Below are positions 1-64,000 of a DNA stretch of 64,000 nt, piece by piece. Numbering within the stretch: position 1 is the first letter of the stretch; every line of letters starts with the position of its first letter. A program made the translations under genes and the position numbers. Source of the stretch: an uncultured Leptospirales bacterium (GTDB lineage Bacteria; Spirochaetota; UBA4802; UBA5550); the NCBI GenBank assembly GCA_964392365.1, contig CAYMPH010000010.1:2146-66145 (forward strand), in the 5' to 3' direction. The notes below the pieces were generated by a model. The model saw nothing but the letters and a program-made list of their open reading frames with translations. It did not search any database and was not told the origin of the DNA.

Positions 1-189
1 TTCGAGAGCTTTAATTATCCAGTCTTCATCGAATCTATCTTTGAACGCAGAATAGTTTTTTTTTGGATTTGCTGATTGTTTTTCAGATGAAATTCCGGCA
101 AGTGTGGATTTATCGAATTCAGTGAAAAAATCTTTTGCCTGTAATCCGGCTGAACTTATTAGAATTAAGACAAATAAAAAAAATTTCAT
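1..189 (-). CDS. N-terminal part of a secreted hypothetical protein. The gene continues beyond the window start, with ATG at 187-189.
   Basis: Reverse-complement translation gives MKFFLFVLILISSAGLQA..., a signal-peptide-like N-terminus. The ORF track omits it because it is partial. Confidence 0.45.
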   Translation of the reverse strand, partial: MKFFLFVLILISSAGLQAKDFFTEFDKSTLAGISSEKQSANPKKNYSAFKDRFDEDWIIKALE

Positions 190-193
190 CAAA

Positions 194-799
194 TCATCCG
201 ACCGCAAATCCGATTAAATTTACAGCAATTAATATAAAAATAAAAAAGCCTGATATTGTAATCAGAATATACGGGAATAAAAAAGAAAATAATGATTTTG
301 AAAAACTTAAATTATAGAATTCCGATATTCCTGAAACAGATATATATGATGACCATACAATTAAGGCTAATGAAATCAGCAGAAAAAAATAAACTGGAGC
401 AAAATTAATTACCGAAAAAATATAAACCAGAGGAAGTAAAAATGTTATAGGGAACTGGGCAAAATTACATACTGTAATTATTTCTTTAATAGAAGATTTA
501 ATACCGGTGAATTCAAGGGATAATGATGAAAGTGAAGAATAAATTAATATTTGAAGAATTAACAGCATGGAAAGGAGCACCCAGCCGTATGAAACTTTAT
601 AGTAAAAAAAACCGGACTGGCTTGTCAGCATTGATGATGAAATCAGATATGATATTGCTGCAAGAACAGGCGGTATAAAGCTCAGGAGAAAAGAAGATGG
701 ATCATTTGACCTGATCAGTCTTGCAAGTGCGCGGGGATCGGTTATGATGTAAATGAAAAAATCCGCCCATTTCAGAGATTTAATTGTTTCAATAATCAT
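194..799 (-). CDS. polytopic membrane protein (Yip1-like), hypothetical
   Basis: 201 aa with 5-6 hydrophobic helices. Co-directional with and upstream of sppA. Confidence 0.5.
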   Translation of the reverse strand: MIIETIKSLKWADFFIYIITDPRALARLIRSNDPSSFLLSFIPPVLAAISYLISSSMLTSQSGFFYYKVSYGWVLLSMLLILQILIYSSLSSLSLEFTGIKSSIKEIITVCNFAQFPITFLLPLVYIFSVINFAPVYFFLLISLALIVWSSYISVSGISEFYNLSFSKSLFSFLFPYILITISGFFIFILIAVNLIGFAVG

Positions 800-803
800 A
801 ATA

Positions 804-1748
804 TTATTGCCTGTATTCTATATTTGTGCTGTCAGCGCGGTTGATAAATTCATTAAGAGTATTCAGCCCTTTAAACATTCCATCCATGCTCATCATAAAC
901 TGCTGAAAAGGAGATTTTATTCCTTCATATACCGGAGCATCTGGTGGAAGCTTTGCAAGTTCTTTTGCTTTATCTAGTGCTTCCTCATAAGTGCCGAGTG
1001 CATCAACGAATTTATATTTCAGGGCTGTTTCACCGGACATTATTCTTCCATCTGCGTACGGCTCAATATCAGTTATACTCATATTTCTGCCGAGAGAAAT
1101 GTCTTTTAAAAATTTTCTATAGGATGAATCAATCATTTCCTGCAGGAGAGCTGATTCAGCATCTGTGATGTCTCTTGTTGATGAAAAAATATCCTTATAT
1201 TTTCCGCTTTTAATTACATTCAGGGAAATTCCGAGTTTTTCCATGAGTTTTTTAACATTCGGCGACATTGCAATTACGCCAATAGAACCTGTTATTGTTC
1301 CATGATTTGCAAAAATATAGTTACAGGCTGAAGCTGTATAATATCCGCCGGATGCTGCTATTTCTCCCATTGAAGCAACTATTGGAATATTCTTTTTCCT
1401 GAGCTTCCATATTTTCTGGTAAATTTCCTGAGTTGCGGCTACAGTGCCGCCAGGTGAATTTATCCTGATTATCACGCCTTTTATATTGGAATCTTTTTCA
1501 ATATCATCTAGTTTCTTAATTACAGCTTCCGCACCGGAAGGAAAACCGAAAGTGCTGCTGCTTCTTGCAAAATCAATTGAACCCTCTATACGCACAAGTG
1601 CAATCCCCGGGCCGAATTGAAGGCTGCGAACTCCGCCGGATTTTTTTTCTTTTTCCGGAATTTTCATCCCTATATCAATTATTGCTATAACAGCAGAGAA
1701 AACAAGCATAGCAAGTATTGAGATCAGTATTTTTCTATTTCTGTCCAT
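804..1748 (-). CDS. sppA: signal peptide peptidase SppA (36 kDa type, ClpP/crotonase fold)
   Basis: N-terminal TM helix. The stretch SPGGTVAATQEIY...ASMGEIAASGGYY is a typical SppA serine-protease core. Confidence 0.8.
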   Translation of the reverse strand: MDRNRKILISILAMLVFSAVIAIIDIGMKIPEKEKKSGGVRSLQFGPGIALVRIEGSIDFARSSSTFGFPSGAEAVIKKLDDIEKDSNIKGVIIRINSPGGTVAATQEIYQKIWKLRKKNIPIVASMGEIAASGGYYTASACNYIFANHGTITGSIGVIAMSPNVKKLMEKLGISLNVIKSGKYKDIFSSTRDITDAESALLQEMIDSSYRKFLKDISLGRNMSITDIEPYADGRIMSGETALKYKFVDALGTYEEALDKAKELAKLPPDAPVYEGIKSPFQQFMMSMDGMFKGLNTLNEFINRADSTNIEYRQ

Positions 1749-1763
1749 TTTATTTTTCCCGTA

Positions 1764-2051
1764 TTAATAGTTTGCTTTCCCAACACATCTGCAGATATAA
1801 ACATTATCTTTTTCAGCTGTGCAGGATCCTTTTTTAGCCAGTGTTTTAAGGCTTTTATCAACACCCTGGCAGTTGCAGTAGCTGACAATGTACAATTCTT
1901 TTCTGCTGATATTTGCTTTTGCAGTCATTTGAGCTGTAAACTGCTCTTCTTCGCAGATATAAATTTCAGCAAACTGATAATTTGCACTGTGAAGTAAAAG
2001 AATCATTCCGGAAGAAAAAACAAAAAGTAATGAAATTATTATTTTTTTCAT
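1764..2051 (-). CDS. small secreted Cys-rich hypothetical protein
   Basis: Signal peptide MKKIIISLLFVFSSG and 7 Cys in 95 aa. Confidence 0.45.
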   Translation of the reverse strand: MKKIIISLLFVFSSGMILLLHSANYQFAEIYICEEEQFTAQMTAKANISRKELYIVSYCNCQGVDKSLKTLAKKGSCTAEKDNVYICRCVGKANY

Positions 2052-2083
2052 ACTGCTGCCTTTTTCCTTAGTTAAAATTTTGA

Positions 2084-2453
2084 GGGGAACTATAAGCCGA
2101 ATTCTGTTTAAACAGTCATCTATCTTGTCTTTATGTTGCCATAAAGATCTTTGCGACCTACCCTCAGCCTCGAGCGGGCAGCTCTCAAACGGCTGATGCT
2201 TGGCCTTGCACCGGATGGGGTTTACACTGCCGTTTTCATTACTGAAAACGCGGTGAGCTTTTACCTCGCCTTTTCACCTTTTCCACTTCACCCCCCAGCC
2301 CCCCTCTCAGGGGGGCTGGGGGGTGAAGTGGTAGTTTGTTTTCTGTTGCACTATCCGTCGCTTCACAGCGCCCGGGCGTTACCCGGCATCCTGCCCTCTG
2401 GTGTTCGGACTTTCCTCACTGCCTGTTACAGCATGCGCGACTGTCCGTTCCCC
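2084..2453 (-). ncRNA. rnpB: RNase P RNA, bacterial type A
   Basis: The minus strand reads GAGGAAAGUCCGAACACCAGAGGGCAGGAUGCCGGGUAACGCCCGGGCG (P4/CR-I-III), AGUGCAACAGAAAACAAAC, GUAAACCCCAUCCGGUGCAAGGCCAAG and a 3' ACAGAAUUCGGCUUAUAGUUCCCC (CR-V). The 5' GGGGAAC pairs with the 3' GUUCCCC to form P1. The region is a GC-rich island of ~370 nt. Confidence 0.9.
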
Positions 2454-2589
2454 TCATATGTAAACATACAAATCTATACAAATCAAGTCAAGATACTTTA
2501 TTTTAATAAAAGAGAATTTTAAATCTATTTTATTAAACCAAAATTTTATTGACACCCTAAATAACGATATAAAATATGTATTATATTCC

Positions 2590-2664
2590 GGTGAATGTAG
2601 TTCAATGGTAGAGCCCTGGATTGTGATTCCAGTCGTTGCGGGTTCGAGCCCCGTCATTCACCCA
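2590..2664 (+). tRNA. tRNA-His (anticodon GTG) with an encoded G-1
   Basis: Cloverleaf with an extra 5' G and acceptor GTGAATG/CATTCAC. The anticodon loop is TTGTGAT and the T-loop is TTCGAGC. Confidence 0.9.
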
Positions 2665-2680
2665 TTTAATGTATAATAAA

Positions 2681-2708
2681 AAAACCTTCCATCAGCGAAG
2701 GTTTTTTT
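2681..2708 (+). terminator. rho-independent terminator after tRNA-His
   Basis: aaaccttc-catcagc-gaaggttt hairpin followed by a T-run. Confidence 0.6.
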
Positions 2709-2796
2709 ATTCCTTTATTTCCCTTGACATTTATTCAATAAATGAACCTTATATTTAAATAATATAGATTAAATTTTATTTAAAAGGAGATTTTAA

Positions 2797-3042
2797 ATGA
2801 AAAAGTTTATTTTCGGATTAACCGCATTATTATTTTCTGTGTCTATAATGACAGGATTTGCTGCCGGTGGAAGTACCGGATATGAGGGAAGCGATAAAGA
2901 AGCTGACAGAAAAGCTGCCATTGCAGAAAAAAAAGCTCATAAAAAAGAAAAAAAAGCTGAGATTAAAAAGAAGAAAGCTGAAGAAGCTAAAAAGAAACAT
3001 TTGAAAAAAGAAAAAACTGAAAATAAATCTGATGGACAATAA
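2797..3042 (+). CDS. small secreted lysine-rich protein (KKEKK/AEEAKKK repeats), hypothetical
   Basis: An AGGAG RBS lies 8 nt upstream. It has a signal peptide and a low-complexity Lys/Ala/Glu tail. Confidence 0.5.
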   Translation: MKKFIFGLTALLFSVSIMTGFAAGGSTGYEGSDKEADRKAAIAEKKAHKKEKKAEIKKKKAEEAKKKHLKKEKTENKSDGQ

Positions 3043-3061
3043 AATTTAATAATTATTTTCA

Positions 3062-3106
3062 ACTGGTATCTGAAGTTTTTTTTAAAATGAAGATACCAGT
3101 TTTATT
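3062..3106. terminator. bidirectional hairpin between convergent genes
   Basis: actggtatc ... gataccagt stem followed by TTTTATT. Confidence 0.5.
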
Positions 3107-3116
3107 GATAAACTTT

Positions 3117-4097
3117 TTACCGGCTTTTAATTGTAATTACAGGCGCATCTTCCCCTTCAATACTTTTTAAAATACTGAGAGGATCATCTTTTATTATAAA
3201 AAATCTCATCCCGTAAATATACGGCCTTTTTTCTTTTATTCTTTTTGCATTTTTTGAAAGCTGATCATTCATGTAATCTGTAAAAAGCTCCTTTTTCACT
3301 TCCGGTATTCTTGAATGAATTATATATACTTTATCATTTTCAACCAAAGCAAAACCTATATGTCCAACCCATTTTTTTTCTGACTGATTTGTTCTAATTA
3401 AATTAAATAAATAGATATTATTTTTACCTGTGTTTTTATCAAATAATATAAGTTTTGTTAAAATTTCAGAAAATTTACTTTGATGAAAATATGATATTTT
3501 AACTTTTTCATCAGGTACATTTCCATTTCTGCTGTTCATTGAATAAAATAAATTTCTTTCGACGGTTTGTTCGTAAAGCTCCAGATTTTCTTTTGAAAGT
3601 CTGCTATTGATATCTTCAATAATCCATGAATTATTTTTTTCCCAGTCTGCTTCGAAAAAATGATTTCTTGATTCCCATCCTATCAGTCCGTTTTTATATC
3701 GTATCCGCTGTAGTGTTACAAAATAAGATCTCCATGTATCTGACATGGATAAGGCTATTGAATTTTCAACGAAAGTTACACAGTCGCTTTCATCAAGATT
3801 GTACATCGTTTTTTCAGATGGGATTTCAATAGGAAATTCCCCTGTAGTTCCATCAACGTGAGGCTGCCCGATCTGTTTTTCCGCTATTATCTTCAATCTT
3901 TTTGAAAATATTTTTTCATTTTTAAATTGCCATGATAAATACTTGTTTATTTCTTCCGGTTCGAGATCGAATATCTGCTTTTCGAGTATATTCTCCGGAA
4001 AAATATCATTATTGTCTGAGTATTGTTTTTTTTCAGTTTTCGAACAGGAAAAAATAAATAACTGAAGAAACATGATAATAATTAAAATTTTTTTCAT
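3117..4097 (-). CDS. lipoprotein, hypothetical
   Basis: Lipobox FIFSCSK after a hydrophobic N-terminus. 326 aa. Confidence 0.55.
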   Translation of the reverse strand: MKKILIIIMFLQLFIFSCSKTEKKQYSDNNDIFPENILEKQIFDLEPEEINKYLSWQFKNEKIFSKRLKIIAEKQIGQPHVDGTTGEFPIEIPSEKTMYNLDESDCVTFVENSIALSMSDTWRSYFVTLQRIRYKNGLIGWESRNHFFEADWEKNNSWIIEDINSRLSKENLELYEQTVERNLFYSMNSRNGNVPDEKVKISYFHQSKFSEILTKLILFDKNTGKNNIYLFNLIRTNQSEKKWVGHIGFALVENDKVYIIHSRIPEVKKELFTDYMNDQLSKNAKRIKEKRPYIYGMRFFIIKDDPLSILKSIEGEDAPVITIKSR

Positions 4098-4117
4098 TGA
4101 AGATTGCCCGTAGTATT

Positions 4118-4687
4118 TTATTTTATTGCTGAAGTTCGGCCCAGTTCAAATGCCTGTTTTTTAATATCTTCATTTCCTGAAATTTCTGCTTTTTCTGATG
4201 CTGATGCCATAACAGCGCCAAGCCAGGTCATCTTTGTCATGTCTACAGTTGATTTAAAGCTGTGAACTATCGGATCAGCAGTTTTTACGTTAGTATCCCC
4301 GCATACTGTAATAAGGCCGATTCGCTTTCCTTTCATTTTCGGATAATAAGCTTTCTGCCATCTCCAGTCTGCATCAAATAAAGCGCACCATCTGTCCAGA
4401 TAGGCTTTCATCTGTGAAGTCATTGACCAGAAATATACAGGCACGCTGTGAATAATGACATCCGCATCAAGTATCTTTCCATGTATTTCCTGCATATCAT
4501 CTTTGATTGCGCAGATGCCGGTCTCATTGCATTTTTTGCAATCTTTGCATCCGGATATTTTTTTTCTGTCCAGTATGATTTTTTCAACTTCCGCACCTGC
4601 TGATACGGCACCTGATAATGCCTGATCCAGCAGTATATCACTATTACTGCCTACCCGCGGACTTCCCATTATTCCAAGAATTTTCAT
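4118..4687 (-). CDS. flavodoxin-like NADPH-dependent FMN reductase / iron-sulfur flavoprotein (Isf-like)
   Basis: N-terminal MKILGIMGSPRVGSNS flavodoxin-like P-loop and a CKDCKKCNETGIC cysteine cluster. Confidence 0.6.
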   Translation of the reverse strand: MKILGIMGSPRVGSNSDILLDQALSGAVSAGAEVEKIILDRKKISGCKDCKKCNETGICAIKDDMQEIHGKILDADVIIHSVPVYFWSMTSQMKAYLDRWCALFDADWRWQKAYYPKMKGKRIGLITVCGDTNVKTADPIVHSFKSTVDMTKMTWLGAVMASASEKAEISGNEDIKKQAFELGRTSAIK

Positions 4688-4892
4688 TTTATTCCTCCGA
4701 GTAATTTAATTTATATCGATTAAAGTTTTGATTAAACCCTTTTTTGTCTTTCCGGTTTTGCAGCTTCAATTCGTGCAAATATCTGAATCTCATATATTAT
4801 ATATTCTCTATGAGATTCCGGCATTCCCCTATCGCTCCAGCCGGAATGACAAAGAACTAATTCAATCGTTAACTGCTATACTAAAAAATTTT

Positions 4893-5501
4893 TTAGGCTT
4901 CAGAATCAATGTCATATATGTAAATGTCGCTGATATCTTTAAAATCATTGTTTTTATATCTGATATTAATCTTTACTGCTTCTTCTTTTGCTTTCATGTA
5001 CACAGCTGAAACTTTATCCTTTAGCATTTTTCCGTATTTTATATAATATCTCGATAGAAAAAAATATATAAGAGCACCCTCGAGATTTGAGATATAATTT
5101 GTGTCCCAGTTTTCTTTAATAATTCCCGGATTTCCTATAACCAGAGAAAATGGAGGAACAACTGTACGCGGTTTCACATTAGCGCCTGCAGCCACAATAC
5201 TCCCCCTGCCTATTACACAATCATTCTGAACTGTTGAATTCATGCCGATTACAGAGCAGTCTTCAACTGTGCTTCCATGGATTACTGCTCCGTGTCCTAC
5301 TGTAATAAAATTTCCGAGTATTGCAGGATGCCCCTTATCGCCGTGAATTACGCAATTATCCTGAATGCTTGAATAACATCCGATTGATATGCTGGTAAGG
5401 TCTGCCCTGATTACCGCACCGGGCCAGATTGATGAGTTTCCGCCTATTGTTACCTCTCCAATGACTGCAGCTCTGGGATCAATATAAATTGTTGAATCCA
5501 T
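4893..5501 (-). CDS. gamma-carbonic-anhydrase-like hexapeptide-repeat (LbH) protein
   Basis: Repeated [LIV]G-x4 hexapeptides: IGEVTIGGNSSIWPGAVIRAD...VIHGD...ILGNFITVGHGAVIHG. Confidence 0.65.
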   Translation of the reverse strand: MDSTIYIDPRAAVIGEVTIGGNSSIWPGAVIRADLTSISIGCYSSIQDNCVIHGDKGHPAILGNFITVGHGAVIHGSTVEDCSVIGMNSTVQNDCVIGRGSIVAAGANVKPRTVVPPFSLVIGNPGIIKENWDTNYISNLEGALIYFFLSRYYIKYGKMLKDKVSAVYMKAKEEAVKINIRYKNNDFKDISDIYIYDIDSEA

Positions 5502-5505
5502 ATTA

Positions 5506-6411
5506 TTAAGCTTTTTCCAGAGCTTTTATTATATCGAATATTATTTCATTGCATGGAGTTGGGACTGAATTCTGTCTGCCATAATCAATTATTTTACCAT
5601 TAATATAATCAATTTCAGTATTTCTGTTGTTTTTAATATCCTGATACATGGAGCATAGATTTGATGAAGTTTTTCTGCATACTTCCATTGTCAGGCTGAT
5701 CATTTCTTTTTCGTTTAATTTAATTTTTATTGAATTTGCAACATTAACCGCTTCGTGAATAATTTTATTTTGAATATCAAGTGAATATTTATTATTCAAT
5801 ATCTCACCGTTCGGTATTGAGAGAATTGATGCAACCGGATTTATGCCCGCATTTATTATTGCTTTAATCCATACTGCTTTATCCGGTTTATCTGTATAAT
5901 TTACTGAGAATCCTGCGTTTTTAAGAATTTCTATAACCTGCATAACATTATTTTTTTGTTTCCCGCCAATTGATATTTCGCCGTCACCGCCGAATTTTAA
6001 AGAATTTAAATCAGATTTTGATGCACCATATGAAGTTGTCCCATATACAATACTGTCTTCATTGAAATATTTCAATAGTAGTTCTTTATTTCCGATACCG
6101 TTTTGAAGTGAAACAATAATACAGTCTTTATCCAGATAATTTATTATTGATTTTACAGCTTCTTCTGTTGAATAGCTTTTTATAAAAAGAAAAATTATTC
6201 TGCAGCCTGCAAGCACAGCCGGATTAGTATCTATATTAATATTATCATTTTTAATCATTTCACAATCGTTTATTACTTTAATTCCGGAATTTTTTATGGA
6301 AGAAACTATATCCGGGAATTTTTCATAAATGACAAAGTCAATTCCGCTTTTTTTTAAAAAAGAAGCTGTCAGAAGCCCCATTGCTCCTGCGCCGATAATT
6401 GCCGGTTTCAT
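5506..6411 (-). CDS. panE: 2-dehydropantoate 2-reductase
   Basis: N-terminal [12 protein letters not shown] Rossmann motif and an ApbA/KPR-like length and C-terminal domain. Confidence 0.65.
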   Translation of the reverse strand: MKPAIIGAGAMGLLTASFLKKSGIDFVIYEKFPDIVSSIKNSGIKVINDCEMIKNDNINIDTNPAVLAGCRIIFLFIKSYSTEEAVKSIINYLDKDCIIVSLQNGIGNKELLLKYFNEDSIVYGTTSYGASKSDLNSLKFGGDGEISIGGKQKNNVMQVIEILKNAGFSVNYTDKPDKAVWIKAIINAGINPVASILSIPNGEILNNKYSLDIQNKIIHEAVNVANSIKIKLNEKEMISLTMEVCRKTSSNLCSMYQDIKNNRNTEIDYINGKIIDYGRQNSVPTPCNEIIFDIIKALEKA

Positions 6412-6630
6412 GTATTTATCCTGGTAAAAATATTAATAAAGAGCTGCAATGATTTATTTTCTGTTTCAATATAATCTTTGTCAATAATTATAGTTTATTA
6501 ATCTTCTGATATCAGTCTACCTTTACCTGAAATAACAGATAAACCTTTAAAAAAAATATTGATTTTTTACTCTAACCAGATAAAAATAAAAAAATATTAA
6601 TTCAATAAAATATAATCTGATTTTTTAAAA

Positions 6631-7290
6631 ATGACTGCAATAATAAAAAATAATGAATATCTTCCTTTGAAAAGAATACAGACTGATTTTTATTTGAATC
6701 GTCTTAAAGAATTTGGAATTAATTCTTCCTGGTCGGTAGGATGGTCAGATTATCTTCAACCTGTTCTTTTTGAAAAATTAATTGGAATTTTGCCGGGTAT
6801 ACCTGAGAGTAATCCGGTATCTCTGCTCGATGTAGGATGCGGACTTGGGGATCTTATTTTCTACCTGAAACAGCATGGCTACAGCAGTATCCGGTATAAC
6901 GGAATTGATATTATACCTGAAATGATTTATTACGGCAAAATAAAATATCCCAGAGCTGATCTGAAAATTGCGGATTTTTCAGATCAGACTTTTATCAATG
7001 AATATGATTATATTGTATGCTCAGGTGCATTAAATATTCTCGCTGCTAAAGACCGGTCCGGTCATGAAAAATATGTTATGGATTTTATAAAAAAAATGTT
7101 TGCACTTTCAAAAAAAGGCTGTTCATTCAATCTTCTTGCAATTGAAGGCAGACAATATTTTACGGATGATAACAGATTTTACTATGCAGAAAGGAACAAG
7201 TTCATTGAATTCTGTTCCACTATTACCTCAAAAACGTATATCGATTTCAAAGATAATGATTTTATTTTTACAATATTTATGTATAAATAA
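6631..7290 (+). CDS. class I SAM-dependent methyltransferase
   Basis: LLDVGCGLGDL motif I. Confidence 0.6.
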   Translation: MTAIIKNNEYLPLKRIQTDFYLNRLKEFGINSSWSVGWSDYLQPVLFEKLIGILPGIPESNPVSLLDVGCGLGDLIFYLKQHGYSSIRYNGIDIIPEMIYYGKIKYPRADLKIADFSDQTFINEYDYIVCSGALNILAAKDRSGHEKYVMDFIKKMFALSKKGCSFNLLAIEGRQYFTDDNRFYYAERNKFIEFCSTITSKTYIDFKDNDFIFTIFMYK

Positions 7291-7481
7291 AATAATTCAA
7301 TTTTTTATAATCTTTATCTAATCTGATTTTCATTTGTTTTTAAAAGCTGCATTATTGAAAAATACTCTTGAATTCGCTTGTTATATAATTCAATTTGTCT
7401 TTTCTCTAAAAGATTTTCTGATTAATTTATAATAAAAATCGTCAAATCAAATAATAAGAAAATGGAGAACGGATATTTTTC

Positions 7482-8732
7482 ATGATATCAGTTAAAAAAG
7501 ATAAATATTTCACGGTAAACGCTTTCGGGATTTCAGCTGTAGAAGTTCTTTGGGGACTCGGATTACCTGTAATAATCGAATCAACTTTTCTTCAGCTGTT
7601 TTTAAAAAGCCTTGGTGCATCAAATCAAACCATTGGATTAATACCGGCGATCATGGGAACAGGGATTGCCATATTTTCACTAATGTCAGCATATCTGACT
7701 TCTCACCTTGTGCATAAACGGCGGGCAGTAATTTTATCGCATATTCTGACCAGCATCCCGATTTTTACTTTCGGCGTAATTTTATTTATTACAGGACAGA
7801 CTCCATATACGATTACTTTATTTTTATTATTTTATGTTCTCGGCTCTCTCGGTCTTGGTCTTACAATTCCGATCTGGCAGAATTTTATTGTGAAAATATT
7901 CAGCGAAAGCAGAACAATACCTGCTATTTCCATCATGATGCTTAGCCAGACTGCAGCTAAACTTGCCGGCAGTTTTTTAATACTACGTTATGTTGAGCAA
8001 TTTTCATTTTCTCCCAGAAGCGCAAGTATTGTTTTTATTATTCTTGGTATATTGTTTTTTACAGGATCATTCTTTTTTCTTTTTGTAAAAGAAGTCCAGT
8101 CAGATGAAGATCTGATTGAAAAAGATGCTCACAGCATTATGACACTTTTGCAGGCAGTTATAGACATTATACATAATAAAAAATTCATGCTATATCTTCT
8201 GGCCACAGTCGAAGCTTTTACCTGTATAACAATAATTTCATTTTATGCGAATTATGCTGTTGAATACCATTCAATATCCAGATCGCTTGCTGCAGGAATG
8301 TTTGTTGGATTTATCTATGCAGCAGGAATAATAATGAATATACTATTCGGATGGTTTAATTTTTTAAGTTTGAAAAATAAATTAATTATCTCAAGAATAT
8401 CTGCATTATGTGCTATAGCGGTTCTTCTAACCGCAAATTCCATTACAGGATTTCTTGCAACCAGTTTCCTTCTTGGCAGCTCACGTTCTTTAAGCAGTCT
8501 TTGTTTTTCTCCGGCAGTAAAAAAGCTTTCATGCTCTAATGACGCCACAGACTATTTTGCAGTTTCACAGGCTATAACACTTCCATTTAGTTTCGGAATA
8601 CCTTTTGCAAGCGGCTATTTTCTTGACAGCTTTTCAAATCTTGGAATTCATTCATATACCATATTATTCTCTATCTGCGGATTACTTGTATTAATAAGCC
8701 TGGCTTGTATTGTTTTAATTGATTTTAGTTAA
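7482..8732 (+). CDS. MFS transporter
   Basis: 416 aa with ~12 predicted TM helices. Confidence 0.6.
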   Translation: MISVKKDKYFTVNAFGISAVEVLWGLGLPVIIESTFLQLFLKSLGASNQTIGLIPAIMGTGIAIFSLMSAYLTSHLVHKRRAVILSHILTSIPIFTFGVILFITGQTPYTITLFLLFYVLGSLGLGLTIPIWQNFIVKIFSESRTIPAISIMMLSQTAAKLAGSFLILRYVEQFSFSPRSASIVFIILGILFFTGSFFFLFVKEVQSDEDLIEKDAHSIMTLLQAVIDIIHNKKFMLYLLATVEAFTCITIISFYANYAVEYHSISRSLAAGMFVGFIYAAGIIMNILFGWFNFLSLKNKLIISRISALCAIAVLLTANSITGFLATSFLLGSSRSLSSLCFSPAVKKLSCSNDATDYFAVSQAITLPFSFGIPFASGYFLDSFSNLGIHSYTILFSICGLLVLISLACIVLIDFS

Positions 8733-8762
8733 ATTTTCATTTTAAAATATAAAAAAATAAAT

Positions 8763-9455
8763 TTGCTGTTATTAACAAACAGGTTTATCATGAGAATAGT
8801 TACATTAAGTTTTGATGACGGGTTTTATTTATCATCTCTAAAGACTGCAGAAATATACGAGAAATTCGGTTTAAAAGCAGAGTTTAATGTAGTAGTAAAA
8901 TCCAGTATTGAATCTAAATTCAAATCAGAGAGTATGTTTGGAGGTTTCAGTTTATGGAATGAATTGAATTCCAGAGGTCATTATATTCAGCCTCACGGAT
9001 TTGATCATTCAGATAAAGGAAACATTCCCTTTGAAGACGCAAAACAAAAAATTAATAAATGCCTGGATTGTTTTAAGGAAAATTTAAATGGTTTTAATCC
9101 GGAAAAAACGATATTCAATTTTCCTTTTAATTCTTCAAATTGTGAGATTGAAGATTGGCTTAAAACCCGAGTCCTGGGATTCAGAACCAAAGGTTCTGTT
9201 TTTAATGATTTCCCGATAGCCGGTATATTCAGATTTACAACCGATACTGCTGAAGATGCTGAAAACGCATTGAATGTTGAAATTGAAAAACTATTAAATG
9301 TAGATGATAGATGGCTTTTATATACACTTCACGGACTTGACGGACAGGGATGGGGTCCGGTAAAGAGCAGCTACCTTGAAAATCTTCTGGATAGGCTGCT
9401 CTCCATGGATGTACAAATTCTTACAGTGAAGCAGGTTATAGAATTATATGCTTAA
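8763..9455 (+). CDS. polysaccharide deacetylase (NodB-like) family protein. The true start is probably the Met at 8792.
   Basis: MRIVTLSFDDGF..HGFDH motifs. Confidence 0.55.
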   Translation: MLLLTNRFIMRIVTLSFDDGFYLSSLKTAEIYEKFGLKAEFNVVVKSSIESKFKSESMFGGFSLWNELNSRGHYIQPHGFDHSDKGNIPFEDAKQKINKCLDCFKENLNGFNPEKTIFNFPFNSSNCEIEDWLKTRVLGFRTKGSVFNDFPIAGIFRFTTDTAEDAENALNVEIEKLLNVDDRWLLYTLHGLDGQGWGPVKSSYLENLLDRLLSMDVQILTVKQVIELYA

Positions 9456-9467
9456 TTGTTTTTTAAA

Positions 9468-10325
9468 TTACTTCACTTTATCATAATTATAAAATCCTTT
9501 ACCTGTTTTTCTGCCGAGCAGACCGGCCATTACACGTTTTTTAAGTAAAGGATGCGGTTTGTATCCCGGGCCTAAATCACGCTCCATGGTTTCCATGCCA
9601 TGCATTGCAATTTCAGTTCCTACCAGATCAAGCAATTTGCAGGGCCCCATAGGATGTCCGGCGCACAGTACCATGGCCTTATCTATGTCTTCAGGTTTAT
9701 TTCCTTCCTGAACTAATTTTACTGCTTCATTGATTAGAACATCCAATAGACGGCTTACGATAAAACCGGCATAGTCAACTGCAATTATGGGTTCTTTTCC
9801 AAGTCTTTTTATGAAATCCAGAACTGCATCACGCGTTTCATCTGATGTGAGCTGTCCTGGAATTATTTCAACTCCTTTCATTTGAGGTACTGGATTCATG
9901 AAATGTATTCCAATGATCTTATGACCGCGTTTGGTAACACTGGCTATTTCTGTTATCGGCATAGCTGATGTGTTTGTGCTGATGATTGCATCCGGTTTGC
10001 ACAATCTGTCGAATTCGCGAAACAATTTATGTTTTAATTCAAGATTTTCAAAAACAGCTTCAATAAGAAGATCAGCATTTGTGCAGGCATAATCAAAATC
10101 AATTGAAAATTCAATCATGGATAAGGATCGAGTCATTTCTTCTGAAGCCAGTAACTTTTTTTCAATCATTTTATTCAGATTTTTTAATATCCCCGATTTT
10201 GAGCGGTCTATAGCATCAGGAGATATATCATTCAGTATAACTTTATAACCTGCTATAGCTGCAACCTGGGCTATACCGCTTCCCATTGCTCCGGCACCAA
10301 TTATGGATATTGTTTTTATTTCCAT
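9468..10325 (-). CDS. hbd: 3-hydroxybutyryl-CoA / 3-hydroxyacyl-CoA dehydrogenase
   Basis: [24 protein letters not shown]-binding site and a conserved C-terminal domain. Confidence 0.8.
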
Positions 10326-10553
10326 TTAATTTCTCCTACGCTTATGATTAGAATATTTTCTAAATATTTCAAAAGCTCAATTTATTATTGAACCATAGTC
10401 TGTATTTACTTATTTAATTTATTAACATTTGCTGTTATCAGACAGCATGTCAATAATTATACTTGATTTATAAAATTATATCTATTACTATATAATTAAA
10501 GAAAGATTCAGCCTGATGTTTTCAAAATTTAAAATAAAAAAAGGATAAAAATT

Positions 10554-10886
10554 ATGATTAAAGATACAATTACAAAGATCGAGAAAAATATTCAGGATTC
10601 AAAAAGCATTGACGAATCTAAAAAAAGAGAACTGCTTGGGCTAGTAAGCTCACTCAAAAAAGAAGTTTTGAATCTTTCAAATACAAACAAAGAAGATGCC
10701 GAAACAGTTCTCAATTTTACAAAAGCCTCTACTCATGAAGCGATTAAATCTGAAAAAGATAAATTTCTTTTTGAACTGTCTCTGAAAGGTCTTTCGAAAA
10801 GTGTAACAAAATTTGAAATTTCTCATCCTGATCTGGTTTCGGTTGTAAATTCTATTTGTGTATCGTTATCTAACAGCGGGTTTTGA
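10554..10886 (+). CDS. hypothetical protein
   Basis: ORF with an upstream AAGGA RBS. Confidence 0.4.
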   Translation: MIKDTITKIEKNIQDSKSIDESKKRELLGLVSSLKKEVLNLSNTNKEDAETVLNFTKASTHEAIKSEKDKFLFELSLKGLSKSVTKFEISHPDLVSVVNSICVSLSNSGF

Positions 10887-11131
10887 GTTCAATAGGATAT
10901 AATGTTATTTGATGGAGAAATAGGTGTATAATTATTGAGATATGTCAGTATCGATTTCAATGTCTTTTTTCTCTCTGCCATAGGTAAGCTGCAAAATGTT
11001 AAAACCATGTAAAATAATCGAATCTGCTTCTTCCGTTTCAGCTGCAACTAAAAATTTTACTTGATAAATAGATGACACCCGCGCGCAATATCAGACAGCA
11101 TCAGTATAAAATTTTCAGAAAGGAAACGATA

Positions 11132-12832
11132 ATGAGCGGGAACGAAAATATAGGCAGCGAACCATTAAAATCCAACTTTATAAAGGAATTTGTCAGGGAA
11201 TATATACAGAACAATCCCGGCGCACAAATTGCAACACGTTTCCCGCCTGAACCGAACGGTTACCTGCACATCGGACATGCAAAATCGATTTGTCTTAATT
11301 TCGGCATTGCAAAGGAGTTCGGAGGGATATGCAATCTGCGATTCGATGACACCAACCCTTCTAAAGAGGAAACGGAATATGTAGATTCGATTCAGGGTGA
11401 TGTTAAGTGGCTCGGTTTTGACTGGGATAATCTTTTTTATGCATCAGACTACTTTGAGAAACTGTATGAAATAGCAATATTACTGATTAAAAAATGCAAA
11501 GCCTATGTTTGCGACCTTTCCGCTGACGAAATGCGTGAACACAGGGGCACCCTTACGAAACCCGGGACCGAATCGCCATACCGCAACCGCAGTGTTGAAG
11601 AGAATCTTGATCTTTTCACGAGAATGAGAAACGGCGAATTCAAGGAAGGACAACATACACTGCGCGCAAAAGTTGATATGTCTTCTTCTTTTATTATTAT
11701 GCGTGATCCTGTAATGTACCGCGTTCAATTTTCCCATCATCACCGCACCGGAGACAAATGGTGCATCTACCCAATGTATGATTTCGCTCACGGTCTTTCA
11801 GATGCGATTGAAGGGATCACGCATTCAATATGCACACTTGAGTTTGAGAACAACCGCCCGTTATACGACTGGTTTGTAAATGCTGCTGATATGCCGCACA
11901 AGCCTCGCCAGATCGAATTTGCCCGTCTTTCTCTCACCTACACTGTCATGAGCAAACGCAAACTGCTGGAGCTTGTGAACAATAGATACGTTAATGGGTG
12001 GGATGATCCGCGCATGCCTACCATCGCCGGAATACGCCGCAGAGGGTATACTCCTGAATCGATCCGTGATTTCGCTGAACGCATAGGCGTTGCAAAGAGC
12101 GATAACATGGTTGAGATAGCAATGCTTGAGCATTGTCTACGGGAAGATCTCAATAAACGCGCCCAGCGCGTAATGGCTGTGATTGATCCGATAAAAGTAA
12201 TAATTGACAATTACCCTGACGGAAAGAGTGAAATGTGTGAAGCCGTTAATAATCCCGAAGACGAAAGCATGGGCACGCGAATGATGCCGTTTTCGAAAGA
12301 GCTCTGGATTGATAAAAACGATTTTATGGAAACGCCGGTAAAAGGATTTCACCGTCTCTGTCCCGGAATGGAAGTCCGCTTTAAACACGCATATTATATC
12401 ACCTGCTCTTCTATCGATAAAAATCCCAACGGCTCAATCAAGGCTGTACACTGCACGTACGATCCGGCAACTAAAAAAGGCTGGAGTGAAGACGGCCGCA
12501 AAGTGAAAGGAACAATTCACTGGGTGAGCGCCCAGCATTCTGTTGAAGCTGAAGTGCGTTTGTATGATCACCTATTCACTAAGGAAAATCCCGATGATCT
12601 TGCCGAAGGTGATGACTATAAAACAAATCTCAACGGGAAGTCTCTTACAGTTATAGAAAAAGCATTCATTGAGCCGTTCGTAAAAGAGATATCTGTCGGC
12701 GGGAGAGTTCAGTTTGACAGAACAGGATACTTCTGCAAAGATCCTGATTCAACGGAGGAGAAGCCGGTATTCAATAGAACAGTTTCGCTGAAGGATTCAT
12801 GGGGAAAGGCAGCAGCGAAACCGGGAAAATAG
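11132..12832 (+). CDS. glnS: glutamine--tRNA ligase
   Basis: HIGH ([15 protein letters not shown]) and VMSKR motifs. The start is refined to the ATG at 11132, which has an AGGAAA RBS. Confidence 0.9.
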
Positions 12833-12992
12833 TTTTATTGCTCTGAATATTTTAACGATACAATAATACAGACTTACTCTTATGAATATTTCTTATTATA
12901 TAAGGTGCCATTACGTTTTTTAGTATTTCATAAGCGTCATTATTTTTAATGAAAAGTCATATCCAGTGATTATTTTATATAGGAGGAATTTG

Positions 12993-13514
12993 ATGAAAAT
13001 TTATTTATCGTTAATTTTTGCGGTTTTATTTTCTATAACAGGTTGCTCGAATTATCAGATTAAAGAACGTACCAATCCGAATACCGATCTTAACAAATAT
13101 AAAACAATATATGTCGGATGGCTGGATCTTGGTAATGAAAGGTGGGCTTTGTATAATTACGCTACTGAGAAAGAATGGCAGACATTATTAAGTACGGTAA
13201 ATCAATCAGCGGTCCCATCGTATTTTAAAGAAATATTTCAAGACAAGGAAGTAATCATCTCAAAGACACCAGATGATAATCCCCCGCCAGATAGCCTATA
13301 TATCAAGTTCACCAATGCTGCTTTTTTATATAAAGATGATGTTCTTTCGGTTGAAATTCATTGGATAGACGGAAAATCAAAAGAGGAATTATCCGTAATA
13401 AATGTTAGACTTAAAGCAGACAAGGGAATGGGATTTGAAGCGTTTTCTTTTGAGAAACGAGTTATAAACTCGATACGTTTACTCGCTTTATGTATTAAAA
13501 AGCAAATGATGTAG
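12993..13514 (+). CDS. lipoprotein, hypothetical
   Basis: AGGAGG RBS and MKIYLSLIFAVLFSITGCS lipobox. Confidence 0.55.
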   Translation: MKIYLSLIFAVLFSITGCSNYQIKERTNPNTDLNKYKTIYVGWLDLGNERWALYNYATEKEWQTLLSTVNQSAVPSYFKEIFQDKEVIISKTPDDNPPPDSLYIKFTNAAFLYKDDVLSVEIHWIDGKSKEELSVINVRLKADKGMGFEAFSFEKRVINSIRLLALCIKKQMM

Positions 13515-13640
13515 CAAGAAATAATTAACATTGTTCATTAACAAACGTTATTAATAAAATAATAACTTCTTTAATCATTAGAAAATTTCGAGATTGATTC
13601 ACAAATTCAGAATAATAACTAGAGGCAGGTTAATTAATGC

Positions 13641-13713
13641 GCGCCACACAGGACTCGAACCTGTTACCTACGGCTTAGAAGGCCGTTGCTCTATCCAGCT
13701 GAGCTAGTGGCGC
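13641..13713 (-). tRNA. tRNA-Arg (anticodon TCT)
   Basis: The reverse complement folds as a cloverleaf with anticodon loop CTTCTAA. Confidence 0.85.
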
Positions 13714-13719
13714 ATTATT

Positions 13720-13793
13720 TCGGGGTGAGAGGATTTGAACCTCCGACAGCCTGCTCCCAAAGCAGGTGCGCTACCGGGCTGCGCTACACCCCG
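13720..13793 (-). tRNA. tRNA-Pro (anticodon TGG)
   Basis: The reverse complement has acceptor CGGGGTG/CACCCCG and anticodon loop TTTGGGA. Confidence 0.85.
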
Positions 13794-13959
13794 TGAAATA
13801 TAAAACCAGAATATTTTTGATATATCGAAGTGTCAATATTTTTTCTATAATATATAAAGTTATAGTTGAAAAGATATGCTTTCCTGATATAAATGTCATT
13901 TTAAAAATCAAATCAGTTAATATTGAAAATATATGATATTTACAGATAAGGAGCCGCAA

Positions 13960-15399
13960 ATGAGAGTCAGATTCGCACCGAGTCCAACAGGTTTTCTTCA
14001 TATCGGAAATGCAAGAACTGCTGTTGCAAATTATATAATAGCTACCAGGGAAAAAGCTGAATATATCCTCAGAATTGAAGATACAGATATTGAAAGAAGT
14101 TCAAAAGAATCCGAGGATTCAATTCTTGCTGATCTGAAGTGGCTTGGTATAAAATGGACTGAGGGACCGGATTGCGGCGGAAATTACGGCCCTTACAGAC
14201 AATCAGAGAGATATGATATTTACCAGGAGTATACAAACAAACTCATTTCCATGGGTTCAGCATATCACTGTTACTGTTCAAAAGAAGAACTCGATGAAAT
14301 GAGAAAGGAAGCTGAAGCCCAGAAAAAAGACCTGGTTTATCCGGGCAAATGCAGAAATCTTTCTGCTGATGATAAAAAAAAATTTGAATCTGAAGGAAGA
14401 AAACCCACTGTCAGATTCCGTGTCCCGGATAATGAGTCTATTAAAGTAAACGATCTAATCAAGGGTGAAATTGTCTTCAACAGTGAAAATATCGGCGGAG
14501 ATTTTATAATTGTCCGATCCGACGGCCATCCGATTTACAATTATATTGTTATTATTGATGATATGATGATGAACATTACGCATGTTATCCGCGGCGAAGA
14601 TCATCTTTCGAATACTCCTAAGCAGATATGCATTGCCAAAGCGCTGAATCTTCCATCGCCTCAGTATGCTCACCTGCCCCTTATTCTCGGTCCTGACAGG
14701 TCAAAACTCAGCAAAAGGCACGGAATAACATCAGTTGAACTTTACAGGAAGGAAGGATATCTTCCTGAAGCATTAATGAATTATCTGTCAACTCTCGGAT
14801 GGGCTTCAGATACAGGCGAAGAAATATTATCGGTTGAACAGATTGCGTCCCAGTTTGACCTTACAAGCCTTGGTAAAAGTGCAGCTGTATTCGATTTTCA
14901 GAAACTGAAATGGATGAATGGAATTTATATCAGAAGTTATCCTCTTGATAAATTAACAGATCTGATGATTCCGTATATCAAAGAAACAGGCATTGACACA
15001 GAACAAATTGACAGAAAAATTCTGGAAACAGCAGTAAATATACTGAAAGGGAATTGCGAGATTCTGTCTGATATTAAAAAGATAATCGGAATGCTTCTTC
15101 TCGACGTTAACGAACAGGATGAAGATTGCGACAAGCTGTTACGGGAAGAAGATTCTGTTAAGCTTATAAAGGCAGCATCTGAAATATTTGATACTGTTCC
15201 GGACGAAAATTTTACTGCAGGTCTGCTGAATGCTATTAAAGAAAAATCAGGTTTTAAAGGCAAAAAACTTTTCCATCCTGTGCGTGCGATGCTCACAGGC
15301 AGACTTAACGGTCCTGAACTCGACATTGCTATACCTGTAATCGGCCGTGAGAAATGCAGGAAGAGAATTGATTTCTGTCTGAAGAAATATGCAGGATAA
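13960..15399 (+). CDS. gltX: glutamate--tRNA ligase
   Basis: PSPTGFLHIGNARTA (HIGH) and KLSKR motifs. The start is refined to 13960, which has an AAGGAG RBS. Confidence 0.9.
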   Translation: MRVRFAPSPTGFLHIGNARTAVANYIIATREKAEYILRIEDTDIERSSKESEDSILADLKWLGIKWTEGPDCGGNYGPYRQSERYDIYQEYTNKLISMGSAYHCYCSKEELDEMRKEAEAQKKDLVYPGKCRNLSADDKKKFESEGRKPTVRFRVPDNESIKVNDLIKGEIVFNSENIGGDFIIVRSDGHPIYNYIVIIDDMMMNITHVIRGEDHLSNTPKQICIAKALNLPSPQYAHLPLILGPDRSKLSKRHGITSVELYRKEGYLPEALMNYLSTLGWASDTGEEILSVEQIASQFDLTSLGKSAAVFDFQKLKWMNGIYIRSYPLDKLTDLMIPYIKETGIDTEQIDRKILETAVNILKGNCEILSDIKKIIGMLLLDVNEQDEDCDKLLREEDSVKLIKAASEIFDTVPDENFTAGLLNAIKEKSGFKGKKLFHPVRAMLTGRLNGPELDIAIPVIGREKCRKRIDFCLKKYAG

Positions 15400-15408
15400 T
15401 TGTATCTT

Positions 15409-16389
15409 ATGAAAATAAAATCAGAATGGGATTTGATCAAACAGATTTCTGCAAAAATCAAATTGAAGGGGCTTCCCCGGACTTCTGATGAGGTTATTTC
15501 CATCGGCGATGACTGCTTCGCATATAAAATATCCGACAACAGGTACGGTCTTATCAGCACTGATATGAGCGTTGAGGATGTGCATTTTACTAAAATCTGG
15601 TCTACTCCTGAACAGATAGGATTTAAAGCAATGGCGGGAAATATTTCCGATATATCTGCAATGGGAGGGAATCCCAGATTTGCATTTATATCTATAGGAA
15701 TTCCTGCTGCAATTTCAGAAGAATATGTCCTTTCTATCTATGACGGAATTATTGAAGCTGCAAATTCAGCAGGAGCAGTTTTATCCGGCGGGGACACTGT
15801 TTTATCAGAAAAAATAATTATTTCAATTTCAATTTACGGTGAATCTGTTAAATCACCTGTAGGAAGATACGGTGCATCAGCCGGTGAATTTATTTATGTT
15901 ACAGGAAATATAGGCGCTTCAAACGCCGGACTTTCTATACTTAAAACCTGCAATAAACAATTGAGCGAAAAGTATTCAAATCTCATTCAAAGACACCTGA
16001 AGCCTGATATAAGAAGTTCTATTATAGAAAAAATTCTAAATCAATTTTATCCAACTGCTATGATCGATATTTCAGATGGACTTCTTTCAGATTTAAATCA
16101 TATCTGCGTTTTAAGCGGAACCGGTTTTGAACTGAACATTGATCGTCTTCCAGTAACAGATGAATTAAAATCATATTATCTTGAATCAGGAGTAAATTCT
16201 GCTAAATCAGCACTTGAAAGCGGTGAAGAATATGAACTGCTTTTTACTTCAAAAATAGATTTACCTGATTCTTATATAAACAATATACAAATTACAAAAA
16301 TCGGTAAAATCATTGATGAAAACTGCTATGCAATTATTAATGGCAAAAAAGAAACTATTGATATCACTGGATACGATCATTTTAAATAA
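15409..16389 (+). CDS. thiL: thiamine-monophosphate kinase (AIR synthase-related fold)
   Basis: GDDCFAY...GGD...DISDG motifs. The ATG at 15409 is preferred over the upstream TTG. Confidence 0.7.
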   Translation: MKIKSEWDLIKQISAKIKLKGLPRTSDEVISIGDDCFAYKISDNRYGLISTDMSVEDVHFTKIWSTPEQIGFKAMAGNISDISAMGGNPRFAFISIGIPAAISEEYVLSIYDGIIEAANSAGAVLSGGDTVLSEKIIISISIYGESVKSPVGRYGASAGEFIYVTGNIGASNAGLSILKTCNKQLSEKYSNLIQRHLKPDIRSSIIEKILNQFYPTAMIDISDGLLSDLNHICVLSGTGFELNIDRLPVTDELKSYYLESGVNSAKSALESGEEYELLFTSKIDLPDSYINNIQITKIGKIIDENCYAIINGKKETIDITGYDHFK

Positions 16390-16493
16390 GAAATTTACTA
16401 AAGCATAATGTAATTTCCGCCTTTGCTGAAATACATAAGCTGTTCAGACTCAATAAGTATTAGTTGTAATGTTTAAAAATTCATGGAGGATTT

Positions 16494-17438
16494 ATGTTCG
16501 CAGGAATTGATATTGGCGGTACAAGTATTAAGGGAATTTTAACTGATAAATCCGGCAAAGAATACAGCTTTAGGGAAACACCAACTCCGAAAACAGCAGA
16601 TGAAATAGATGATGCGATTTGCTCATTGATTGAAAATCTAGCAACATCTGCGTCTGTTTCAAAAATAGATATTCTCGGAATAGGACTTGGCTCGCCTGGA
16701 ACTATAGATAAATCTAAAGGTGAAATTATAATAAGCCCGAACATCCCATCCTGGAAAAATCATCCATTAATAAAAAATATTCAGAAAAAAACCGGAATAC
16801 AATGCGTTCTTGAAAACGATGCAACATCAGCGCTTGTGGGCGGTTGGTGGAAAGGAAATGGTTCTAAATTCAAACATTGGATTATGATAACACTTGGCAC
16901 CGGAATCGGCGGCGGGGCGATTTTAGACAATAAAATTTATTCAGGCAGAAACGGAAGCTCACTTGAAATCGGTCACACAACAATTGATTTAAACGGCATT
17001 GAATGCGCCTGCGGAAACAGAGGATGTCTTGAAAAATATGCATCTGCAACAGCTCTCATTGATTTGACAGAAAAATATCTTAAAAAATTTAAAAATTCTT
17101 CAATCAATGAAAGACTTAAAAATGAAAAATTAACATCCCTTCTTGTTTACGAGGAAGCTTTAAAAAAGGATGAACTTGCAAAAAAAGTTTTTGATGAAGT
17201 ATCATTTTATCTTGGAATTGGTATGGTTAACATAATAAATATTTTCAATCCTGAGGCAATTATTCTTGGAGGCGGTTTATCACAGGCTTTTAATATAATG
17301 CTTCCTGTAATTCAGAAAACGATTAATGAAAGAGCTCTGGCTGGATTAAAAGAAAATGTAAAAATTCTTCAGTCAAAAGATTATATGAAGATGCCCAGCC
17401 TTGGAGCTGCTAAAATTGCAATGGAATCACTTAAATAG
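16494..17438 (+). CDS. ROK family glucokinase
   Basis: MFAGIDIGGTSIKG...CACGNRGCLE zinc motif. Confidence 0.8.
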   Translation: MFAGIDIGGTSIKGILTDKSGKEYSFRETPTPKTADEIDDAICSLIENLATSASVSKIDILGIGLGSPGTIDKSKGEIIISPNIPSWKNHPLIKNIQKKTGIQCVLENDATSALVGGWWKGNGSKFKHWIMITLGTGIGGGAILDNKIYSGRNGSSLEIGHTTIDLNGIECACGNRGCLEKYASATALIDLTEKYLKKFKNSSINERLKNEKLTSLLVYEEALKKDELAKKVFDEVSFYLGIGMVNIINIFNPEAIILGGGLSQAFNIMLPVIQKTINERALAGLKENVKILQSKDYMKMPSLGAAKIAMESLK

Positions 17439-17442
17439 AATA

Positions 17443-17859
17443 ATGAAAGAAAAAAAAACTTACGATAGAAAGTTTTTTTTAAAAATTGCATCATTTTCCA
17501 TGACATTGTTTTCTATAGGATTTATTTTTCCTCTGATCGATAAATTCAGAACTTTTTCCATAAGCAGAAAAAATATTGAGCTGTCTGATGTTATTTCTGA
17601 TGGTATAAATTTTTTTAGTAATTTTATTATAATAAAAAATTCAGAAAATATAAAAATTTTATCTTCTAAATGTACGCATTTAGGATGCATTATAAAAAAC
17701 AGAGATTCCAATGGAAATCTGGTCTGCTCATGTCACGGATCAGTTTTTTCACCAGATGGCAGGGTTCTTGCAGGACCTGCCTCTTCAGATTTAAATGAAT
17801 TAAAATGGCATAAAAATTCCAAGACAGGGAAAATAATTATTGAAGATGTTTCTGTTTAA
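17443..17859 (+). CDS. Rieske [2Fe-2S] protein (cytochrome bc/b6f-type iron-sulfur subunit)
   Basis: CTHLGC ... CSCHGS boxes and an N-terminal TM/TAT-like DRKFFLK segment. Confidence 0.75.
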   Translation: MKEKKTYDRKFFLKIASFSMTLFSIGFIFPLIDKFRTFSISRKNIELSDVISDGINFFSNFIIIKNSENIKILSSKCTHLGCIIKNRDSNGNLVCSCHGSVFSPDGRVLAGPASSDLNELKWHKNSKTGKIIIEDVSV

Positions 17860-18739
17860 AAAAGGTTTTTTTTATACATGGAACAGATTTTTTCCATCAA
17901 ATGGAATGCTGTCCGCTGCAGCATTTATTATTGCCGTTGTAACTGGATTTATCCTCGCTGTTCCATACGACCCGTATAAAGCAAAAGAATCAATCCAGAT
18001 TATTATGATTACCAATCCTTCAGCTTCATTTATCAGATCTGCACATTACTGGAGCTCGCAGTTTTTTTTAATTTTCACAATAATCCATTTTTTTGAATAT
18101 TTTTTAAATGCCGGTGAAAAAAATATTCAGAAAGGAGTCTGGTTCAGGCTTGTTACTGCAATTCCTGTGACACTTTTTGTTATGCTCTCAGGATTTATTT
18201 TAAAGGGCGATAATGAAGGAATTATGGCAAATGAGATTCTCAGAGGAATTATTTCACTTGTTCCTTTTATTGGAAGTTATCTTGAAAGTTTTCTTCTCGG
18301 AATGAAAAACAGCCTCCAGGTTGTATATATTCATCATGCTGCCACTGCAACAATCTATTTATTGATTATAATAATTGAGCATACAAAAAGAATCTGGCCG
18401 TCAGTTTATTCTTATTTATATATATTATCAGCAACAATAATTATATCATTTGCAATCCCGGCTGGACTTCATTCGGATTCTGATCCGGTTCTTAAAGGTC
18501 CCTGGTATTTTGTTGGTTTGCAGGAAATTCTTCACTGGATGACCAATCCGGGTTTAGTCATATATGTAATGCTGTTTATAATTTTATTGCTGTTTCTTTT
18601 GAGATTTGCTGAAAATAAAATTTATGCTATTATCCGGTATTTTATAATAATAAATTTCTTTATTTATTTCATTTCATTTATTATTGGATGGTTTTTTCGC
18701 GGAGAAAACTGGAAGCTGATTTTCCCGGGTATTAATTAA
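17846..18739 (+). CDS. cytochrome b-like membrane subunit
   Basis: Polytopic protein with conserved His in TM helices (HYWSSQFF..IHFFEYF). It overlaps the Rieske gene end, indicating an operon. Confidence 0.55.
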   Translation: MFLFKKGFFYTWNRFFPSNGMLSAAAFIIAVVTGFILAVPYDPYKAKESIQIIMITNPSASFIRSAHYWSSQFFLIFTIIHFFEYFLNAGEKNIQKGVWFRLVTAIPVTLFVMLSGFILKGDNEGIMANEILRGIISLVPFIGSYLESFLLGMKNSLQVVYIHHAATATIYLLIIIIEHTKRIWPSVYSYLYILSATIIISFAIPAGLHSDSDPVLKGPWYFVGLQEILHWMTNPGLVIYVMLFIILLLFLLRFAENKIYAIIRYFIIINFFIYFISFIIGWFFRGENWKLIFPGIN

Positions 18740-18740
18740 A

Positions 18741-20678
18741 ATGAAAAAATCAGCACGGGAAATAATAACAATCATTCTCATATCTTTATTATGCTTTTTT
18801 TCTTTTTCAATTATTATTTATTATTCCATTTATGAAAAAAATATTTTTAATGAATCTATAAAGCTTTCCGGCGGAAAAGGAATTACTTCAGTTCCTATTA
18901 TTAATGGAAATAAAGAAGGATGCCCGGTCTGCCATTCCGGGATGAAAGGTTTTTCCAGTTCACATGACCCGGAAGCAATAGGATGTTATTCATGCCATAA
19001 TGGCAATCCCCTTTCTATAGATAAAAAAACTGCTCATGAAAATCTGATTAAAATTCCAGGAAATCTTTTAACAGCTGAAAAATCCTGCGGCAGATCAGGA
19101 TGTCATGATGATATAGTTAAGAGAGTGAATAATTCTCTAATGGGAACAGGCAGGGGAATGGTTTCGGTAAACAGATATGTATTCGGTGAAAGTTCAAGTC
19201 CTGACGGAACCGGTCATCTGTCAAAATTATCAAAATCGCCTGCAGATACTCATTTGAAACAGCTTTGCTCTCCCTGCCACCTTGGAAACAGTAAAAATTT
19301 TGCAGGTCCTGTTGTTGATGATTTTACTGGCGGAGGATGTCTTGCCTGTCATCTGGAATATTCCAAAGATGCTGCAGGTGATTTAAAAAATTATCTCAAA
19401 AATAATATACTGATAACTTCTCATCCTAAACTAACGGTTAATGCGGATAACAGCAAATGTTTTGAATGCCATAACAGATCAGCGAGGATTTCAACTAATT
19501 ACGAAGGATGGCACGAAACTCTCATTTCAAAAAATAATATTCCCCAAAAAGGGAAATACAGAGTTCTTGCAGACGGGCGGGTTTTTGAGAAAAAACCTCA
19601 CGATATACATTATGAAAAAGGTTTACAATGCATTGACTGCCATACTTCAAGAGAAACAATGGGAGACGGCAAATCCTGCAATCATCAGGAGGAGCAGATA
19701 GAAATATCGTGCGAAGACTGCCATAGAACTTCCAAACCGAAAACTGTTCCATATAATCAGCTTGATGATGAATCCAAAAAAATACTGAAACTAAGAAAAG
19801 AAAACACTGATAAAAAATATCTTCTTCTGGAAAAAAACGGACGCCCGATGATAAATGTATATCAGGATGCTTCCGGCAGGCTTCTATTAAAATCTAAACT
19901 GAATTTATCATCAGGCAAACAGAATGTTTACAATTTAAAAGCTCCGTCCGGTATCTGCAGCAAGGCTGTTTCAGGTCATGACCGTATTTCCTGCCAGAGC
20001 TGTCATACATCATGGTCACCCACCTGTGTTTCATGTCATACTAAATTCAACCCTGAATCCGGATTATTTAAAAAAGCCGAAAGACATTTGTTTAATAAAA
20101 CATCAGGTGTATGGGAGGAATATATTGATCATTTTTACGCGCTGCCCCCATCTCTCGGTATCAGACTTAAAAACGGGGTAGAAAGAATTGACACTTTTAT
20201 TCCTGGAATGGTTTTAACAATAGACGGAATTAATAACGGGTTAAATAAACTAAAAAATGGTGAAAAAAACTATCAGATTTTTAAAAGGCTGTATGCCCCT
20301 ACTTCATCTCATACGACAGTTAAAAACGCAAGATCCTGCGAATCCTGCCATACTGATTCAAGAACACTTGGTTTCGGATCAGGAAAATTTAATATAGAAA
20401 AAATTAAAAATGAAATGGTGAAAATATTTTTTGAGAGCGATTATGTAAATCATCAGGCTGATAATTTACCTCTTGATTCGTGGATAAAACCATTTGAAGA
20501 TATTGAAAAGCCTGCCTCAACGAGAATAGGAGCAAGGCCATTTAATACAAAAGAACAGAAAAAAATTTTAGTTGTAGGCAGATGCCTCTCCTGTCATAAG
20601 GGCACGAATGAAAATATTAAAACGATTTATTCAGATTTTAATAAAGCTTTAAAAATAAGGAAAAGTTTCTGCAATTGA
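18741..20678 (+). CDS. multiheme c-type cytochrome (about 12 haem-binding motifs)
   Basis: Eleven CxxCH motifs plus one CxxxCH, and an N-terminal TM anchor. Confidence 0.85.
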   Translation: MKKSAREIITIILISLLCFFSFSIIIYYSIYEKNIFNESIKLSGGKGITSVPIINGNKEGCPVCHSGMKGFSSSHDPEAIGCYSCHNGNPLSIDKKTAHENLIKIPGNLLTAEKSCGRSGCHDDIVKRVNNSLMGTGRGMVSVNRYVFGESSSPDGTGHLSKLSKSPADTHLKQLCSPCHLGNSKNFAGPVVDDFTGGGCLACHLEYSKDAAGDLKNYLKNNILITSHPKLTVNADNSKCFECHNRSARISTNYEGWHETLISKNNIPQKGKYRVLADGRVFEKKPHDIHYEKGLQCIDCHTSRETMGDGKSCNHQEEQIEISCEDCHRTSKPKTVPYNQLDDESKKILKLRKENTDKKYLLLEKNGRPMINVYQDASGRLLLKSKLNLSSGKQNVYNLKAPSGICSKAVSGHDRISCQSCHTSWSPTCVSCHTKFNPESGLFKKAERHLFNKTSGVWEEYIDHFYALPPSLGIRLKNGVERIDTFIPGMVLTIDGINNGLNKLKNGEKNYQIFKRLYAPTSSHTTVKNARSCESCHTDSRTLGFGSGKFNIEKIKNEMVKIFFESDYVNHQADNLPLDSWIKPFEDIEKPASTRIGARPFNTKEQKKILVVGRCLSCHKGTNENIKTIYSDFNKALKIRKSFCN

Positions 20679-20682
20679 ATTT

Positions 20683-22629
20683 ATGAATAATAAAAACATC
20701 AATAATTTATATATATTTTTAATTTTTATACTTCTATTCATTTTTCCTGTATTTTTATATAGAATTGAAGTATATAATTTAATGTATGTTATTTACCCTG
20801 AGTTTGATAATCTGAAGTTTTATGATTATTTGATAATCTGCAGAGATAATGATCTGCAATTTATATACAAACCTCTAATTATAATATTTCTGATTTCATT
20901 TATACCGTTTATAATTAATAAAAATAAAATTATAATTCTTGGGGTCTTGCTTTGTTTTTATGCATCGATATTTTTAATTTTTGCTGAATTTTTCAGTATT
21001 TATCAGACATCATTTCAGATTAATTTTATTGGAAAAGAACATTTCACCGGAATTGCAGCAATGCTTTCTTCAGCTTTTGCTGAGATATCTGCAATTTTTT
21101 ATCTTAAAACAGTTTTTGTTTCCTCATTAATTTTTGCAATCTGCTTTTTTTTATATAAAAAAGAAGATTTTATAATCAATAAAAGATTTATATATATTAC
21201 AGGAATATTCATTCTATTAAGTCTTTCATATATATTCCCTTCAGCTGAAATTTCAAAAATTAATTTTTTGAATGAAAAAGATAATCTGTCAAAACAGAAA
21301 ATTATTTCTCAGCTTTTTGAATTCAGTATTAATCCATGGAATGAATTCTTTTCATTTAGTAAACAACCAGTTAAAGAAAATATCAGCTCTTCTGAAAAGT
21401 TTAACTTTAAATTAAATACAGATTCCCTTGAATCAGACAAACGGATCCATTTATCAGGAATTATTCCTAAAAATAAAAAATACAATATTATACTATATTT
21501 TTTTGAATCTACTGCATATTCTTATTTAAATATAAAAATCGGTGATAAAGAAGTTACCGGTGAAATGAATAAACTTTCCAGAAATAGTTTTTTTGCAAAA
21601 AATCATTATGCAAATTTTCCTTTATCTGCAAATGCACTTCTTTCTGTTTTAACTTCATCGTATGATTCAAATTCAAAAGATCCTGTAATTTCGGTTTATC
21701 CTGATATTAAGCTCAAATCAATAACTGAAATTCTGAAGGAAAACGGATACAATACGGCACTGATTCATACCGGCGGTCTCGGCTACGCGGGACAGAACAG
21801 ATTTTTAAAAAATAGAAAATTTGATAAAATAATTGAATTTAAAGAATTAGAAAAAATACCTCCTTTTAATAATCAGGTGGGATGGGGTTTAGATGAAAGG
21901 GCATTGATAGAGCCAGCAGTAAATTTTATTAAAGAAAGCGGCAGTAAGCCGTATTTTATTACGCTATTGCCGGTTAATCCGCATCATCCATATGCTATTC
22001 CTGATCAGAAATTCAACATAACAAAAAATATGAAAACATCGAGCTGGTCTAATTATTTAAGCTCACTATATTATTCTGATTATGCTCTCGGAGAATTGAT
22101 AAAGCGACTTGAATCTGAAAAAATGCTCGATAATACGCTTGTGTTTATTTTTGCAGATCATGGAGAAGCTTTTTATCAACATAAAGGAAATTATAACCAC
22201 CCTTTTTATCTTTATGAAGAAAATGTACATGTTCCTTTTATGATCTATAATAAAAAACTTTTTCCTGATAAAATAGAATACGAAGGAATAACACGCCATA
22301 TAGATATAACTCCAACTATTCTTAATTTATTGAAAATAAATCTTCAGCCTGAATATGAAGGCATACCGATTTTCAGTTCAAAACGTGATCAGCTAGCACT
22401 GATTCATACATACTGGAAAGACGATATTATGGCAATTCGCGACGGGAAATGGAAATATATATTTAATTTCAGCACAGGTTTTGAAGAATTGTTTGATATT
22501 TCATCTGACCTTTCTGAGAAAAATAATATTGCTGCTGATAATAAAATTATTGCCAAAAGATATGCCAACTTTATTAATTCCGCAAGGATTTATAAAAAGG
22601 AATTTTATAACCGGGTTTTATCAAAATAG
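20683..22629 (+). CDS. LtaS-like membrane sulfatase / phosphoglycerol-transferase family protein
   Basis: N-terminal multi-TM region followed by an alkaline-phosphatase-superfamily domain (HTGG..., DHGEAF). Confidence 0.6.
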   Translation: MNNKNINNLYIFLIFILLFIFPVFLYRIEVYNLMYVIYPEFDNLKFYDYLIICRDNDLQFIYKPLIIIFLISFIPFIINKNKIIILGVLLCFYASIFLIFAEFFSIYQTSFQINFIGKEHFTGIAAMLSSAFAEISAIFYLKTVFVSSLIFAICFFLYKKEDFIINKRFIYITGIFILLSLSYIFPSAEISKINFLNEKDNLSKQKIISQLFEFSINPWNEFFSFSKQPVKENISSSEKFNFKLNTDSLESDKRIHLSGIIPKNKKYNIILYFFESTAYSYLNIKIGDKEVTGEMNKLSRNSFFAKNHYANFPLSANALLSVLTSSYDSNSKDPVISVYPDIKLKSITEILKENGYNTALIHTGGLGYAGQNRFLKNRKFDKIIEFKELEKIPPFNNQVGWGLDERALIEPAVNFIKESGSKPYFITLLPVNPHHPYAIPDQKFNITKNMKTSSWSNYLSSLYYSDYALGELIKRLESEKMLDNTLVFIFADHGEAFYQHKGNYNHPFYLYEENVHVPFMIYNKKLFPDKIEYEGITRHIDITPTILNLLKINLQPEYEGIPIFSSKRDQLALIHTYWKDDIMAIRDGKWKYIFNFSTGFEELFDISSDLSEKNNIAADNKIIAKRYANFINSARIYKKEFYNRVLSK

Positions 22630-22672
22630 AGAAAGCGGGACAAATGTGGATATAATACATTTTTTGCAGCAT

Positions 22673-23446
22673 ATGGATTTAAATAATTTAAAAACTTTTA
22701 ATATGATTTTATATGCTTTTATTGCTATTGGTCTTGTTATCTTTATTGTTTTATTTTATTTAACTGCTCCTTACGGCGGAAGACATACTTCAACAGCCTG
22801 GGGACCGCAAATCAGCAGCAGAACCGGCTGGTTGTTCATGGAAATCCCGGCTTCGCTTCTGTTCGCTATTTATTTTATAATGAGTACAGAAAAAACAAAT
22901 CCTGTTCTTATAGTTTTTTTTATTATCTGGCAGAGCCATTATTTTCACAGAGCATTTATTTTTCCTTTTTATATAAAAAGTAAAGCCAAGATGCCGTTAA
23001 CAGTTGCCATGATGGGGCTGACATTTAATTCTGTTAATACTTATATTCAGGGTGCATGGCTTTTTATTTTCGCTCCTATTTATACATACACAAATGCCTG
23101 GTTCACATCTCCACAATTTATCATTGGTGTAATAATTTTTTTTAGCGGTTATATAATTAATAAAAACGCCGATTCGATTTTAAAAGCTCTCAGAGAAAAG
23201 TCACAAAATGGATATGAAATTCCATATGGAGGTCTTTATAAATTTATATCCTGCCCAAATTATTTCGGTGAAATAATTGAATGGATCGGCTGGGCAATTT
23301 TAACATGGTCTTTTGCAGGAGCTGCTTTCGCTTTCTGGACAATAGCAAATCTTGCTCCAAGAGCTTTAGCTAATCACAGATGGTATATAAGTCATTTTGA
23401 AAATTACCCAAAGGACAGGAAAGCTCTTATCCCATATTTATTTTAA
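22673..23446 (+). CDS. 3-oxo-5-alpha-steroid 4-dehydrogenase / DUF1295 family membrane protein
   Basis: C-terminal GGLYKFISCPNYFGEIIEWIGWA motif. The start is moved to the Met at 22673 to remove the overlap with the upstream gene. Confidence 0.55.
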   Translation: MDLNNLKTFNMILYAFIAIGLVIFIVLFYLTAPYGGRHTSTAWGPQISSRTGWLFMEIPASLLFAIYFIMSTEKTNPVLIVFFIIWQSHYFHRAFIFPFYIKSKAKMPLTVAMMGLTFNSVNTYIQGAWLFIFAPIYTYTNAWFTSPQFIIGVIIFFSGYIINKNADSILKALREKSQNGYEIPYGGLYKFISCPNYFGEIIEWIGWAILTWSFAGAAFAFWTIANLAPRALANHRWYISHFENYPKDRKALIPYLF

Positions 23447-23483
23447 TTTTTTGAAATTTTTTTAATGAATCGGAGTAATTCCA

Positions 23484-24530
23484 ATGAAAAATATTTCTAT
23501 AATCGGCGCAACAGGTTTTGGAGGACTTGGCTTAATTGATTTAATATTAAAGCATCCAGGTCTGAAAATCAAACAGCTTGTTGCGAGAAAAGATTCAGGA
23601 AATCCTGTGAGTTCAGTTTTTCCTCATCTGAAAGGATTCTGCGATATTGAAGTTGAAGATCCGGCAAATATTTCATTTGAAAAAATTGACCTTGCTTTTT
23701 TTTCCACTCCTGACAGAGCAGGAATGACTCTTATTAAGGAATTTCACAGCAGAAATATCCCTGTAATTGATTTTAGCGGTGATTTCCGTTTTAATTCAGT
23801 AGAAGATTATAAAGTATATGCAGAGAATAAAGGAATGGAAAGCACTCACCTTTCGCCCGAGTTACTGAGTCAGGCTGTATATGGTCTGCCTGAGAAATTC
23901 AGTTCAAAATTAAAAACTGCAAAAATTGTAGGCAATCCCGGTTGTTTTTCAATTTGTATGATATTAGGACTTTTACCAGCTGCAGAAAATAACTTCCTGG
24001 ATTCAGATACAATTATCTGTGACGGGAAAACCGGAGTTTCCGGAGCAGGAAAAAATTCCGGCGAACCTAATCTTTATCCGCAGAGATATGAAAATATAAA
24101 TACATACCGCGAAGGAAAACATCAGCATCTTGTTGAAGTTGAAAATTTAATAAATTTCAACTCAAACAGAAAAAGAAAAATATTTTTTGTTCCTCAGATA
24201 GTTCCAATGAACAGGGGAATCATGACCACTATGTATTCAGATGCACCTGAAGGCTGCACAACTGAAAAACTATTGAATCTTTATAAGGATTATTACTCAA
24301 AAAGCCCATTTGTAGTAATTTCTGATAAATCTCCTAATACTGCATACGTACGCGGTTCAAACAGATGCCTGATTAGACCTTTTGTAGATAATAGAACCGG
24401 TAAAATATGCATAACATCAGTAATAGACAATCTGATGAAGGGGCAATCCGGGAATGCAATACAAACTGCAAATCTTATGCTTGGTTTTGAAGAAAAAGCC
24501 GGTCTTGATTTCCCGGGATTTTATCCATAA
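23484..24530 (+). CDS. argC: N-acetyl-gamma-glutamyl-phosphate reductase
   Basis: IIGATGFGG NAD site and GNPGCFS active-site Cys motif. Confidence 0.8.
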   Translation: MKNISIIGATGFGGLGLIDLILKHPGLKIKQLVARKDSGNPVSSVFPHLKGFCDIEVEDPANISFEKIDLAFFSTPDRAGMTLIKEFHSRNIPVIDFSGDFRFNSVEDYKVYAENKGMESTHLSPELLSQAVYGLPEKFSSKLKTAKIVGNPGCFSICMILGLLPAAENNFLDSDTIICDGKTGVSGAGKNSGEPNLYPQRYENINTYREGKHQHLVEVENLINFNSNRKRKIFFVPQIVPMNRGIMTTMYSDAPEGCTTEKLLNLYKDYYSKSPFVVISDKSPNTAYVRGSNRCLIRPFVDNRTGKICITSVIDNLMKGQSGNAIQTANLMLGFEEKAGLDFPGFYP

Positions 24531-24554
24531 AATAAATAACAAGAAGAAGAAAGT

Positions 24555-26300
24555 ATGTCCACTAAAATTACAAAAGGTGTTATTGCATCTCACGGAATAA
24601 AAATCGGGAGAGCTCTTGTTTATCAGGGTGAAAAGATTTTTATTCCGAAATATTATATAAAAGATGAAGAAGTCAGTCTCGAATTAAAAAGATTTAAAGA
24701 AGCAATAGATAAAACCAAGCTTGAAATAACTGCCATTCAGCATCAGATTGAGGAAAATATTTCAAAAGATATGGCTGATATCTTCGCAAGTCATATCATG
24801 ATGCTTGAAGATCCGACTATTATCGAAAAAGCCAAAAAATCTGTTACTGATAATAAACAGAATATCGAATGGGTAATGAGCGATATTGCTATTGAAATGA
24901 TTGACAACCTTAACAAGGTTGATGACGATTATATTAAAGAAAGAATTATAGATATTTCAGATATTAATAAGAGACTGTTAGCCAATCTTCTGAAAAAATC
25001 ATCTTCCAAAATTTCAACATTAACTGAAGAGGGAATTGTTTTTGCTTCAGACCTGACTCCTTCTGAAACTGCATTGATGAACAAGAATCTGATTCTTGCC
25101 TTCGTAACAGACAAAGGCGGGAAAACATCACATACCGCAATTATGGCAAGAGCTCTGGGGATACCCGCGATTGTAGGAACTATAAACGGCACAACACTTG
25201 TTAAAACAGGGGACAAAGTAATTGTAGATGCAATACACGGATGCATAATTATCAATCCCGAAGAAGAAGAAATTGAAGAATATTTACAATACCAGAATGA
25301 TTTTAATGTTTTAAATTTTGAACTTGCAAAATTAAACAATCTTCCGTCGCGTACGAAAGATGATGTTGAAATTTCAATATACGGCAATATAGAAATTCCA
25401 GATGAAATGAAAGCCATTATGGATCATGGTGCACAGGGAATCGGTCTATTCAGATCTGAGTTCCTGTTCCTTGATAAAACCCTGCCAAGTGAAGAAGATC
25501 AATTCAATGCATATAAAAATGTTGCAGAATTTTTCAATCCGCTGCCTGTTACAATAAGAACACTTGATGTTGGCGGGGATAAAATTTTCTCCTACAGCAA
25601 TCATTTCAAAGAAAAAAATCCATTTCTCGGATGCAGAGCAATCAGATTCAGCCTGGAAAATGAGCAGATGTTCAGGATTCAGCTTAGAGCTATTCTCAGA
25701 GCCAGCGTTTACGGGAATGTCCAGCTTATGTTTCCAATGGTTACAAATGTTGAAGAATTAATAAAAGCCAAGCAGATAACTGAAGAAATAAAAAATGAAT
25801 TAAAATCAAGCAGAATTGAATTTAATGAAAAAATAAAAATTGGAGTTATGATTGAGATACCTTCAGCTGTAATTTCAGCTGATATATTGGCAAAACATTC
25901 AGATTTCTTTTCCGTTGGAACAAATGATCTGGTGCAGTATGTTCTGGCAGTTGACAGAATAAATGAAAAAATTGCATATCTATATAATCCTTTAAATATA
26001 TCCGTATTGAGATTATTGAAAATTCTCATGGATATATCTTCAAAAAATTCAATACCTGTTTCAATTTGCGGTGAAATTGCAGGTGGAATAAAATATACCA
26101 TGCTTTTAATAGGATTGGGATTCAGGGAATTATCCATGAATCAGTCTTCTCTTCAGCAGGTAAAAAAAATTATACGGGATGTAACAGTTCAGGAATGTGT
26201 TGATTTAGCTCAGGAAGTTCTTAAAATGGAATTAATTGAAAATATTGAAAAGTATATAAATGATATAATGCTTAAAAAATTTCCAGGTATGATACTGTAA
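24555..26300 (+). CDS. ptsI: phosphoenolpyruvate--protein phosphotransferase (PTS enzyme I)
   Basis: GGKTSHTAIMARALGIPA phospho-His site and a C-terminal PEP-utilising domain. Confidence 0.85.
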   Translation: MSTKITKGVIASHGIKIGRALVYQGEKIFIPKYYIKDEEVSLELKRFKEAIDKTKLEITAIQHQIEENISKDMADIFASHIMMLEDPTIIEKAKKSVTDNKQNIEWVMSDIAIEMIDNLNKVDDDYIKERIIDISDINKRLLANLLKKSSSKISTLTEEGIVFASDLTPSETALMNKNLILAFVTDKGGKTSHTAIMARALGIPAIVGTINGTTLVKTGDKVIVDAIHGCIIINPEEEEIEEYLQYQNDFNVLNFELAKLNNLPSRTKDDVEISIYGNIEIPDEMKAIMDHGAQGIGLFRSEFLFLDKTLPSEEDQFNAYKNVAEFFNPLPVTIRTLDVGGDKIFSYSNHFKEKNPFLGCRAIRFSLENEQMFRIQLRAILRASVYGNVQLMFPMVTNVEELIKAKQITEEIKNELKSSRIEFNEKIKIGVMIEIPSAVISADILAKHSDFFSVGTNDLVQYVLAVDRINEKIAYLYNPLNISVLRLLKILMDISSKNSIPVSICGEIAGGIKYTMLLIGLGFRELSMNQSSLQQVKKIIRDVTVQECVDLAQEVLKMELIENIEKYINDIMLKKFPGMIL

Positions 26301-26312
26301 GCTGAAGTTTTA

Positions 26313-27062
26313 ATGAAACTATATAAAGATCTCGCCGAGTACTATTTTACAATAGAAAGCAAACATCGTGATATAACTGATGATATTGCGTTCATTAGAA
26401 CCTTTATACATGGCTTGAATTCCCCTAAACTTTTAGATCTCGGATGCGGAACCGGAGAACATATAGGTGCTCTTACAAAATACGGATTAAAATGCACCGG
26501 CATAGACGCAAGTGATCAAATGATAAAATTTGCAAAAAAAAGATTTCCTCAGAATGTTAATTTTATAAAATCTTCAATTACTTCATTTGATTTTTATAAT
26601 GAGTTCGATTTTGCAATTTCTCTATTCGGATCTTTCAATTATCTTACTGAAGATTCAGAAATTGATAAAGCTTTATGGAATACATACAGAGCAATGAAGC
26701 CGGATGGAATTGCAATTTTTGAAATATGGAATTCACAGCCTTTTGAAAAAATTGGACATAAAGAAATTACTCATGTATCAACATCTGAATACAATAGTAC
26801 AATAATTGAAAGAGAGCGCGGTTTTAAGATTATTGAAACAGGATCAAGAAAGATCGTTGAAGTGGATTTCAACTATCTGGTTAAAACCGGTTCAGAAATT
26901 AAAAAAATTGAAGATAAACATAAAATGAGAACATTTACTGCTGAAGAAATTACAACTTTTCTCAAAGACAATGGTTTTATAATAAAACAGTTCTATGGGA
27001 ATTTTCTTAAAGAATCTTACAGGGAAAATTCATCCAGGATTATTGTAATATTTACAAAATGA
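26313..27062 (+). CDS. class I SAM-dependent methyltransferase
   Basis: LLDLGCGTGEH motif I. Confidence 0.6.
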   Translation: MKLYKDLAEYYFTIESKHRDITDDIAFIRTFIHGLNSPKLLDLGCGTGEHIGALTKYGLKCTGIDASDQMIKFAKKRFPQNVNFIKSSITSFDFYNEFDFAISLFGSFNYLTEDSEIDKALWNTYRAMKPDGIAIFEIWNSQPFEKIGHKEITHVSTSEYNSTIIERERGFKIIETGSRKIVEVDFNYLVKTGSEIKKIEDKHKMRTFTAEEITTFLKDNGFIIKQFYGNFLKESYRENSSRIIVIFTK

Positions 27063-27071
27063 TATAAAAAT

Positions 27072-27106
27072 AAAGAAACCCGCATTCAAGCGGGTTTCTT
27101 TATTTT
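27072..27106. terminator. bidirectional rho-independent terminator between convergent genes
   Basis: aaagaaacccgc-attcaa-gcgggtttcttt hairpin followed by a T-run. Confidence 0.7.
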
Positions 27107-27124
27107 TATATCAACAATTTTATT

Positions 27125-29572
27125 CTACATTTTTACTCTGCTGTCGCTGTTAACTGATTTCCCAATATCAACTGCCCAGTCGCCAAATGTCTGCTTCCAT
27201 CTTTCATAAAGATCTTTTGTTTTTGAAGAATCTTTAAAAAATTTATCAGGACTTTCAAGGGCAAGGAAAAGAACTTCTTCCATTGTACTTACAGCATGAA
27301 ATATCATCTGGTTTTTCACATATTCAGGAATTTTTTCAAGGTCCTTCTCATTTTCTTTCGGTATAATCACGTGTTTTATATCAGCTCTATGAGCAGCAAG
27401 AATTTTTTCTTTTAACCCGCCGATAGGAAGAACCTTTCCTCTTAATGTAATTTCACCGGTCATTGCAACATCAGCTCTTACCGGAATTCCTGTATAGAGT
27501 GAAGCCATTACAACTCCCATGGTTATACCGGCAGATGGGCCATCTTTAGGAATAGCACCTTCAGGAACGTGCAGGTGAAGATCAAAGCGTTTGATTACTT
27601 CTTCATCTATGTTGAAAAACTGCTGATTGGCTTTTACAAAAGTGAATGCAGCCTGAGCAGATTCCTGCATAACCTCACCCAATTTTCCTGTTAATCTAAG
27701 ATCGCCTTTGCCTTTTATTAGAGAAGCTTCAATATGAAGAATATCCCCTCCAACTTCAGTCCACGCAAGACCATTGGCAAGAGCAACTTCATTTTTCAGT
27801 TCTTTAATTCCATATTTAAATTTTATCGGGCCTAAATATTTTTTTAAAGCTTCTTCATCGATTATTTTTTTATAAGTTAAACCATTTATTACAACTTCAC
27901 GGGCCACTTTTCTGCAAACCTTTGCAATTACTCTTTCAAGGCTTCTCACGCCAGCCTCTCTTGTGTAATGTCTGATTGTGAATAGCATTGCTTCTTCAGA
28001 GTATTCAATATTATCAAGAGAAATTCCATTTTCATCAATCTGCTTACTAAGCAGGAATTTCAGGGCAATATTCATTTTTTCCGGTTCAGTATAGCTTGAA
28101 ATTTCAATAATTTCCATTCTATCTAGAAGAGGAATTGGAATATTATGCTGAACATTTGCGGTTGTTACAAACATAACGTCGGATAAATTATATGGAATTT
28201 CCATATAATGATCTATAAAAGAATTATTCTGCTCAGGATCAAGAACCTCCAGTAAAGCAGAAGAAGGATCGCCTCTGAAATCCATTGACATCTTATCAAT
28301 CTCATCAAGAAGGATTAGCGGATTTATATTTCCGGCTTTTTTCATCATCTGAATAATCCGGCCCGGTAACGCGCCTACATAAGTTCTTCTGTGGCCTCTA
28401 ATTTCAGCTTCATCTCTAACTCCGCCTAGAGACATACGTACATATTTTCTGCCAAGAGCTCTTGCAACAGATTTGCCAAGAGAAGTTTTTCCAACTCCGG
28501 GAGGGCCTACGAAACATAAAATCGGGCCTTTAAGTTTTTTTGAAAGCTGACGAACGGCTATATATTCAATAATTCTTTCTTTGACATCATCAAGACCGTA
28601 ATGGTCTTCATTGAGTATTTCAAGAGCGCGTTCAATATCCTTGCTGTCTTTGGTTTTTTTATGCCATGGAATGTCCCGAAGCCATTCAATATATGTTCGT
28701 ACAACAGTTGATTCAGCTGACATAGGAGGCATCTTCTCAAGTCTTTTAAGCTCCTGCATTGCCTTGGCGGATGCTTCAGGGCTTAATTTAGCGGTTTCGA
28801 TGGATTTCTTAAACTCATCCATTTCATCAATTTCACCATCGCCCTGACCGAGTTCTTTCTTTATTATTTTCATCTGTTCATTGAGATAGTATTCTTTCTG
28901 GGTCTTTTCCATCTGTTTGCGGACCTGACCCTGAATCTTTTTCTCAATATACATTACTTCTATTTCACCATTGATAAGTTCAATAAGCTTAACAATTCTT
29001 TCTGCCGGATTACCAAGGTCCAGTATGGATTGTTTGTAAGCAATTTTCATTTCAATATGAGATGATATTACATCTGCTAACTGGGATATATTTTCAATGC
29101 TTATTGCAGTTGTAAGGGCTTCTTTAGGTACTTTTTTATTAAGTTTAATATACTTCTCAAATACATCGAGCAGATTTTTTTTCAGATTAAGTATATCTGA
29201 AGTGATTTCAAGTTCACGGTTTATATCTTTGATAGAAACTTCGTAGATATCACTGTCATTATATAGATCTGAAATATAACCTCTTGAAATGCCTTCAACA
29301 AGAACTTTTATTGTTCCATCCGGAAGTTTCAGAAGCTGTAAAATTTCTGAAACAGTTCCTACATTGTAAATATCTTTTATTTCCGGGGTTGTAATCTGTG
29401 CGTCTGTTTGAGTTGCGAGCACAATGAATCTGTCTGTTTTCATTGCCTTGTCTAAAGCTTTTACTGATTTTTCCCGGCCTACAAACAGAGGCACTACCAT
29501 ATGAGGAAAAACCACTACATCTCTTAAAGGAAGTAGCGGATATTTTTTATCAAAATTAATATTTTTTTTCAT
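27125..29572 (-). CDS. lon: ATP-dependent Lon protease
   Basis: GPPGVGKTS Walker A and a C-terminal PKDGPSAG serine site. 815 aa. Confidence 0.95.
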   Translation of the reverse strand: MKKNINFDKKYPLLPLRDVVVFPHMVVPLFVGREKSVKALDKAMKTDRFIVLATQTDAQITTPEIKDIYNVGTVSEILQLLKLPDGTIKVLVEGISRGYISDLYNDSDIYEVSIKDINRELEITSDILNLKKNLLDVFEKYIKLNKKVPKEALTTAISIENISQLADVISSHIEMKIAYKQSILDLGNPAERIVKLIELINGEIEVMYIEKKIQGQVRKQMEKTQKEYYLNEQMKIIKKELGQGDGEIDEMDEFKKSIETAKLSPEASAKAMQELKRLEKMPPMSAESTVVRTYIEWLRDIPWHKKTKDSKDIERALEILNEDHYGLDDVKERIIEYIAVRQLSKKLKGPILCFVGPPGVGKTSLGKSVARALGRKYVRMSLGGVRDEAEIRGHRRTYVGALPGRIIQMMKKAGNINPLILLDEIDKMSMDFRGDPSSALLEVLDPEQNNSFIDHYMEIPYNLSDVMFVTTANVQHNIPIPLLDRMEIIEISSYTEPEKMNIALKFLLSKQIDENGISLDNIEYSEEAMLFTIRHYTREAGVRSLERVIAKVCRKVAREVVINGLTYKKIIDEEALKKYLGPIKFKYGIKELKNEVALANGLAWTEVGGDILHIEASLIKGKGDLRLTGKLGEVMQESAQAAFTFVKANQQFFNIDEEVIKRFDLHLHVPEGAIPKDGPSAGITMGVVMASLYTGIPVRADVAMTGEITLRGKVLPIGGLKEKILAAHRADIKHVIIPKENEKDLEKIPEYVKNQMIFHAVSTMEEVLFLALESPDKFFKDSSKTKDLYERWKQTFGDWAVDIGKSVNSDSRVKM

Positions 29573-29583
29573 ATTACACCGGT

Positions 29584-30849
29584 TTATGCTGATTTTTCAG
29601 CTTCTCTATAAATTATTTGCGGTTCACCATTACCCTGAACCATGGCTTTTGTAATTATAACTTTCTCAACATTTGCAATAGAAGGCAGATCAAACATAAG
29701 ATCCAGCATGATTTTTTCAAGAACTGCACGCAGGCCTCTTGCACCTGATTTTCTCTGAATTGCAATCTCTGCAATTTCTTCAACAGCATCAGGCATGAAT
29801 TCTAGATCAACATCTTCAAAAGAAAACATTTTTGCATATTGCTTAACAATAGCATTTTTAGGTTCTGTTAGAATCTTGATTAAAACAGATTTATCAAGAT
29901 CATCAAGAACAGCTATAATTGGAATCCTTCCTACGAATTCAGGAATCAATCCGTATTTTATCATATCTTCAGGATGAAGATTATTCATTAGATCTATATA
30001 TTTTTTTTCAACATTTGACTGAATGTCTGCGCCAAAACCTAGAGATTTATTACCTGTTCTTCTCTGAACAACTTTATCCAGACCGATAAAAGCGCCGCCG
30101 CAGATAAATAAAATATTTTTTGTATCAATAGTAATAAACTCCTGGTGAGGATGCTTTCTTCCTCCCTGAGGCGGAACATTGGATATTGTCCCCTCAATAA
30201 TTTTCAATAGAGCCTGCTGAACTCCTTCACCTGAAACATCTCTTGTGATAGATGGATTTTCTGACTTTCTGGAAATTTTATCTATCTCATCGATATAAAT
30301 TATTCCAATCTCTGCTTTTTTAACATCACCTTCTGCATTCTGAATGAGTCTTAATAGAATATTTTCAACATCTTCCCCAACATATCCTGCTTCAGTAAGT
30401 GTTGTAGCATCAACAATTGCAAATGGAACATGAAGAATTCTTGCGAGTGTCTGAGCAAGTAGAGTTTTTCCTGTTCCGGTAGGACCTGCGAGCATAATGT
30501 TGCTCTTATCAAGCTCAACATCATTTTTCTTTAAATTTTTATTGCTGAATATACGTTTATAATGATTGTATACTGCAACAGAAAGAACTTTCTTTGCTTC
30601 GTCCTGACCAATAACATATTCATCAAGAATAGATTTTATTTCAACAGGTTTAGGGAGATTTGTGATTTCTCCGTTTGTATTTTTGTCATTATCCTCGGCA
30701 ATTATTTCATTACAGAGATCTATACATTCATCGCATATATATACTTCCGGACCGGCAACAAGCTTTTTGACTACTTCCTGGCTTTTGCCGCAGAATGTGC
30801 AGAATAATTTTTCTTTTGTAACCTGATCATCTTTTTTTTTCGATGCCAT
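29584..30849 (-). CDS. clpX: ATP-dependent Clp protease ATP-binding subunit ClpX
   Basis: N-terminal C4 zinc finger (CTFCGK...CDEC) and GPTGTGKT Walker A. Confidence 0.95.
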
Positions 30850-30923
30850 ATTATCTCCTGAATTAAATCCGAAAGTTGATAAACAATTGGATTATCAACA
30901 AAAATGTTTTTTTCGAGATTCTT

Positions 30924-31505
30924 TTATCTTGTTTCAATTACCTTGTCTATTAAACCGTATTCAAGGGCTTCTTTTGCAGACATGAAATAATCCCGATCAA
31001 GATCAGCATCAATTTTTTCCACATTCTGCCCTGTGTGTTTTCCGTATATTTCATTAAGTTTCTTTTTTACTTTAAGAATTTCATTTGCGTGAATCATTAT
31101 ATCTGAAGCCTGCCCCTGAAATCCTGCTGATGGCTGATGAATCATTATTCTTGAATTCGGAAGTGCAGATCTTTTACCCTTTGCTCCTGCAGATAAAAGA
31201 AGGGAACCCATTGATGCAGCCTGCCCCAGACATATTGTTGCGACGTCTGGTTTTATATATTGAATTGTATCGTAAATTGCAAGACCGGATGTAACTACAC
31301 CGCCGGGAGAATTAATATAAATATAAATATCTTTATCAGGATCTTCAGCTTCAAGAAAGAGCAATTGGGCTATAATAAGGCTTGCCATATGGTCATCTAT
31401 TGCTTCACCGAGAAAGATAATTCTGTCTTTTAAAAGCCTTGAGTATATGTCATAAGATCTTTCGCCTCTGCTTGTCTGCTCTACTACTATTGGTATCAAA
31501 CTCAT
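30924..31505 (-). CDS. clpP: ATP-dependent Clp protease proteolytic subunit
   Basis: GQAASMGS active-site serine and MIHQP histidine region. Confidence 0.95.
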
Positions 31506-31798
31506 TTATGCGCTCCTAGTGATTATTGGGGCGGGTTTTTTTCGCGTATATAATTAAAATCGGAATTAATCTTCGCAAACACCACCACTTTTTAATTTAT
31601 TAATTACAAAGTCTGAAGAATCAAATTAAAATACAAAATTTAAAATTTGTATTGTTGTAAATATCAGCTTTGAAATAACAATATTTAATATAACTATTTA
31701 TGGGACATATTTCAATATTAATTTTAAGTTGTTATGTTTTTTATGGCAAAAATAAATTATTATTTTTTAGAAAAACTGATTTTTCTTATATAAAATAG

Positions 31799-33115
31799 CT
31801 ATTTAGCGTTAATAAGCTCCATAAGTTTCACAGGTTTCAGCTTTTTTATTTTTGCTGATGTATATATGAATTCCATTGCTCCATCCAGCATTAGTTCTGC
31901 TTCAATATTTGTTCGTTTATTTTCTTTGGTAATCATTTCTTCAATTTCTTCAACGCTTTTATTATTTTTTAAAGCAATACCTTCTATAACTTCCTTATAT
32001 CTGTTCTCATCTACTTTAAGTTCTTCTTTTTTAACTATTTCAGATAATACAAGTGTCGTTTTAATTGACTGGGTTGCATCCTCGTGAAGTTTGGAACGAA
32101 GCGTTTCAGGATCAATTCCCATTAATTCAGCGAATTCAGTAAAATTATCATTGTTGTAGCCAATTCTCTGCTGCGTTCTTTTAAATAAAGAATACATTTC
32201 TGTAACTATAAGCGATTCAGGTATTTCAAATTTAGTGTTTTTTACTATTTCTTCAATAATTTTAGCTTTAGCATCACCTTTTGTTTTTTCAACAACGTAC
32301 CGTTCAATATACTCTCGGAGTTTCTTCTGCATATCCTCTTTGGATTCATAATTATTTTTTTTCGCAAGTTCGTCATCAAAATCAGGAAGTTTCATATCGC
32401 TTATTTCATAAACCTGAACCAGATATTTGACTTTTTTACCTGCAATGTCTTTTATATAATAATCATCCTGATATGATACAGTTATCTCTTTTTCTTCATC
32501 AACCTTCATTCCTATTATTCCTTCATCTAAAGCTGATTCCTCTTTAGATTTTCCAAGAATAATTGAATATTCCTTAAAATCATCCTTTTCTATATCAAGC
32601 CTTCTTAGTCTGATTCTAACCATGTTCCCTTTTTTTGCAGTTTCACCTTTTTCTTTGATTATTGCTTCAGCGTGTTTTTCTCTTATCGAATCTATTTCTT
32701 CTTTAATGTCATTATCATTTACTTCACATGACTGCTCTTCTATATGAATATCCTTGTATTTACCCAGCTCAATTGTTGGAGGAACTTCAAATATCGCCTT
32801 GAATTTAAAATCGGAACCTCTTGTTGCTTTTTCAAACTCAAACTTTGGTTCTGTTATTGGAGTATATTTTTTTTCAGTTACAGCATCCCAGAATTCCTGC
32901 TTGGAAATATTTTCTGCAACTTCATGATCAGCTGCTTCGCTGTATCTGCTTTCAATAAGGCTTAACGGAGCTTTACCTTTACGGAAACCATCTAATTTAG
33001 CTGATTTAATGAATTTATCATAAACCATCTTATATTCAATTTCAACACGCTCTTTTGGTATTTCTACTTCAATTTCATATCTTGAATTCTCTAATTTTTT
33101 TTCTGATATGTTCAA
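31799..33115 (-). CDS. tig: trigger factor
   Basis: Acidic 438 aa protein. It sits in the conserved tig-clpP-clpX-lon order, and its ribosome-binding GFRKGK motif is present. Confidence 0.85.
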   Translation of the reverse strand: MNISEKKLENSRYEIEVEIPKERVEIEYKMVYDKFIKSAKLDGFRKGKAPLSLIESRYSEAADHEVAENISKQEFWDAVTEKKYTPITEPKFEFEKATRGSDFKFKAIFEVPPTIELGKYKDIHIEEQSCEVNDNDIKEEIDSIREKHAEAIIKEKGETAKKGNMVRIRLRRLDIEKDDFKEYSIILGKSKEESALDEGIIGMKVDEEKEITVSYQDDYYIKDIAGKKVKYLVQVYEISDMKLPDFDDELAKKNNYESKEDMQKKLREYIERYVVEKTKGDAKAKIIEEIVKNTKFEIPESLIVTEMYSLFKRTQQRIGYNNDNFTEFAELMGIDPETLRSKLHEDATQSIKTTLVLSEIVKKEELKVDENRYKEVIEGIALKNNKSVEEIEEMITKENKRTNIEAELMLDGAMEFIYTSAKIKKLKPVKLMELINAK

Positions 33116-33285
33116 TTTAACACCCCTACTGTGAATTATTTAGTTTTCAATGAATTTATAAACAACTTAAGCGTCAAACATTTTTTCTATAATATTGTTC
33201 ATGTATTTTCAAATATAATTTATGATTTTCCATATGTTTAATTATGATATGAAAATTAAATTAGTATAATATTATGTAGATATAA

Positions 33286-33316
33286 AAAAAAAGCCGCTTT
33301 TAGCGGCTTTTTTTTG
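33286..33316. terminator. rho-independent terminator downstream of the tRNA-Leu/Gly pair
   Basis: aaagccgc-tttta-gcggcttt hairpin flanked by A- and T-runs. Confidence 0.7.
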
Positions 33317-33319
33317 ATG

Positions 33320-33391
<72 letters not shown>

Positions 33392-33427
33392 GCTTTAGGA
33401 TTATGATTTGCCGATACAATCGGCTTT

Positions 33428-33510
33428 TGCGAGCGAAGGGAATCGAACCCCCACGCCTTTCGGCACTAGATCCTAAGTCTAGCGTGTCTGCCTAGTTCCA
33501 CCACGCTCGC
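33428..33510 (-). tRNA. tRNA-Leu (anticodon TAG), type II with a long variable arm
   Basis: The reverse complement has anticodon loop CTTAGGA and a 12-nt variable stem-loop. Confidence 0.85.
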
Positions 33511-33586
33511 TTATGGGTTTATCCTGAATTTTTCAAGATTAACAATGTATCTCGGACAATATTTTATAACTGCAATAAATTTCAAG

Positions 33587-33850
33587 TTATTTTTTTAATA
33601 TTGAACCATTAGTTGTGTGGCAGGAATTACAGCCCGGAAAAGTTCCTATTTTGGAATAATTAATCTGGCCTTTTTTATATCCCTGTTTAAATCCTTCCTG
33701 TCTTAAAATTTTTGTAGTCTGGTTATGACAGTATGCGCAGCCGCCTTCAACATCACCCATCTCTTTTATGTGCAGCTGCTGGTTTTGCGGCGTAGCAAAC
33801 AGCGTGGAAATAGATAATGTTACCGCTGCAATAATAATAAATTTTTTCAT
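33587..33850 (-). CDS. small secreted diheme cytochrome c
   Basis: Signal peptide plus CAYCH and CNSCH motifs. Confidence 0.7.
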   Translation of the reverse strand: MKKFIIIAAVTLSISTLFATPQNQQLHIKEMGDVEGGCAYCHNQTTKILRQEGFKQGYKKGQINYSKIGTFPGCNSCHTTNGSILKK

Positions 33851-33915
33851 TTATACCTCCGTTTATTTTCATCAATTGGGATATTTAAATATATAAACAA
33901 ATCTATGTTACAATA

Positions 33916-33960
33916 TTAATTAAGTATATTTTTTTTTCAATTAAAAATATACTTAATTAA
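33916..33960. promoter_or_regulatory. inverted repeat with 18-nt perfect arms (ttaattaagtatattttt / aaaaatatacttaattaa) in a divergent promoter region
   Basis: The arms read as exact reverse complements. Confidence 0.5.
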
Positions 33961-34030
33961 TAAATTATTAAATGCAGTTTATCTTAAGATTACTATGATT
34001 CTTTAATATATGATATTATTTATTGACAGG

Positions 34031-34068
34031 AATAATCTTTAATATATAGATATATATTAAAGATTATT
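34031..34068. promoter_or_regulatory. 38-bp perfect palindrome (aataatctttaatatata-ga-tatatattaaagattatt) overlapping the -10 region of the Fe-S gene promoter; candidate operator
   Basis: Read directly from the sequence. A TTGACA sits at 34023-34028, and the AGGAG RBS and ATG follow at 34095. Confidence 0.55.
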
Positions 34069-34094
34069 AATTCATTAAAAGGAGCAGACTCCTT

Positions 34095-35696
34095 ATGATA
34101 GCAGGCATACCCTATTTACATACAATAACTGATTCCAGCGGCAGACTTTGGAGAACTGGAAAAGATACCATTGAGCAGCTTGCTGATTTGATGAACGACC
34201 AGTCAATTTATCCTCTGCAGACAAGTGATGAACTTTTTCATATTTTTGATGCAGCCCTGACAACAGAAGAAATTGAATTTATGCTACTGATTGGCGGAGG
34301 AAGTCACACCTATGATTCATTAAAAAGTAAAACAAAGCTGAAAGAAAAAGAATTTGATAGAATATTAACAACGCTTTTGCATAAAGGCCCATTAGCCATA
34401 ATCCGAAATGAAAACAATGAGAAAGTTTATCATATTATGACAATATTTCCCGGATGGTTTGAATTTTTCATGATGCGCGGGGTTGATGATGAAGAACACC
34501 GTCTTTTTGCACAACGAATAGAAAAACTTTTCACTGCTGCATATGCTTTCGGCAATGAGGATGTTATCAATGATCTTGTGAAAGCTGTTGGTCCGCACCT
34601 GACAGTAAGCATTATGGATAAGCCGGATTCATCTACATTGCAAATAAACGAAAAGCTCAACAAGGAAAATCATGTATATTCAGCCGGGAATGTTACTTCA
34701 TTTTTCAATATGCTGGATGATAAAGAATTTTTAAGTGTAGGCCATTGCCTTTGCAGGTATGAAAAAGAATTGATTGGAGATCACTGCCGTGTGGATATGC
34801 CGATGGAAACCTGCATCTCAGTAGGTCCGGCAGCTGAATATCTCATTGAACAGGGAATTTCCAGGAAAATTACCAAGAACGAAGCATTATCAATGATTAA
34901 AGATTTTCAGGATAAAGGATGTATCCATCAGACCGGGAGAACAATTCCGTTAAAGGACTTTAAATCAAAATATCCGGTTGATGTTATCTGCAACTGCTGC
35001 TGGGACTGCTGCGGAGTTGTTGGAAATTACAATAGAGGATATCTGCCTCTTACTGTAACATCTTATTATCGTGCATCCATTCCTGATGTTTCATTATGTA
35101 CAGGCTGCGGGAAATGCGTTGAGTTCTGTCCGGTCGGGATAATAAAAATTAATGATGACGGTATTGCTGAAATCAAAAATGAACTGTGTATCGGCTGCGG
35201 CCAGTGTCAATATCATTGTGCAACAGATGCTGTATTTTTAAATCCTGATAACAGAATTGTTTTTCTTCCTATGCTTGGAAAAGATGGCGCCAGAATCAAA
35301 CCGCCGAAAGAACTGGATTCATCAACTGAAGAAAGTGCTGACACTGATGGAATAAAATCTGTTAGCCGGGATGAAGTTTTAAAAGTTCTTGAAGAAACTA
35401 GAGAAAAACTTTACAGGCCTGATATACATAAAGTATTTAAAAAATGGAATAAAACAATGCTCTATCATTTTACTGATTTCGACGAATTCTGGTATTTTAT
35501 TATTAAAGACGGGATTCCGGGATCGTTAAAACAGGGAGCACTTGATGATCCTGAAATTTATTATACACTCACAGGTTCAGTATTCGTTGGTTTGATGAGA
35601 AAGGAAATTGACGGTTTTAAAGCATTCAGGAAAAAACTTGTGCAGGTTAAAGCTCCTGTAATGGATCTTATAAAGCTTCAGAAGCTGATTGGATGA
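34095..35696 (+). CDS. 4Fe-4S dicluster domain-containing protein, function unknown
   Basis: CTGCGKCVEFCP and CIGCGQCQYHC ferredoxin motifs, plus further Cys clusters (CNCCWDCCG). Confidence 0.6.
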   Translation: MIAGIPYLHTITDSSGRLWRTGKDTIEQLADLMNDQSIYPLQTSDELFHIFDAALTTEEIEFMLLIGGGSHTYDSLKSKTKLKEKEFDRILTTLLHKGPLAIIRNENNEKVYHIMTIFPGWFEFFMMRGVDDEEHRLFAQRIEKLFTAAYAFGNEDVINDLVKAVGPHLTVSIMDKPDSSTLQINEKLNKENHVYSAGNVTSFFNMLDDKEFLSVGHCLCRYEKELIGDHCRVDMPMETCISVGPAAEYLIEQGISRKITKNEALSMIKDFQDKGCIHQTGRTIPLKDFKSKYPVDVICNCCWDCCGVVGNYNRGYLPLTVTSYYRASIPDVSLCTGCGKCVEFCPVGIIKINDDGIAEIKNELCIGCGQCQYHCATDAVFLNPDNRIVFLPMLGKDGARIKPPKELDSSTEESADTDGIKSVSRDEVLKVLEETREKLYRPDIHKVFKKWNKTMLYHFTDFDEFWYFIIKDGIPGSLKQGALDDPEIYYTLTGSVFVGLMRKEIDGFKAFRKKLVQVKAPVMDLIKLQKLIG

Positions 35697-35769
35697 TGTT
35701 ATTGATAAAACTCTGCACATCTGAGATTCTGAGTCAAATAATTATTACAGCTATATTCAACGTAAAATT

Positions 35770-36480
35770 ATGAATACAGAAATCCTCTATGAAGATAATC
35801 ATCTTCTTATAGTAAATAAAAAACCTGGAGAGCTTGTTCAGTCTGATATTTCAGGGGTTGAATCTTTGCAGGAAAAGTTAAAAGAATATATCAGGGTGAA
35901 ATATTCAAAACCCGGAAATGTGTTTTTGGGAATTGTTCACAGGCTCGATAAGCCTGTATCCGGAATAACAATTTTTGCAAGGACATCCAAAGCTGCAGCA
36001 AGACTTCATGAGCAGTTTCTTTCAAGGGATATTATAAAAAGATATATTGCTGTATTAAAAAAGAATTCAATTATCAAAAACGAATGGATGGATCTCAGGC
36101 ACGGCATAAAAACAAATGACGGATTTGTTGAAATTACAGATACAGGAATGCCCGGCAGTAAATCTGCTGAACTGAGATTCAGAGAAATAACCTCTAATAA
36201 TAAATATACCCTGGCAGCAGTGGATTTATTAACAGGAAGGAAACATCAGATCCGGGCTCAGTTTGCGAAAATCGGGTTGCCTGTAGTCGGTGATGCTGAT
36301 TATGGTTCTGATGAAAAAACAAATGACAACTCAATCCTCCTTCATGCTGTATATATTAAATTCAAACATCCCGTTAAAGATACAATTATTGAATTAGAAA
36401 CAGATTATCCTGAAAGATTCCTTGATAAAATAACAGCGGATTATAAAATGATATCAAATATAATAAAGGATGAGAAATGA
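35770..36480 (+). CDS. RluA-family pseudouridine synthase
   Basis: HRLDKPVSG catalytic Asp motif. Confidence 0.75.
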   Translation: MNTEILYEDNHLLIVNKKPGELVQSDISGVESLQEKLKEYIRVKYSKPGNVFLGIVHRLDKPVSGITIFARTSKAAARLHEQFLSRDIIKRYIAVLKKNSIIKNEWMDLRHGIKTNDGFVEITDTGMPGSKSAELRFREITSNNKYTLAAVDLLTGRKHQIRAQFAKIGLPVVGDADYGSDEKTNDNSILLHAVYIKFKHPVKDTIIELETDYPERFLDKITADYKMISNIIKDEK

Positions 36481-37571
36481 ACCCTTTAAATAAAACTGGA
36501 ATATCAAAAAAATTCATAATATCAATATCAATATTATTTTCTGTTTTAATGATTTTTGCTGCAGTTTTCTACAGGCAGATTATCAGCAGTAATATTTCTA
36601 TTTTAAAAGAATCAATTTCCGGCAGCAGCTCTGAACTTGCACGTGAAAAAAGCAATCTGGTAATGGCTGCGCTTAAATTCTCCAATGCTGAAAAAACAGC
36701 AGATATATCAAAAGTATTAAAAGAAATATGCACGGAGGATATTGGTTTTATAGATGCAGTTATATATTCTAAAACTGATGATGAAAATTATTTTAAAGCT
36801 GTTGACCGTTTGAAAATTGCTGATGTGAATTTCAGTATAAAATCCGGTGACATTGTAAAAGAAGGTAAAGATACAAATTTTCTAAACAAAGCTTTAATAG
36901 GTGAAATTATTGATCCGGAAATATATTCATCCGGAAGTTTTTCCTGGCAGAATTCATACTTCAGTTTTGGTAATAAAAAAAAATATATAATTCAGCTTTT
37001 CATATCAGCCGAACCTGCAAGAAAACAGCTTGATAAATATCTTGATTCAGTAAAAACGCAGAGATTTATTATTACATGTGTAAGTTCTTTGTTTGTAATT
37101 ATCATTATTGTTTTATCAGTTATTTTTATACAGAATTATACACTGCTGCTGAAAAAACTTTCTGAATTCATGAAAAATGCCGCAGGTGGAAATCTTTCCT
37201 TGAATATGAATCCTGAAGCAAGCGTTGAAATGAGTGAACTTGCTTCTTCGTTTAACATACTTATTGAAGAAATGAAGGATATGAAAACAAAAGCGGAACG
37301 CACTCCTGAATCAGATCTTTTCAGTCTTGGAGTAGAAAAAATTAAAAATAATAATTATGAAGAAGCAGTTTATATATTCGGAACACTTACCATTCTCAAG
37401 CCTCTAAGCTTCGTTAATTATTTTAATTCCGGTGTTGCATATGCAAAGCTGAAAGAATATGAAAAGGCTCTTGCGATGTTTAAAAAAGCTTATGAAATCA
37501 ACAGCACAAATGAAATGACAAAGAAATATATTGAAAAAATAAATGCTCTGATCTTATCTGATGGAAAATGA
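36477..37571 (+). CDS. membrane protein with a C-terminal TPR-like region, hypothetical
   Basis: Two TM helices. Its start overlaps the upstream stop by 4 nt. Confidence 0.45.
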   Translation: MNPLNKTGISKKFIISISILFSVLMIFAAVFYRQIISSNISILKESISGSSSELAREKSNLVMAALKFSNAEKTADISKVLKEICTEDIGFIDAVIYSKTDDENYFKAVDRLKIADVNFSIKSGDIVKEGKDTNFLNKALIGEIIDPEIYSSGSFSWQNSYFSFGNKKKYIIQLFISAEPARKQLDKYLDSVKTQRFIITCVSSLFVIIIIVLSVIFIQNYTLLLKKLSEFMKNAAGGNLSLNMNPEASVEMSELASSFNILIEEMKDMKTKAERTPESDLFSLGVEKIKNNNYEEAVYIFGTLTILKPLSFVNYFNSGVAYAKLKEYEKALAMFKKAYEINSTNEMTKKYIEKINALILSDGK

Positions 37572-39378
37572 AAAAATAAAAAAAAATTTAAAGTCGATCT
37601 CGGAAGAACCCGGTGTTTATCTTATGAAAGATTCCTCCGGGGCAATTATTTATATCGGGAAAGCCTCCTCTCTGAAAAAAAGAGTTACCTCGTACTTTAA
37701 AAAAAAAGATCATGATCCCAAAACAAGAGTTCTCGTAAAAAATATCGACGATATTGAATACATCATAACTGATTCTGAGATTGAAGCTTTGATTTTTGAA
37801 TCGAATCTGATAAAAAAACATAAACCCAAATTCAATATCCGCATGAAGGATGATAAAAGATATCCTTACATTGCAGTGAAATTTGATGAAGAATATCCTC
37901 GGGTGATTTACACAAGAAAAATTTCAAATACAGTTAACAGATATTTCGGACCGTATACTGATTCAAGAGCAGCAAAAAACACGATGTATCTGATAAATAA
38001 TCTTTTTAAATTAAAGATATGTAAAAGGGATCTTCCTTTAAAACAGAATGAAAGACCCTGCATGAATTTCCAGATTGGAAAATGCGGCGGTGTATGTGCA
38101 GGTGCAATTTCAAAGGAGGAATACCTTGCTTTAATAGTCAATGCGGTAAAATTTCTTGAGGGAAACATTGATCCTGTAATTATAAATTTACAGGAAATGA
38201 TGAAAAACCACTCTTCTAAAATGGAATTTGAAAAAGCAAAATATTACAGGGATATGATTTTTGATATTCAGAAAATTTCTGAAACGCAGAAAGTTGATCT
38301 GCACGCTGGATTTGATCAGGATTATATTGCTGTAACATCAAGGCTTTCTGAAGCTATAGTTATTCTTTTCGAATTCAGGAAAGGCCTTCTTCTAGGTAGA
38401 AAAATTACAATTTTTGACAATGCGGAATATACAGCTGAAAATGAAATTATCAGATCATTCATTGTTGATTATTATTCCCGATCTGAAATACCGCAGAGAA
38501 TTATTACAAAAACAGGAATTGAAGATAAAGATCTGATTGAAAATTATCTTTCTGCTAAATCATCAAGAAAAGTATCGATTATCCAGGCCGTAAGCCAGGA
38601 GGATAAGGGGGTTATAAATCTAATCCTGAAAAATATAGAAATAATCTTTGCCGATAGAAGCGCTTCTGCAATATACGATAACAGGCTCAATGGACTTTCC
38701 GAACTGAAAACAGTTCTTGATCTGAAAGAAATTCCTGATACAATTGAATGTTTTGATATATCAAATATTCAGGGAACAAATTCAACTGCTTCAATGGTTG
38801 TTTTCAGCGACGGTCTTCCTGATAAATCATCATACAGAAGATTTAAAATCAAAGGTTATGAAGGGGCGAATGATCCTGGAATGATACATGAAGCGGTTGC
38901 AAGACATATTCAGCATCTTGTTAATGAGGAACTTGAGCTTCCTAAGCTAATTGTTATTGACGGAGGCATTACACAGCTTTCACGCGCAATTGAGGCTGCT
39001 TCAAATTTTAATGTTGATATTAAAATAATTTCTCTGGCAAAAAAGCTTGAGGAGATTTATTTTTCTCCGGATAAGACTCCTATCAGACTTCCGAAAACTT
39101 CTCCTGCTCTGCATATTTTACAGAATATCCGTGATGAAGCGCACAGATTCGCAGTTACATATCATCGAAAACTCCGTTCAAAAAGCATGACTGCCTCAAA
39201 GTTTGATGATATACCTGATATTGGAGAAAAGACCAGAAATCTCCTTATTAAAGAATTTAAATCTGTAGAAAATATTAAAAATGCAACTAAAGAAATGATT
39301 CAGTCAATTGATGGTATTGGTGAAAAAACAGCTGATAAAATTTTTGAGTATTTTCAAACTCATTCCAGCAGTAAATAA
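37561..39378 (+). CDS. uvrC: excinuclease ABC subunit C
   Basis: N-terminal GIY-YIG (GVYLMKD...IIYIGKA), UvrBC domain and a C-terminal HhH. Confidence 0.9.
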   Translation: MENEKIKKNLKSISEEPGVYLMKDSSGAIIYIGKASSLKKRVTSYFKKKDHDPKTRVLVKNIDDIEYIITDSEIEALIFESNLIKKHKPKFNIRMKDDKRYPYIAVKFDEEYPRVIYTRKISNTVNRYFGPYTDSRAAKNTMYLINNLFKLKICKRDLPLKQNERPCMNFQIGKCGGVCAGAISKEEYLALIVNAVKFLEGNIDPVIINLQEMMKNHSSKMEFEKAKYYRDMIFDIQKISETQKVDLHAGFDQDYIAVTSRLSEAIVILFEFRKGLLLGRKITIFDNAEYTAENEIIRSFIVDYYSRSEIPQRIITKTGIEDKDLIENYLSAKSSRKVSIIQAVSQEDKGVINLILKNIEIIFADRSASAIYDNRLNGLSELKTVLDLKEIPDTIECFDISNIQGTNSTASMVVFSDGLPDKSSYRRFKIKGYEGANDPGMIHEAVARHIQHLVNEELELPKLIVIDGGITQLSRAIEAASNFNVDIKIISLAKKLEEIYFSPDKTPIRLPKTSPALHILQNIRDEAHRFAVTYHRKLRSKSMTASKFDDIPDIGEKTRNLLIKEFKSVENIKNATKEMIQSIDGIGEKTADKIFEYFQTHSSSK

Positions 39379-39453
39379 ACTAAATTTAGAATTTTTCTTT
39401 ACATTTTAAATGTACAACAATTATAATGTTTATGTTGAAATAATAAAATCTAT

Positions 39454-39527
39454 CGGGGCGTAGCGCAGTCAGGTAGCGCACATGACTGGGGGTCATGTGG
39501 TCGGAGGTTCAAATCCTCTCGTCCCGA
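39454..39527 (+). tRNA. tRNA-Pro (anticodon GGG)
   Basis: Acceptor CGGGGCG/CGTCCCG, anticodon loop CTGGGGG and T-loop TTCAAAT. Confidence 0.85.
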
Positions 39528-39970
39528 AATGCATAAACAGATATTGCTTAATATACAGTGATTTAGAACAATAAACTCAAATAATAAACAAATCAATAGC
39601 AAAAAACTCTAAAAATTATAGAATTATATTAAATGTTATAGAGTTACATAGAGTGATTTACATTTTTATACAACGTTTATACAACGATTTTCTTTATACA
39701 AATTTGAATAATAAGTCAGTCAACCCTCCCCTTTTTTCATTATTAATAATTTCTTATTTCAGAAAATATTTCAATTTTATTTTATAATGAATTCATAACC
39801 GTCAAGCATACTTGGGATGTTCTTATCGAAAATTTGAAATTTAAACGTAGAAATAAACTTTCTGATACTGAACAGTTATTGGATTTATCTTTCAGAGCCA
39901 ATAGGGTTAAGGTTAAGAAACATTTTCAGCATTTTGATTGGGATAATCGAGTTAACAAGAATATATGGAA

Positions 39971-40074
39971 GATTGCGAGGTGGAAATAAAAAAACCCCTG
40001 AAGATTTTCAAGGGTTTCGTTTGCTGATAAAAATACATTATTTTTTGATTTAAAATTTGTCAATAAAAAAATTC
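39971..40074. repeat. copy 1 of an ~100-bp intergenic repeat (hairpin terminator plus a ttgctgataaaa...tttgtcaat promoter-like segment)
   Basis: About 80% identical to 40545..40647. It contains an aaaaaacccctgaag..tcaagggttt hairpin. Confidence 0.6.
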
Positions 40075-40093
40075 TAATAAGGAGAAAAACAAT

Positions 40094-40531
40094 ATGAACA
40101 ACCAACAGTTAATGAAAATTCGTGAAATTAAATACATATACGGCAAATCAGTAAAAATGCAAAATCTATCTAATCCTGAAGATGTTGCCGAATTTTTCCG
40201 CAAAATATGCTGTCCTGTAAAAGAACAATTTACTTGTATCTTCCTGAACAACAAAAATAAAGTTCTGGGATACGAAATTGTTTCTGTGGGAACTATCAAC
40301 GAATCGCTTGTACATCCTCGTGAAGTATTCCGAGGTGCGATACTATTAAGTGCCTCCAATATTATCGTTGCTCACAACCATCCTTCGGGCGACACTAAAC
40401 CTTCGAGAGAAGACATAGAAACTACCAAACGATTAAAAGAATCTGGTAATATTTTAGGAATACCTTTAACTGACCATATAGTTGTTGGGGATGATTCTTA
40501 TTATTCTTTTAGAGAGGAAAATTTGGTTTGA
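40094..40531 (+). CDS. RadC-like JAB-domain protein (DUF2466)
   Basis: HNHPSGDTKPSREDIETTKRL JAMM-like motif. Confidence 0.7.
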   Translation: MNNQQLMKIREIKYIYGKSVKMQNLSNPEDVAEFFRKICCPVKEQFTCIFLNNKNKVLGYEIVSVGTINESLVHPREVFRGAILLSASNIIVAHNHPSGDTKPSREDIETTKRLKESGNILGIPLTDHIVVGDDSYYSFREENLV

Positions 40532-40544
40532 AACTGCCTATAGG

Positions 40545-40647
40545 AATTGAGAGGTTGAAATAAAAAACCCCTGATGTTTATCAAGGGTTTTCTTTGCTGA
40601 TAAAATTACAATATTTTCAAGTTTAAAGTTTGTCAATGATAAATTTA
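40545..40647. repeat. copy 2 of the ~100-bp intergenic repeat
   Basis: See copy 1. Confidence 0.6.
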
Positions 40648-40695
40648 TGTTTCATTTTATTAGATTATATAGAATGATTTACACGGAAGGTACAT

Positions 40696-41586
40696 ATGAA
40701 TAATTCAATACAAATGGAAAAAAATTTTGCAAAGTATTGGATAAATAAATATTGTCCAAATATTTTAAAAATATATGAGCCCAAAAATAATGAATGGAAA
40801 AGAATCAACCAGAAGGTAAAAAATAGAAATAATTTTATTAAGTTACAAAATCAACCATACAACTACGAGTTAACTTTATTTAATTTATTAACAAATATAG
40901 AAGACGACAATTTATCTGAAAATGATAAAAATTACACAAAATGTTATATTGAGTATATAGATAAATTATTTGATGATATCCACACATTACTTCCTGCTTC
41001 TGATAACATTAAATTAAGAAGAACAATTATTAATTTAATGGAAAATTTTGATGTTATTATTCCAAAAGGAAATATACTAAAATCACGATTTAAAGATAAT
41101 TTGGGGGAACTTCAAGCTCTTCATAAATTTCTTATTTCACGTAATTTTAAATTAAAATCTGTTGAAAATAAAAATGAAAGTGGAACATCTTTTGATTTAT
41201 TACTAACTGATATTCAGAATGATAAGTATTCAATTGAAATTGTAAATTATACCGTTGATTTACTAAAATGGGATAATGAAGATGATTTGAAAAAATTTTT
41301 TGGTTATAGATTAGACAAAAAGATTAAAAGTAAAAAATTCACAAATAAAGATATAAAAAATCTTAGTCATTTTTTTCTTGTTAACCTATGGACCAATGAT
41401 AAATTTGAATTACTTGTTAAATTTAAAAACTTTTTTGAAAATTATAATGTCTATGATACATTCAATATAATTTTTAGTGAAACTGTAGCATATAAAATCA
41501 ATGAAACAAAATTTACATTTGAATATGCATCAGTAATTAGTCTGATAAATAATTATAATAATGCAATTATAAAACACTACACATAA
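40696..41586 (+). CDS. hypothetical protein (island cargo)
   Basis: 296 aa, Asn/Lys-rich, with no recognisable motifs. Confidence 0.4.
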   Translation: MNNSIQMEKNFAKYWINKYCPNILKIYEPKNNEWKRINQKVKNRNNFIKLQNQPYNYELTLFNLLTNIEDDNLSENDKNYTKCYIEYIDKLFDDIHTLLPASDNIKLRRTIINLMENFDVIIPKGNILKSRFKDNLGELQALHKFLISRNFKLKSVENKNESGTSFDLLLTDIQNDKYSIEIVNYTVDLLKWDNEDDLKKFFGYRLDKKIKSKKFTNKDIKNLSHFFLVNLWTNDKFELLVKFKNFFENYNVYDTFNIIFSETVAYKINETKFTFEYASVISLINNYNNAIIKHYT

Positions 41587-41672
41587 CGAGCTTGTTGAAT
41601 CAGTCGATTTGACAAATTACTTCTAAATGTGTCGAATTATAAAATAAATAACAATTATTAAAAAGAGGGAAA

Positions 41673-42095
41673 ATGAAAACCGAATCAGAAATAAGAGAAT
41701 ATACCAAGAAATATAAAAACCATCCTGTTCTATCACACGATATGCTTGATGAAGAAACCGAAAAAGAGTTCTTTAAAAATATTCGCCTGAAAATGCGTGA
41801 AATCCGAAAAGAACTTAAAATGACTCAAAGAGAATTTGGAGAAACTGCTGGAATTGACAGACGCTATGTTGCTAAAGTTGAATGTGGCTCACAAAATCCT
41901 TCTTTTAAATTTATCAGAAGTCTCTCAATAAAACATAAGATATCGATGGACTGGCTTCTTTACGGTATAGGGCAGAAGTATGTTGAAGTTGATGAAAAAA
42001 GTTACGGCTCAGAACTTCTTACTTTTAAAAAATTGTTGGAAAACGGAACAAAAGATGATATTGATGTAATAATGAAAATGATTAAAAAGATATAA
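41673..42095 (+). CDS. XRE-family HTH transcriptional regulator
   Basis: LKMTQREFGETAGIDRRYVAKVECGSQNPS helix-turn-helix. Confidence 0.65.
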   Translation: MKTESEIREYTKKYKNHPVLSHDMLDEETEKEFFKNIRLKMREIRKELKMTQREFGETAGIDRRYVAKVECGSQNPSFKFIRSLSIKHKISMDWLLYGIGQKYVEVDEKSYGSELLTFKKLLENGTKDDIDVIMKMIKKI

Positions 42096-42181
42096 TAACA
42101 CTAATTGCCTTGTACTTTAGAGAGTTGGAGCTCAATATACTATTTACGCTGAAATGTTGCAAAATTTCCTAAAGAAAAATT

Positions 42182-43042
42182 ATGAACTATTATACTGAAA
42201 AACCTGAAATAATATTAGATAATTTAACTGAAGTTGAGAAGTGGTTGATAGATATAAAAATCTCAATTACTGGAACTCGATTTGAAGAGATACTTAATTA
42301 TTTTAAATTAATAGTCAAATATAAACAAGAAACATCAATAGAAAATTTTATTAAAATCTACGGATTTGAAATTTATCTTTATACTATGAATGATGCCATT
42401 TCATTTATTGATATATATAAGGGATTTAGTATTAAAAAAGGAAGTTTACCAATAAAAAAAATACGTGAATGTATCAAAGGACCATTAATACCAAGAAATG
42501 AGATATTAGGAGATGCAAATGTAAATAGTCGTAATATATTTTTTGAATTAGAGTTATGTTCAAAAATGATTAGAAATGGTATTTCGATTACAGGTTTTAA
42601 TGATATAAATATTAACTTTGAATTTTACAACATTTTCATTGAATGTAAAAGATTATTAAGCCTATCAAATATATCAAATAATATTAAAATAGCTTATGAG
42701 CAATTAAGTAAAAAACTTTTACATAAAAATGATAGAGGTATTATCGCTCTTACTTTTGATAAAGCTTTTAACCTTGATGATAAATGCTATGAAGCATCAT
42801 CATTGAATGACATTGACATTCAATTAAATAATTTTGGTAATATCTTTATGAAAAATCATTCACATTGCTGGAATTCATTCTTAAATATAAAAATTATTGG
42901 AATAATTCTTTTAATTAAGTTTCCCGCAATTTTCGATGGGAAAATAATTAATTCGCAACAACTTTGTGTTATTTCGTTAAGAAGCGACACGAATGTAAGT
43001 GATAAAAATTTATTACACAGGTTTGCAGAAAAATTAACATAA
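42182..43042 (+). CDS. hypothetical protein
   Basis: 286 aa, directly downstream of the XRE regulator. Unknown function. Confidence 0.4.
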   Translation: MNYYTEKPEIILDNLTEVEKWLIDIKISITGTRFEEILNYFKLIVKYKQETSIENFIKIYGFEIYLYTMNDAISFIDIYKGFSIKKGSLPIKKIRECIKGPLIPRNEILGDANVNSRNIFFELELCSKMIRNGISITGFNDININFEFYNIFIECKRLLSLSNISNNIKIAYEQLSKKLLHKNDRGIIALTFDKAFNLDDKCYEASSLNDIDIQLNNFGNIFMKNHSHCWNSFLNIKIIGIILLIKFPAIFDGKIINSQQLCVISLRSDTNVSDKNLLHRFAEKLT

Positions 43043-43150
43043 AAAATTGAAACATTCATTTACTTCGAACAACGAAATTTTAAGAAAAGTCAAAAAGAAA
43101 CGGGGGTAAAGCAGATAAAAGAAGTCTTCGAGGGTGTCAGGTTATACCCT

Positions 43151-43813
43151 TCACAAAATATTGTCATAATTACTATAATTCCAATTCAATGTTATGTATT
43201 CCATTCCAGGATGTTTTTGTATTTTATTTATTATTGATTCCCGGTGAGCTGCTCCAATAAAAAACAAGCCTCTATTATATTTATGTTTTTCGCTATAACT
43301 GTAAATATTATTTATTATTTCAATTTCACGTTTTTCAATAACATCATTCCATAATTTATAAGTTTGGAATAATTTATCGTCATTTATTTTTTCTAACGCC
43401 TTTGTCATCGATTTATATAATTCATTTTGAAGGTTATTACAATAAATACTATTGAGATATTTAAAACCATACTGTCTTACATAAGATGAATGTGTATCGA
43501 TTAAACTTCGATATTCAAAACTTATAGTTTCTATTCGTTTATGCATATAGTCATTATCTTTAAAAAAAGATGCAGGTATATTAAAATAATCTACTGGTAT
43601 ATGCTCAATTTGATGAGTTTCTAAATACTTATTTATTGTATCCGTTTCTAAATTATTACGAGTTTTATCTTTATAATATGCATCATAAGCAATAGGAGGC
43701 ATTTCTTCAAATATTACTTCAGGATTTATTTTCCCAATAATTTTATACAATTCATAAAGATTACAAATACCACTTTCTTTGTGCACCGTACAAATTAATG
43801 TAATATCATACAT
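43151..43813 (-). CDS. hypothetical protein
   Basis: 220 aa ORF. Confidence 0.4.
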   Translation of the reverse strand: MYDITLICTVHKESGICNLYELYKIIGKINPEVIFEEMPPIAYDAYYKDKTRNNLETDTINKYLETHQIEHIPVDYFNIPASFFKDNDYMHKRIETISFEYRSLIDTHSSYVRQYGFKYLNSIYCNNLQNELYKSMTKALEKINDDKLFQTYKLWNDVIEKREIEIINNIYSYSEKHKYNRGLFFIGAAHRESIINKIQKHPGMEYITLNWNYSNYDNIL

Positions 43814-43943
43814 ATATTACCTTCAAACTGTAAAGAATTTACATTTTATATTTTTTTAAAATCCTACAGCATCTAATTCAACAGATTGACAGATTTTTTT
43901 TCAAAATTTAGATAATATCTTGTTATTTATGTTAACGCTCATA

Positions 43944-44696
43944 TTATCCTCTATATATTACAGATTTAAATCTATATTTTAATCTATGATAATAATGTAC
44001 TATTTTATTTTTTAATCGAGTTGCAGAGCTTTCAGTTTTTCTTTTATAGAATGAGACTATTTCAGAAATGATGTCATAAAACGGGTCTTTAAAATTTCGT
44101 TTATTATGTATAAAATAATCCGGACAAACTCGAAGTGCTGATAAATATTCGCTTTTAACTTCATCATGTGTCATAAACAAAATTTGTTGTGAAAGTTTCT
44201 GTATTCCCTTCGGAAATGAAGTTATATGTGCATTTACAATCTTTAGTAATTCATTGAATTTATCTTTGTATTCTTTTTCATTCAAGTGTGAAACTGGAGA
44301 CATTTCATATAAATTTACGTGCGTAATTTGTTCTATTCCGAATTCTAAAAATGAATTTGCTTCTTCAATTACTTTATTCATAAATTTTTTTCTACTTGAA
44401 AATGTTTTTAACCGATTTGGGTAAAAATTCTTGTAATTAAAATAAAACTCATCAATACTTGATTCAAGATATTTACGAACATATTTTTCTATTTCTTTGT
44501 CTTTATTTATGTACTTTAATTTACGTTTAAGAATAAAAGGATAATAATACAGCTCGTGGGCATATTGATAAACACTTTCAATAGCTTGCGACTGTTTATC
44601 ATTTTTCTTTGAAATAATGTCATAAATGATTTTAACAATTGTGACAAGAAGAGATAAAGCAGCAAGACAAATAGCAAAATCAATTTTGAAATTCAT
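43944..44696 (-). CDS. hypothetical membrane-anchored protein
   Basis: N-terminal TM helix. 250 aa. Confidence 0.4.
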   Translation of the reverse strand: MNFKIDFAICLAALSLLVTIVKIIYDIISKKNDKQSQAIESVYQYAHELYYYPFILKRKLKYINKDKEIEKYVRKYLESSIDEFYFNYKNFYPNRLKTFSSRKKFMNKVIEEANSFLEFGIEQITHVNLYEMSPVSHLNEKEYKDKFNELLKIVNAHITSFPKGIQKLSQQILFMTHDEVKSEYLSALRVCPDYFIHNKRNFKDPFYDIISEIVSFYKRKTESSATRLKNKIVHYYHRLKYRFKSVIYRG

Positions 44697-44767
44697 ATTT
44701 AATTACTACCCTTTCTATAACTAAAATAACAATTATGGAATATTTATTAAAAATTGTCGAATATACA

Positions 44768-45136
44768 TCACTTAACAATTTTCAAAATTTCATCTATATT
44801 CAGTTCAATCGTAGTATCTTTAGCCAGCGGAAAACTATCTGGTAACTTTGTTAAAATATTTCCCCATATAATATCGTTTTCGATTGACTCGACTTCAACA
44901 TCAACATAACCACCATCCGCACGTAAAACCGGTGAAGTAGAGATAAGAAAAAAGATTCTTATGATAACAACGTCGCCTTCATTCAGATTGGAAATATCAA
45001 TGTCATCATATTTTGGAAATTTATCCGGATAAAATCCCTTTTTCTTTGATTTGATTTTAGAGAATATATGATATCCGTTCTCTTCTAAGTCAGCGTTGAA
45101 CTCTTTATGTGGATTTAAATTTGTGGAAGCGGTCAT
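44768..45136 (-). CDS. hypothetical protein
   Basis: 122 aa ORF. Confidence 0.35.
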   Translation of the reverse strand: MTASTNLNPHKEFNADLEENGYHIFSKIKSKKKGFYPDKFPKYDDIDISNLNEGDVVIIRIFFLISTSPVLRADGGYVDVEVESIENDIIWGNILTKLPDSFPLAKDTTIELNIDEILKIVK

Positions 45137-45292
45137 ATATATTACCCTCGATTATATTAAACTAAACAACTCGTATATAAATAAAAACTCTATCATTTAT
45201 TTAATATAAGTTTATATTTTCAACATTCTATATAATATTCTTTCAATGTAAAATTTAATTTTGCCATTTTTAAGCAAAGGAAATATCATTAT

Positions 45293-46192
45293 TCACTCCT
45301 GAATTATATTCTTTTTCAAAAATTCTGAAATATCCATTAGTTCTTCATTTGTTACTATACCATCTTCATAGATTTTTTCTATTTTATCTGAAAGATTTCT
45401 AAGAACGGGTTCATTAGTTACAGGACAAAGAGTAAGCCATTTCTGAAGATAAAAAAGTTCTTTTGCATTTACTTCACCATCAGCAATAATTCCGGAACAG
45501 ATTCCTTGAAGTTCTTTTAAATATAGATTTATCTCTGTTTTACTTTTCTTTTTGCCTTCAACTTTTTTCTTTTCTGGTTCAGTAGTAATTCCTTTTATCT
45601 GCTCCAGGCATTTAATTACAGGTGTCTTCTTTGAAAAGTTTGAAATATTTTCAAAACCAAATATCCCTGCTTTCTCTAATCTTTCTCGGTAAACGGTTCT
45701 AAATAGATTCACAACACTTTCAACGTCATTAAATGCCTTATGAGACTTGCCGCTTGATAGATTAAATTTATTTTTTAAAGTTTCAAGCTGGTAATTTTCT
45801 GTTTCGTCTATTACTCTTCTTGCAAGAGTTAAAGCACAAAATCCTCTTTTACCTGTAACAGGTACCCCCAATCGGTTATATTCTGGTTCTAATACCCTGT
45901 TCCAGTCAAATGAAATGTTATAAGTGACTATTGGATAATCTTTTGCAAAATCATTAAATTCTTTGTGAGCCTTCAAAGGATTCTCACCGAGTTTTCTTAA
46001 ATATTCTCTTGAATATCCGTGGAGAGATTCGGCCATTGGTTCAATTTCAACATCGTGGTTTAAAAGTATTCTAAATGGCTCACCGGCAGGTTCCCAACCA
46101 ATCATTTTTTGAGCTGCAATTTCAACACAGTAAATAGGTAAGCCCAGCCCACTTGTTTCAGTATCAACAATCACCCAGATTTCCTGATTCAT
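45293..46192 (-). CDS. DEDDh 3'-5' exonuclease (DnaQ/RNase T-like) with a ~130 aa C-terminal extension
   Basis: Exo I VIVDTETSGL, Exo II YNISFDWNRV and Exo III HKAFNDVESV. Confidence 0.65.
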   Translation of the reverse strand: MNQEIWVIVDTETSGLGLPIYCVEIAAQKMIGWEPAGEPFRILLNHDVEIEPMAESLHGYSREYLRKLGENPLKAHKEFNDFAKDYPIVTYNISFDWNRVLEPEYNRLGVPVTGKRGFCALTLARRVIDETENYQLETLKNKFNLSSGKSHKAFNDVESVVNLFRTVYRERLEKAGIFGFENISNFSKKTPVIKCLEQIKGITTEPEKKKVEGKKKSKTEINLYLKELQGICSGIIADGEVNAKELFYLQKWLTLCPVTNEPVLRNLSDKIEKIYEDGIVTNEELMDISEFLKKNIIQE

Positions 46193-46539
46193 TGCCTTTT
46201 ACCCCCTGTCGAAGTGCTTTGGTTTACTTAATTAATTCAGTAAATAAAAACACAGTTTCCAAATTAACTGAATACCGTTAAAAACACTCTTTTATGACAG
46301 TATTGTCAATACTAATATATAATATTGTTAAAATTATTAAATGTAAGAATGAGGGTAAGAGAATTTTACAGAATTAATCAATTTTCCGCAGGGCAACCTA
46401 CAATATAGACTTCATCTTTTTTCTCATCTTTATAAGTAGCTACGCTGTTGATATTACTGCTGAATTTGCAGAGTATCTGGCCGTTAATATATTCCGTATG
46501 AAATTCACATTTTAAACATTTTTCAAGTTTCATTTTTAA

Positions 46540-46893
46540 TCACTCTAATGCAATTTTATATTTTAATGTATCAAAGCACATCTCAATTAATTCATATTCA
46601 AACCATTCTTCAAACATTTTAAATGAAATATTTTTTGGTAAATAATTTTCATCCATATACCAACCCCACAATTCGTGTATAAAAATATCCTTATATACCT
46701 TTTTTAGATGTTTGACAATCCCTTCCGGCGATACATCATCAAATTCTTCAATCATATACAATGTTCTGGTTGAATAAATGTTATCCTCCGGAACAATACT
46801 GTCATCGTAGTTATTCACCCAATCAACAAATGGTTTTTTAGGTTTGATTAACAAAAAACTTCTATTGCCGACAAATTTCATATCTTCATCCAT
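46540..46893 (-). CDS. hypothetical protein
   Basis: 117 aa ORF. Confidence 0.35.
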   Translation of the reverse strand: MDEDMKFVGNRSFLLIKPKKPFVDWVNNYDDSIVPEDNIYSTRTLYMIEEFDDVSPEGIVKHLKKVYKDIFIHELWGWYMDENYLPKNISFKMFEEWFEYELIEMCFDTLKYKIALE

Positions 46894-46908
46894 TTTGCTT
46901 TAATTTCT

Positions 46909-47472
46909 TCAATGATAATTTTTAAAACTTTTTTTAAATTCTATTGCACCTTTGATTTTATCATTTATATTGTTAAGTAAATTAATTTTTTCTTTGTTAG
47001 ATGACTTATTTACTATATCAGCAATAACATCTGGAAAAAATCTCATTTCATCATAGGACGTAGAAAGTAATATTCCATCAATGGTATATAAAGCCCTAAT
47101 AATAAATATTAAGAAATTTAATTCAAGAATCACAGAATCTATAAGAACTTGATATTCGTTTTCATTCAATAATATTTTACATTCATCTTTGCTCTTGTCA
47201 ATTTCACTAACAAATTCAGACAAGTCATCCGATGAATCCTGCCAGTTTGTAATTATCCCGTTTTCAAGGCAATCAGAACACTTCCAGATAATTTCTTCTT
47301 TATCCAGTTTTATAACTATATGCCCAGTACATTTTTCAAACCAACATTTTATTGCAGATGATATTTCCATATCCGGTTTATGAGCTGTTGCTGCCATTAT
47401 GATATGACTTACAGCTATAGACATTCTTGATACAGGATAAGTTTTGTTATTTTTCATTATTTCTTGTTTCAA
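46909..47472 (-). CDS. hypothetical protein
   Basis: 187 aa ORF. Confidence 0.35.
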   Translation of the reverse strand: MKQEIMKNNKTYPVSRMSIAVSHIIMAATAHKPDMEISSAIKCWFEKCTGHIVIKLDKEEIIWKCSDCLENGIITNWQDSSDDLSEFVSEIDKSKDECKILLNENEYQVLIDSVILELNFLIFIIRALYTIDGILLSTSYDEMRFFPDVIADIVNKSSNKEKINLLNNINDKIKGAIEFKKSFKNYH

Positions 47473-47779
47473 TCATAAAGTGAGTAAAAACTTTAAAAAC
47501 AGGCTGTTCGTTCTCTTTCCCATATAAACCAAAATGAATTCCCTTGTTATAATATTCAAATGTTTTAACACCACCGTTGTCTTCAAGAATTAATTTTTCA
47601 TATTCCAAAGGCATTCCCAATGATTTATCTCCAAAAACTTTTGATACTTTAAAATTTTGATTCTCGTTTAATATCAATAAAACTTCAGGAGGTACATCAT
47701 TTTCATTAAATTCTATTAATGTAAGGTTATCAATATCTTTCAAGTTGCTTATCATTTTATGAATGTATTTTATTTTCAT
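47447..47779 (-). CDS. hypothetical protein
   Basis: 110 aa ORF overlapping the upstream gene end. Confidence 0.35.
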   Translation of the reverse strand: MKIKYIHKMISNLKDIDNLTLIEFNENDVPPEVLLILNENQNFKVSKVFGDKSLGMPLEYEKLILEDNGGVKTFEYYNKGIHFGLYGKENEQPVFKVFTHFMIETRNNEK

Positions 47780-48018
47780 TTTCTCCCAACAATTTTAAAT
47801 TAAATACCGACAAAGCACATTATTTCACTTTGCCGGTATTTTGCAATTTCATTTTTTAATTCTTATTGAAATATTTTATGTATCTAAAAAATCCCACTCA
47901 TCGCCAAGCACCCACCGTAGAGCAGATAATTTTCCGTTGACCATCCCCCAGTTGAAATCATCCCAAGGACCGAGCTCGCCTGCTTCCTGAACATTTTTGA
48001 GTGTCTTATTCTATGTGT

Positions 48019-48459
48019 TTAAGAAATGTAAAAGTGCCCCTCTTTGCACATATTTATAATATTCTGTATTGCAAAAATATATCGGTCTAAATATATGAAT
48101 AATTTTTCATTACTGTAATCGTTATCGTTGAACGCATCATCAATAGTTGAATACCATTTTTCATATTCTAATTTAGGAGTTTTTTTTGTGAGATTTGCAT
48201 AATGCATATCTTTTATCGCTGACTCAAGTGCTTCTCCAAGATTTGCTGCATCATCTTCAGTTACCATCTGGAAATCATTGCTCCAATAATTACCATCCCA
48301 TACAACATTTTCAGGTTTATCTAAATAACCCCAAACGGTACCTGCAGGTTTCCATCCGTAATTTTCTGCTAAATGTAAAATAAGTGGCCATATTCTGAGT
48401 TGCAATAAAATTTGTTTCTCGTGATTAAAGCTTGTTTCGTTGTATAGTTCATAACCCAT
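48019..48459 (-). CDS. hypothetical Trp-rich protein
   Basis: 146 aa ORF. Confidence 0.4.
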   Translation of the reverse strand: MGYELYNETSFNHEKQILLQLRIWPLILHLAENYGWKPAGTVWGYLDKPENVVWDGNYWSNDFQMVTEDDAANLGEALESAIKDMHYANLTKKTPKLEYEKWYSTIDDAFNDNDYSNEKLFIYLDRYIFAIQNIINMCKEGHFYIS

Positions 48460-48523
48460 TTTTTTTTACCGTTCCTTTATATTATAATATATTATATTAA
48501 TTGTTACGTATTTTTTCGTGTTC

Positions 48524-49036
48524 CTATAGTATTGTTTCAAAACAAATAAATTTTTTATCATCATTTAAAAAATTTACTTTTTTATTTTTATCTAAAGCAC
48601 TCTTTGAAACTACAAAACATCCAGCTTCATAAGGCCCAAAAAAGTCACAACTTGCTAATTTTTCTTGAGGTGCTGTTAACGATATTGTTTTTATATCTAT
48701 TGAATCTTTTGGCTGATTATAACGAATAACATCTGCTTTTAATTGAACTGAAAAAACTTTTACCGGCTCCCCAAAAAAAATCCAGTTGAAAATAAATTGA
48801 TTTTCATCTTCGTAAGTTAAAGGAATATGAAAAACTCCAAATGAGCTAATAACATTTAAATAAAAATTATATCTTACATATTTTTTATCTTTTAATGTAT
48901 TAAAATCTTCATTTGCAAATATGACGTTAACTCCCTTATAAGCAATTATTCCTGTTTTCCCTTTTTTAAGAACTTTTCTTTTTGTTTCTTTTTTCTTTGA
49001 GTCTTTTACTTTTGATTCTTTAGAATTGATAGCCAT
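48524..49036 (-). CDS. hypothetical protein with a Lys-rich N-terminus
   Basis: 170 aa ORF. Confidence 0.35.
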   Translation of the reverse strand: MAINSKESKVKDSKKKETKRKVLKKGKTGIIAYKGVNVIFANEDFNTLKDKKYVRYNFYLNVISSFGVFHIPLTYEDENQFIFNWIFFGEPVKVFSVQLKADVIRYNQPKDSIDIKTISLTAPQEKLASCDFFGPYEAGCFVVSKSALDKNKKVNFLNDDKKFICFETIL

Positions 49037-49176
49037 TGAAGGCCCTCCTAAAATTTATTTAGATTCGTATTTAAATCTATGATATATTATATGTATTTTA
49101 CCGGAAATTAGTTTGACAAATAAATCATACCCCAATAAAATCAAACCTGAAATGTAAAATCAAAAGGTGTTTACTC

Positions 49177-49911
49177 GTGGCAAATAAAAAAAATTCAAAC
49201 AAAGCAAAAGAAAGGTTTAAGTTTCTTCAACTTGCAAAACAACTTGGAAATATTTCTGAAGCCGCAAAACAATGTAAAGTAGACAGAAAGAGATTTTACA
49301 TTTGGAGGGAAAGATACAAACAATATGGTATTAAGGGGCTTGAAGATAAACTTCCTACCGGAAGGAAACCGCAATTAAAACAATCGGTTATAAAAAAAGT
49401 AATCAATATTGCAGTAACAAAACCATATAACAGCTCAAGGGATATAGAGATAATCCTAAAAAAAGAAAAGATTTATCTGAGCAGGACCTCAATACAGGGT
49501 ATTCTAAATGAGAATAAACTTGGAAATTTAAAGTTAAGATGGCTTATATATGGGGAGCATCGTTTAAATAATGGTCTCAAATTGTCACTTGAAGATTTGA
49601 AAAAATTAAGTTTTTATAATAAAAAAAAATATTCCAAACTTTATAAAAAATTACTAAAAGAAAAAACAGATGCAGAAAAACTAAAAAAGGAAAAACTTTT
49701 AAAGAAGGAACAGAAAAATCAAGATAGAATAAATAAATATTTACATAAAGAAAAAATGGCTATCTACTCAAAATGGATTCTTTTTAGTCCGAAGAATAAT
49801 CCCTCTTTAAGCAAAAATCATATCCGGTTTCTTTTTTATAAAGAAATAAACTTCAACTCGCAACATAAGGAAATTCAAAAATATGTTTTTGAAATGATTA
49901 ATGATTTTTGA
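49177..49911 (+). pseudogene. IS630/Tc1-like transposase N-terminal HTH fragment fused to a degenerate Lys-rich tail (likely an inactivated transposase)
   Basis: FLQLAKQLGNISEAAKQCKVDRKRFYIWRERYKQYGIKGLEDKLPTGRKP resembles the transposase HTH. No DDE catalytic region follows. Confidence 0.35.
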
Positions 49912-50227
49912 GAAAATATTTCGATTCTTTTATTTAACTTCTTCCAGAACATATTCAAAACTGCTTTTTTCTTTCTTATCAAAAATAAATAATAACTAAT
50001 ATAATATATCAACCATAAAATGAATAAGAAGTCAGTATTACTTTTTCCCAATAATAATAATACATTAAACATCTATAAGCCAAAAGTATCTAATTCTTTA
50101 AAACTCATTAATCTGTAGCTCCTATTGCGTCTGATGGCATTTTACAAGTTAATTCTTTTAAAAAGAAAACTATTTGTTCTTATTATTAAATCGCTATTTC
50201 CTTTATCAATTAGTTTCAGAACATAGA

Positions 50228-50277
50228 ATTATCCCTAAACATAATTGATATATTATATTAGTTATTATTATATTTTT
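50228..50277. repeat. ~50-bp direct repeat, copy A (attatccctaaacataattgatatattatattagttattatt...)
   Basis: 42/42 identical, plus ~8 more with one indel, to 52153..52200. Confidence 0.8.
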
Positions 50278-52094
50278 GCTGATTTAAGATATAATTGCAA
50301 ATTAAGTTTTAAATTTTTTTTAACAACAGAATAGGAATTTTCCTGTAAATTTTTATCAACAAACTTAAAAGTAAATTGTTCTGAAATATGAGTTGGAACA
50401 TAAGTTGCTCCTGATTTATATTTATAAATATCAAAAAGTTCTTGAATAATATATTTTTTTGCATCATATAAGCTAATTGTAAAATTATTTTCTTTTTTAA
50501 TTTGCTTAAATTTCTTTATAGAACCAAAGTAGAAATAGTTTTTTGCAAAAACATCTCTAACTTCATTATGTGTTTTTGGAATTCTTGTAAAATTACTTTT
50601 CCTTTGATAGAGATAATTACCGAAAAATAACATCATTATTCCTGGCAATTCATCTAACCATTTCTTTTTCCAATCTACTCTTTTTATATGCTTTTTTACA
50701 ATAACATTTGAAACTCTTCTGATAAGTTTTGAAATATCTTTAACAAAACGGGTATTATCAAAACTAATATCTTCTTTCTTTGTATAAGAAGAGTTATCTA
50801 CTGCGTTTTTCCCAAACTCATAAGCTTTCTTCCATTCATTTTCAAAATCTTTTGTCAAGTCTCTTGAACCATTGTTACAGGATTTTAATATTGATTTAAA
50901 TTTTTCCTTATTTCCTTTTACGTGTCTATAAAGTATAGCAGCTTTGCCTTCTTTATAAAGAATTTGGTATTTTTTCTTTCTTCCTATTTTCATATTTTCA
51001 ATAGAAAAATTTGAATTAGATGATATTTTAGATGATTTTGTGAAAACATCTATTCCCCAGTTCCAGTTGTTCCAGTTTGATTTTTTATTTGAAGATTTTT
51101 CTTCTGGATTAACTGCTTCAATTACTTCAGGAGGAGTTGCTGATTCTTTTACAGATTTCTTTGCTTTTTCTTTTTTTGCATCTTCTTTTTCTTTCTTTGC
51201 TTTTGCTTTTTCTGAAACTTCAGCTAATTTTGATAAATCTACAGCATTTTTTTTAAAATCAAAACCCTTTAGATATTTAGCCAAGCCAGTAAAATCTTCA
51301 TAAATAATAAAATCACCATTTTCATCAAGATAGCCATTATGATATTTCAGGGAGAATGGAAGCCTCTGTGTTCTGTTTTCAATTCTGAAATCGCAGGATA
51401 AATTCTCCGCAAGTTCAAAAAACTCATCAAGTAGATGTAACAGCTCAGAAGAAGGAACTTCATTTGTTCTAAATATAGCGTGAATATGCCCTTCAATGGA
51501 GATTCCGTAATACATTGGAAGTTTATTCTGGAAATATTTTTTTCGCAGCCTTTTAAATATCTTATGCCCATTTTCCATATCAATATCGATTTGAATCATA
51601 GGGAATTTAAGATTTTGCGATAATCCGACTGTATTAAACAAATTTTTTGAATAGCTAAATACTTTACGGGTTTTATCATCAAAATTATTCCAGAATTTCT
51701 TTAATTTATTATATACTACAGGCTTGGAATATAGAGATAGCAATTGCTGTTTGATTCTATTTTCAATCGATTCAGGTGGAATTTTTCTTACAATGCCATT
51801 TTTTTCTTTTACCCTATAAAGATTTAATTCCACTTTAAGCCAAGCTGGTTCCAATTCATAACCTTCTTTTGTTGGTTTTGATTTATATCTAAAGCGGTGC
51901 ATATATGTTGTTCCTTGATTAAAATCAAATCCCAATAATTTCAGAGCAAGAATAAATTTAGAAAAACACCTATTTGTATCTTTTCTAATTTTATCTCTCA
52001 TTTCTTTATTATCCTGGGGTATTATTGCTTTGAATTTAAATAATTTTTTTACAGTTACCTTGCTGTTCCTTTTATTTACTGGTTTCTTTTTCAT
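50268..52094 (-). CDS. putative archaeo-eukaryotic-primase (AEP)-like replication/primase protein
   Basis: 608 aa with QIDIDMENGH (hhhDhD-like), GISIEGHIHAIF (sGxHhH-like) and a Lys/Glu-rich linker. This is a motif-level call only. Confidence 0.35.
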   Translation of the reverse strand: MKKKPVNKRNSKVTVKKLFKFKAIIPQDNKEMRDKIRKDTNRCFSKFILALKLLGFDFNQGTTYMHRFRYKSKPTKEGYELEPAWLKVELNLYRVKEKNGIVRKIPPESIENRIKQQLLSLYSKPVVYNKLKKFWNNFDDKTRKVFSYSKNLFNTVGLSQNLKFPMIQIDIDMENGHKIFKRLRKKYFQNKLPMYYGISIEGHIHAIFRTNEVPSSELLHLLDEFFELAENLSCDFRIENRTQRLPFSLKYHNGYLDENGDFIIYEDFTGLAKYLKGFDFKKNAVDLSKLAEVSEKAKAKKEKEDAKKEKAKKSVKESATPPEVIEAVNPEEKSSNKKSNWNNWNWGIDVFTKSSKISSNSNFSIENMKIGRKKKYQILYKEGKAAILYRHVKGNKEKFKSILKSCNNGSRDLTKDFENEWKKAYEFGKNAVDNSSYTKKEDISFDNTRFVKDISKLIRRVSNVIVKKHIKRVDWKKKWLDELPGIMMLFFGNYLYQRKSNFTRIPKTHNEVRDVFAKNYFYFGSIKKFKQIKKENNFTISLYDAKKYIIQELFDIYKYKSGATYVPTHISEQFTFKFVDKNLQENSYSVVKKNLKLNLQLYLKSAKI

Positions 52095-52152
52095 TTTATT
52101 TTCCTATTTTATTGTATTTTAAATTCTTTCTGCTCAATACTCTAATTAAATT

Positions 52153-52200
52153 ATTATCCCTAAACATAATTGATATATTATATTAGTTATTATTTATTTT
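52153..52200. repeat. ~50-bp direct repeat, copy B
   Basis: See copy A. Confidence 0.8.
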
Positions 52201-52251
52201 TTTAAAAAATAAAAAAGCAGAAAGGGAATTATCCCCCTCTGCCTGGTTTTA

Positions 52252-52836
52252 TTAAGCGGCAATTTGAACATCAATTTCAACATATTTAGAAAAATACTTA
52301 TTAATGATTTTTAAATAATTTTCCAAATTACCACTTTTCCAAATCTCATAAACTATCTTGTCAGAATTTAATTTGAGATATTTTGCCATTGATTCTGCGT
52401 AAAACATTAAGAGTAACAAATCATCAGATTCATTTTTTATGGTAATTCTTAACTTTTCATTTTTCTTCGATTTTAAATGAAGTAATACTCTTTCTGTTCC
52501 TTTTCTTAATTCTTTTTCAGATACTAATTTCTTTAATTCATCCATCGAAATGCTGTTATCAATAACCTCAACGTAATTTGAAAAATATCTATTGAAAACT
52601 TTTAAAAAATTACTTGAACCGGTATTTTTCTTAAGTTCACTATAGATCATATCAAAATCCATATCAAGATAATGACATAAACCCCTCGCATATAAAATTA
52701 ACAACTCTACATCGTTTTCGCCTTTACCATCAGCAATTATTTCAAGTCTCTTACCCGACATTAGATGAAGAACTGTTCTGTCGTGTATATGCTGCAATTG
52801 TTCTTGTTCTTGTTGTTCTAAAAATGTTTTGTTCAT
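52252..52836 (-). CDS. hypothetical protein made of two tandem ~75-aa repeat domains
   Basis: RVLHLMSGKRLEII...FLKVFNRYFSNYVEV is repeated as RVLLHLKSKKNEKLRI...YLKIINKYFSKYVEI. Confidence 0.45.
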   Translation of the reverse strand: MNKTFLEQQEQEQLQHIHDRTVLHLMSGKRLEIIADGKGENDVELLILYARGLCHYLDMDFDMIYSELKKNTGSSNFLKVFNRYFSNYVEVIDNSISMDELKKLVSEKELRKGTERVLLHLKSKKNEKLRITIKNESDDLLLLMFYAESMAKYLKLNSDKIVYEIWKSGNLENYLKIINKYFSKYVEIDVQIAA

Positions 52837-52865
52837 TGGCTTCTCCTTTATAATATTTAATTTTA

Positions 52866-52906
52866 AAAAGGGGTTGGCTTTTTACACCAACCCCTTTGAG
52901 TTTTTA
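52866..52906. terminator. rho-independent terminator downstream of the 52904..53170 gene
   Basis: aggggttgg-cttttacac-ccaacccct hairpin with flanking A- and T-runs. Confidence 0.6.
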
Positions 52907-53170
52907 AGCTTCGTTAAACTTTTCTGCCCTATGACAAATCGTCGCTTCTCTGTACATTATAAGAATATCTGTTAAAATTCCATAAGCTTCATAATCGTTA
53001 GAAGCAACCGCTTGAACTACTTTCATACAGATATAATGAGCTGACAAATCTTTATCATCATATCCTTCTATAACTTTTATTAACTCATCTGTTTTCGCAT
53101 CAATTTCCTCATCGTGTTGCATATCTCTTTTTTTGTTACTTGCATTAATAGTTGTCATTTTTTTCACCAT
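52904..53170 (-). CDS. small hypothetical protein
   Basis: 88 aa ORF. Confidence 0.4.
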   Translation of the reverse strand: MVKKMTTINASNKKRDMQHDEEIDAKTDELIKVIEGYDDKDLSAHYICMKVVQAVASNDYEAYGILTDILIMYREATICHRAEKFNEA

Positions 53171-53600
53171 TTGTTATTGTATTTATTCAAACCGTCAATG
53201 TTGACAGTATCTCAAAAACCTTGTTTATTTTTTTCCCGTTTCAAGTTGTCATATTGAACCTCCTGTTTTTTCCCTGGATATTAATTAGACTGAACAAAAC
53301 GTGCTTTTTATTCCCACTTTTTTGGTTTGGGTTAATTTTTGTTATTTTTTTTAAAAAAAGTAAAAATTGAGGATAAAACTTTTACTTTAAATGGGGTTTG
53401 ATACTGAATTGAAATTTAAAGTTTTAAAATGAGTTAGTTTCAAGTCGTAATTGGAATAGAAAATGGCTGAATTCTCTTCTATATATTACATTTTTATTAA
53501 AAAAATGAAGAAAATATTACTATTTGACAATATTTTAATCACTCGTTAAATGTAAGCATATTAAGACAATAATTTTTATATATGGATAAACTTAATATCA

Positions 53601-54128
53601 ATGGATAATGACAAATTTTTTAAAGAATACCATAAATATATAAGGGCTCTCGTAATTAAATTTTCAAAAAATTCAAGAAATTATGATGATATTGAAGATA
53701 TAATTCAAGGTGCCAATGAAAAATTTCTTAAAGGTGCTCTTGGAAAGTTTAGAGAAGAAAGCAAAATTACAACTTATATATACAGAGTTGTGTATAATCA
53801 CTGGGTTGACTGTATAAAAGAGAAGATTAAAAGAGAAAGAAACGAAGTTTATTCCGATACCATTTTAAATTGGGGTAATATACCTTCCAGTTATAATGAA
53901 GATAATATAGAAAAAAGAGAAATTATTCTGGAAACAATCAATTTTATCAATCCAGATTTAAAAAAAGTAATTGGTAAGCTTTCAATTATAAAAGATAGGA
54001 AACAAGCTGATATAGCTGGAATACTTCAAATAGCTCAAAGTACAGTTTCTAAAAATATTGCAAGTGCAGAGAAAATACTAAAACAAGAAATTATAAAGAA
54101 ATACCCTGATTTAAGAGATAAAATATGA
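53601..54128 (+). CDS. ECF-type RNA polymerase sigma-70 family factor
   Basis: Region 2-like TYIYRVVYNHWVDCIKE and region 4 HTH RKQADIAGILQIAQSTVSKNIASAEKIL. An upstream TTGACA-17-TAAATG promoter is present. Confidence 0.7.
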   Translation: MDNDKFFKEYHKYIRALVIKFSKNSRNYDDIEDIIQGANEKFLKGALGKFREESKITTYIYRVVYNHWVDCIKEKIKRERNEVYSDTILNWGNIPSSYNEDNIEKREIILETINFINPDLKKVIGKLSIIKDRKQADIAGILQIAQSTVSKNIASAEKILKQEIIKKYPDLRDKI

Positions 54129-54682
54129 ATAATATTAGATGCAATGATGAAATGGAGAAGCTTATTTATGCCTATGCTGATGGAACACTCAAATCAGAAA
54201 AAGAAAAAGAAAAAGTAATTTCTCACATTGCAAATTGTGATTCTTGCTTGGATTTAATAGAAACATATTACGATATGCACAAAGAAAAAGAAATTTTAGA
54301 TGATGATAAGAATTGGAAAGATATTCCAATCCACGCCACAGATTACGGAATCAGCGTTCTTGATTCTGAATTATTAACATCAAAATCGAAAATTCAGGTT
54401 TTATCTTCTGGAGATAAGGGATTACCTGTTTCATTAAAACTTCCATTTAACAATGAAGAAATAACTTTAAAATTGATTAAATCCGGTAAAAAAATGACAG
54501 TACAACTCCAGGCACTCAAAGGTGCAAAGAAATATTATTTACTTTATGGAAAAGACAAGTCTATAGCTTCCGAAATTGATGGATTTGTTGTTTTTACAAA
54601 AGTACCGATAAGGTCTTTTATTCTTTCAATTGATATGAAATATTTTATGAGCATTGATGCTTTAAAAGAAAGTGTATTATGA
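54125..54682 (+). CDS. putative soluble zinc-finger (HxxxCxxC) anti-sigma factor
   Basis: N-terminal YAYADGTL...SHIANCDSC motif. Its start overlaps the sigma gene stop (ATGA), and no TM helix is apparent. Confidence 0.55.
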   Translation: MNNIRCNDEMEKLIYAYADGTLKSEKEKEKVISHIANCDSCLDLIETYYDMHKEKEILDDDKNWKDIPIHATDYGISVLDSELLTSKSKIQVLSSGDKGLPVSLKLPFNNEEITLKLIKSGKKMTVQLQALKGAKKYYLLYGKDKSIASEIDGFVVFTKVPIRSFILSIDMKYFMSIDALKESVL

Positions 54683-56297
54683 TATGGGAAGTGTAATTGA
54701 AAAAAAAATTATAAATGAATGGAGAACAATAAAAGACAATGGTGAGAAACGCAAGTTCTATTCAGATAATATTCTTCCAGTAATAATAGAAGTTTTCTCC
54801 GAAGGTATAGAAACAGGAAAGAAAGAAAGAAAAATTATAGCTTACAGCACCCTTATTATTATTTTATCTAATGACGAAAATACCGCTAAAATTCTTTCTA
54901 CAAGTTTAAAAGTTAAAACAGTAATAGTATTTTATACAAAAGAAAAAGAAAACCGATTTAAAAAAAATTTTCATCCTTATCTTTTGAAATATTTTAGCGA
55001 AACATCTATTAAACCAATTCTTCTCGATAGAATAAATCATCAGAATAATATTAAAATTATAAATGAAACTATTAAAAATGTCTCTTTAGAAAAAGGAAGG
55101 ACACTTTGCGATATCACAGGTGGAAAAAAAATTCATTCTGTTCTTCTTGGTATTGCAGCACGGGAATTTAAAATTGACATCTGCTATTTTGATTCAGAAA
55201 ATCTATCAGATAATTTTATGCCACATTTGGGGAAAGAAGTTTTATATATTCACAGAGCCGATACAGGCTCAGTAACTAAAATAGATTCTGCAATTTACTC
55301 TTTACTCAAAATTGGATACAGAAAATTTGATGATTCAAATGAAATTACATATGATATTATTACTAATGATGAATCCTCCAATCTTGGAACAATTAGATTT
55401 AGCGAGGATGATGCCAGAGTATTATCTGAAAAAATAACTGAAAACAATTCAATAATAAATGGAATTATATCAGATGGAAATTCAAATGCAAGGCGAGAAC
55501 TTGTCTCTATTTCAAGAATTATTAAAAGTATTTTAATGTCGCCACCTCTTATTCATCGTATTAGAGAAGATAACTTCAACCGCTTTAAAATTATATTGGA
55601 TGAAGAAATATCAGGAATTCCTTGGGAAATTCCTCTTTCAATGGAGCTAAAAGTTGAACTTCCGATAATCAGAATTCCAAATAAAGTTTATGGGTTAAAT
55701 GAAATCTGCGGATATGAAGAAAATGAGCCTGTTGGTATTCTTTTAATTGAAGGTTCGAGCGAAGGAATTACTGATTTCAAATCATATATTGATAGTGCTT
55801 TTGAAATTTGCTCAAGATTTGAAAATTTCTTTTCAATCAAAGCAGAGAATGCTTCTGAACTTAAGATGTATTTAACTGATAGAAATTGTTTTAAGGTTAT
55901 AATTTATTACGGGCACGCAGAATATTCAAACGAAAAAATGACAACTGGTTGGAAATGTATTGATGGCTCTTTCTTTGGACCTGATTCCTTTAATGTAATG
56001 AGTGGACGGCGTAGTGGAATAATTATCGCAAATGCTTGCGAAAGTGCAAGAAGTGCACCGTTTTTAAAAAATTCGTTTCCATTTGCAACATTATTAAACG
56101 GCTTCAGTACATTCATCGGAACAAATTGGCTTCTTGAAGTAGAAAGAAGTTCAATATTTATAAATACAATGCTTGAAAATCTTATAAAAATGGAATCAAA
56201 GCCTTCCGATTGTTTTAATATAGCAATGAAAACACTCGCTGAAAAATATGGAGCAGCTGATTTGTCAAAATATAACATTGTTTATTACGGTAAATAA
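54672..56297 (+). CDS. two-domain protein: an N-terminal Rossmann-like CARF-like sensor domain and a C-terminal CHAT/caspase-like His-Cys protease domain
   Basis: DITGGKK matches the CARF [DN]x[ST]xxx[RK] signature. The C-terminus has IIYYGHAEY (His) and IIIANACESARS (Cys; CHAT-like ...SAC[EQ][ST]). Its start overlaps the anti-sigma gene end. Confidence 0.5.
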   Translation: MYYDMGSVIEKKIINEWRTIKDNGEKRKFYSDNILPVIIEVFSEGIETGKKERKIIAYSTLIIILSNDENTAKILSTSLKVKTVIVFYTKEKENRFKKNFHPYLLKYFSETSIKPILLDRINHQNNIKIINETIKNVSLEKGRTLCDITGGKKIHSVLLGIAAREFKIDICYFDSENLSDNFMPHLGKEVLYIHRADTGSVTKIDSAIYSLLKIGYRKFDDSNEITYDIITNDESSNLGTIRFSEDDARVLSEKITENNSIINGIISDGNSNARRELVSISRIIKSILMSPPLIHRIREDNFNRFKIILDEEISGIPWEIPLSMELKVELPIIRIPNKVYGLNEICGYEENEPVGILLIEGSSEGITDFKSYIDSAFEICSRFENFFSIKAENASELKMYLTDRNCFKVIIYYGHAEYSNEKMTTGWKCIDGSFFGPDSFNVMSGRRSGIIIANACESARSAPFLKNSFPFATLLNGFSTFIGTNWLLEVERSSIFINTMLENLIKMESKPSDCFNIAMKTLAEKYGAADLSKYNIVYYGK

Positions 56298-56390
56298 AGA
56301 GAAATTTTAGTAAAATATTTTGTTTACCAAAACTATTAATTCTTTAAAAATATTACTTGACAATCGACAACTAATATGCTTAAATAAACT

Positions 56391-56618
56391 ATGGCACAAG
56401 TAAAGATTACAGAGCTTACTTCCTTTTTATCTGTTAGACAAACGGCACAAGAACTTGGATTTTCTAAAGAAGGTATTCGTAAATTAATTCATTCCGGAGA
56501 AATATCACCGGTAAGCAAGGTAGATGATTTTATTCTGATTCCTTCCAAGACGATACAGATGTTTAAAGAGAGTCGAAGAAAACAGAATAATCCTGATAAT
56601 AGATATAAAAAGTTATAA
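56391..56618 (+). CDS. excisionase/AlpA-like HTH DNA-binding protein
   Basis: LSVRQTAQELGFSKEGIRKLIHSGEI helix-turn-helix. 75 aa, directly upstream of the integrase. Confidence 0.55.
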   Translation: MAQVKITELTSFLSVRQTAQELGFSKEGIRKLIHSGEISPVSKVDDFILIPSKTIQMFKESRRKQNNPDNRYKKL

Positions 56619-56625
56619 AAAAAGA

Positions 56626-56653
56626 AAAATGCTGTATAAACAGCATTTTTTAA
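56626..56653 (+). terminator. hairpin between the xis-like and int genes
   Basis: aaatgctgt-ataaa-cagcattt hairpin followed by a T-run. Confidence 0.5.
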
Positions 56654-56702
56654 TATTGCAATAGTTGCCGATTAGCAACTATATTAAAAAGGAGGATATG
56701 GA

Positions 56703-57575
56703 ATGAAAAATAAAAGCATAATATCTATTAATCACAGTAATAAAATCTATTCCCTTTCCTTCGAAGGTTTAAACAGCAACTACAAAAATGATGTTGAAAT
56801 CTTCAACAGATTTGCAGATGGAAACCCGATTACAGCCAACCTTATAAGTGATTTTTTCATCTGGAGAGAAAAGAATGTATCACTTTCAACCCTTCAACGA
56901 AATAAAGCAGCCATAAAACAGGCTTTAAAGCTTTCAATGGGCCAAGGTGCAAAGCTTGGACAGATTGCTCATATAGATGCTTTCTTTAAATCTATAGAAC
57001 AGGGTAAAGGAACTTGTAATAATTCTATAACAGAAAATAAAGTTTTAACAAAAAACCAATTGAAAGAACTTATAGCCAAATCCGGTTTCAAAACAGGTCT
57101 AATAATTCAAGCTTTATATCAAACAGCTACCCGTGTAAGTGAATTATGTAATATAGAACTTAAACGATGCAAGATAATTCAAGATGAAAGTTCTTTTCCA
57201 TATATTCGGATTAAAATTTTCAGACAAAAAACAAACAGTTATGCTGATGTATTTATGGATTATAATCTGTTTGAAAAGATTAAAGCAGCCTACTCCGGAA
57301 AGAAATACCTATTCGAGAAAAACGGAAAGCCTATTTCAAGATTTACAGTACACAGTTTGGTAAAAAGAGCCGGAGCGAAGATAGGAAGAAATGATATACA
57401 CGCCCATACCCTACGCCATTCGTGGGCCTCAAATGCAATTACAACCCTTGGGCTTTCTAAAGTTTCTAAATACCTTTCACACTCATCTCCGGATGTGACT
57501 GCTCGCTACTACTTGCACGGAAATGCGTCCGCTGAAGAAATTATGACGGTAAATAAACTGGAAAATGCTGAATAG
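56703..57575 (+). CDS. tyrosine-type site-specific recombinase/integrase
   Basis: Catalytic residues ATRVSEL (Arg), HAHTLRHSWA (H-x-x-R) and TARYYLH (Tyr). Confidence 0.8.
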   Translation: MKNKSIISINHSNKIYSLSFEGLNSNYKNDVEIFNRFADGNPITANLISDFFIWREKNVSLSTLQRNKAAIKQALKLSMGQGAKLGQIAHIDAFFKSIEQGKGTCNNSITENKVLTKNQLKELIAKSGFKTGLIIQALYQTATRVSELCNIELKRCKIIQDESSFPYIRIKIFRQKTNSYADVFMDYNLFEKIKAAYSGKKYLFEKNGKPISRFTVHSLVKRAGAKIGRNDIHAHTLRHSWASNAITTLGLSKVSKYLSHSSPDVTARYYLHGNASAEEIMTVNKLENAE

Positions 57576-57661
57576 CCCACTTAACGCTCCTTTTGTGTTA
57601 CAGCTAAAATTAAATTTTTTATCAAAAAAACCAAGCAACCTGTAATATAATTAAAAGAGAG

Positions 57662-58132
57662 GTGACTGCTATTTTTGACGATATAAGAAAAGCCCTTGAT
57701 GAACTTGCTTTATATATTCTGACAGCAATTACAATTCCACGAGCAAAGCATCCGTGGGTAAGTCCAGGTGTGCTTGTAGTTAACAGCCCTACTGAATTTT
57801 CACCGGATAAAGAAATAGTTCAAGCAAAATATGATTTGGAAATAAGTTGGATTCTACAAAAAATTAGGGATATTTTTTTCGAGAATGAAATTGTCAGCAA
57901 ATCGAATAAAAATCAATTTTTCACTACATTAGCTAAAAGTACAAATGCTTTCATTAAAACATCAGAGGACAACTACAATGTCTGCGATTTACTTCTGGTT
58001 GTTTTACATCATACATATCTTCTTTTAAATGAAATTGAAAGTTTCAACACCTTTGAAACCGAATATGATTTTTCAGAAATTGCTGTTTTATATAAATTTT
58101 TCCTTAATAGGCTTGCGATGAAGATAAATTAA
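57662..58132 (+). CDS. hypothetical protein (GTG start)
   Basis: 156 aa ORF with an upstream AAAAGAGAGG RBS. Confidence 0.4.
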   Translation: MTAIFDDIRKALDELALYILTAITIPRAKHPWVSPGVLVVNSPTEFSPDKEIVQAKYDLEISWILQKIRDIFFENEIVSKSNKNQFFTTLAKSTNAFIKTSEDNYNVCDLLLVVLHHTYLLLNEIESFNTFETEYDFSEIAVLYKFFLNRLAMKIN

Positions 58133-58189
58133 AAAAAATTAAGAATAAATTTATCATTGCCGGTAATATATTTTTAATGGAGTATAATT

Positions 58190-58705
58190 ATGAATGATTT
58201 ATCGATAAATTCAAATATCTTAACGATGAAAGTCTTTCCCGTAGGCTCGTTTCCTTCTTCGGGAGTTACAAAATATTTTGCAATTAATGCCGTGGGCGAT
58301 TGGATAGATGAAACACACGTTTTAAATGTGGTACATTTTTTAAAAAAGAATATGAAGTCAGGCGAAAACCCGAATGCGAAGATAGAAAGCTGTGCCGTGT
58401 ATTCTCAAAATTTAGAACTTATGGAATTATTCAGCAGCTATGCCGGAATAATAGGTTTACCCGTGCAAAATATTCAAAAAATTTACAGAGACCCTGCCTT
58501 AAACAACCCAAAACCAATTGTGCCAGATGGCTGTAACAAAATTTTTTCAATATACACAAAAGAATACTTGGAGCAGCAATTCAAATCGGAGAATCCGGAT
58601 TTAGAAATTAAGTCTATTAAAGATTTTATTAATTGCGGTGAACGATGCTTGGATTGTTTAAATTGCTACAAGCCTGGAGAGACAATTATTAAAGAAATGA
58701 TATAG
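58190..58705 (+). CDS. hypothetical protein with a C-terminal Cys cluster (CGERCLDCLNC)
   Basis: 171 aa ORF. Confidence 0.4.
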   Translation: MNDLSINSNILTMKVFPVGSFPSSGVTKYFAINAVGDWIDETHVLNVVHFLKKNMKSGENPNAKIESCAVYSQNLELMELFSSYAGIIGLPVQNIQKIYRDPALNNPKPIVPDGCNKIFSIYTKEYLEQQFKSENPDLEIKSIKDFINCGERCLDCLNCYKPGETIIKEMI

Positions 58706-58720
58706 AGTTTTATTCGAATT

Positions 58721-59926
58721 TTAAAAATCAATCTCCTTTTGAATTTTATTCGCCCAAACTTTATCCTTTAATTCACCACGAATACGATTTATTAATTTCA
58801 GTTTATCATCATTGCTAACAGCAGCATCCAGAGCCTTTTGATAAAGTACTCTTGCATATTCATCATCTTTAAGATTACAATGCACTCGGTGAGCTAATCT
58901 TCCAAGCTCAAGAGATGTTTTTAAAAGCTGTTCCTGTTTTTCATACAATTTCATTAACAAGCTTGGACTGAAACACAATCCGTATTTTAAAAATTTTTCG
59001 ATTGATTCAAAATCAATTTTAGAAGTTGAAAGCTCAATTGCTCTTTCCAGAAATTTTACTGACAGTTCATCATAGACTTTATTACCGGAAATATTAAATA
59101 ATTCTCTTACAATCTCCAAACACTCATTTACATTTATAATTTCAGATAGTAAAGATACAGATAGTTTTTCTATCTTATTGAAAATCGTCTCTTTAAAGTA
59201 TTCGGATATTGAATCTGGGAAAAATCTAAAAAGTCTTAAGGTAAATCCAGTAAGTGCCCTAAAATTGTCAATATTTTCAAGGTGTTGTTCAATGACAGCC
59301 TTATTAAATATTACAGGACCAATTGTGTTAATGGAGTTTTCATCAATCTCGTAATGTAATTCACCGGATATTAACAAAGTATCAAGTAAATTCACTCGAT
59401 ACCTGTTTAGATTTTCAACAGCAACGGTGCAAAATTCAGGATTTTCATCGAGAAAAGAAAAAATTCCGGATTTGGAAAAGATACCAAATGATTTGACTAA
59501 TCCTGATAACCATTCATAACCGTGCCCGTGCATTCTCAGAGATGAAAATAATAATCCCTTATGTAAGGCATCATCAAATCCAGGAATTGCTTTTGATATT
59601 ACAGGATATTCAAGCCTTACTTTCATAAGCGTTGCCGTAGCAATTATAGATGGCAAATTGATGAAATCAAATCTGGAATCTGATTGCATTTTTTTAATAT
59701 TGGGTGTCAAACACCACGAATATCCGTTCAATCCGTTTACCTCTCTTTGGCCATTAACCAAAGATTTACAATAGTTCTTCAAGTCTTCTGCTGTGTATGT
59801 TTCATTTGGGATATTATTGTCAACAAGCTGATTAAACACCTCTTCCATTTCATTTCTGATTTTATAAAGTGAATCGACAAAAAATTCTGCACGAGTTTCA
59901 GTCGTAATGTGAAATTTTTTAATCAT
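58721..59926 (-). CDS. hypothetical protein, translationally coupled to the upstream GATase
   Basis: 401 aa. Its start overlaps the stop of 59923..60741 by 4 nt. Confidence 0.45.
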   Translation of the reverse strand: MIKKFHITTETRAEFFVDSLYKIRNEMEEVFNQLVDNNIPNETYTAEDLKNYCKSLVNGQREVNGLNGYSWCLTPNIKKMQSDSRFDFINLPSIIATATLMKVRLEYPVISKAIPGFDDALHKGLLFSSLRMHGHGYEWLSGLVKSFGIFSKSGIFSFLDENPEFCTVAVENLNRYRVNLLDTLLISGELHYEIDENSINTIGPVIFNKAVIEQHLENIDNFRALTGFTLRLFRFFPDSISEYFKETIFNKIEKLSVSLLSEIINVNECLEIVRELFNISGNKVYDELSVKFLERAIELSTSKIDFESIEKFLKYGLCFSPSLLMKLYEKQEQLLKTSLELGRLAHRVHCNLKDDEYARVLYQKALDAAVSNDDKLKLINRIRGELKDKVWANKIQKEIDF

Positions 59927-60741
59927 AGGCTGCCTCCTAAATCATAATCACCAGAATCATCCAAGCTTCTTCCGATACTTGAATAGACAATTCTTCCAAA
60001 TCGAAATACAAGAAGCTCCTCTGGTTCAAAGTCGTGCCAAATCTCATTGGTTAAAGGATTTGTAGAAACAATATACCCAACTTGCGAAGGGTCTTTCTGT
60101 TCGGATAAATTTACTGTTAAATCCTCATCAAGTAATCTAACAGACTCAAACGGAGCTTTACGGCGAAGAAAGCATAATCCAGGATAGACATTTTTATCGT
60201 GGTAACAAAATAAATATCCATTATGAGCAAATATAATATTTAACCTTCCGTAATTGTTTATTTCTTGAAGTAAACTATGTAAATATTCAAAACTTGAGTG
60301 ACTCCAGAGTTTCATACGTTGCTTTTTAATTGATTGTAGGATAAAAGCAAATAGGTGTTCTGAATCGGTTTCTCCGATTGTTCTAAATCTGCCAATGTCT
60401 AATTCAGAGCAATCAATCGTTCCATTATGGGCACAAATAAATTCACTTCCGGATAATTTTTTTAAAAATGGGTGAGTATTACAATGAGCAACCGACCCTT
60501 TACTTGCGTTCCGTAAATGGGCAATGAATGTTTTTGATTTTAATCCATTGTAATCCTGTAAAAAATTGGCAAGGGGACTTTTATCAATCTGAACAGGTTC
60601 TTTAATTATCTGAGCTGACTTGTCAGGAAAGAATGATATTCCCCACCCTGAGGTATTGCTCTTACCACTATGGCGAAATCCTCTGAATGAAAAACTTGGT
60701 GTTACTGGTTTGTTAAAATTTAAAGCGAGTAGAACACACAT
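59923..60741 (-). CDS. class-II (Ntn) glutamine amidotransferase domain protein
   Basis: Met-Cys N-terminus (MCVLLAL) and ...HNGTI...TDSEHLF motifs. Confidence 0.55.
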   Translation of the reverse strand: MCVLLALNFNKPVTPSFSFRGFRHSGKSNTSGWGISFFPDKSAQIIKEPVQIDKSPLANFLQDYNGLKSKTFIAHLRNASKGSVAHCNTHPFLKKLSGSEFICAHNGTIDCSELDIGRFRTIGETDSEHLFAFILQSIKKQRMKLWSHSSFEYLHSLLQEINNYGRLNIIFAHNGYLFCYHDKNVYPGLCFLRRKAPFESVRLLDEDLTVNLSEQKDPSQVGYIVSTNPLTNEIWHDFEPEELLVFRFGRIVYSSIGRSLDDSGDYDLGGSL

Positions 60742-61091
60742 ATGAAACCTCCTATTCTTATATTTTTAACCCCCACGAAAATAATCTGAAATTAATAGTC
60801 TCTGAGACATCTTAATAGATGTTTAAAAAACCGCTTTGTGAAATTTGATGATTTGTTCTTGAAAACGATAAATCAATGATGATGCGTTTGCAGTTAGGAT
60901 AATTCTTTAATTCAATAGGATGATTGTATCATAGATTTTGAAATTTGTCAAGGGGCCTTTAATTTTTTTATAAATGTTGATTATTTAATTTTATGATTGA
61001 ATTGAAAGAGATATAAAAAAGCCCCGTAGAAATATCCACGAGGCTTAAATAAATTTATCTGATAAATTATTACTTTTCTTTATTTACATAT

Positions 61092-62474
61092 TTAATATTT
61101 CAATACTCTATTCATATGTGTAATATAAACATCAGAACCAAATACAGCCACAGACGAAGGGTCATATAAGCAATCTAAATCTGTATATGAAAAATTATCA
61201 TCTGTTGTGAAAACTCCATATTGCCCATACACCCTTGTTGCTGTAGTGCTTGTCCCTAAATAATACAATACTCGATTATTTCCTCCTACGATAAAAACAC
61301 CAGATGAATCTACTGCAATCCCTTTTGGGTTATTCAAGCTATTTGCACTTATTCCTCCATTATTAACAGTATTCGTAGTATAAATACCACCTTGTCCATA
61401 AACCCTTGTAGCCGTTGTATTTGTTCCTGAATAATATAATGCTCGATTATTGCCTTTATCAGATATATAAACTCCTCCGGCATCTGCGGCTACTCCATTT
61501 GGGTAATTTAAACTATTTGCACTTACACCGCCATTATTAGCAGTATTCGTAGTATAAATGCCACCTTGTCCATAAACTCTACTTGCTGTTGTACTCGTTC
61601 CTGAAAAATATAATACTCGATGATTACCATTATCTGCAATATATACTCCTCCGGCATCTACTGCAATACCTTGTGGGGCATTCAAGCTATTTGCACTTAC
61701 ACCGCCATTATTAGCAGTATTCGTAGTGAAAATACTACCTTGACCATAAACCCTTGTAGCTGTTGTGCTTGTTCCTGAATAATATAATACACGATTATTG
61801 CCAGAATCAACAATATAAACTCCTCCGGCATTTACTGCAACACCACTTATGGTCAAGCTATTATTCAAGCTATTAGCACTTACACCGCCATTATTGGCAG
61901 TTGCACTTGTAAAACTTCCTAATTGACCATAAACCCTTGTAGCTGTTGTGCTTGTTCCTGAATAATACAATACTCGATTATTGCCATCTGCAATATAGAT
62001 TCCTCCGGCATCTACTGCAACACCTGTTGGTGAAGCCAAGCTATTTGCACTTATACCACCTTCATTTCCAGTATTGGTTAAACTGCCATATACCAAGATT
62101 GCAGTTGTATTTACAACCACCGATACTGTATAATCCTGTGTCGTTGTATCTGGAGATGTTACGGTATAGGTTTGAGCGGCGGTGAAATTATTCCCCACAC
62201 CCGATGCAGGGTTAACACTCACTCCCGTAATTGTAATTGAAGGAACTAATGCAGTTAATACAGTTTTATGCGGAACTCTGACAACAATTGTATGAGTTCC
62301 TTCAGTAATAGTTGTTCCTATAGAACTCGGAAATGTAAAAGCTGTTATCGCTTTGTCAGACGAAACCGCAGGTCCTGTTCCACCAGAAGTAGTATTATCT
62401 ACTGTACCAGGACATCCAGATAATGTAATTACAATAAAAATTAAACCTATAGTATTGATATATAGTTTTTTCAT
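61092..62474 (-). CDS. secreted/lipoprotein NHL-repeat beta-propeller protein
   Basis: LSGCPG lipobox and six ~45-aa repeats of the form TTATRVYGQGGIYTTNTANNGGVSANSLN.P.GIAVDAGGVYIADNGNHRVLYFSG. Confidence 0.65.
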   Translation of the reverse strand: MKKLYINTIGLIFIVITLSGCPGTVDNTTSGGTGPAVSSDKAITAFTFPSSIGTTITEGTHTIVVRVPHKTVLTALVPSITITGVSVNPASGVGNNFTAAQTYTVTSPDTTTQDYTVSVVVNTTAILVYGSLTNTGNEGGISANSLASPTGVAVDAGGIYIADGNNRVLYYSGTSTTATRVYGQLGSFTSATANNGGVSANSLNNSLTISGVAVNAGGVYIVDSGNNRVLYYSGTSTTATRVYGQGSIFTTNTANNGGVSANSLNAPQGIAVDAGGVYIADNGNHRVLYFSGTSTTASRVYGQGGIYTTNTANNGGVSANSLNYPNGVAADAGGVYISDKGNNRALYYSGTNTTATRVYGQGGIYTTNTVNNGGISANSLNNPKGIAVDSSGVFIVGGNNRVLYYLGTSTTATRVYGQYGVFTTDDNFSYTDLDCLYDPSSVAVFGSDVYITHMNRVLKY

Positions 62475-62653
62475 TTATTCCTCCTTTTATGCACCTTAAA
62501 CTTCCGGTAATCTCAAATTATAGCACTATTACCAGGGATAAGTCAAGCAAAATAAACGTAAAAGGTGTAAATTATATCATAAATATACTTATTACAGGGT
62601 TCTAAAATATTATAAAATCTTTATTCTTAAATCAAATTTAAGGAAAAGAAGAG

Positions 62654-62959
62654 ATGAATGTAAAAATACTGCTGGGTGAAAATATAACCAAATACAGGAA
62701 GAAGAGGAAATTGACTCAGGAAGGTTTGTCTGAAAAGCTTGATATCTCTGTAAAACATCTGTCAAATATAGAAATCGGTAATAACTTTGTGTCAGCAACA
62801 TTACTTGAAAAACTTTCAAAGGTTTTAAATGTAACACCTTCGGCTCTGTTTTATTCTCCGTATATTAAGAAGATGGACGATAATGCTCTCAGTAAAATCG
62901 ATGAAATTATTTCTGAACAGGCGGAAATAACTAAAAAGATGATTAGGGAAGAATTGTAA
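62654..62959 (+). CDS. XRE-family HTH transcriptional regulator
   Basis: LTQEGLSEKLDISVKHLSNIEIGNNFVS helix-turn-helix. Confidence 0.65.
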   Translation: MNVKILLGENITKYRKKRKLTQEGLSEKLDISVKHLSNIEIGNNFVSATLLEKLSKVLNVTPSALFYSPYIKKMDDNALSKIDEIISEQAEITKKMIREEL

Positions 62960-62978
62960 GTATATAAAGAAATGATTA

Positions 62979-63014
62979 AAAAAGGGAGGGTCGTATTACA
63001 GACCCTCCCTTTAA
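62979..63014. terminator. strong rho-independent terminator
   Basis: gggagggtc-gtattaca-gaccctccc perfect 9-bp GC-rich stem with A-run and T-run flanks. Confidence 0.75.
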
Positions 63015-63325
63015 GGTTAGAAAGCTATCCAAATTCGGAATGCTTTCTTCCCATAATCTTTTGCAAATATTTTAATACCATTCTTAAGAGTTATGGAAGC
63101 TCTAAAAATCCAGTAGCCTCTGGATTTCTTTATCGGTTTTCCCATAAAAGATAACCTCCTTATTTTACCGGAGGTTTTAAACTTTTGCTTGACATTTCTT
63201 GTTTGTATGGCGAAAATATCATTAAGATGAAAAAGTAAAAACCGTGCATCACCATTTTTCGGTGCCGGAGATTTGCGTTTATTAAAAACCCTTTGAGTGG
63301 CAACTCGGGGGTTTTTTTTCATAAA

Positions 63326-63991
63326 TTATATCATATCATCCTTCTTTTTAGAAATAGTAAAATTTTTCTTCTTAATTTTAAGGTTAAAATCTAAAATTTC
63401 TGTATTTCGCATAAAATTTTTGGGCAAGTATGCTACTTCCTCAATAACTCCTGCCGGTAGAGAGACTGAATGTATAAATTCATCTCTGGTTAAAACTTCA
63501 TTTAACATAAGGTCAATAGCTTTATATAGAAAAACCGGTTTTTCAATTTCTAAAATATTATCTAAAGGTTCCGATTTTCTCCATCCTTTCCTATTGATAT
63601 TGATAAATAAATTTTCCTGTTGTCTATCTGTTATCAAACCAAGTTGATAAGAACGCATAACCATAGCTTGCAAAGATACTTTCCAACGTTTCTTCAACTC
63701 TACAAAATAATCTAAACTAATCCATCTAACTTCTTTTTTAAAACTTTCCTCTGGTAAAAGAAAAGCTGAAGCAAATTTCATTGCTTGATTTTCAATTGTT
63801 TTAAATTTTGCTTTATTATTAAACTCATTCGGGTCAATATCTTTATGTAAAAGTAAATGACCGAGTTCGTGGGCTGTATTAAATCTTAACCTAACCGCTT
63901 TATTATTGGCTTCATCGAGATTAAGTATTATAAATGGATGTTTTGTTATTGAATCCCATTCTGAAAAAGCATCCAATCCAGTTGAATCCAT
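63326..63991 (-). CDS. ImmA/IrrE-family (DUF955) HEXXH metallopeptidase. The N-terminus may extend beyond the window.
   Basis: FNTAHELGHLLLH zinc-binding motif. It is paired with the XRE regulator. Confidence 0.55.
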   Translation of the reverse strand: MDSTGLDAFSEWDSITKHPFIILNLDEANNKAVRLRFNTAHELGHLLLHKDIDPNEFNNKAKFKTIENQAMKFASAFLLPEESFKKEVRWISLDYFVELKKRWKVSLQAMVMRSYQLGLITDRQQENLFININRKGWRKSEPLDNILEIEKPVFLYKAIDLMLNEVLTRDEFIHSVSLPAGVIEEVAYLPKNFMRNTEILDFNLKIKKKNFTISKKKDDMI

Positions 63992-64000
63992 TTCAAATCC

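Follow-up and report, generated by a model that had tools for sequence, protein, structure and literature searches.

A composite, strain-specific island probably follows tRNA-Pro(GGG), with a plasmid-derived part and a predicted CARF-CHAT signalling module as cargo

In the 64-kb stretch of DNA analysed here (the window), a run of housekeeping genes that includes GlnS, GltX, PtsI, Lon, ClpX, trigger factor and UvrC leads up to tRNA-Pro(GGG) (39453..39528, plus strand; ARAGORN, and Rfam at 63.6 bits), whose linkage to uvrC is present in many relatives and makes it a conserved anchor. Synteny with the closest genome, L031 (93% in UvrC), spans 27658-39561 and stops with the end of the blastn HSP at 39561, such that about 33 nt past the tRNA (39529..39561; HSP and alignments) are common to both genomes and the breakpoint at about 39561/39562 forms the left edge of genome-specific DNA. 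The switch at this tRNA from housekeeping to hypothetical and mobile-type genes, described in an earlier note made from the sequence alone, is borne out by the gene calls and by a low-GC block (39562..57575) that corresponds to the island proposed there. In 2-kb windows its GC content is 0.245-0.30, versus 0.341 +/- 0.027 for the core. The compositional check suggested in the note thus reveals a real shift rather than uniform composition, with a tetranucleotide distance of z = 2-5.6 across about 39-55 kb and values near those of the core again at about 55-57 kb, where the anomaly fades.

The accessory nature claimed for the region also holds, in that none of the proteins of 40-64 kb is present in 79 related uvrC loci. 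Clustering at 90% identity leaves ten island proteins as singletons, except that a 1-kb JGI contig encodes one nearly identical copy of the anti-sigma factor; three neighboring core genes, used as a control, each group with two sister genomes. Every relative differs in content after tRNA-Pro(GGG), and the post-tRNA sequence of L031 is likewise unique to L031. In the comparison with related genomes proposed earlier, the same content is absent from the 79 loci, but no clean empty site was found among the relatives, and in two sister genomes the assembly breaks off at this tRNA or close to it.

The first of the checked genes in the block encodes a RadC-like JAB domain protein (40094..40531, plus strand; Pfam PF04002, E = 1e-45), flanked on both sides by two copies, 82% identical, of an 85-nt repeat (39989-40073 and 40562-40646, plus strand; repeat search, family D4), each of which comprises a hairpin and then an AT-rich, promoter-like stretch. 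It is followed by an XRE-family HTH regulator (41673..42095, plus strand; Pfam HTH_3, E = 1.8e-10) and a DEDDh 3'-5' exonuclease (45293..46192, minus strand; Pfam RNase_T, E = 6e-12) that has an extra C-terminal domain and also matches PADLOC DEDDh (E = 6e-20), PDC-S48 (E = 5e-10) and PHROGs 192 and 3989. The transposase fragment (49177..49911, plus strand) is an HTH-only remnant similar to the N-terminus of IS481/IS630 transposases (Pfam HTH_28/23/32); its NCBIfam IS481 match (E = 3.7e-15) covers profile positions 2-111 of 284 only, and neither Pfam nor NCBIfam detected a DDE domain in it. Profile matches confirm all of these earlier calls, along with those of the sigma factor, anti-sigma factor, excisionase-like HTH protein and tyrosine integrase described below.

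A 30-50-nt repeat family confined to the island (48487..52202; families D5, D12, I1, I3 and I14), defined by repeat search and alignment, has a partial copy at 48487-48516, an inverted copy at 49966-50012 and two direct copies, at 50228-50277 and 52153-52202. The direct copies flank a 608-aa gene, and each is found immediately before the start of a gene on the minus strand; a pattern search returned 3 matches against 0 expected, and the repeat accounts for where the independent assembly L080 ends on its left. It may serve as a shared promoter/operator or as an origin element. The 608-aa protein itself (50268..52094, minus strand) is a near-ORFan, with only 2 homologs among 1.84 billion representatives, and a candidate AEP/Prim-Pol-type replicase. 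The alignment contains three invariant motifs (D170xD172, S199..G202..H205 and D235xR237), and the top six Foldseek matches of its AF2 model are to the CAPP Prim-Pol domain at E ~2e-3. These findings lend the AEP-like primase proposed earlier some support, but the model is of low confidence (overall pLDDT 42.6, with 65-83 in the core, residues 163-310) and the protein has zero matches in Pfam, PHROGs and NCBIfam, leaving its assignment as an AEP primase weakly supported.

Downstream lies a compact module of three genes (53601-56297), which we believe to be the most notable cargo of an otherwise ordinary kind of island. It begins with an ECF-type sigma factor (53601..54128, plus strand; NCBIfam TIGR02937, E = 3.7e-19; family profile versus E. 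coli sigma-E, E = 2e-12), whose stop codon is overlapped by the start of a zinc-binding ZAS anti-sigma factor (54125..54682, plus strand; Pfam zf-HC2, E = 1.2e-5). The latter has C6, H34, C38 and C41 invariant in the alignment and a conserved, beta-rich C-terminal domain with no PDB relative; inspection of its sequence revealed no hydrophobic segment, consistent with a cytoplasmic protein. Its end in turn overlaps the start of the third gene (54672..56297, plus strand), for which the public gene call begins at 54684 (537 aa). The CHAT protease assigned to this gene by the earlier note is upheld by CHAT domains (PF12770) in 13 homologous ORFs, an invariant H415/C456 dyad in the alignment, and the AF2 model (pLDDT 80.6), whose top structural match in Foldseek is Csx29 (E = 1.7e-8); on the window protein itself Pfam reports no CHAT match. 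Previously unnoticed was its N-terminal CARF domain, matched by PADLOC models at E = 2e-10 and 1e-9, with an invariant D147-x-TGGKK153 motif and Foldseek matches to the CARF domains of Csm6, Cam1, Can2, Cad1, Card1 and Csa3, cA4/cA6-binding CARF proteins among them.

In 14 of the 19 related loci with CARF-CHAT, homologs of the sigma and anti-sigma factors are encoded no more than about 4 kb from it; most of the five that are without the pair are short contigs. Neighborhoods of CARF-CHAT in relatives include Cas1, RAMPs, Cas_APE2256 and CRISPR arrays, and the trio is thus CRISPR-linked in some relatives, while the 64-kb window yielded no Cas10, CRISPR array or cyclase. We found no description of the trio in the literature searched. 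The same homolog search also recovered distant CHAT proteins that have TPR-type regions and are preceded by sigma and anti-sigma genes.

The module is followed by an excisionase-like HTH_17 protein, the candidate xis (56391..56618, plus strand; Pfam PF12728, E = 3e-7), which matches the NCBIfam excisionase domain under the curated cut-off (E = 4e-4), and by a 290-aa Xer-like tyrosine recombinase, int (56703..57575, plus strand; Pfam PF00589, E = 7.6e-19). Between them, just upstream of int (56625..56682), are a terminator-like hairpin (56625-56650) and then a perfect palindrome, ATAGTTGC-CGATTA-GCAACTAT (56661-56682), which is not conserved ahead of int in the plasmid relatives and may function as an operator or in binding of the recombinase. 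As read from its sequence, int has an apparently intact catalytic set (R..K..HxxR..H..Y) and no arm-binding domain; its best NCBIfam matches are XerA, XerD and XerC, all under cut-off. Homologs with 45-60% identity reside on circular ParA/ParB/Prim-Pol elements of 9,994 bp (L081) and 6,960 bp (L083-L085) and also beside ParAB, and identity is 34-36% with Brachyspira and Entomospira plasmid recombinases and 26% with Leptospira LE1-type phage. By these homologies int is a member of a plasmid-borne Xer-like family rather than of a classical tRNA-targeting family. In the window, int lies on the chromosome (137-kb contig), and no homologs of xis or the 608-aa protein were found on the plasmid relatives.

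Genome-specific DNA does not end with int. The right flank (57662..62959) encodes two hypothetical proteins, a 401-aa hypothetical protein, a GATase_4 protein, an NHL-repeat lipoprotein and an XRE protein, all six of them singletons at 90% identity and none present in the 79 related loci, in DNA of near-core GC and composition (z = 0.7-1.7). GATase_4 has a patchy taxonomic spread and a best non-self homolog that is 60% identical, with no ortholog above that value. This flank probably was accreted earlier or else is a variable segment in its own right, and the earlier suspicion that the region is composite, or ends beyond 57.6 kb, is thereby borne out. For an end at 57575, the composition speaks and is the sole evidence to do so. 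At 100% identity, 52172-59454 recurs in independent Logan assemblies of four runs, which continue through the int/right-flank junction with no alternative junction.

Relatives show tRNA-Pro(GGG) to be a true hotspot of integration in the clade: in L001 an integrase lies immediately 3' of it, and in L006 an integrase fragment adjoins it and a 21-nt direct repeat (attL/attR) across the tRNA 3' end encloses 8.3 kb. The description of the region as a tRNA-associated island is to that extent sound, but in the window the tRNA is not shown as an att site, because homology to L031 runs about 33 nt beyond it. In agreement with the note, which had seen no direct repeat of the tRNA 3' end, a search of the 64-kb window found no second copy as a repeat; apart from the tRNA itself, only tRNA-Pro(TGG), a different gene at 13720, matched. 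Compared with each other, the left and right junctions share at most a 12-mer, a chance-level match equalled or beaten by 67% of random windows. Use of the tRNA as att site by xis/int is thus unsupported on all three counts.

Overall, we favor a composite, strain-specific island after tRNA-Pro(GGG), in part plasmid-derived and carrying CARF-CHAT signalling cargo, and we place the probability of this joint reading at roughly 55%. The variable region would start at about 39562 and reach at least 63 kb, possibly past the window, and would not be one clean 18-kb tRNA-integrated element. Its proximal 17-18 kb, low in GC, would be recently acquired mobile-element DNA, the right-hand part of which (about 50-57.6 kb) may be the remnant of a small spirochaete plasmid-like episome, with its candidate AEP replicase inside island-specific repeats, xis-like gene and plasmid-type Xer-like recombinase; the partition genes of the free relatives are missing from it. 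The distal block (57.6-64 kb), of near-native GC and equally genome-specific, may represent an older accretion at the same hotspot. The IS fragment and the lack of att repeats suggest that the region has been rearranged or is no longer cleanly excisable. We infer rather than observe the insertion, and with it the history of the whole island, because neither an empty site nor att sites were found, and the plasmid-remnant idea draws mainly on the integrase family, because xis and the 608-aa protein have no plasmid homologs. Two further observations run against the composite reading: the unique tail of L031 leaves either arrangement possible as the ancestral one, and xis and int look intact, which is also compatible with a still-functional element.

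That second observation would fit one discrete integrative element, about 18 kb long (39562-57661), inserted by xis/int just after tRNA-Pro(GGG); its crossover core would escape detection by being too short or too rich in AT, and its attR would fall within the 86-nt gap that follows int. An element that ends with xis and then int would have the canonical lambda-like layout, the boundary in composition falls at xis/int, the left breakpoint is sharp, and the tRNA is a hotspot in relatives. Nonetheless, we consider a single element rather unlikely: no repeat above chance joins the proposed ends, the genes beyond int equal those before it in genome specificity, the independent assemblies cross the supposed right end directly, and the integrase family is found on free plasmids beside ParAB rather than at tRNA genes.

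A model without any insertion, in which relatives lost or replaced ancestral genes at a fast-evolving chromosomal breakpoint and the recombinase is an incidental or decaying passenger, would account for the missing att sites, for content that differs in every relative (the unique L031 tail genes included) and for the two sister assemblies that end here. We judge it improbable, given a strong GC and tetranucleotide deviation limited to 39-55 kb, the clustering of RadC, IS fragment, xis and int, and the bona fide att-flanked insertion at the same tRNA in L006. Those same sister-assembly breaks, together with an abrupt change in composition at the tRNA and a left junction (about 39.5-40.1 kb) that has no independent-assembly check, might instead point to an assembly or binning artefact, with a chromosomal contig joined at or near the tRNA to a mobile element or another organism in a chimeric MAG. 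To this we give very little credence, since the Logan assemblies reproduce the sequence across int and into the right flank, GC there is core-like again, and a join in unique sequence 33 nt past the tRNA is atypical of a repeat-induced chimera.

Regardless of how the island arose, the module probably senses a cyclic-nucleotide alarm, cuts an inhibitor and frees a transcription factor. The analysis documents its domain architecture, conserved motifs at the catalytic and ligand sites, the linkage of its genes across loci and a CRISPR association in some relatives. For its ligand, substrate and regulon we infer the following pathway, in which CARF-CHAT is predicted both to sense a cyclic oligoadenylate and to act as the effector. 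The ligand would be produced elsewhere in the cell, either by Cas10 of a type III CRISPR system or by a related cyclase, and on binding to the CARF domain would switch on the caspase-like CHAT domain; the protease would then cut the cytoplasmic anti-sigma factor, its predicted substrate, and the freed ECF sigma factor would turn on a transcriptional response. Precedents for such a module exist in CalpL/T/S and in Craspase with Csx30 and CASP-sigma (PMC11229360; bioRxiv 10.1101/2023.06.23.546230).

As a mobile element, the region resembles tRNA-associated islands and integrative plasmids in its low-GC accessory DNA adjoining a tRNA gene, its order of rep-like, xis and int genes towards one end, and the use of tRNA-Pro(GGG) by att-flanked elements in relatives. 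Integrative elements of the pSAM2 type insert in tRNA-Pro. The region differs from such islands and plasmids in having no tRNA-derived direct repeat, a flank shared with L031 for 33 nt beyond the tRNA, no genes for transfer or partition, a short Xer-like int of a plasmid-borne family, and genome-specific DNA that extends past int. With small spirochaete plasmids (L081, L083-L085, those of Brachyspira and Entomospira, and LE1-type plasmid-prophages) it shares a related integrase with a primase-type replicase candidate nearby, whereas the window copy is chromosomal, lacks ParA/ParB, and has xis and 608-aa proteins without plasmid counterparts.

As a signalling system, the module is closest in logic to three known cascades. 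Like CalpL-CalpT-CalpS, it has three genes, which encode a predicted cyclic-oligoadenylate sensor-protease fusion, an ECF-type sigma factor and its cytoplasmic anti-sigma factor, with a predicted logic of ligand, anti-sigma cleavage and sigma release; a CARF_LON model is among the best PADLOC matches of the sensor, and relatives of the module are CRISPR-linked. In contrast, its protease is a caspase-like CHAT where CalpL has Lon, and its sensor a canonical CARF as in Csm6 and Can2 where CalpL has SAVED. Its anti-sigma factor is of the ZAS (zf-HC2) type, with a C-terminal domain that lacks relatives of solved structure. The window copy of the module neighbors xis/int on an island, and the 64 kb contain no cas genes. 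The SAVED-CHAT/PCaspase cascade (type III-B, Haliangium) likewise fuses CHAT to a cyclic-oligoadenylate sensor, and its locus includes a sigma factor gene (bioRxiv 10.1101/2023.06.23.546230), but that sensor is a SAVED domain that binds cA3 rather than a CARF domain, its substrate is a second caspase rather than the anti-sigma factor predicted here, and its PCaspase, PCi and kinase genes are absent at the window locus. Craspase (type III-E Cas7-11, Csx29, Csx30, Csx31 and CASP-sigma/RpoE) also couples a CHAT protease to a sigma factor and its inhibitor, and its TPR-CHAT protease, Csx29, is the top structural match of the window protease. Csx29, however, is activated by docking on RNA-bound Cas7-11, with no diffusible nucleotide; the window protein has a CARF domain where Csx29 has its TPR region, and this exchange therefore implies second-messenger control of the window protease.

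Overall, the evidence supports a mosaic, strain-specific region that is anchored at a tRNA-Pro(GGG) integration hotspot. Its proximal part is a low-GC block, probably of recent acquisition, the right portion of which seems to come from a small spirochaete plasmid-like episome, and its distal part is equally strain-specific and of near-native composition. Taken by itself, the island belongs to a very familiar kind. Its sigma/anti-sigma/CARF-CHAT module is a new variation on a known signalling principle, and it is this cargo that matters more than the island.

The tRNA-Pro(GGG) gene (39453-39528, plus strand; ARAGORN and Rfam) lies 3' of a housekeeping run that encodes GlnS, GltX, PtsI, Lon, ClpX and trigger factor, and that also holds tRNA-Gly, tRNA-Leu, a ferredoxin-type protein, a TPR protein and UvrC. 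An earlier note had described a switch to hypothetical and mobile-type genes directly after this tRNA, an observation that is confirmed here, every gene it named being found downstream. Among them are genes for RadC (40094-40531, plus strand; E = 1e-45), an XRE regulator (41673-42095, plus), a DEDDh exonuclease (45293-46192, minus) and an HTH-only fragment resembling the N-terminus of IS481/IS630 transposases (49177-49911, plus). These are followed, all on the plus strand, by an ECF sigma factor (53601-54128), a zf-HC2 anti-sigma factor (54125-54682), a 541-aa CARF-CHAT protein (54672-56297), an HTH_17 excisionase-like protein (xis, 56391-56618) and a 290-aa tyrosine recombinase (int, 56703-57575). 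Most of the remaining downstream ORFs match no family in Pfam, PHROGs, PADLOC or NCBIfam. The GC and tetranucleotide profile that the note had proposed is clearly atypical over ~39-55 kb, where GC in 2-kb windows is 0.245-0.30 versus a mean of 0.341 +/- 0.027 in the preceding 39 kb, and where the tetranucleotide distance from the core is 2-5.6 sd over the core mean; near-core composition is regained at ~55-60 kb (z = 0.7-1.7). Within this block, an 85-nt direct repeat (39989-40073 and 40562-40646, 82% identical) stands on either side of the RadC gene. Each copy consists of a GC-rich hairpin (CCCCTGAAGATTTTCAAGGG) and then a promoter-like AT-rich stretch, and the pair could be a duplicated terminator-promoter cassette.

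Comparison with relatives supports the accessory status of this DNA. A UvrC search returned 79 related loci; these belong to uncultured Leptospirales or Spirochaetota and, at ~40% identity, to Leptospira. The closest genome, L031 (93% UvrC identity), is collinear with the window over 27658-39561 at 87-90% DNA identity, through the tRNA and ~33 nt beyond; past 39561 it has no match to the window at the DNA or protein level, its downstream 7 kb included. Linkage of uvrC to tRNA-Pro(GGG) is common across the clade, the sequence after the tRNA is different in every genome, and the four genes downstream of the tRNA in L031 are likewise unique to L031. Presence and absence were also scored in 90%-identity clusters built from ~15 billion proteins. 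Here each of the three core genes that directly precede uvrC falls into a cluster with orthologs of two sister genomes, namely the MAG of L031 and an ENA contig of 67 kb. Ten island genes are singletons, except that the anti-sigma factor is matched by a single near-identical copy, carried on a JGI contig of 1 kb. The six genes to the right of int (57662-62959) are singletons too, so genome-specific DNA extends past int, from 39562 to at least 63 kb. One of these right-flank genes encodes a GATase_4 protein with no homolog above 60% identity, whose nearest relatives are scattered among Spirochaetota, Deltaproteobacteria, archaea and Ignavibacteria. Accessory DNA thus adjoins the tRNA, as seen both in the break of synteny with L031 33 nt past it and in the island singletons set against clustered core controls. 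The accessory character that the earlier note had proposed therefore stands, the same content occurring in none of the 79 loci; an empty site (attB) was found in neither of the two sister genomes compared, and the ENA sister can offer none because its contig ends inside uvrC.

A single island product has relatives in the related loci. The 51-aa Cys-rich ORF at 46378-46533 is the one protein of 40-64 kb that is not absent from all 79, with relatives of 42-46% identity that sit upstream of uvrC in nine genomes; it is possibly paralogous to a small conserved core protein. In two other uvrC-bearing relatives (L002 and L077), ~5.8 kb separate uvrC from tRNA-Pro(GGG), versus ~75-400 nt in most others, which points to an insertion on the opposite flank of the tRNA.

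Within this clade, tRNA-Pro(GGG) does serve as an integration hotspot, and relatives carry classical insertions there. L001 has a 360-aa tyrosine recombinase ORF on the opposite strand, 94 nt past the tRNA (region L001:12197-13445). In L006 (12006-20363), an integrase fragment follows the tRNA directly, and a 21-nt direct repeat (GTCGCCCCGAAATTAAAGCCT), made up of the last 10 nt of the tRNA and 11 nt downstream, occurs at 12071 and 20343 and encloses 8.3 kb. In the window, a search with the last 22 nt of the tRNA at up to 3 mismatches found no repeat, in agreement with the note's by-eye negative, the sole other match being the separate tRNA-Pro(TGG) gene. The tRNA region shares no k-mers of 15 nt or more with the remainder of the window, and a tblastn search for a decayed integrase beside the tRNA with the L001 and L006 integrases matched only the distal int, weakly. 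Any crossover would have to lie outside the tRNA gene, because the flank common to L031 runs 33 nt past it. A comparison of the left junction with the 225 nt after int for a short core gave TTGCTT[A/T]ATATA (39544 and 57705) as the best 12-mer, a candidate that we discard since 67% of random windows equal or beat its score; 57560-58250 against the island interior gave no better pair, with direct matches of at most 14 nt, all of low complexity.

Independent Logan assemblies of four runs from one study match 52172-59454 at 100% identity, continue straight across the junction between int and the right flank, and give no hint of an alternative junction, be it an empty site or a circle. One of them (L080) ends on the right at 57740. 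We reject this end as an alternative junction and read it as a coverage gap, because L119 and L121 read through it at 100% and L120 resumes at 57842. Across the window and these assemblies, then, we detected neither att sites nor signs of excision; int sits at a composition boundary, and genome-specific genes run at least 5.4 kb further. The earlier suggestion that the region is composite, or ends further out than 57.6 kb, pointed in the right direction, with genome-specific genes reaching at least 63 kb. Two cautions follow for islands of this kind: adjoining a tRNA does not prove integration there, and an integrase at a composition boundary need not be the end of the variable DNA.

The right flank has features of its own. 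The gene at 61092-62474 encodes a predicted lipoprotein with about five NHL repeats, which arise from a 174-nt tandem DNA repeat (61221-62075, 78% matches); the protein is genome-specific at 90% identity, and its gene accounts for the tetranucleotide anomaly at 60-63 kb. At the window end (62654-63991), an XRE regulator gene on the plus strand converges on two minus-strand neighbours, a Peptidase_M78 (ImmA/IrrE-like) gene and a small basic ORF. XRE/Peptidase_M78 pairs are typical of the regulatory switches of mobile elements or prophages, and for this reason a further element may start, or extend, past 64 kb.

The recombinase itself points to plasmids. A reading of its sequence shows no arm-binding domain; XerA, XerD and XerC rank highest among its NCBIfam matches, though none of them reaches the cut-off. 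Its homologs of 45-60% identity are found on short metagenomic contigs, the closest of which (60%) has ParA and then ParB directly after the recombinase gene. Among annotated replicons, the nearest relatives lie on Brachyspira hyodysenteriae and Entomospira plasmids (34-36% identity), and that of a Leptospira LE1-type plasmid-prophage is 26% identical. From these plasmid-borne homologs, we regard the family as plasmid-type, integrative or multimer-resolving. Two of the metagenomic relatives are complete small circular elements: L081, 9,994 bp long, which carries int together with ParA, ParB and a Pfam Prim-Pol protein, and a single 6,960-bp circle with int and ParA, of which L083, L084 and L085 are circular permutations. 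Both look to be small, so far undescribed plasmids of Spirochaetota. A perfect palindrome, ATAGTTGC-CGATTA-GCAACTAT (56661-56682), separates the ribosome-binding site of int from a terminator-like hairpin that follows xis; its 8-bp arms and 6-bp spacer have the geometry of a tyrosine-recombinase core site or of an operator. The plasmid relatives do not conserve it, and we have set it aside as a conserved recombination site.

A second possible trace of a replicon lies 4.6 kb from int, in a gene for a 608-aa near-ORFan with two homologs only among 1.84 billion representatives. Across these three sequences, and only these three, D170xD172, S199..G202..H205 and D235xR237 are invariant, and they fit motifs I (DxD), II (sGxGxH) and III (hD) of AEP enzymes. 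The overall pLDDT of the structural model is 42.6; residues 163-310, its sole confidently modelled part, are those for which the top six Foldseek matches are to the CAPP Prim-Pol domain (E ~2e-3), with other AEP enzymes ranking lower. The protein has no match to Pfam PF09250 and no similarity to the Prim-Pol protein of L081, and that it is an AEP is plausible rather than established. Two copies of a 30-50-nt repeat that is restricted to 48.5-52.2 kb bracket the gene. The repeat occurs at 48487-48516, 49966-50012 (inverted), 50228-50277 and 52153-52202; the copies stand upstream of three minus-strand gene starts, the direct ones just upstream, and the inverted copy faces a direct one over a 215-nt spacer. 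The repeat may be a shared promoter or operator, an origin element, or remnants that resemble MITE ends. Since the window has no ParA or ParB, and neither the xis protein nor the 608-aa protein has a counterpart on the plasmid relatives, 50-57.6 kb is best called plasmid-derived and not an intact integrated plasmid. Pfam and PHROGs searches found no relaxase, type IV secretion, FtsK-like transfer or virion genes over 40-57.6 kb. A phage origin was considered and rejected, as the exonuclease alone matches PHROGs and no relatives were found in viral contigs.

The most informative part of the island is the sigma/anti-sigma/CARF-CHAT module, whose three genes overlap as an operon. On the evidence of profiles and structural models, the 541-aa protein is a fusion of a predicted cyclic-oligoadenylate sensor-type (CARF) domain, for which ligand binding is likewise predicted, with a CHAT protease domain. 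PADLOC CARF models match residues ~19-193 (E = 2e-10 and 1e-9), and nine homologs of 29-40% identity and 513-545 aa carry Pfam CHAT. In the family alignment, DxTGGKK is invariant in the CARF part, as is the pair GH415 ... C456xSAR in the CHAT part. Sequence alone finds no close solved structure; the AlphaFold model (pLDDT 80.6) has as its top Foldseek match Csx29, the TPR-CHAT protease of Craspase (E = 1.7e-8), and its N-terminal half matches cA4/cA6-binding CARF proteins, namely Csm6, Cam1, Can2, Cad1, Card1, Csa3 and ring nucleases. The sigma factor belongs to a family whose profile matches E. coli sigma-E (E = 2e-12). In the anti-sigma factor, a C...HxxxCxxC zinc (ZAS) motif is invariant, the conserved C-terminal domain is without a solved relative, and no hydrophobic segment is seen on reading the sequence.

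The linkage of these genes is no accident of this island. In public genomes and metagenomes, sigma and anti-sigma homologs lie within ~4 kb of the CARF-CHAT gene in 14 of 19 full-length loci, or in ~10 of 15 once near-identical-looking loci are collapsed, and the loci without the pair are mostly on short contigs. Their neighbourhoods contain cas1-cas2, RAMP proteins, Cas_APE2256 CARF proteins and WYL proteins, with CRISPR arrays nearby in L090 and L104; Cas10 was not identified among them. More distant CHAT proteins of ~740-780 aa (L111-L117, e.g. L115:8516-12091) have TPR-type regions in place of CARF, and in all five of the seven such loci with upstream sequence a sigma gene lies upstream in the same orientation, accompanied in four by an anti-sigma homolog. 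The module family is small and coherent, with conserved linkage, and comes mostly from Spirochaetota, properties that make it directly testable in vitro. Subtilases of the Peptidase_S8 family (best E = 4e-60) are encoded by five ORFs in CARF-CHAT neighbourhoods (L086, L096, L098 and others; alignment A4), a hint that some versions of the module include a second protease, which would recall the SAVED-CHAT/PCaspase cascade.

How the module might work can be read from the two known systems that it resembles. By analogy with these, binding of a cyclic oligoadenylate to the CARF domain would switch on the CHAT protease; once active, the enzyme would cut the ZAS anti-sigma factor and so free the ECF sigma factor to redirect transcription. 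We infer ligand, substrate and regulon in this way, from an architecture, conserved residues and gene linkage that are directly observed. The position of the module beside xis and int, in a 64-kb window with no cas genes, CRISPR array or cyclase, raises the question of whether the host or the element gains from the signal. It would be conceivable for the module to be an orphan, element-borne sensor that eavesdrops on a cyclic-oligoadenylate alarm of the host, from type III CRISPR or a CBASS-like cyclase, and that serves escape or counter-defence and not host immunity. The alarm would then release the element-encoded sigma factor to switch on the element's own programme, which might be excision via the downstream xis/int, replication through the repeat-flanked AEP-like gene, or counter-defence. 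We consider such an eavesdropping circuit improbable. A consensus scan around the module finds no ECF-type or enriched promoter signal, with no more sites than in shuffled sequence. Regardless of who benefits, confirmation of a protease-to-sigma pathway triggered by cyclic oligoadenylate would add a third architecture to this kind of signalling, and would provide a compact, ligand-switchable protease with a defined substrate.

Two couplings of CRISPR sensing to transcription have been established experimentally (PMC11229360; bioRxiv 10.1101/2023.06.23.546230): CalpL/T/S, in which a SAVED-Lon protease cuts an anti-sigma factor upon cA4 binding, and Craspase, a TPR-CHAT system with Csx30 and CASP-sigma. 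The 2025 CRISPR classification places caspase- and Lon-family proteases among cyclic-oligoadenylate effectors in general terms only. In the literature searched, neither the CARF-CHAT fusion nor its sigma/anti-sigma linkage is described, and the 2020 CARF census (doi 10.1093/nar/gkaa635) may mention them. The module in the window merges the two established designs, joining a predicted sensor for a diffusible nucleotide (CARF) to a protease of the caspase-like type and to an anti-sigma/ECF sigma pair in which the inhibitor is of the zinc type. With CalpL/T/S it shares the linked anti-sigma and ECF sigma factors and the fusion of a protease to a cyclic-oligoadenylate sensor domain, a role that is predicted for the domain in the window. 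Where CalpL/T/S has Lon and SAVED, however, the window has a CHAT domain whose top match is Csx29 and a CARF domain like those of Csm6, Can2 and Cam1. With CHAT in place of Lon and CARF in place of SAVED, the module is therefore an analogue of CalpL/T/S and not a member of it.

Follow-up and report, generated by a model that had tools for sequence, protein, structure and literature searches.

The 64-kb stretch of DNA analysed here (the window) carries three adjoining genes that encode an ECF sigma factor, an anti-sigma factor, and a protein with an N-terminal CARF sensor domain and a C-terminal CHAT protease module. The locus raises the question of whether the three products act as one signaling unit that runs from a second messenger to a protease, from the protease to an anti-sigma factor, and from the anti-sigma factor to a sigma factor. 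We consider this reading moderately probable.

Gene organization of the cassette

The cassette consists of the following genes:

53601..54128, + strand: ECF (group IV) sigma factor gene, 175 aa
54125..54682, + strand: gene for a soluble ZAS anti-sigma factor with a C-terminal Ig/FN3-like beta-sandwich, 185 aa
54672..56297, + strand: CARF-CHAT gene, 541 aa from a GTG start (alternative start ATG 54684, giving 537 aa)

An earlier note on this DNA had proposed these three open reading frames (orfs) with overlaps of 4 and 11 nt. The coordinates were as claimed, and the 4-nt overlap (ATGA) was read directly at the sigma/anti-sigma junction; the 11-nt overlap between the anti-sigma and CARF-CHAT genes holds only with the GTG start, because it assumes that start for the third gene. 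In the database, the CARF-CHAT protein (P0001, 537 aa) begins with ATG 54684, 1 nt past the anti-sigma stop codon, and the two genes abut with either start. All three orfs are full length compared to their homologues, and the cassette of the window represents a minimal colinear version.

The sigma factor and its upstream box

The sigma factor matched TIGR02937 (sigma70-ECF) over residues 4–163 of 175 (E 3.7e-19; 68.9 bits vs a cut-off of 42.9), which bears out its earlier assignment to the ECF group. Pfam Sigma70_r2 scored above its gathering score and Sigma70_r4_2 was weak; when the family profile was compared to structures, E. coli RpoE (1or7) was found at E 5.3e-14, and SigH and SigW were also matched. 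The protein contains sigma-2 and sigma-4 regions only and matches ECF models, as expected for group IV. Upstream of the gene is one promoter-like element, which was read directly from the sequence:

53524..53552, + strand: TTGACA, 17-nt spacer, TAAATG

In 15 of 16 loci, the conserved sigma core is preceded at a distance of 60–144 nt by a single TTGAC[A/T/G] box, with a background expectation of approximately 0.1 per upstream region. A simple promoter scan did not rise above shuffled expectation, and the scanner passed over the sigma-gene box because its −10 hexamer ends in G. The box (TTGACA-N17-TAnnnT) is of the housekeeping sigma-70 type, and similar boxes are frequent before genes of the surrounding island; therefore, no target promoter specific to this sigma factor was identified, and a search for an ECF-type autoregulated promoter found none.

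The anti-sigma factor

Two features of the anti-sigma gene bear on its function:

54224..54247, + strand: zinc-binding motif H34-x3-C38-x2-C41, invariant in 19/19 aligned anti-sigma factors
54383..54415, + strand: low-confidence loop KIQVLSSGDKG (residues 87–97, pLDDT <50) with invariant Leu93

The protein scored 25.8 bits against Pfam zf-HC2 (cut-off 22.2), and it is predicted to have no transmembrane helix, because its top 19-residue Kyte-Doolittle mean is only 1.4; the earlier description of a soluble HxxxCxxC anti-sigma factor therefore stands. Both Pfam and the predicted fold place the H-x3-C-x2-C motif inside an N-terminal helical anti-sigma domain, as in class I ZAS factors, and this domain is followed by a flexible loop and a C-terminal Ig-like domain, in a model of moderate confidence (pLDDT 72.6). 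Only five residues are invariant across the 19 anti-sigma factors, an alignment that also covers the partners of CHAT-TPR proteases from other phyla: the three zinc ligands (H/C/C), F157, and L93. Since L93 is invariant and resides in a loop predicted to be disordered, we infer that residues 87–97 are the site of CHAT cleavage, probably after Leu93, which could instead serve structure or binding. The 4-nt overlap of the two genes and their conserved pairing likewise suggest that the anti-sigma factor would bind and inhibit its cognate sigma factor.

An RsrA-type thiol/redox ZAS factor, from which the sigma factor would be freed upon oxidation while CARF-CHAT acts as a separate effector in a shared defence neighbourhood, would also have an invariant HxxxCxxC motif. 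The anti-sigma factor matched the RsrA model TIGR03988 weakly (E 0.0011), and redox inactivation of ZAS factors during phage infection has been discussed (PMC11506125). Such a switch would leave the linkage to CHAT, the conserved C-terminal Ig-like domain, and the loop motif unexplained. Moreover, HxxxCxxC is also a feature of many ZAS factors without a role in redox sensing, which counts against this explanation, and we regard it as very improbable.

The CARF-CHAT protein

The third gene encodes the following domains and motifs:

54726..55250, + strand: CARF sensor domain, residues ~19–193 (profile models, fold)
55110..55130, + strand: CARF ligand-loop motif D147-I-T-G-G-K-K153, after beta-strand 143–147 in the model
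55269..56294, + strand: CHAT (caspase-like, clan CD) module, residues ~200–541 (family profile, homologues, fold)
55914..55916, + strand: His415, putative catalytic residue (YYGHAEY), at the end of strand 407–413
56037..56039, + strand: Cys456, putative catalytic residue (IIIANACES), at the end of strand 450–455

The N-terminal domain has a Rossmann-like CARF fold, and 19 CARF/Csx1 models of PADLOC matched residues 19–193 (best 2.1e-10 and 1.2e-9); matches to Pfam Csa3_N (17.8 bits vs 27) and to Csx14/Crn1 of NCBIfam were below their cut-offs. The CARF ligand-loop motif, [DN]x[ST]xxx[RK], follows a core strand. DITGGKK, previously suggested to be this signature, fits it in sequence and position, and D147, T149, G150, G151, K152, and K153 do not vary among 10 family members. 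Searches of the 541-aa protein with the Pfam, PADLOC, and NCBIfam models gave no match to Lon or SAVED.

The C-terminal module has a caspase/separase-like fold. The window protein itself scored 12.3 bits against Pfam CHAT (PF12770), below the gathering score of 24, and the module was therefore assigned to CHAT from its homologues, the family profile, and the fold, with significant evidence from profile and fold: precomputed PF12770 matches exist in 8/9 homologues, distant members with the same architecture scored 43 and 61.5 bits, and a search with the family profile pulled out hundreds of PF12770 proteins. The His/Cys dyad proposed earlier is present and intact, with the two residues predicted to lie where two adjacent core strands end. 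In the family alignment of 10 members, G414, H415, C456, S458, A459, and R460 do not vary, and in a phmmer comparison with the type III-E CHAT protein 8d9h_E, C456 pairs Cys-to-Cys and H415 falls within one residue of the His. Pfam detected no TPR in the protein.

Distribution and gene linkage of the family

The CARF-CHAT family is rare, with ~20 clusters (50% identity) in a set of 1.84 billion representatives. Nearly all of it belongs to Spirochaetota, and this taxonomy of the homologues suggests a spirochaete origin for the window; no relative was found in IMG/VR and no plasmid gave a DNA match, so that carriage by phages or plasmids was set aside. A homologous sigma gene is nearby in 17 of the 21 distinct CARF-CHAT loci and an anti-sigma gene in 14. 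At L008, the sigma gene is present and no anti-sigma gene was found; neither gene was seen on the 9.6-kb contig of L001, the nearest homologue. The triad occurs in colinear, convergent, and divergent layouts at a CARF-CHAT identity of only 29–40%, and the sigma, anti-sigma, and CARF-CHAT genes are the only ones that the window shares with the related loci. The three families travel together. The earlier note had named missing profile matches, unconserved motifs, and a lack of co-occurrence with sigma/anti-sigma pairs as findings that would speak against its proposal; each was looked for and none was seen.

Three-gene modules that encode a sigma factor, a ZAS-Ig anti-sigma factor, and a CHAT-TPR protein were also found in Omnitrophota and Planctomycetes, and a search for a published description of them found none. 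They share with the window cassette the gene order (sigma, anti-sigma, CHAT protease) and the anti-sigma type (invariant H/C/C, L93, F157), whereas their sensor is a C-terminal TPR array in place of an N-terminal CARF domain. The anti-sigma family linked to CHAT-TPR is far larger (at least 303 anti-sigma clusters), and one module of this type, L036, has a context that is not defence-related.

The anti-sigma factor is taken as the CHAT substrate because the same anti-sigma type accompanies CHAT with another sensor in these phyla. Alternatively, the sigma/anti-sigma pair may only control the transcription of defence genes, including CARF-CHAT, with the anti-sigma factor inactivated in some other way; CHAT would then cut other targets, such as host proteins (abortive infection) or DUF3800 or Dna2-like partners. 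This is consistent with the position of the CARF-CHAT gene outside the sigma operon in most loci, convergent or divergent to it, with a DUF3800 protein of ~680 aa encoded after sigma/anti-sigma in 8 loci, and with a Dna2-like nuclease-helicase gene that adjoins CARF-CHAT in 5; these partners could be real or additional substrates or outputs. Precedents exist as well: SAVED-CHAT cleaves another protease and not an anti-sigma factor (bioRxiv 10.1101/2023.06.23.546230), and DdvS/DdvA is an ECF pair that controls the expression of a defence island (PMC11506125). However, the triad occurs without DUF3800 or helicase in the window, L007, L012, and L019, the linkage of the anti-sigma factor to CHAT outlasts changes of sensor and phylum, including housekeeping, defence-free loci, and an invariant Leu is kept in a disordered loop of the anti-sigma factor. 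We therefore consider control of transcription alone unlikely and favor cleavage of the anti-sigma factor by CHAT.

Type III CRISPR genes beside relatives

Type III CRISPR genes (Cas10 and RAMP, Csx1, Csx20, CARF7, Cas1/Cas2, Cas_APE2256) adjoin 7 of 20 related loci. Cas10 (9e-99) and RAMP are ~2 kb away at L025; Csx1 (2e-131) and CARF7 (1.6e-101; RelE-like, CARF7-RelE) are adjacent at L023; Csx1 and Csx20 occur at L011; and L002 has a Cas_APE2256 gene and a Csx1-like gene that falls into BLAST cluster C8 with Csx1 of L011 and L023. L003, L008, and L027 have Cas1/Cas2. The proposal that a second messenger feeds the cassette is supported by these relatives beside Cas10, Csx1, Csx20, a CARF effector, and Cas1/Cas2.

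The probable island that carries the cassette

The absence of a nearby CRISPR array, noticed earlier, was confirmed: the 64-kb window contains no CRISPR-like interspaced repeat, and none of its 57 orfs matched Cas10, a CD-NTase, or a cas gene. With neither a cas gene nor a cyclase in the 64 kb, the source of the signal would be elsewhere in the genome. Directly downstream of the cassette, as the earlier note had observed, are two genes of mobile-element type:

56391-56618, + strand: xis-like HTH_17 gene (Pfam HTH_17, 3.2e-7)
56703-57575, + strand: tyrosine integrase gene (Pfam Phage_integrase, 7.6e-19)

Neither gene is conserved in any of the related loci. A TTGACA-N18-TAAATA sequence (56357-56385) is similar to the promoter box of the sigma gene. 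The cassette is part of a block of low GC content (40–57 kb, 24–31%) that ends in xis/int, and this block is probably a mobile island; the two flanking core genes were looked up for an empty site in related strains, and no record was found. The island had also been called tRNA-associated, for which no support was found. tRNA-Pro(GGG), at 39453-39528, precedes the operon by 14 kb, and a search for att-type direct repeats of ≥14 nt shared by the tRNA region and the integrase end found none, so that tRNA-Pro is not supported as the integration site.

Given this setting, with no cas gene, cyclase, or array within 64 kb and the cassette in a low-GC block with xis/int, the window copy might be an orphan remnant on a mobile element that lacks a signal source or function in this genome. 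Yet its three orfs are full length, all invariant catalytic and ligand-loop residues are kept, the genes abut, and the conserved promoter box is present; we judge a remnant improbable. An equally speculative reading is that the island copy serves the mobile element as a listening device, which would sense host cOA via CARF, cut the anti-sigma factor, and induce island genes through the freed sigma factor. Candidate targets would be xis/int just downstream, and the firing of type III CRISPR could then lead the element to excise or to switch its programme. A cassette that stands alone on a probable mobile island prompts the question of whom its signal serves.

Comparison with known protease-sigma circuits

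In CalpL-CalpT-CalpS, a type III CRISPR circuit, a cOA-sensing SAVED-Lon protease cuts an anti-sigma factor: CalpL cleaves CalpT, and CalpS is released (PMC11229360; bioRxiv 10.1101/2023.06.23.546230). The window cassette resembles this circuit in that a sensor-protease fusion is encoded with a soluble anti-sigma factor and an ECF-type sigma factor, and in that its relatives are also type III CRISPR accessories. It differs in its sensor (CARF, not SAVED4), its protease (CHAT/caspase-like, not Lon), its anti-sigma factor (ZAS plus Ig-like, matching CalpT neither in sequence nor in fold), and the lack of a CRISPR neighbourhood within the 64 kb.

In type III-E, Csx29 cuts a small flexible loop of Csx30, by which the inhibition of CASP-sigma, an ECF-like and RpoE-like sigma factor, is relieved (PMC10028731). 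The cuts made by craspases follow Leu or Met (PMC11506125). Csx29 has TPR and is switched on by target-RNA binding of Cas7-11, without a second messenger, whereas the window protein has CARF in place of TPR; Cas7-11 was not seen among the scanned neighbours, and the ZAS-Ig anti-sigma factor is unrelated to Csx30, with no match by sequence or fold. Related cases of CHAT-sigma wiring are SAVED-CHAT/PCaspase/PCc-sigma (bioRxiv 10.1101/2023.06.23.546230) and DdvA/DdvS (PMC11506125). The former (Haliangium, type III-B) differs in its filament-forming SAVED sensor, which responds to cA3, and in its substrate, PCaspase, a second protease by which the sigma factor itself is then cut; the window cassette showed no homologue of PCaspase. 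DdvA of Myxococcus is one transmembrane protein that joins a ZAS anti-sigma domain to a periplasmic TPR-CHAT, for which autoproteolysis and RseP have been proposed; the anti-sigma factor and the protease of the window are separate and soluble, with a cytoplasmic CARF sensor. Membership in CalpL/T/S, craspase, or SAVED-CHAT was therefore rejected, as the features of sensor, protease, or substrate that define these systems are not found here.

The earlier note had considered a sensor-CHAT protease wired to a sigma/anti-sigma pair uncommon. The logic has already been described (Csx29/Csx30/CASP-sigma), and since CHAT wired to a sigma inhibitor is known from type III-E, the novelty lies in the CARF-CHAT fusion and the ZAS-Ig anti-sigma factor. 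The phrase 'CARF-CHAT' was not found in the literature searched, which did not extend to the 2020 CARF classification, where such a fusion may be mentioned; the text and supplement of the 2025 CRISPR classification list Lon and caspase proteases among cOA effectors and have no CARF+CHAT entry. The cassette is rare and, it appears, a so far undescribed variant of a known defence circuit.

Proposed mechanism and implications

According to the preferred reading, the sigma factor would be held by the anti-sigma factor in the resting state. Upon activation of type III CRISPR, Cas10 would make a cyclic oligoadenylate to which the CARF domain would bind. This ligand is probably cA4 and less probably cA6, given that Csx1 and a Cami1-like CARF7-RelE effector are encoded beside relatives and that effectors in one locus almost always share the same cOA (PMC11229360). 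Ligand binding would switch on the CHAT domain, which would cut the anti-sigma factor in its conserved loop, probably after Leu93. The leftover sigma-binding fragment would then be lost or degraded, and the freed sigma factor would redirect RNA polymerase to its regulon.

Protease-to-sigma signaling has recently been recognised among the outputs of type III CRISPR (CalpL/CalpT/CalpS, Csx29/Csx30/CASP-sigma), to which the cassette would add a further, independently assembled solution that combines a classical CARF domain, a caspase-like protease, and an ordinary zinc-finger anti-sigma factor. A more speculative reading, less exotic than a listening device of a mobile element and compatible with it, is that sigma, ZAS-Ig anti-sigma, and CHAT form a general chassis on which sensors can be exchanged, with CARF used in Spirochaetota and TPR in Omnitrophota. 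Because the same anti-sigma type partners CHAT-TPR in hundreds of Omnitrophota sequences, the data suggest that ECF sigma factors are activated more widely through the cutting of soluble anti-sigma factors by caspase-like proteases, a mode absent from the main text of the ECF reclassification (PMC7826278). The cassette is small, soluble, and easy to reconstitute, and the preferred reading makes a testable prediction, namely a ligand-dependent cut after the invariant Leu93 of the anti-sigma factor.

A three-gene cassette encoding sigma, anti-sigma, and CARF-CHAT proteins

Three ORFs were recovered in the window exactly where an earlier note, made from sequence alone, had placed them; a promoter-like box, an addition to that note, is listed with them:

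53524-53552, promoter-like box upstream of the sigma gene, TTGACA-N17-TAAATG
53601-54128, same strand as the other two genes, ECF sigma gene, 175 aa ORF
54125-54682, same strand, anti-sigma gene, 185 aa ORF
54672-56297, same strand, CARF-CHAT gene, 541 aa ORF, GTG start

The sigma/anti-sigma junction is an ATGA, i.e., the 4-nt overlap claimed; the 11-nt overlap claimed for the next junction holds with the GTG start but gives way to a 1-nt gap with the ATG at 54684, the start in P0001, an identical database protein of 537 aa. All of the quoted motifs (HxxxCxxC, DITGGKK, YYGHAEY, and IIIANACES) were found. The first gene product matches TIGR02937 (E 3.7e-19, over the model cut-off), its Sigma70_r2 domain exceeds the Pfam gathering score, and the sigma family profile matches the structures of RpoE, SigH, and SigW; as judged by these matches, it is an ECF sigma factor. 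The second product matches zf-HC2 over the gathering threshold and has no membrane-spanning hydrophobic stretch (maximum KD19 = 1.4), and we read it as a soluble anti-sigma factor. A TTGAC box is present in 15 of 16 loci (about 0.1 expected). The conserved box ahead of the sigma gene is of the housekeeping-like type, which makes constitutive expression of the cassette probable; the zinc-finger (ZAS) domain would then hold the sigma factor.

With the single CARF-CHAT sequence, Pfam matches were sub-threshold (Csa3_N, E 0.0035; CHAT, E 0.11). Nineteen PADLOC CARF/Csx1 models match residues 19-193 (best 2.1e-10 and 1.2e-9), and eight of nine homologues have precomputed PF12770 matches. We also ran an exhaustive search of 1.84 billion representatives with a profile built from ten family members. 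The N-terminal third of the profile pulls Csm6 proteins, and the C-terminal two-thirds pulls canonical CHAT proteins by the hundreds (TPR-CHAT, cyclase-CHAT, FHA-CHAT, and kinase-TPR-CHAT). Matches to CHAT/clan CD peptidases include SAVED-CHAT (16.5), separase (16.3), gingipain (15.6), Csx29 (14.4), DdvA (14.3), and caspases (about 12). D147, T149, G150, G151, K152, and K153 of the CARF domain and G414, H415, C456, S458, A459, and R460 of the CHAT domain are invariant in the family, and the His and Cys are each predicted to follow a core beta-strand, as in caspase-fold enzymes. Both domains and the conservation of the His/Cys and D-x-T-x3-K motifs are thus borne out, and the third product is, by profile and fold evidence, a CARF-CHAT fusion. 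This full-length architecture is rare (about 18-20 clusters at 50% identity) and, judged by contig titles, nearly limited to Spirochaetota/Leptospirales.

The three genes stay linked in most related loci

Sigma and anti-sigma genes were searched in 21 distinct loci (the window and 20 related) with HMMs from their own alignments. The sigma gene was found in 17 and the anti-sigma gene in 14, in agreement with the co-occurrence expected earlier. Four loci have neither: three are short or incomplete contigs, and the fourth, L001, is the 9.6-kb contig of the nearest CARF-CHAT homologue. L008 has the sigma gene and lacks the anti-sigma gene; an 81-nt gap (L008:5883-5964) separates its sigma and DUF3800 genes, where relatives have the anti-sigma gene. 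Three layouts occur:

Colinear: window, L007, L021, L026
Convergent: L003, L011, L012, L016, L025, L027
Divergent: L019, L020, L023, L024

The homologues are just 29-40% identical to the window CARF-CHAT protein, and no further window gene recurs in any related locus. Because the linkage outlasts this degree of rearrangement and divergence, we favour a functional partnership over adjacency by chance. In L026 (L026:229-7864), seven same-strand genes, including Shosta-like ShosT/ShosA and subtilase-like genes, lie between sigma/anti-sigma and CARF-CHAT, an arrangement that resembles a defence island.

A related CHAT-TPR module and a candidate cleavage loop

The pattern scan also caught distant CARF-less CHAT-TPR proteins (about 720-740 aa) in Omnitrophota and Planctomycetes, encoded in sigma/anti-sigma/CHAT-TPR modules:

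L028:77-3647
L030:59-3666
L032:4603-8224
L035:8443-12055
L036:5157-9126

Of five CHAT-TPR genes caught by the scan, all are preceded by a sigma gene, and three also have a detectable zf-HC2 anti-sigma gene with an Ig-like C-terminus. An independent family member on a 106-kb contig repeats the order sigma, anti-sigma, CHAT-TPR amid housekeeping genes; a housekeeping context is noted for L036. The CHAT-TPR-linked anti-sigma family comprises at least 303 clusters. This side discovery is a much larger family than the CARF-CHAT cassette, and we found no published description of an ECF-type sigma/zf-HC2-Ig anti-sigma/CHAT-TPR module.

An AlphaFold model of the window anti-sigma factor (nine homologues as input, pLDDT 72.6) predicts a three-helix bundle (8-54), a hairpin (64-78), a low-confidence loop (87-97), and a beta-sandwich (102-179). 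Across 19 aligned anti-sigma factors from CARF-CHAT and CHAT-TPR loci alike, invariance is limited to five residues: H34, C38, and C41 of the zinc motif, F157, and L93, all shared by the window protein and the CHAT-TPR-linked set. L93 falls inside the predicted disordered loop, whose sequence is KIQVLSS for the window protein and PAPVLR for the CHAT-TPR-paired set. A leucine kept constant in a flexible loop wherever the anti-sigma factor pairs with CHAT, whatever the sensor, is a cleavage-site-like pattern. Precedent is consistent with loop cleavage: Csx30 is severed by Csx29 within a small, flexible loop of the C-terminal domain, which leaves an unstable N-terminal fragment, the part of Csx30 that holds ECF-like CASP-sigma (PMC10028731); craspase cleavage follows Leu or Met (summary in PMC11506125). 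From alignment and model, the anti-sigma factor is the likely CHAT substrate; placing the cut at the L93 loop is more tentative, and we consider it less likely than not.

Type III CRISPR neighbours and proposed mechanism

The 64-kb window contains neither a cas gene nor a cyclase nor a CRISPR-like array, which extends the earlier statement that no array is near the cassette. Among relatives, Cas10 (9e-99) and RAMP/Csm3-type genes lie about 2 kb from CARF-CHAT in L025; CARF-CHAT directly adjoins Csx1 (2e-131) and a CARF7-RelE/DUF2103-type protein (1.6e-101) in L023; L011 has Csx1 and Csx20, L002 a Csx1-like and a Cas_APE2256 gene, and L003, L008, and L027 have Cas1/Cas2. Given these neighbours, the CARF domain is most simply read as a cyclic-oligoadenylate sensor. 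Effectors in one locus nearly always share a messenger, which for Csx1 and Cami1 is cA4 (PMC11229360), so cA4 is our first guess by analogy; the Csm6-type proteins nearest to the CARF domain bring cA6 into play as well.

In the proposed mechanism, the cassette would be made constitutively with sigma held at rest by the ZAS domain; cyclic oligoadenylate would bind the CARF domain and switch on the CHAT domain, which would cut the anti-sigma loop, and loss or degradation of the leftover fragment would free the sigma factor. The earlier reading, a second messenger acting through a CHAT protease on a sigma factor, finds support within the limits of sequence analysis, structure prediction, and comparative genomics.

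Two proteins encoded in relatives, neither found in the window, are candidates for outputs or extra components. A protein of some 680 aa whose DUF3800 domain is N-terminal, possibly a fourth component or a sigma-controlled effector, lies downstream of sigma/anti-sigma in eight relatives, convergent with CARF-CHAT; a Dna2-like PD-(D/E)xK nuclease fused to an SF1 helicase (1121-1178 aa) adjoins CARF-CHAT in five loci:

L003:7883-9925, L008:3853-5883, L011:5019-7097, DUF3800 protein, domain N-terminal
L016:1948-3978, L025:11559-13601, L027:6202-8286, DUF3800 protein (partial in L013, L017)
L003:2171-5611, L011:269-2830, L020:2687-6223, L022:1705-5070, Dna2-like nuclease-helicase

Comparison with known systems

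The cassette resembles CalpL/CalpT/CalpS and Csx29/Csx30/CASP-sigma in proposed function, shares a (predicted) cOA-activated CHAT domain with SAVED-CHAT, and shares the ZAS, CHAT, and ECF combination with DdvA/DdvS. However, its sensor is CARF rather than SAVED (CalpL, SAVED-CHAT) or TPR/Cas7-11 (type III-E), its protease is CHAT rather than the Lon of CalpL, its predicted substrate is a ZAS-Ig protein rather than CalpT (CalpL) or Csx30 (Csx29), and, unlike in DdvA, anti-sigma and protease are two separate soluble proteins. Sensor, protease, substrate, and architecture rule out membership in any of these systems. Recent surveys name SAVED-CHAT and CalpL as protease effectors, and the term 'CARF-CHAT' was not found in the literature searched, which did not include the 2020 CARF census, where a passing mention is possible. 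The earlier remark that a sensor-CHAT protease wired to sigma/anti-sigma is not commonly described probably holds for CARF-CHAT but not for CHAT-to-sigma wiring, known in type III-E; the underlying logic is already established. The cassette is compact, should reconstitute easily, and carries a specific cleavage-site prediction.

Genomic context in the window

Low GC marks a block of about 40-57.6 kb that has the cassette at its end and also encodes RadC, HTH regulators, a DEDDh exonuclease, a transposase-like HTH protein, and a 608-aa unknown. The xis-like and tyrosine-integrase genes, noted earlier as neighbours, directly follow the cassette on the same strand, and an integrative island is plausible. 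The block starts shortly past tRNA-Pro(GGG), but no att repeat was found in the window sequence, and the proposed tRNA association is unproven. A search for an empty integration site retrieved none, viral contigs contained no relative, and plasmids gave no match.

The sigma and xis promoter-like boxes (53512-53552; 56347-56385) share AATATTAC-(0-3 nt)-TTGACA-N17/18-TAAAT, a resemblance that could be accidental in AT-rich sequence or mark shared control; boxes of this type are frequent on the island, making this weak evidence. A PADLOC bulk scan of window ORFs gave capP-like (1.3e-19), capH-like (4.8e-8), DEDDh (5.9e-20; probably ORF 45293-46192, with an RNase_T domain), and several HTH-regulator matches. 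Direct repeats of 50 nt (94% identical; 50228-50277 and 52153-52202) flank the 608-aa unknown ORF (50268-52094, minus), and repeats of 85 nt (82% identical; 39989-40073 and 40562-40646), with a G+C-rich hairpin (AAAAAACCCCTGAAG...CAAGGGTTT) and a minus-strand TTGACA box, lie at the block start. The mechanical ORF 2151-2522 is not a gene, since it overlaps a bacterial RNase P class A RNA (2077-2456, minus strand, 302.7 bits). A tandem repeat (61221-62075; period 174 nt, 4.9 copies, 78% matches) lies within a 460-aa ORF (61092-62474, minus) that probably encodes a repeat-domain protein.
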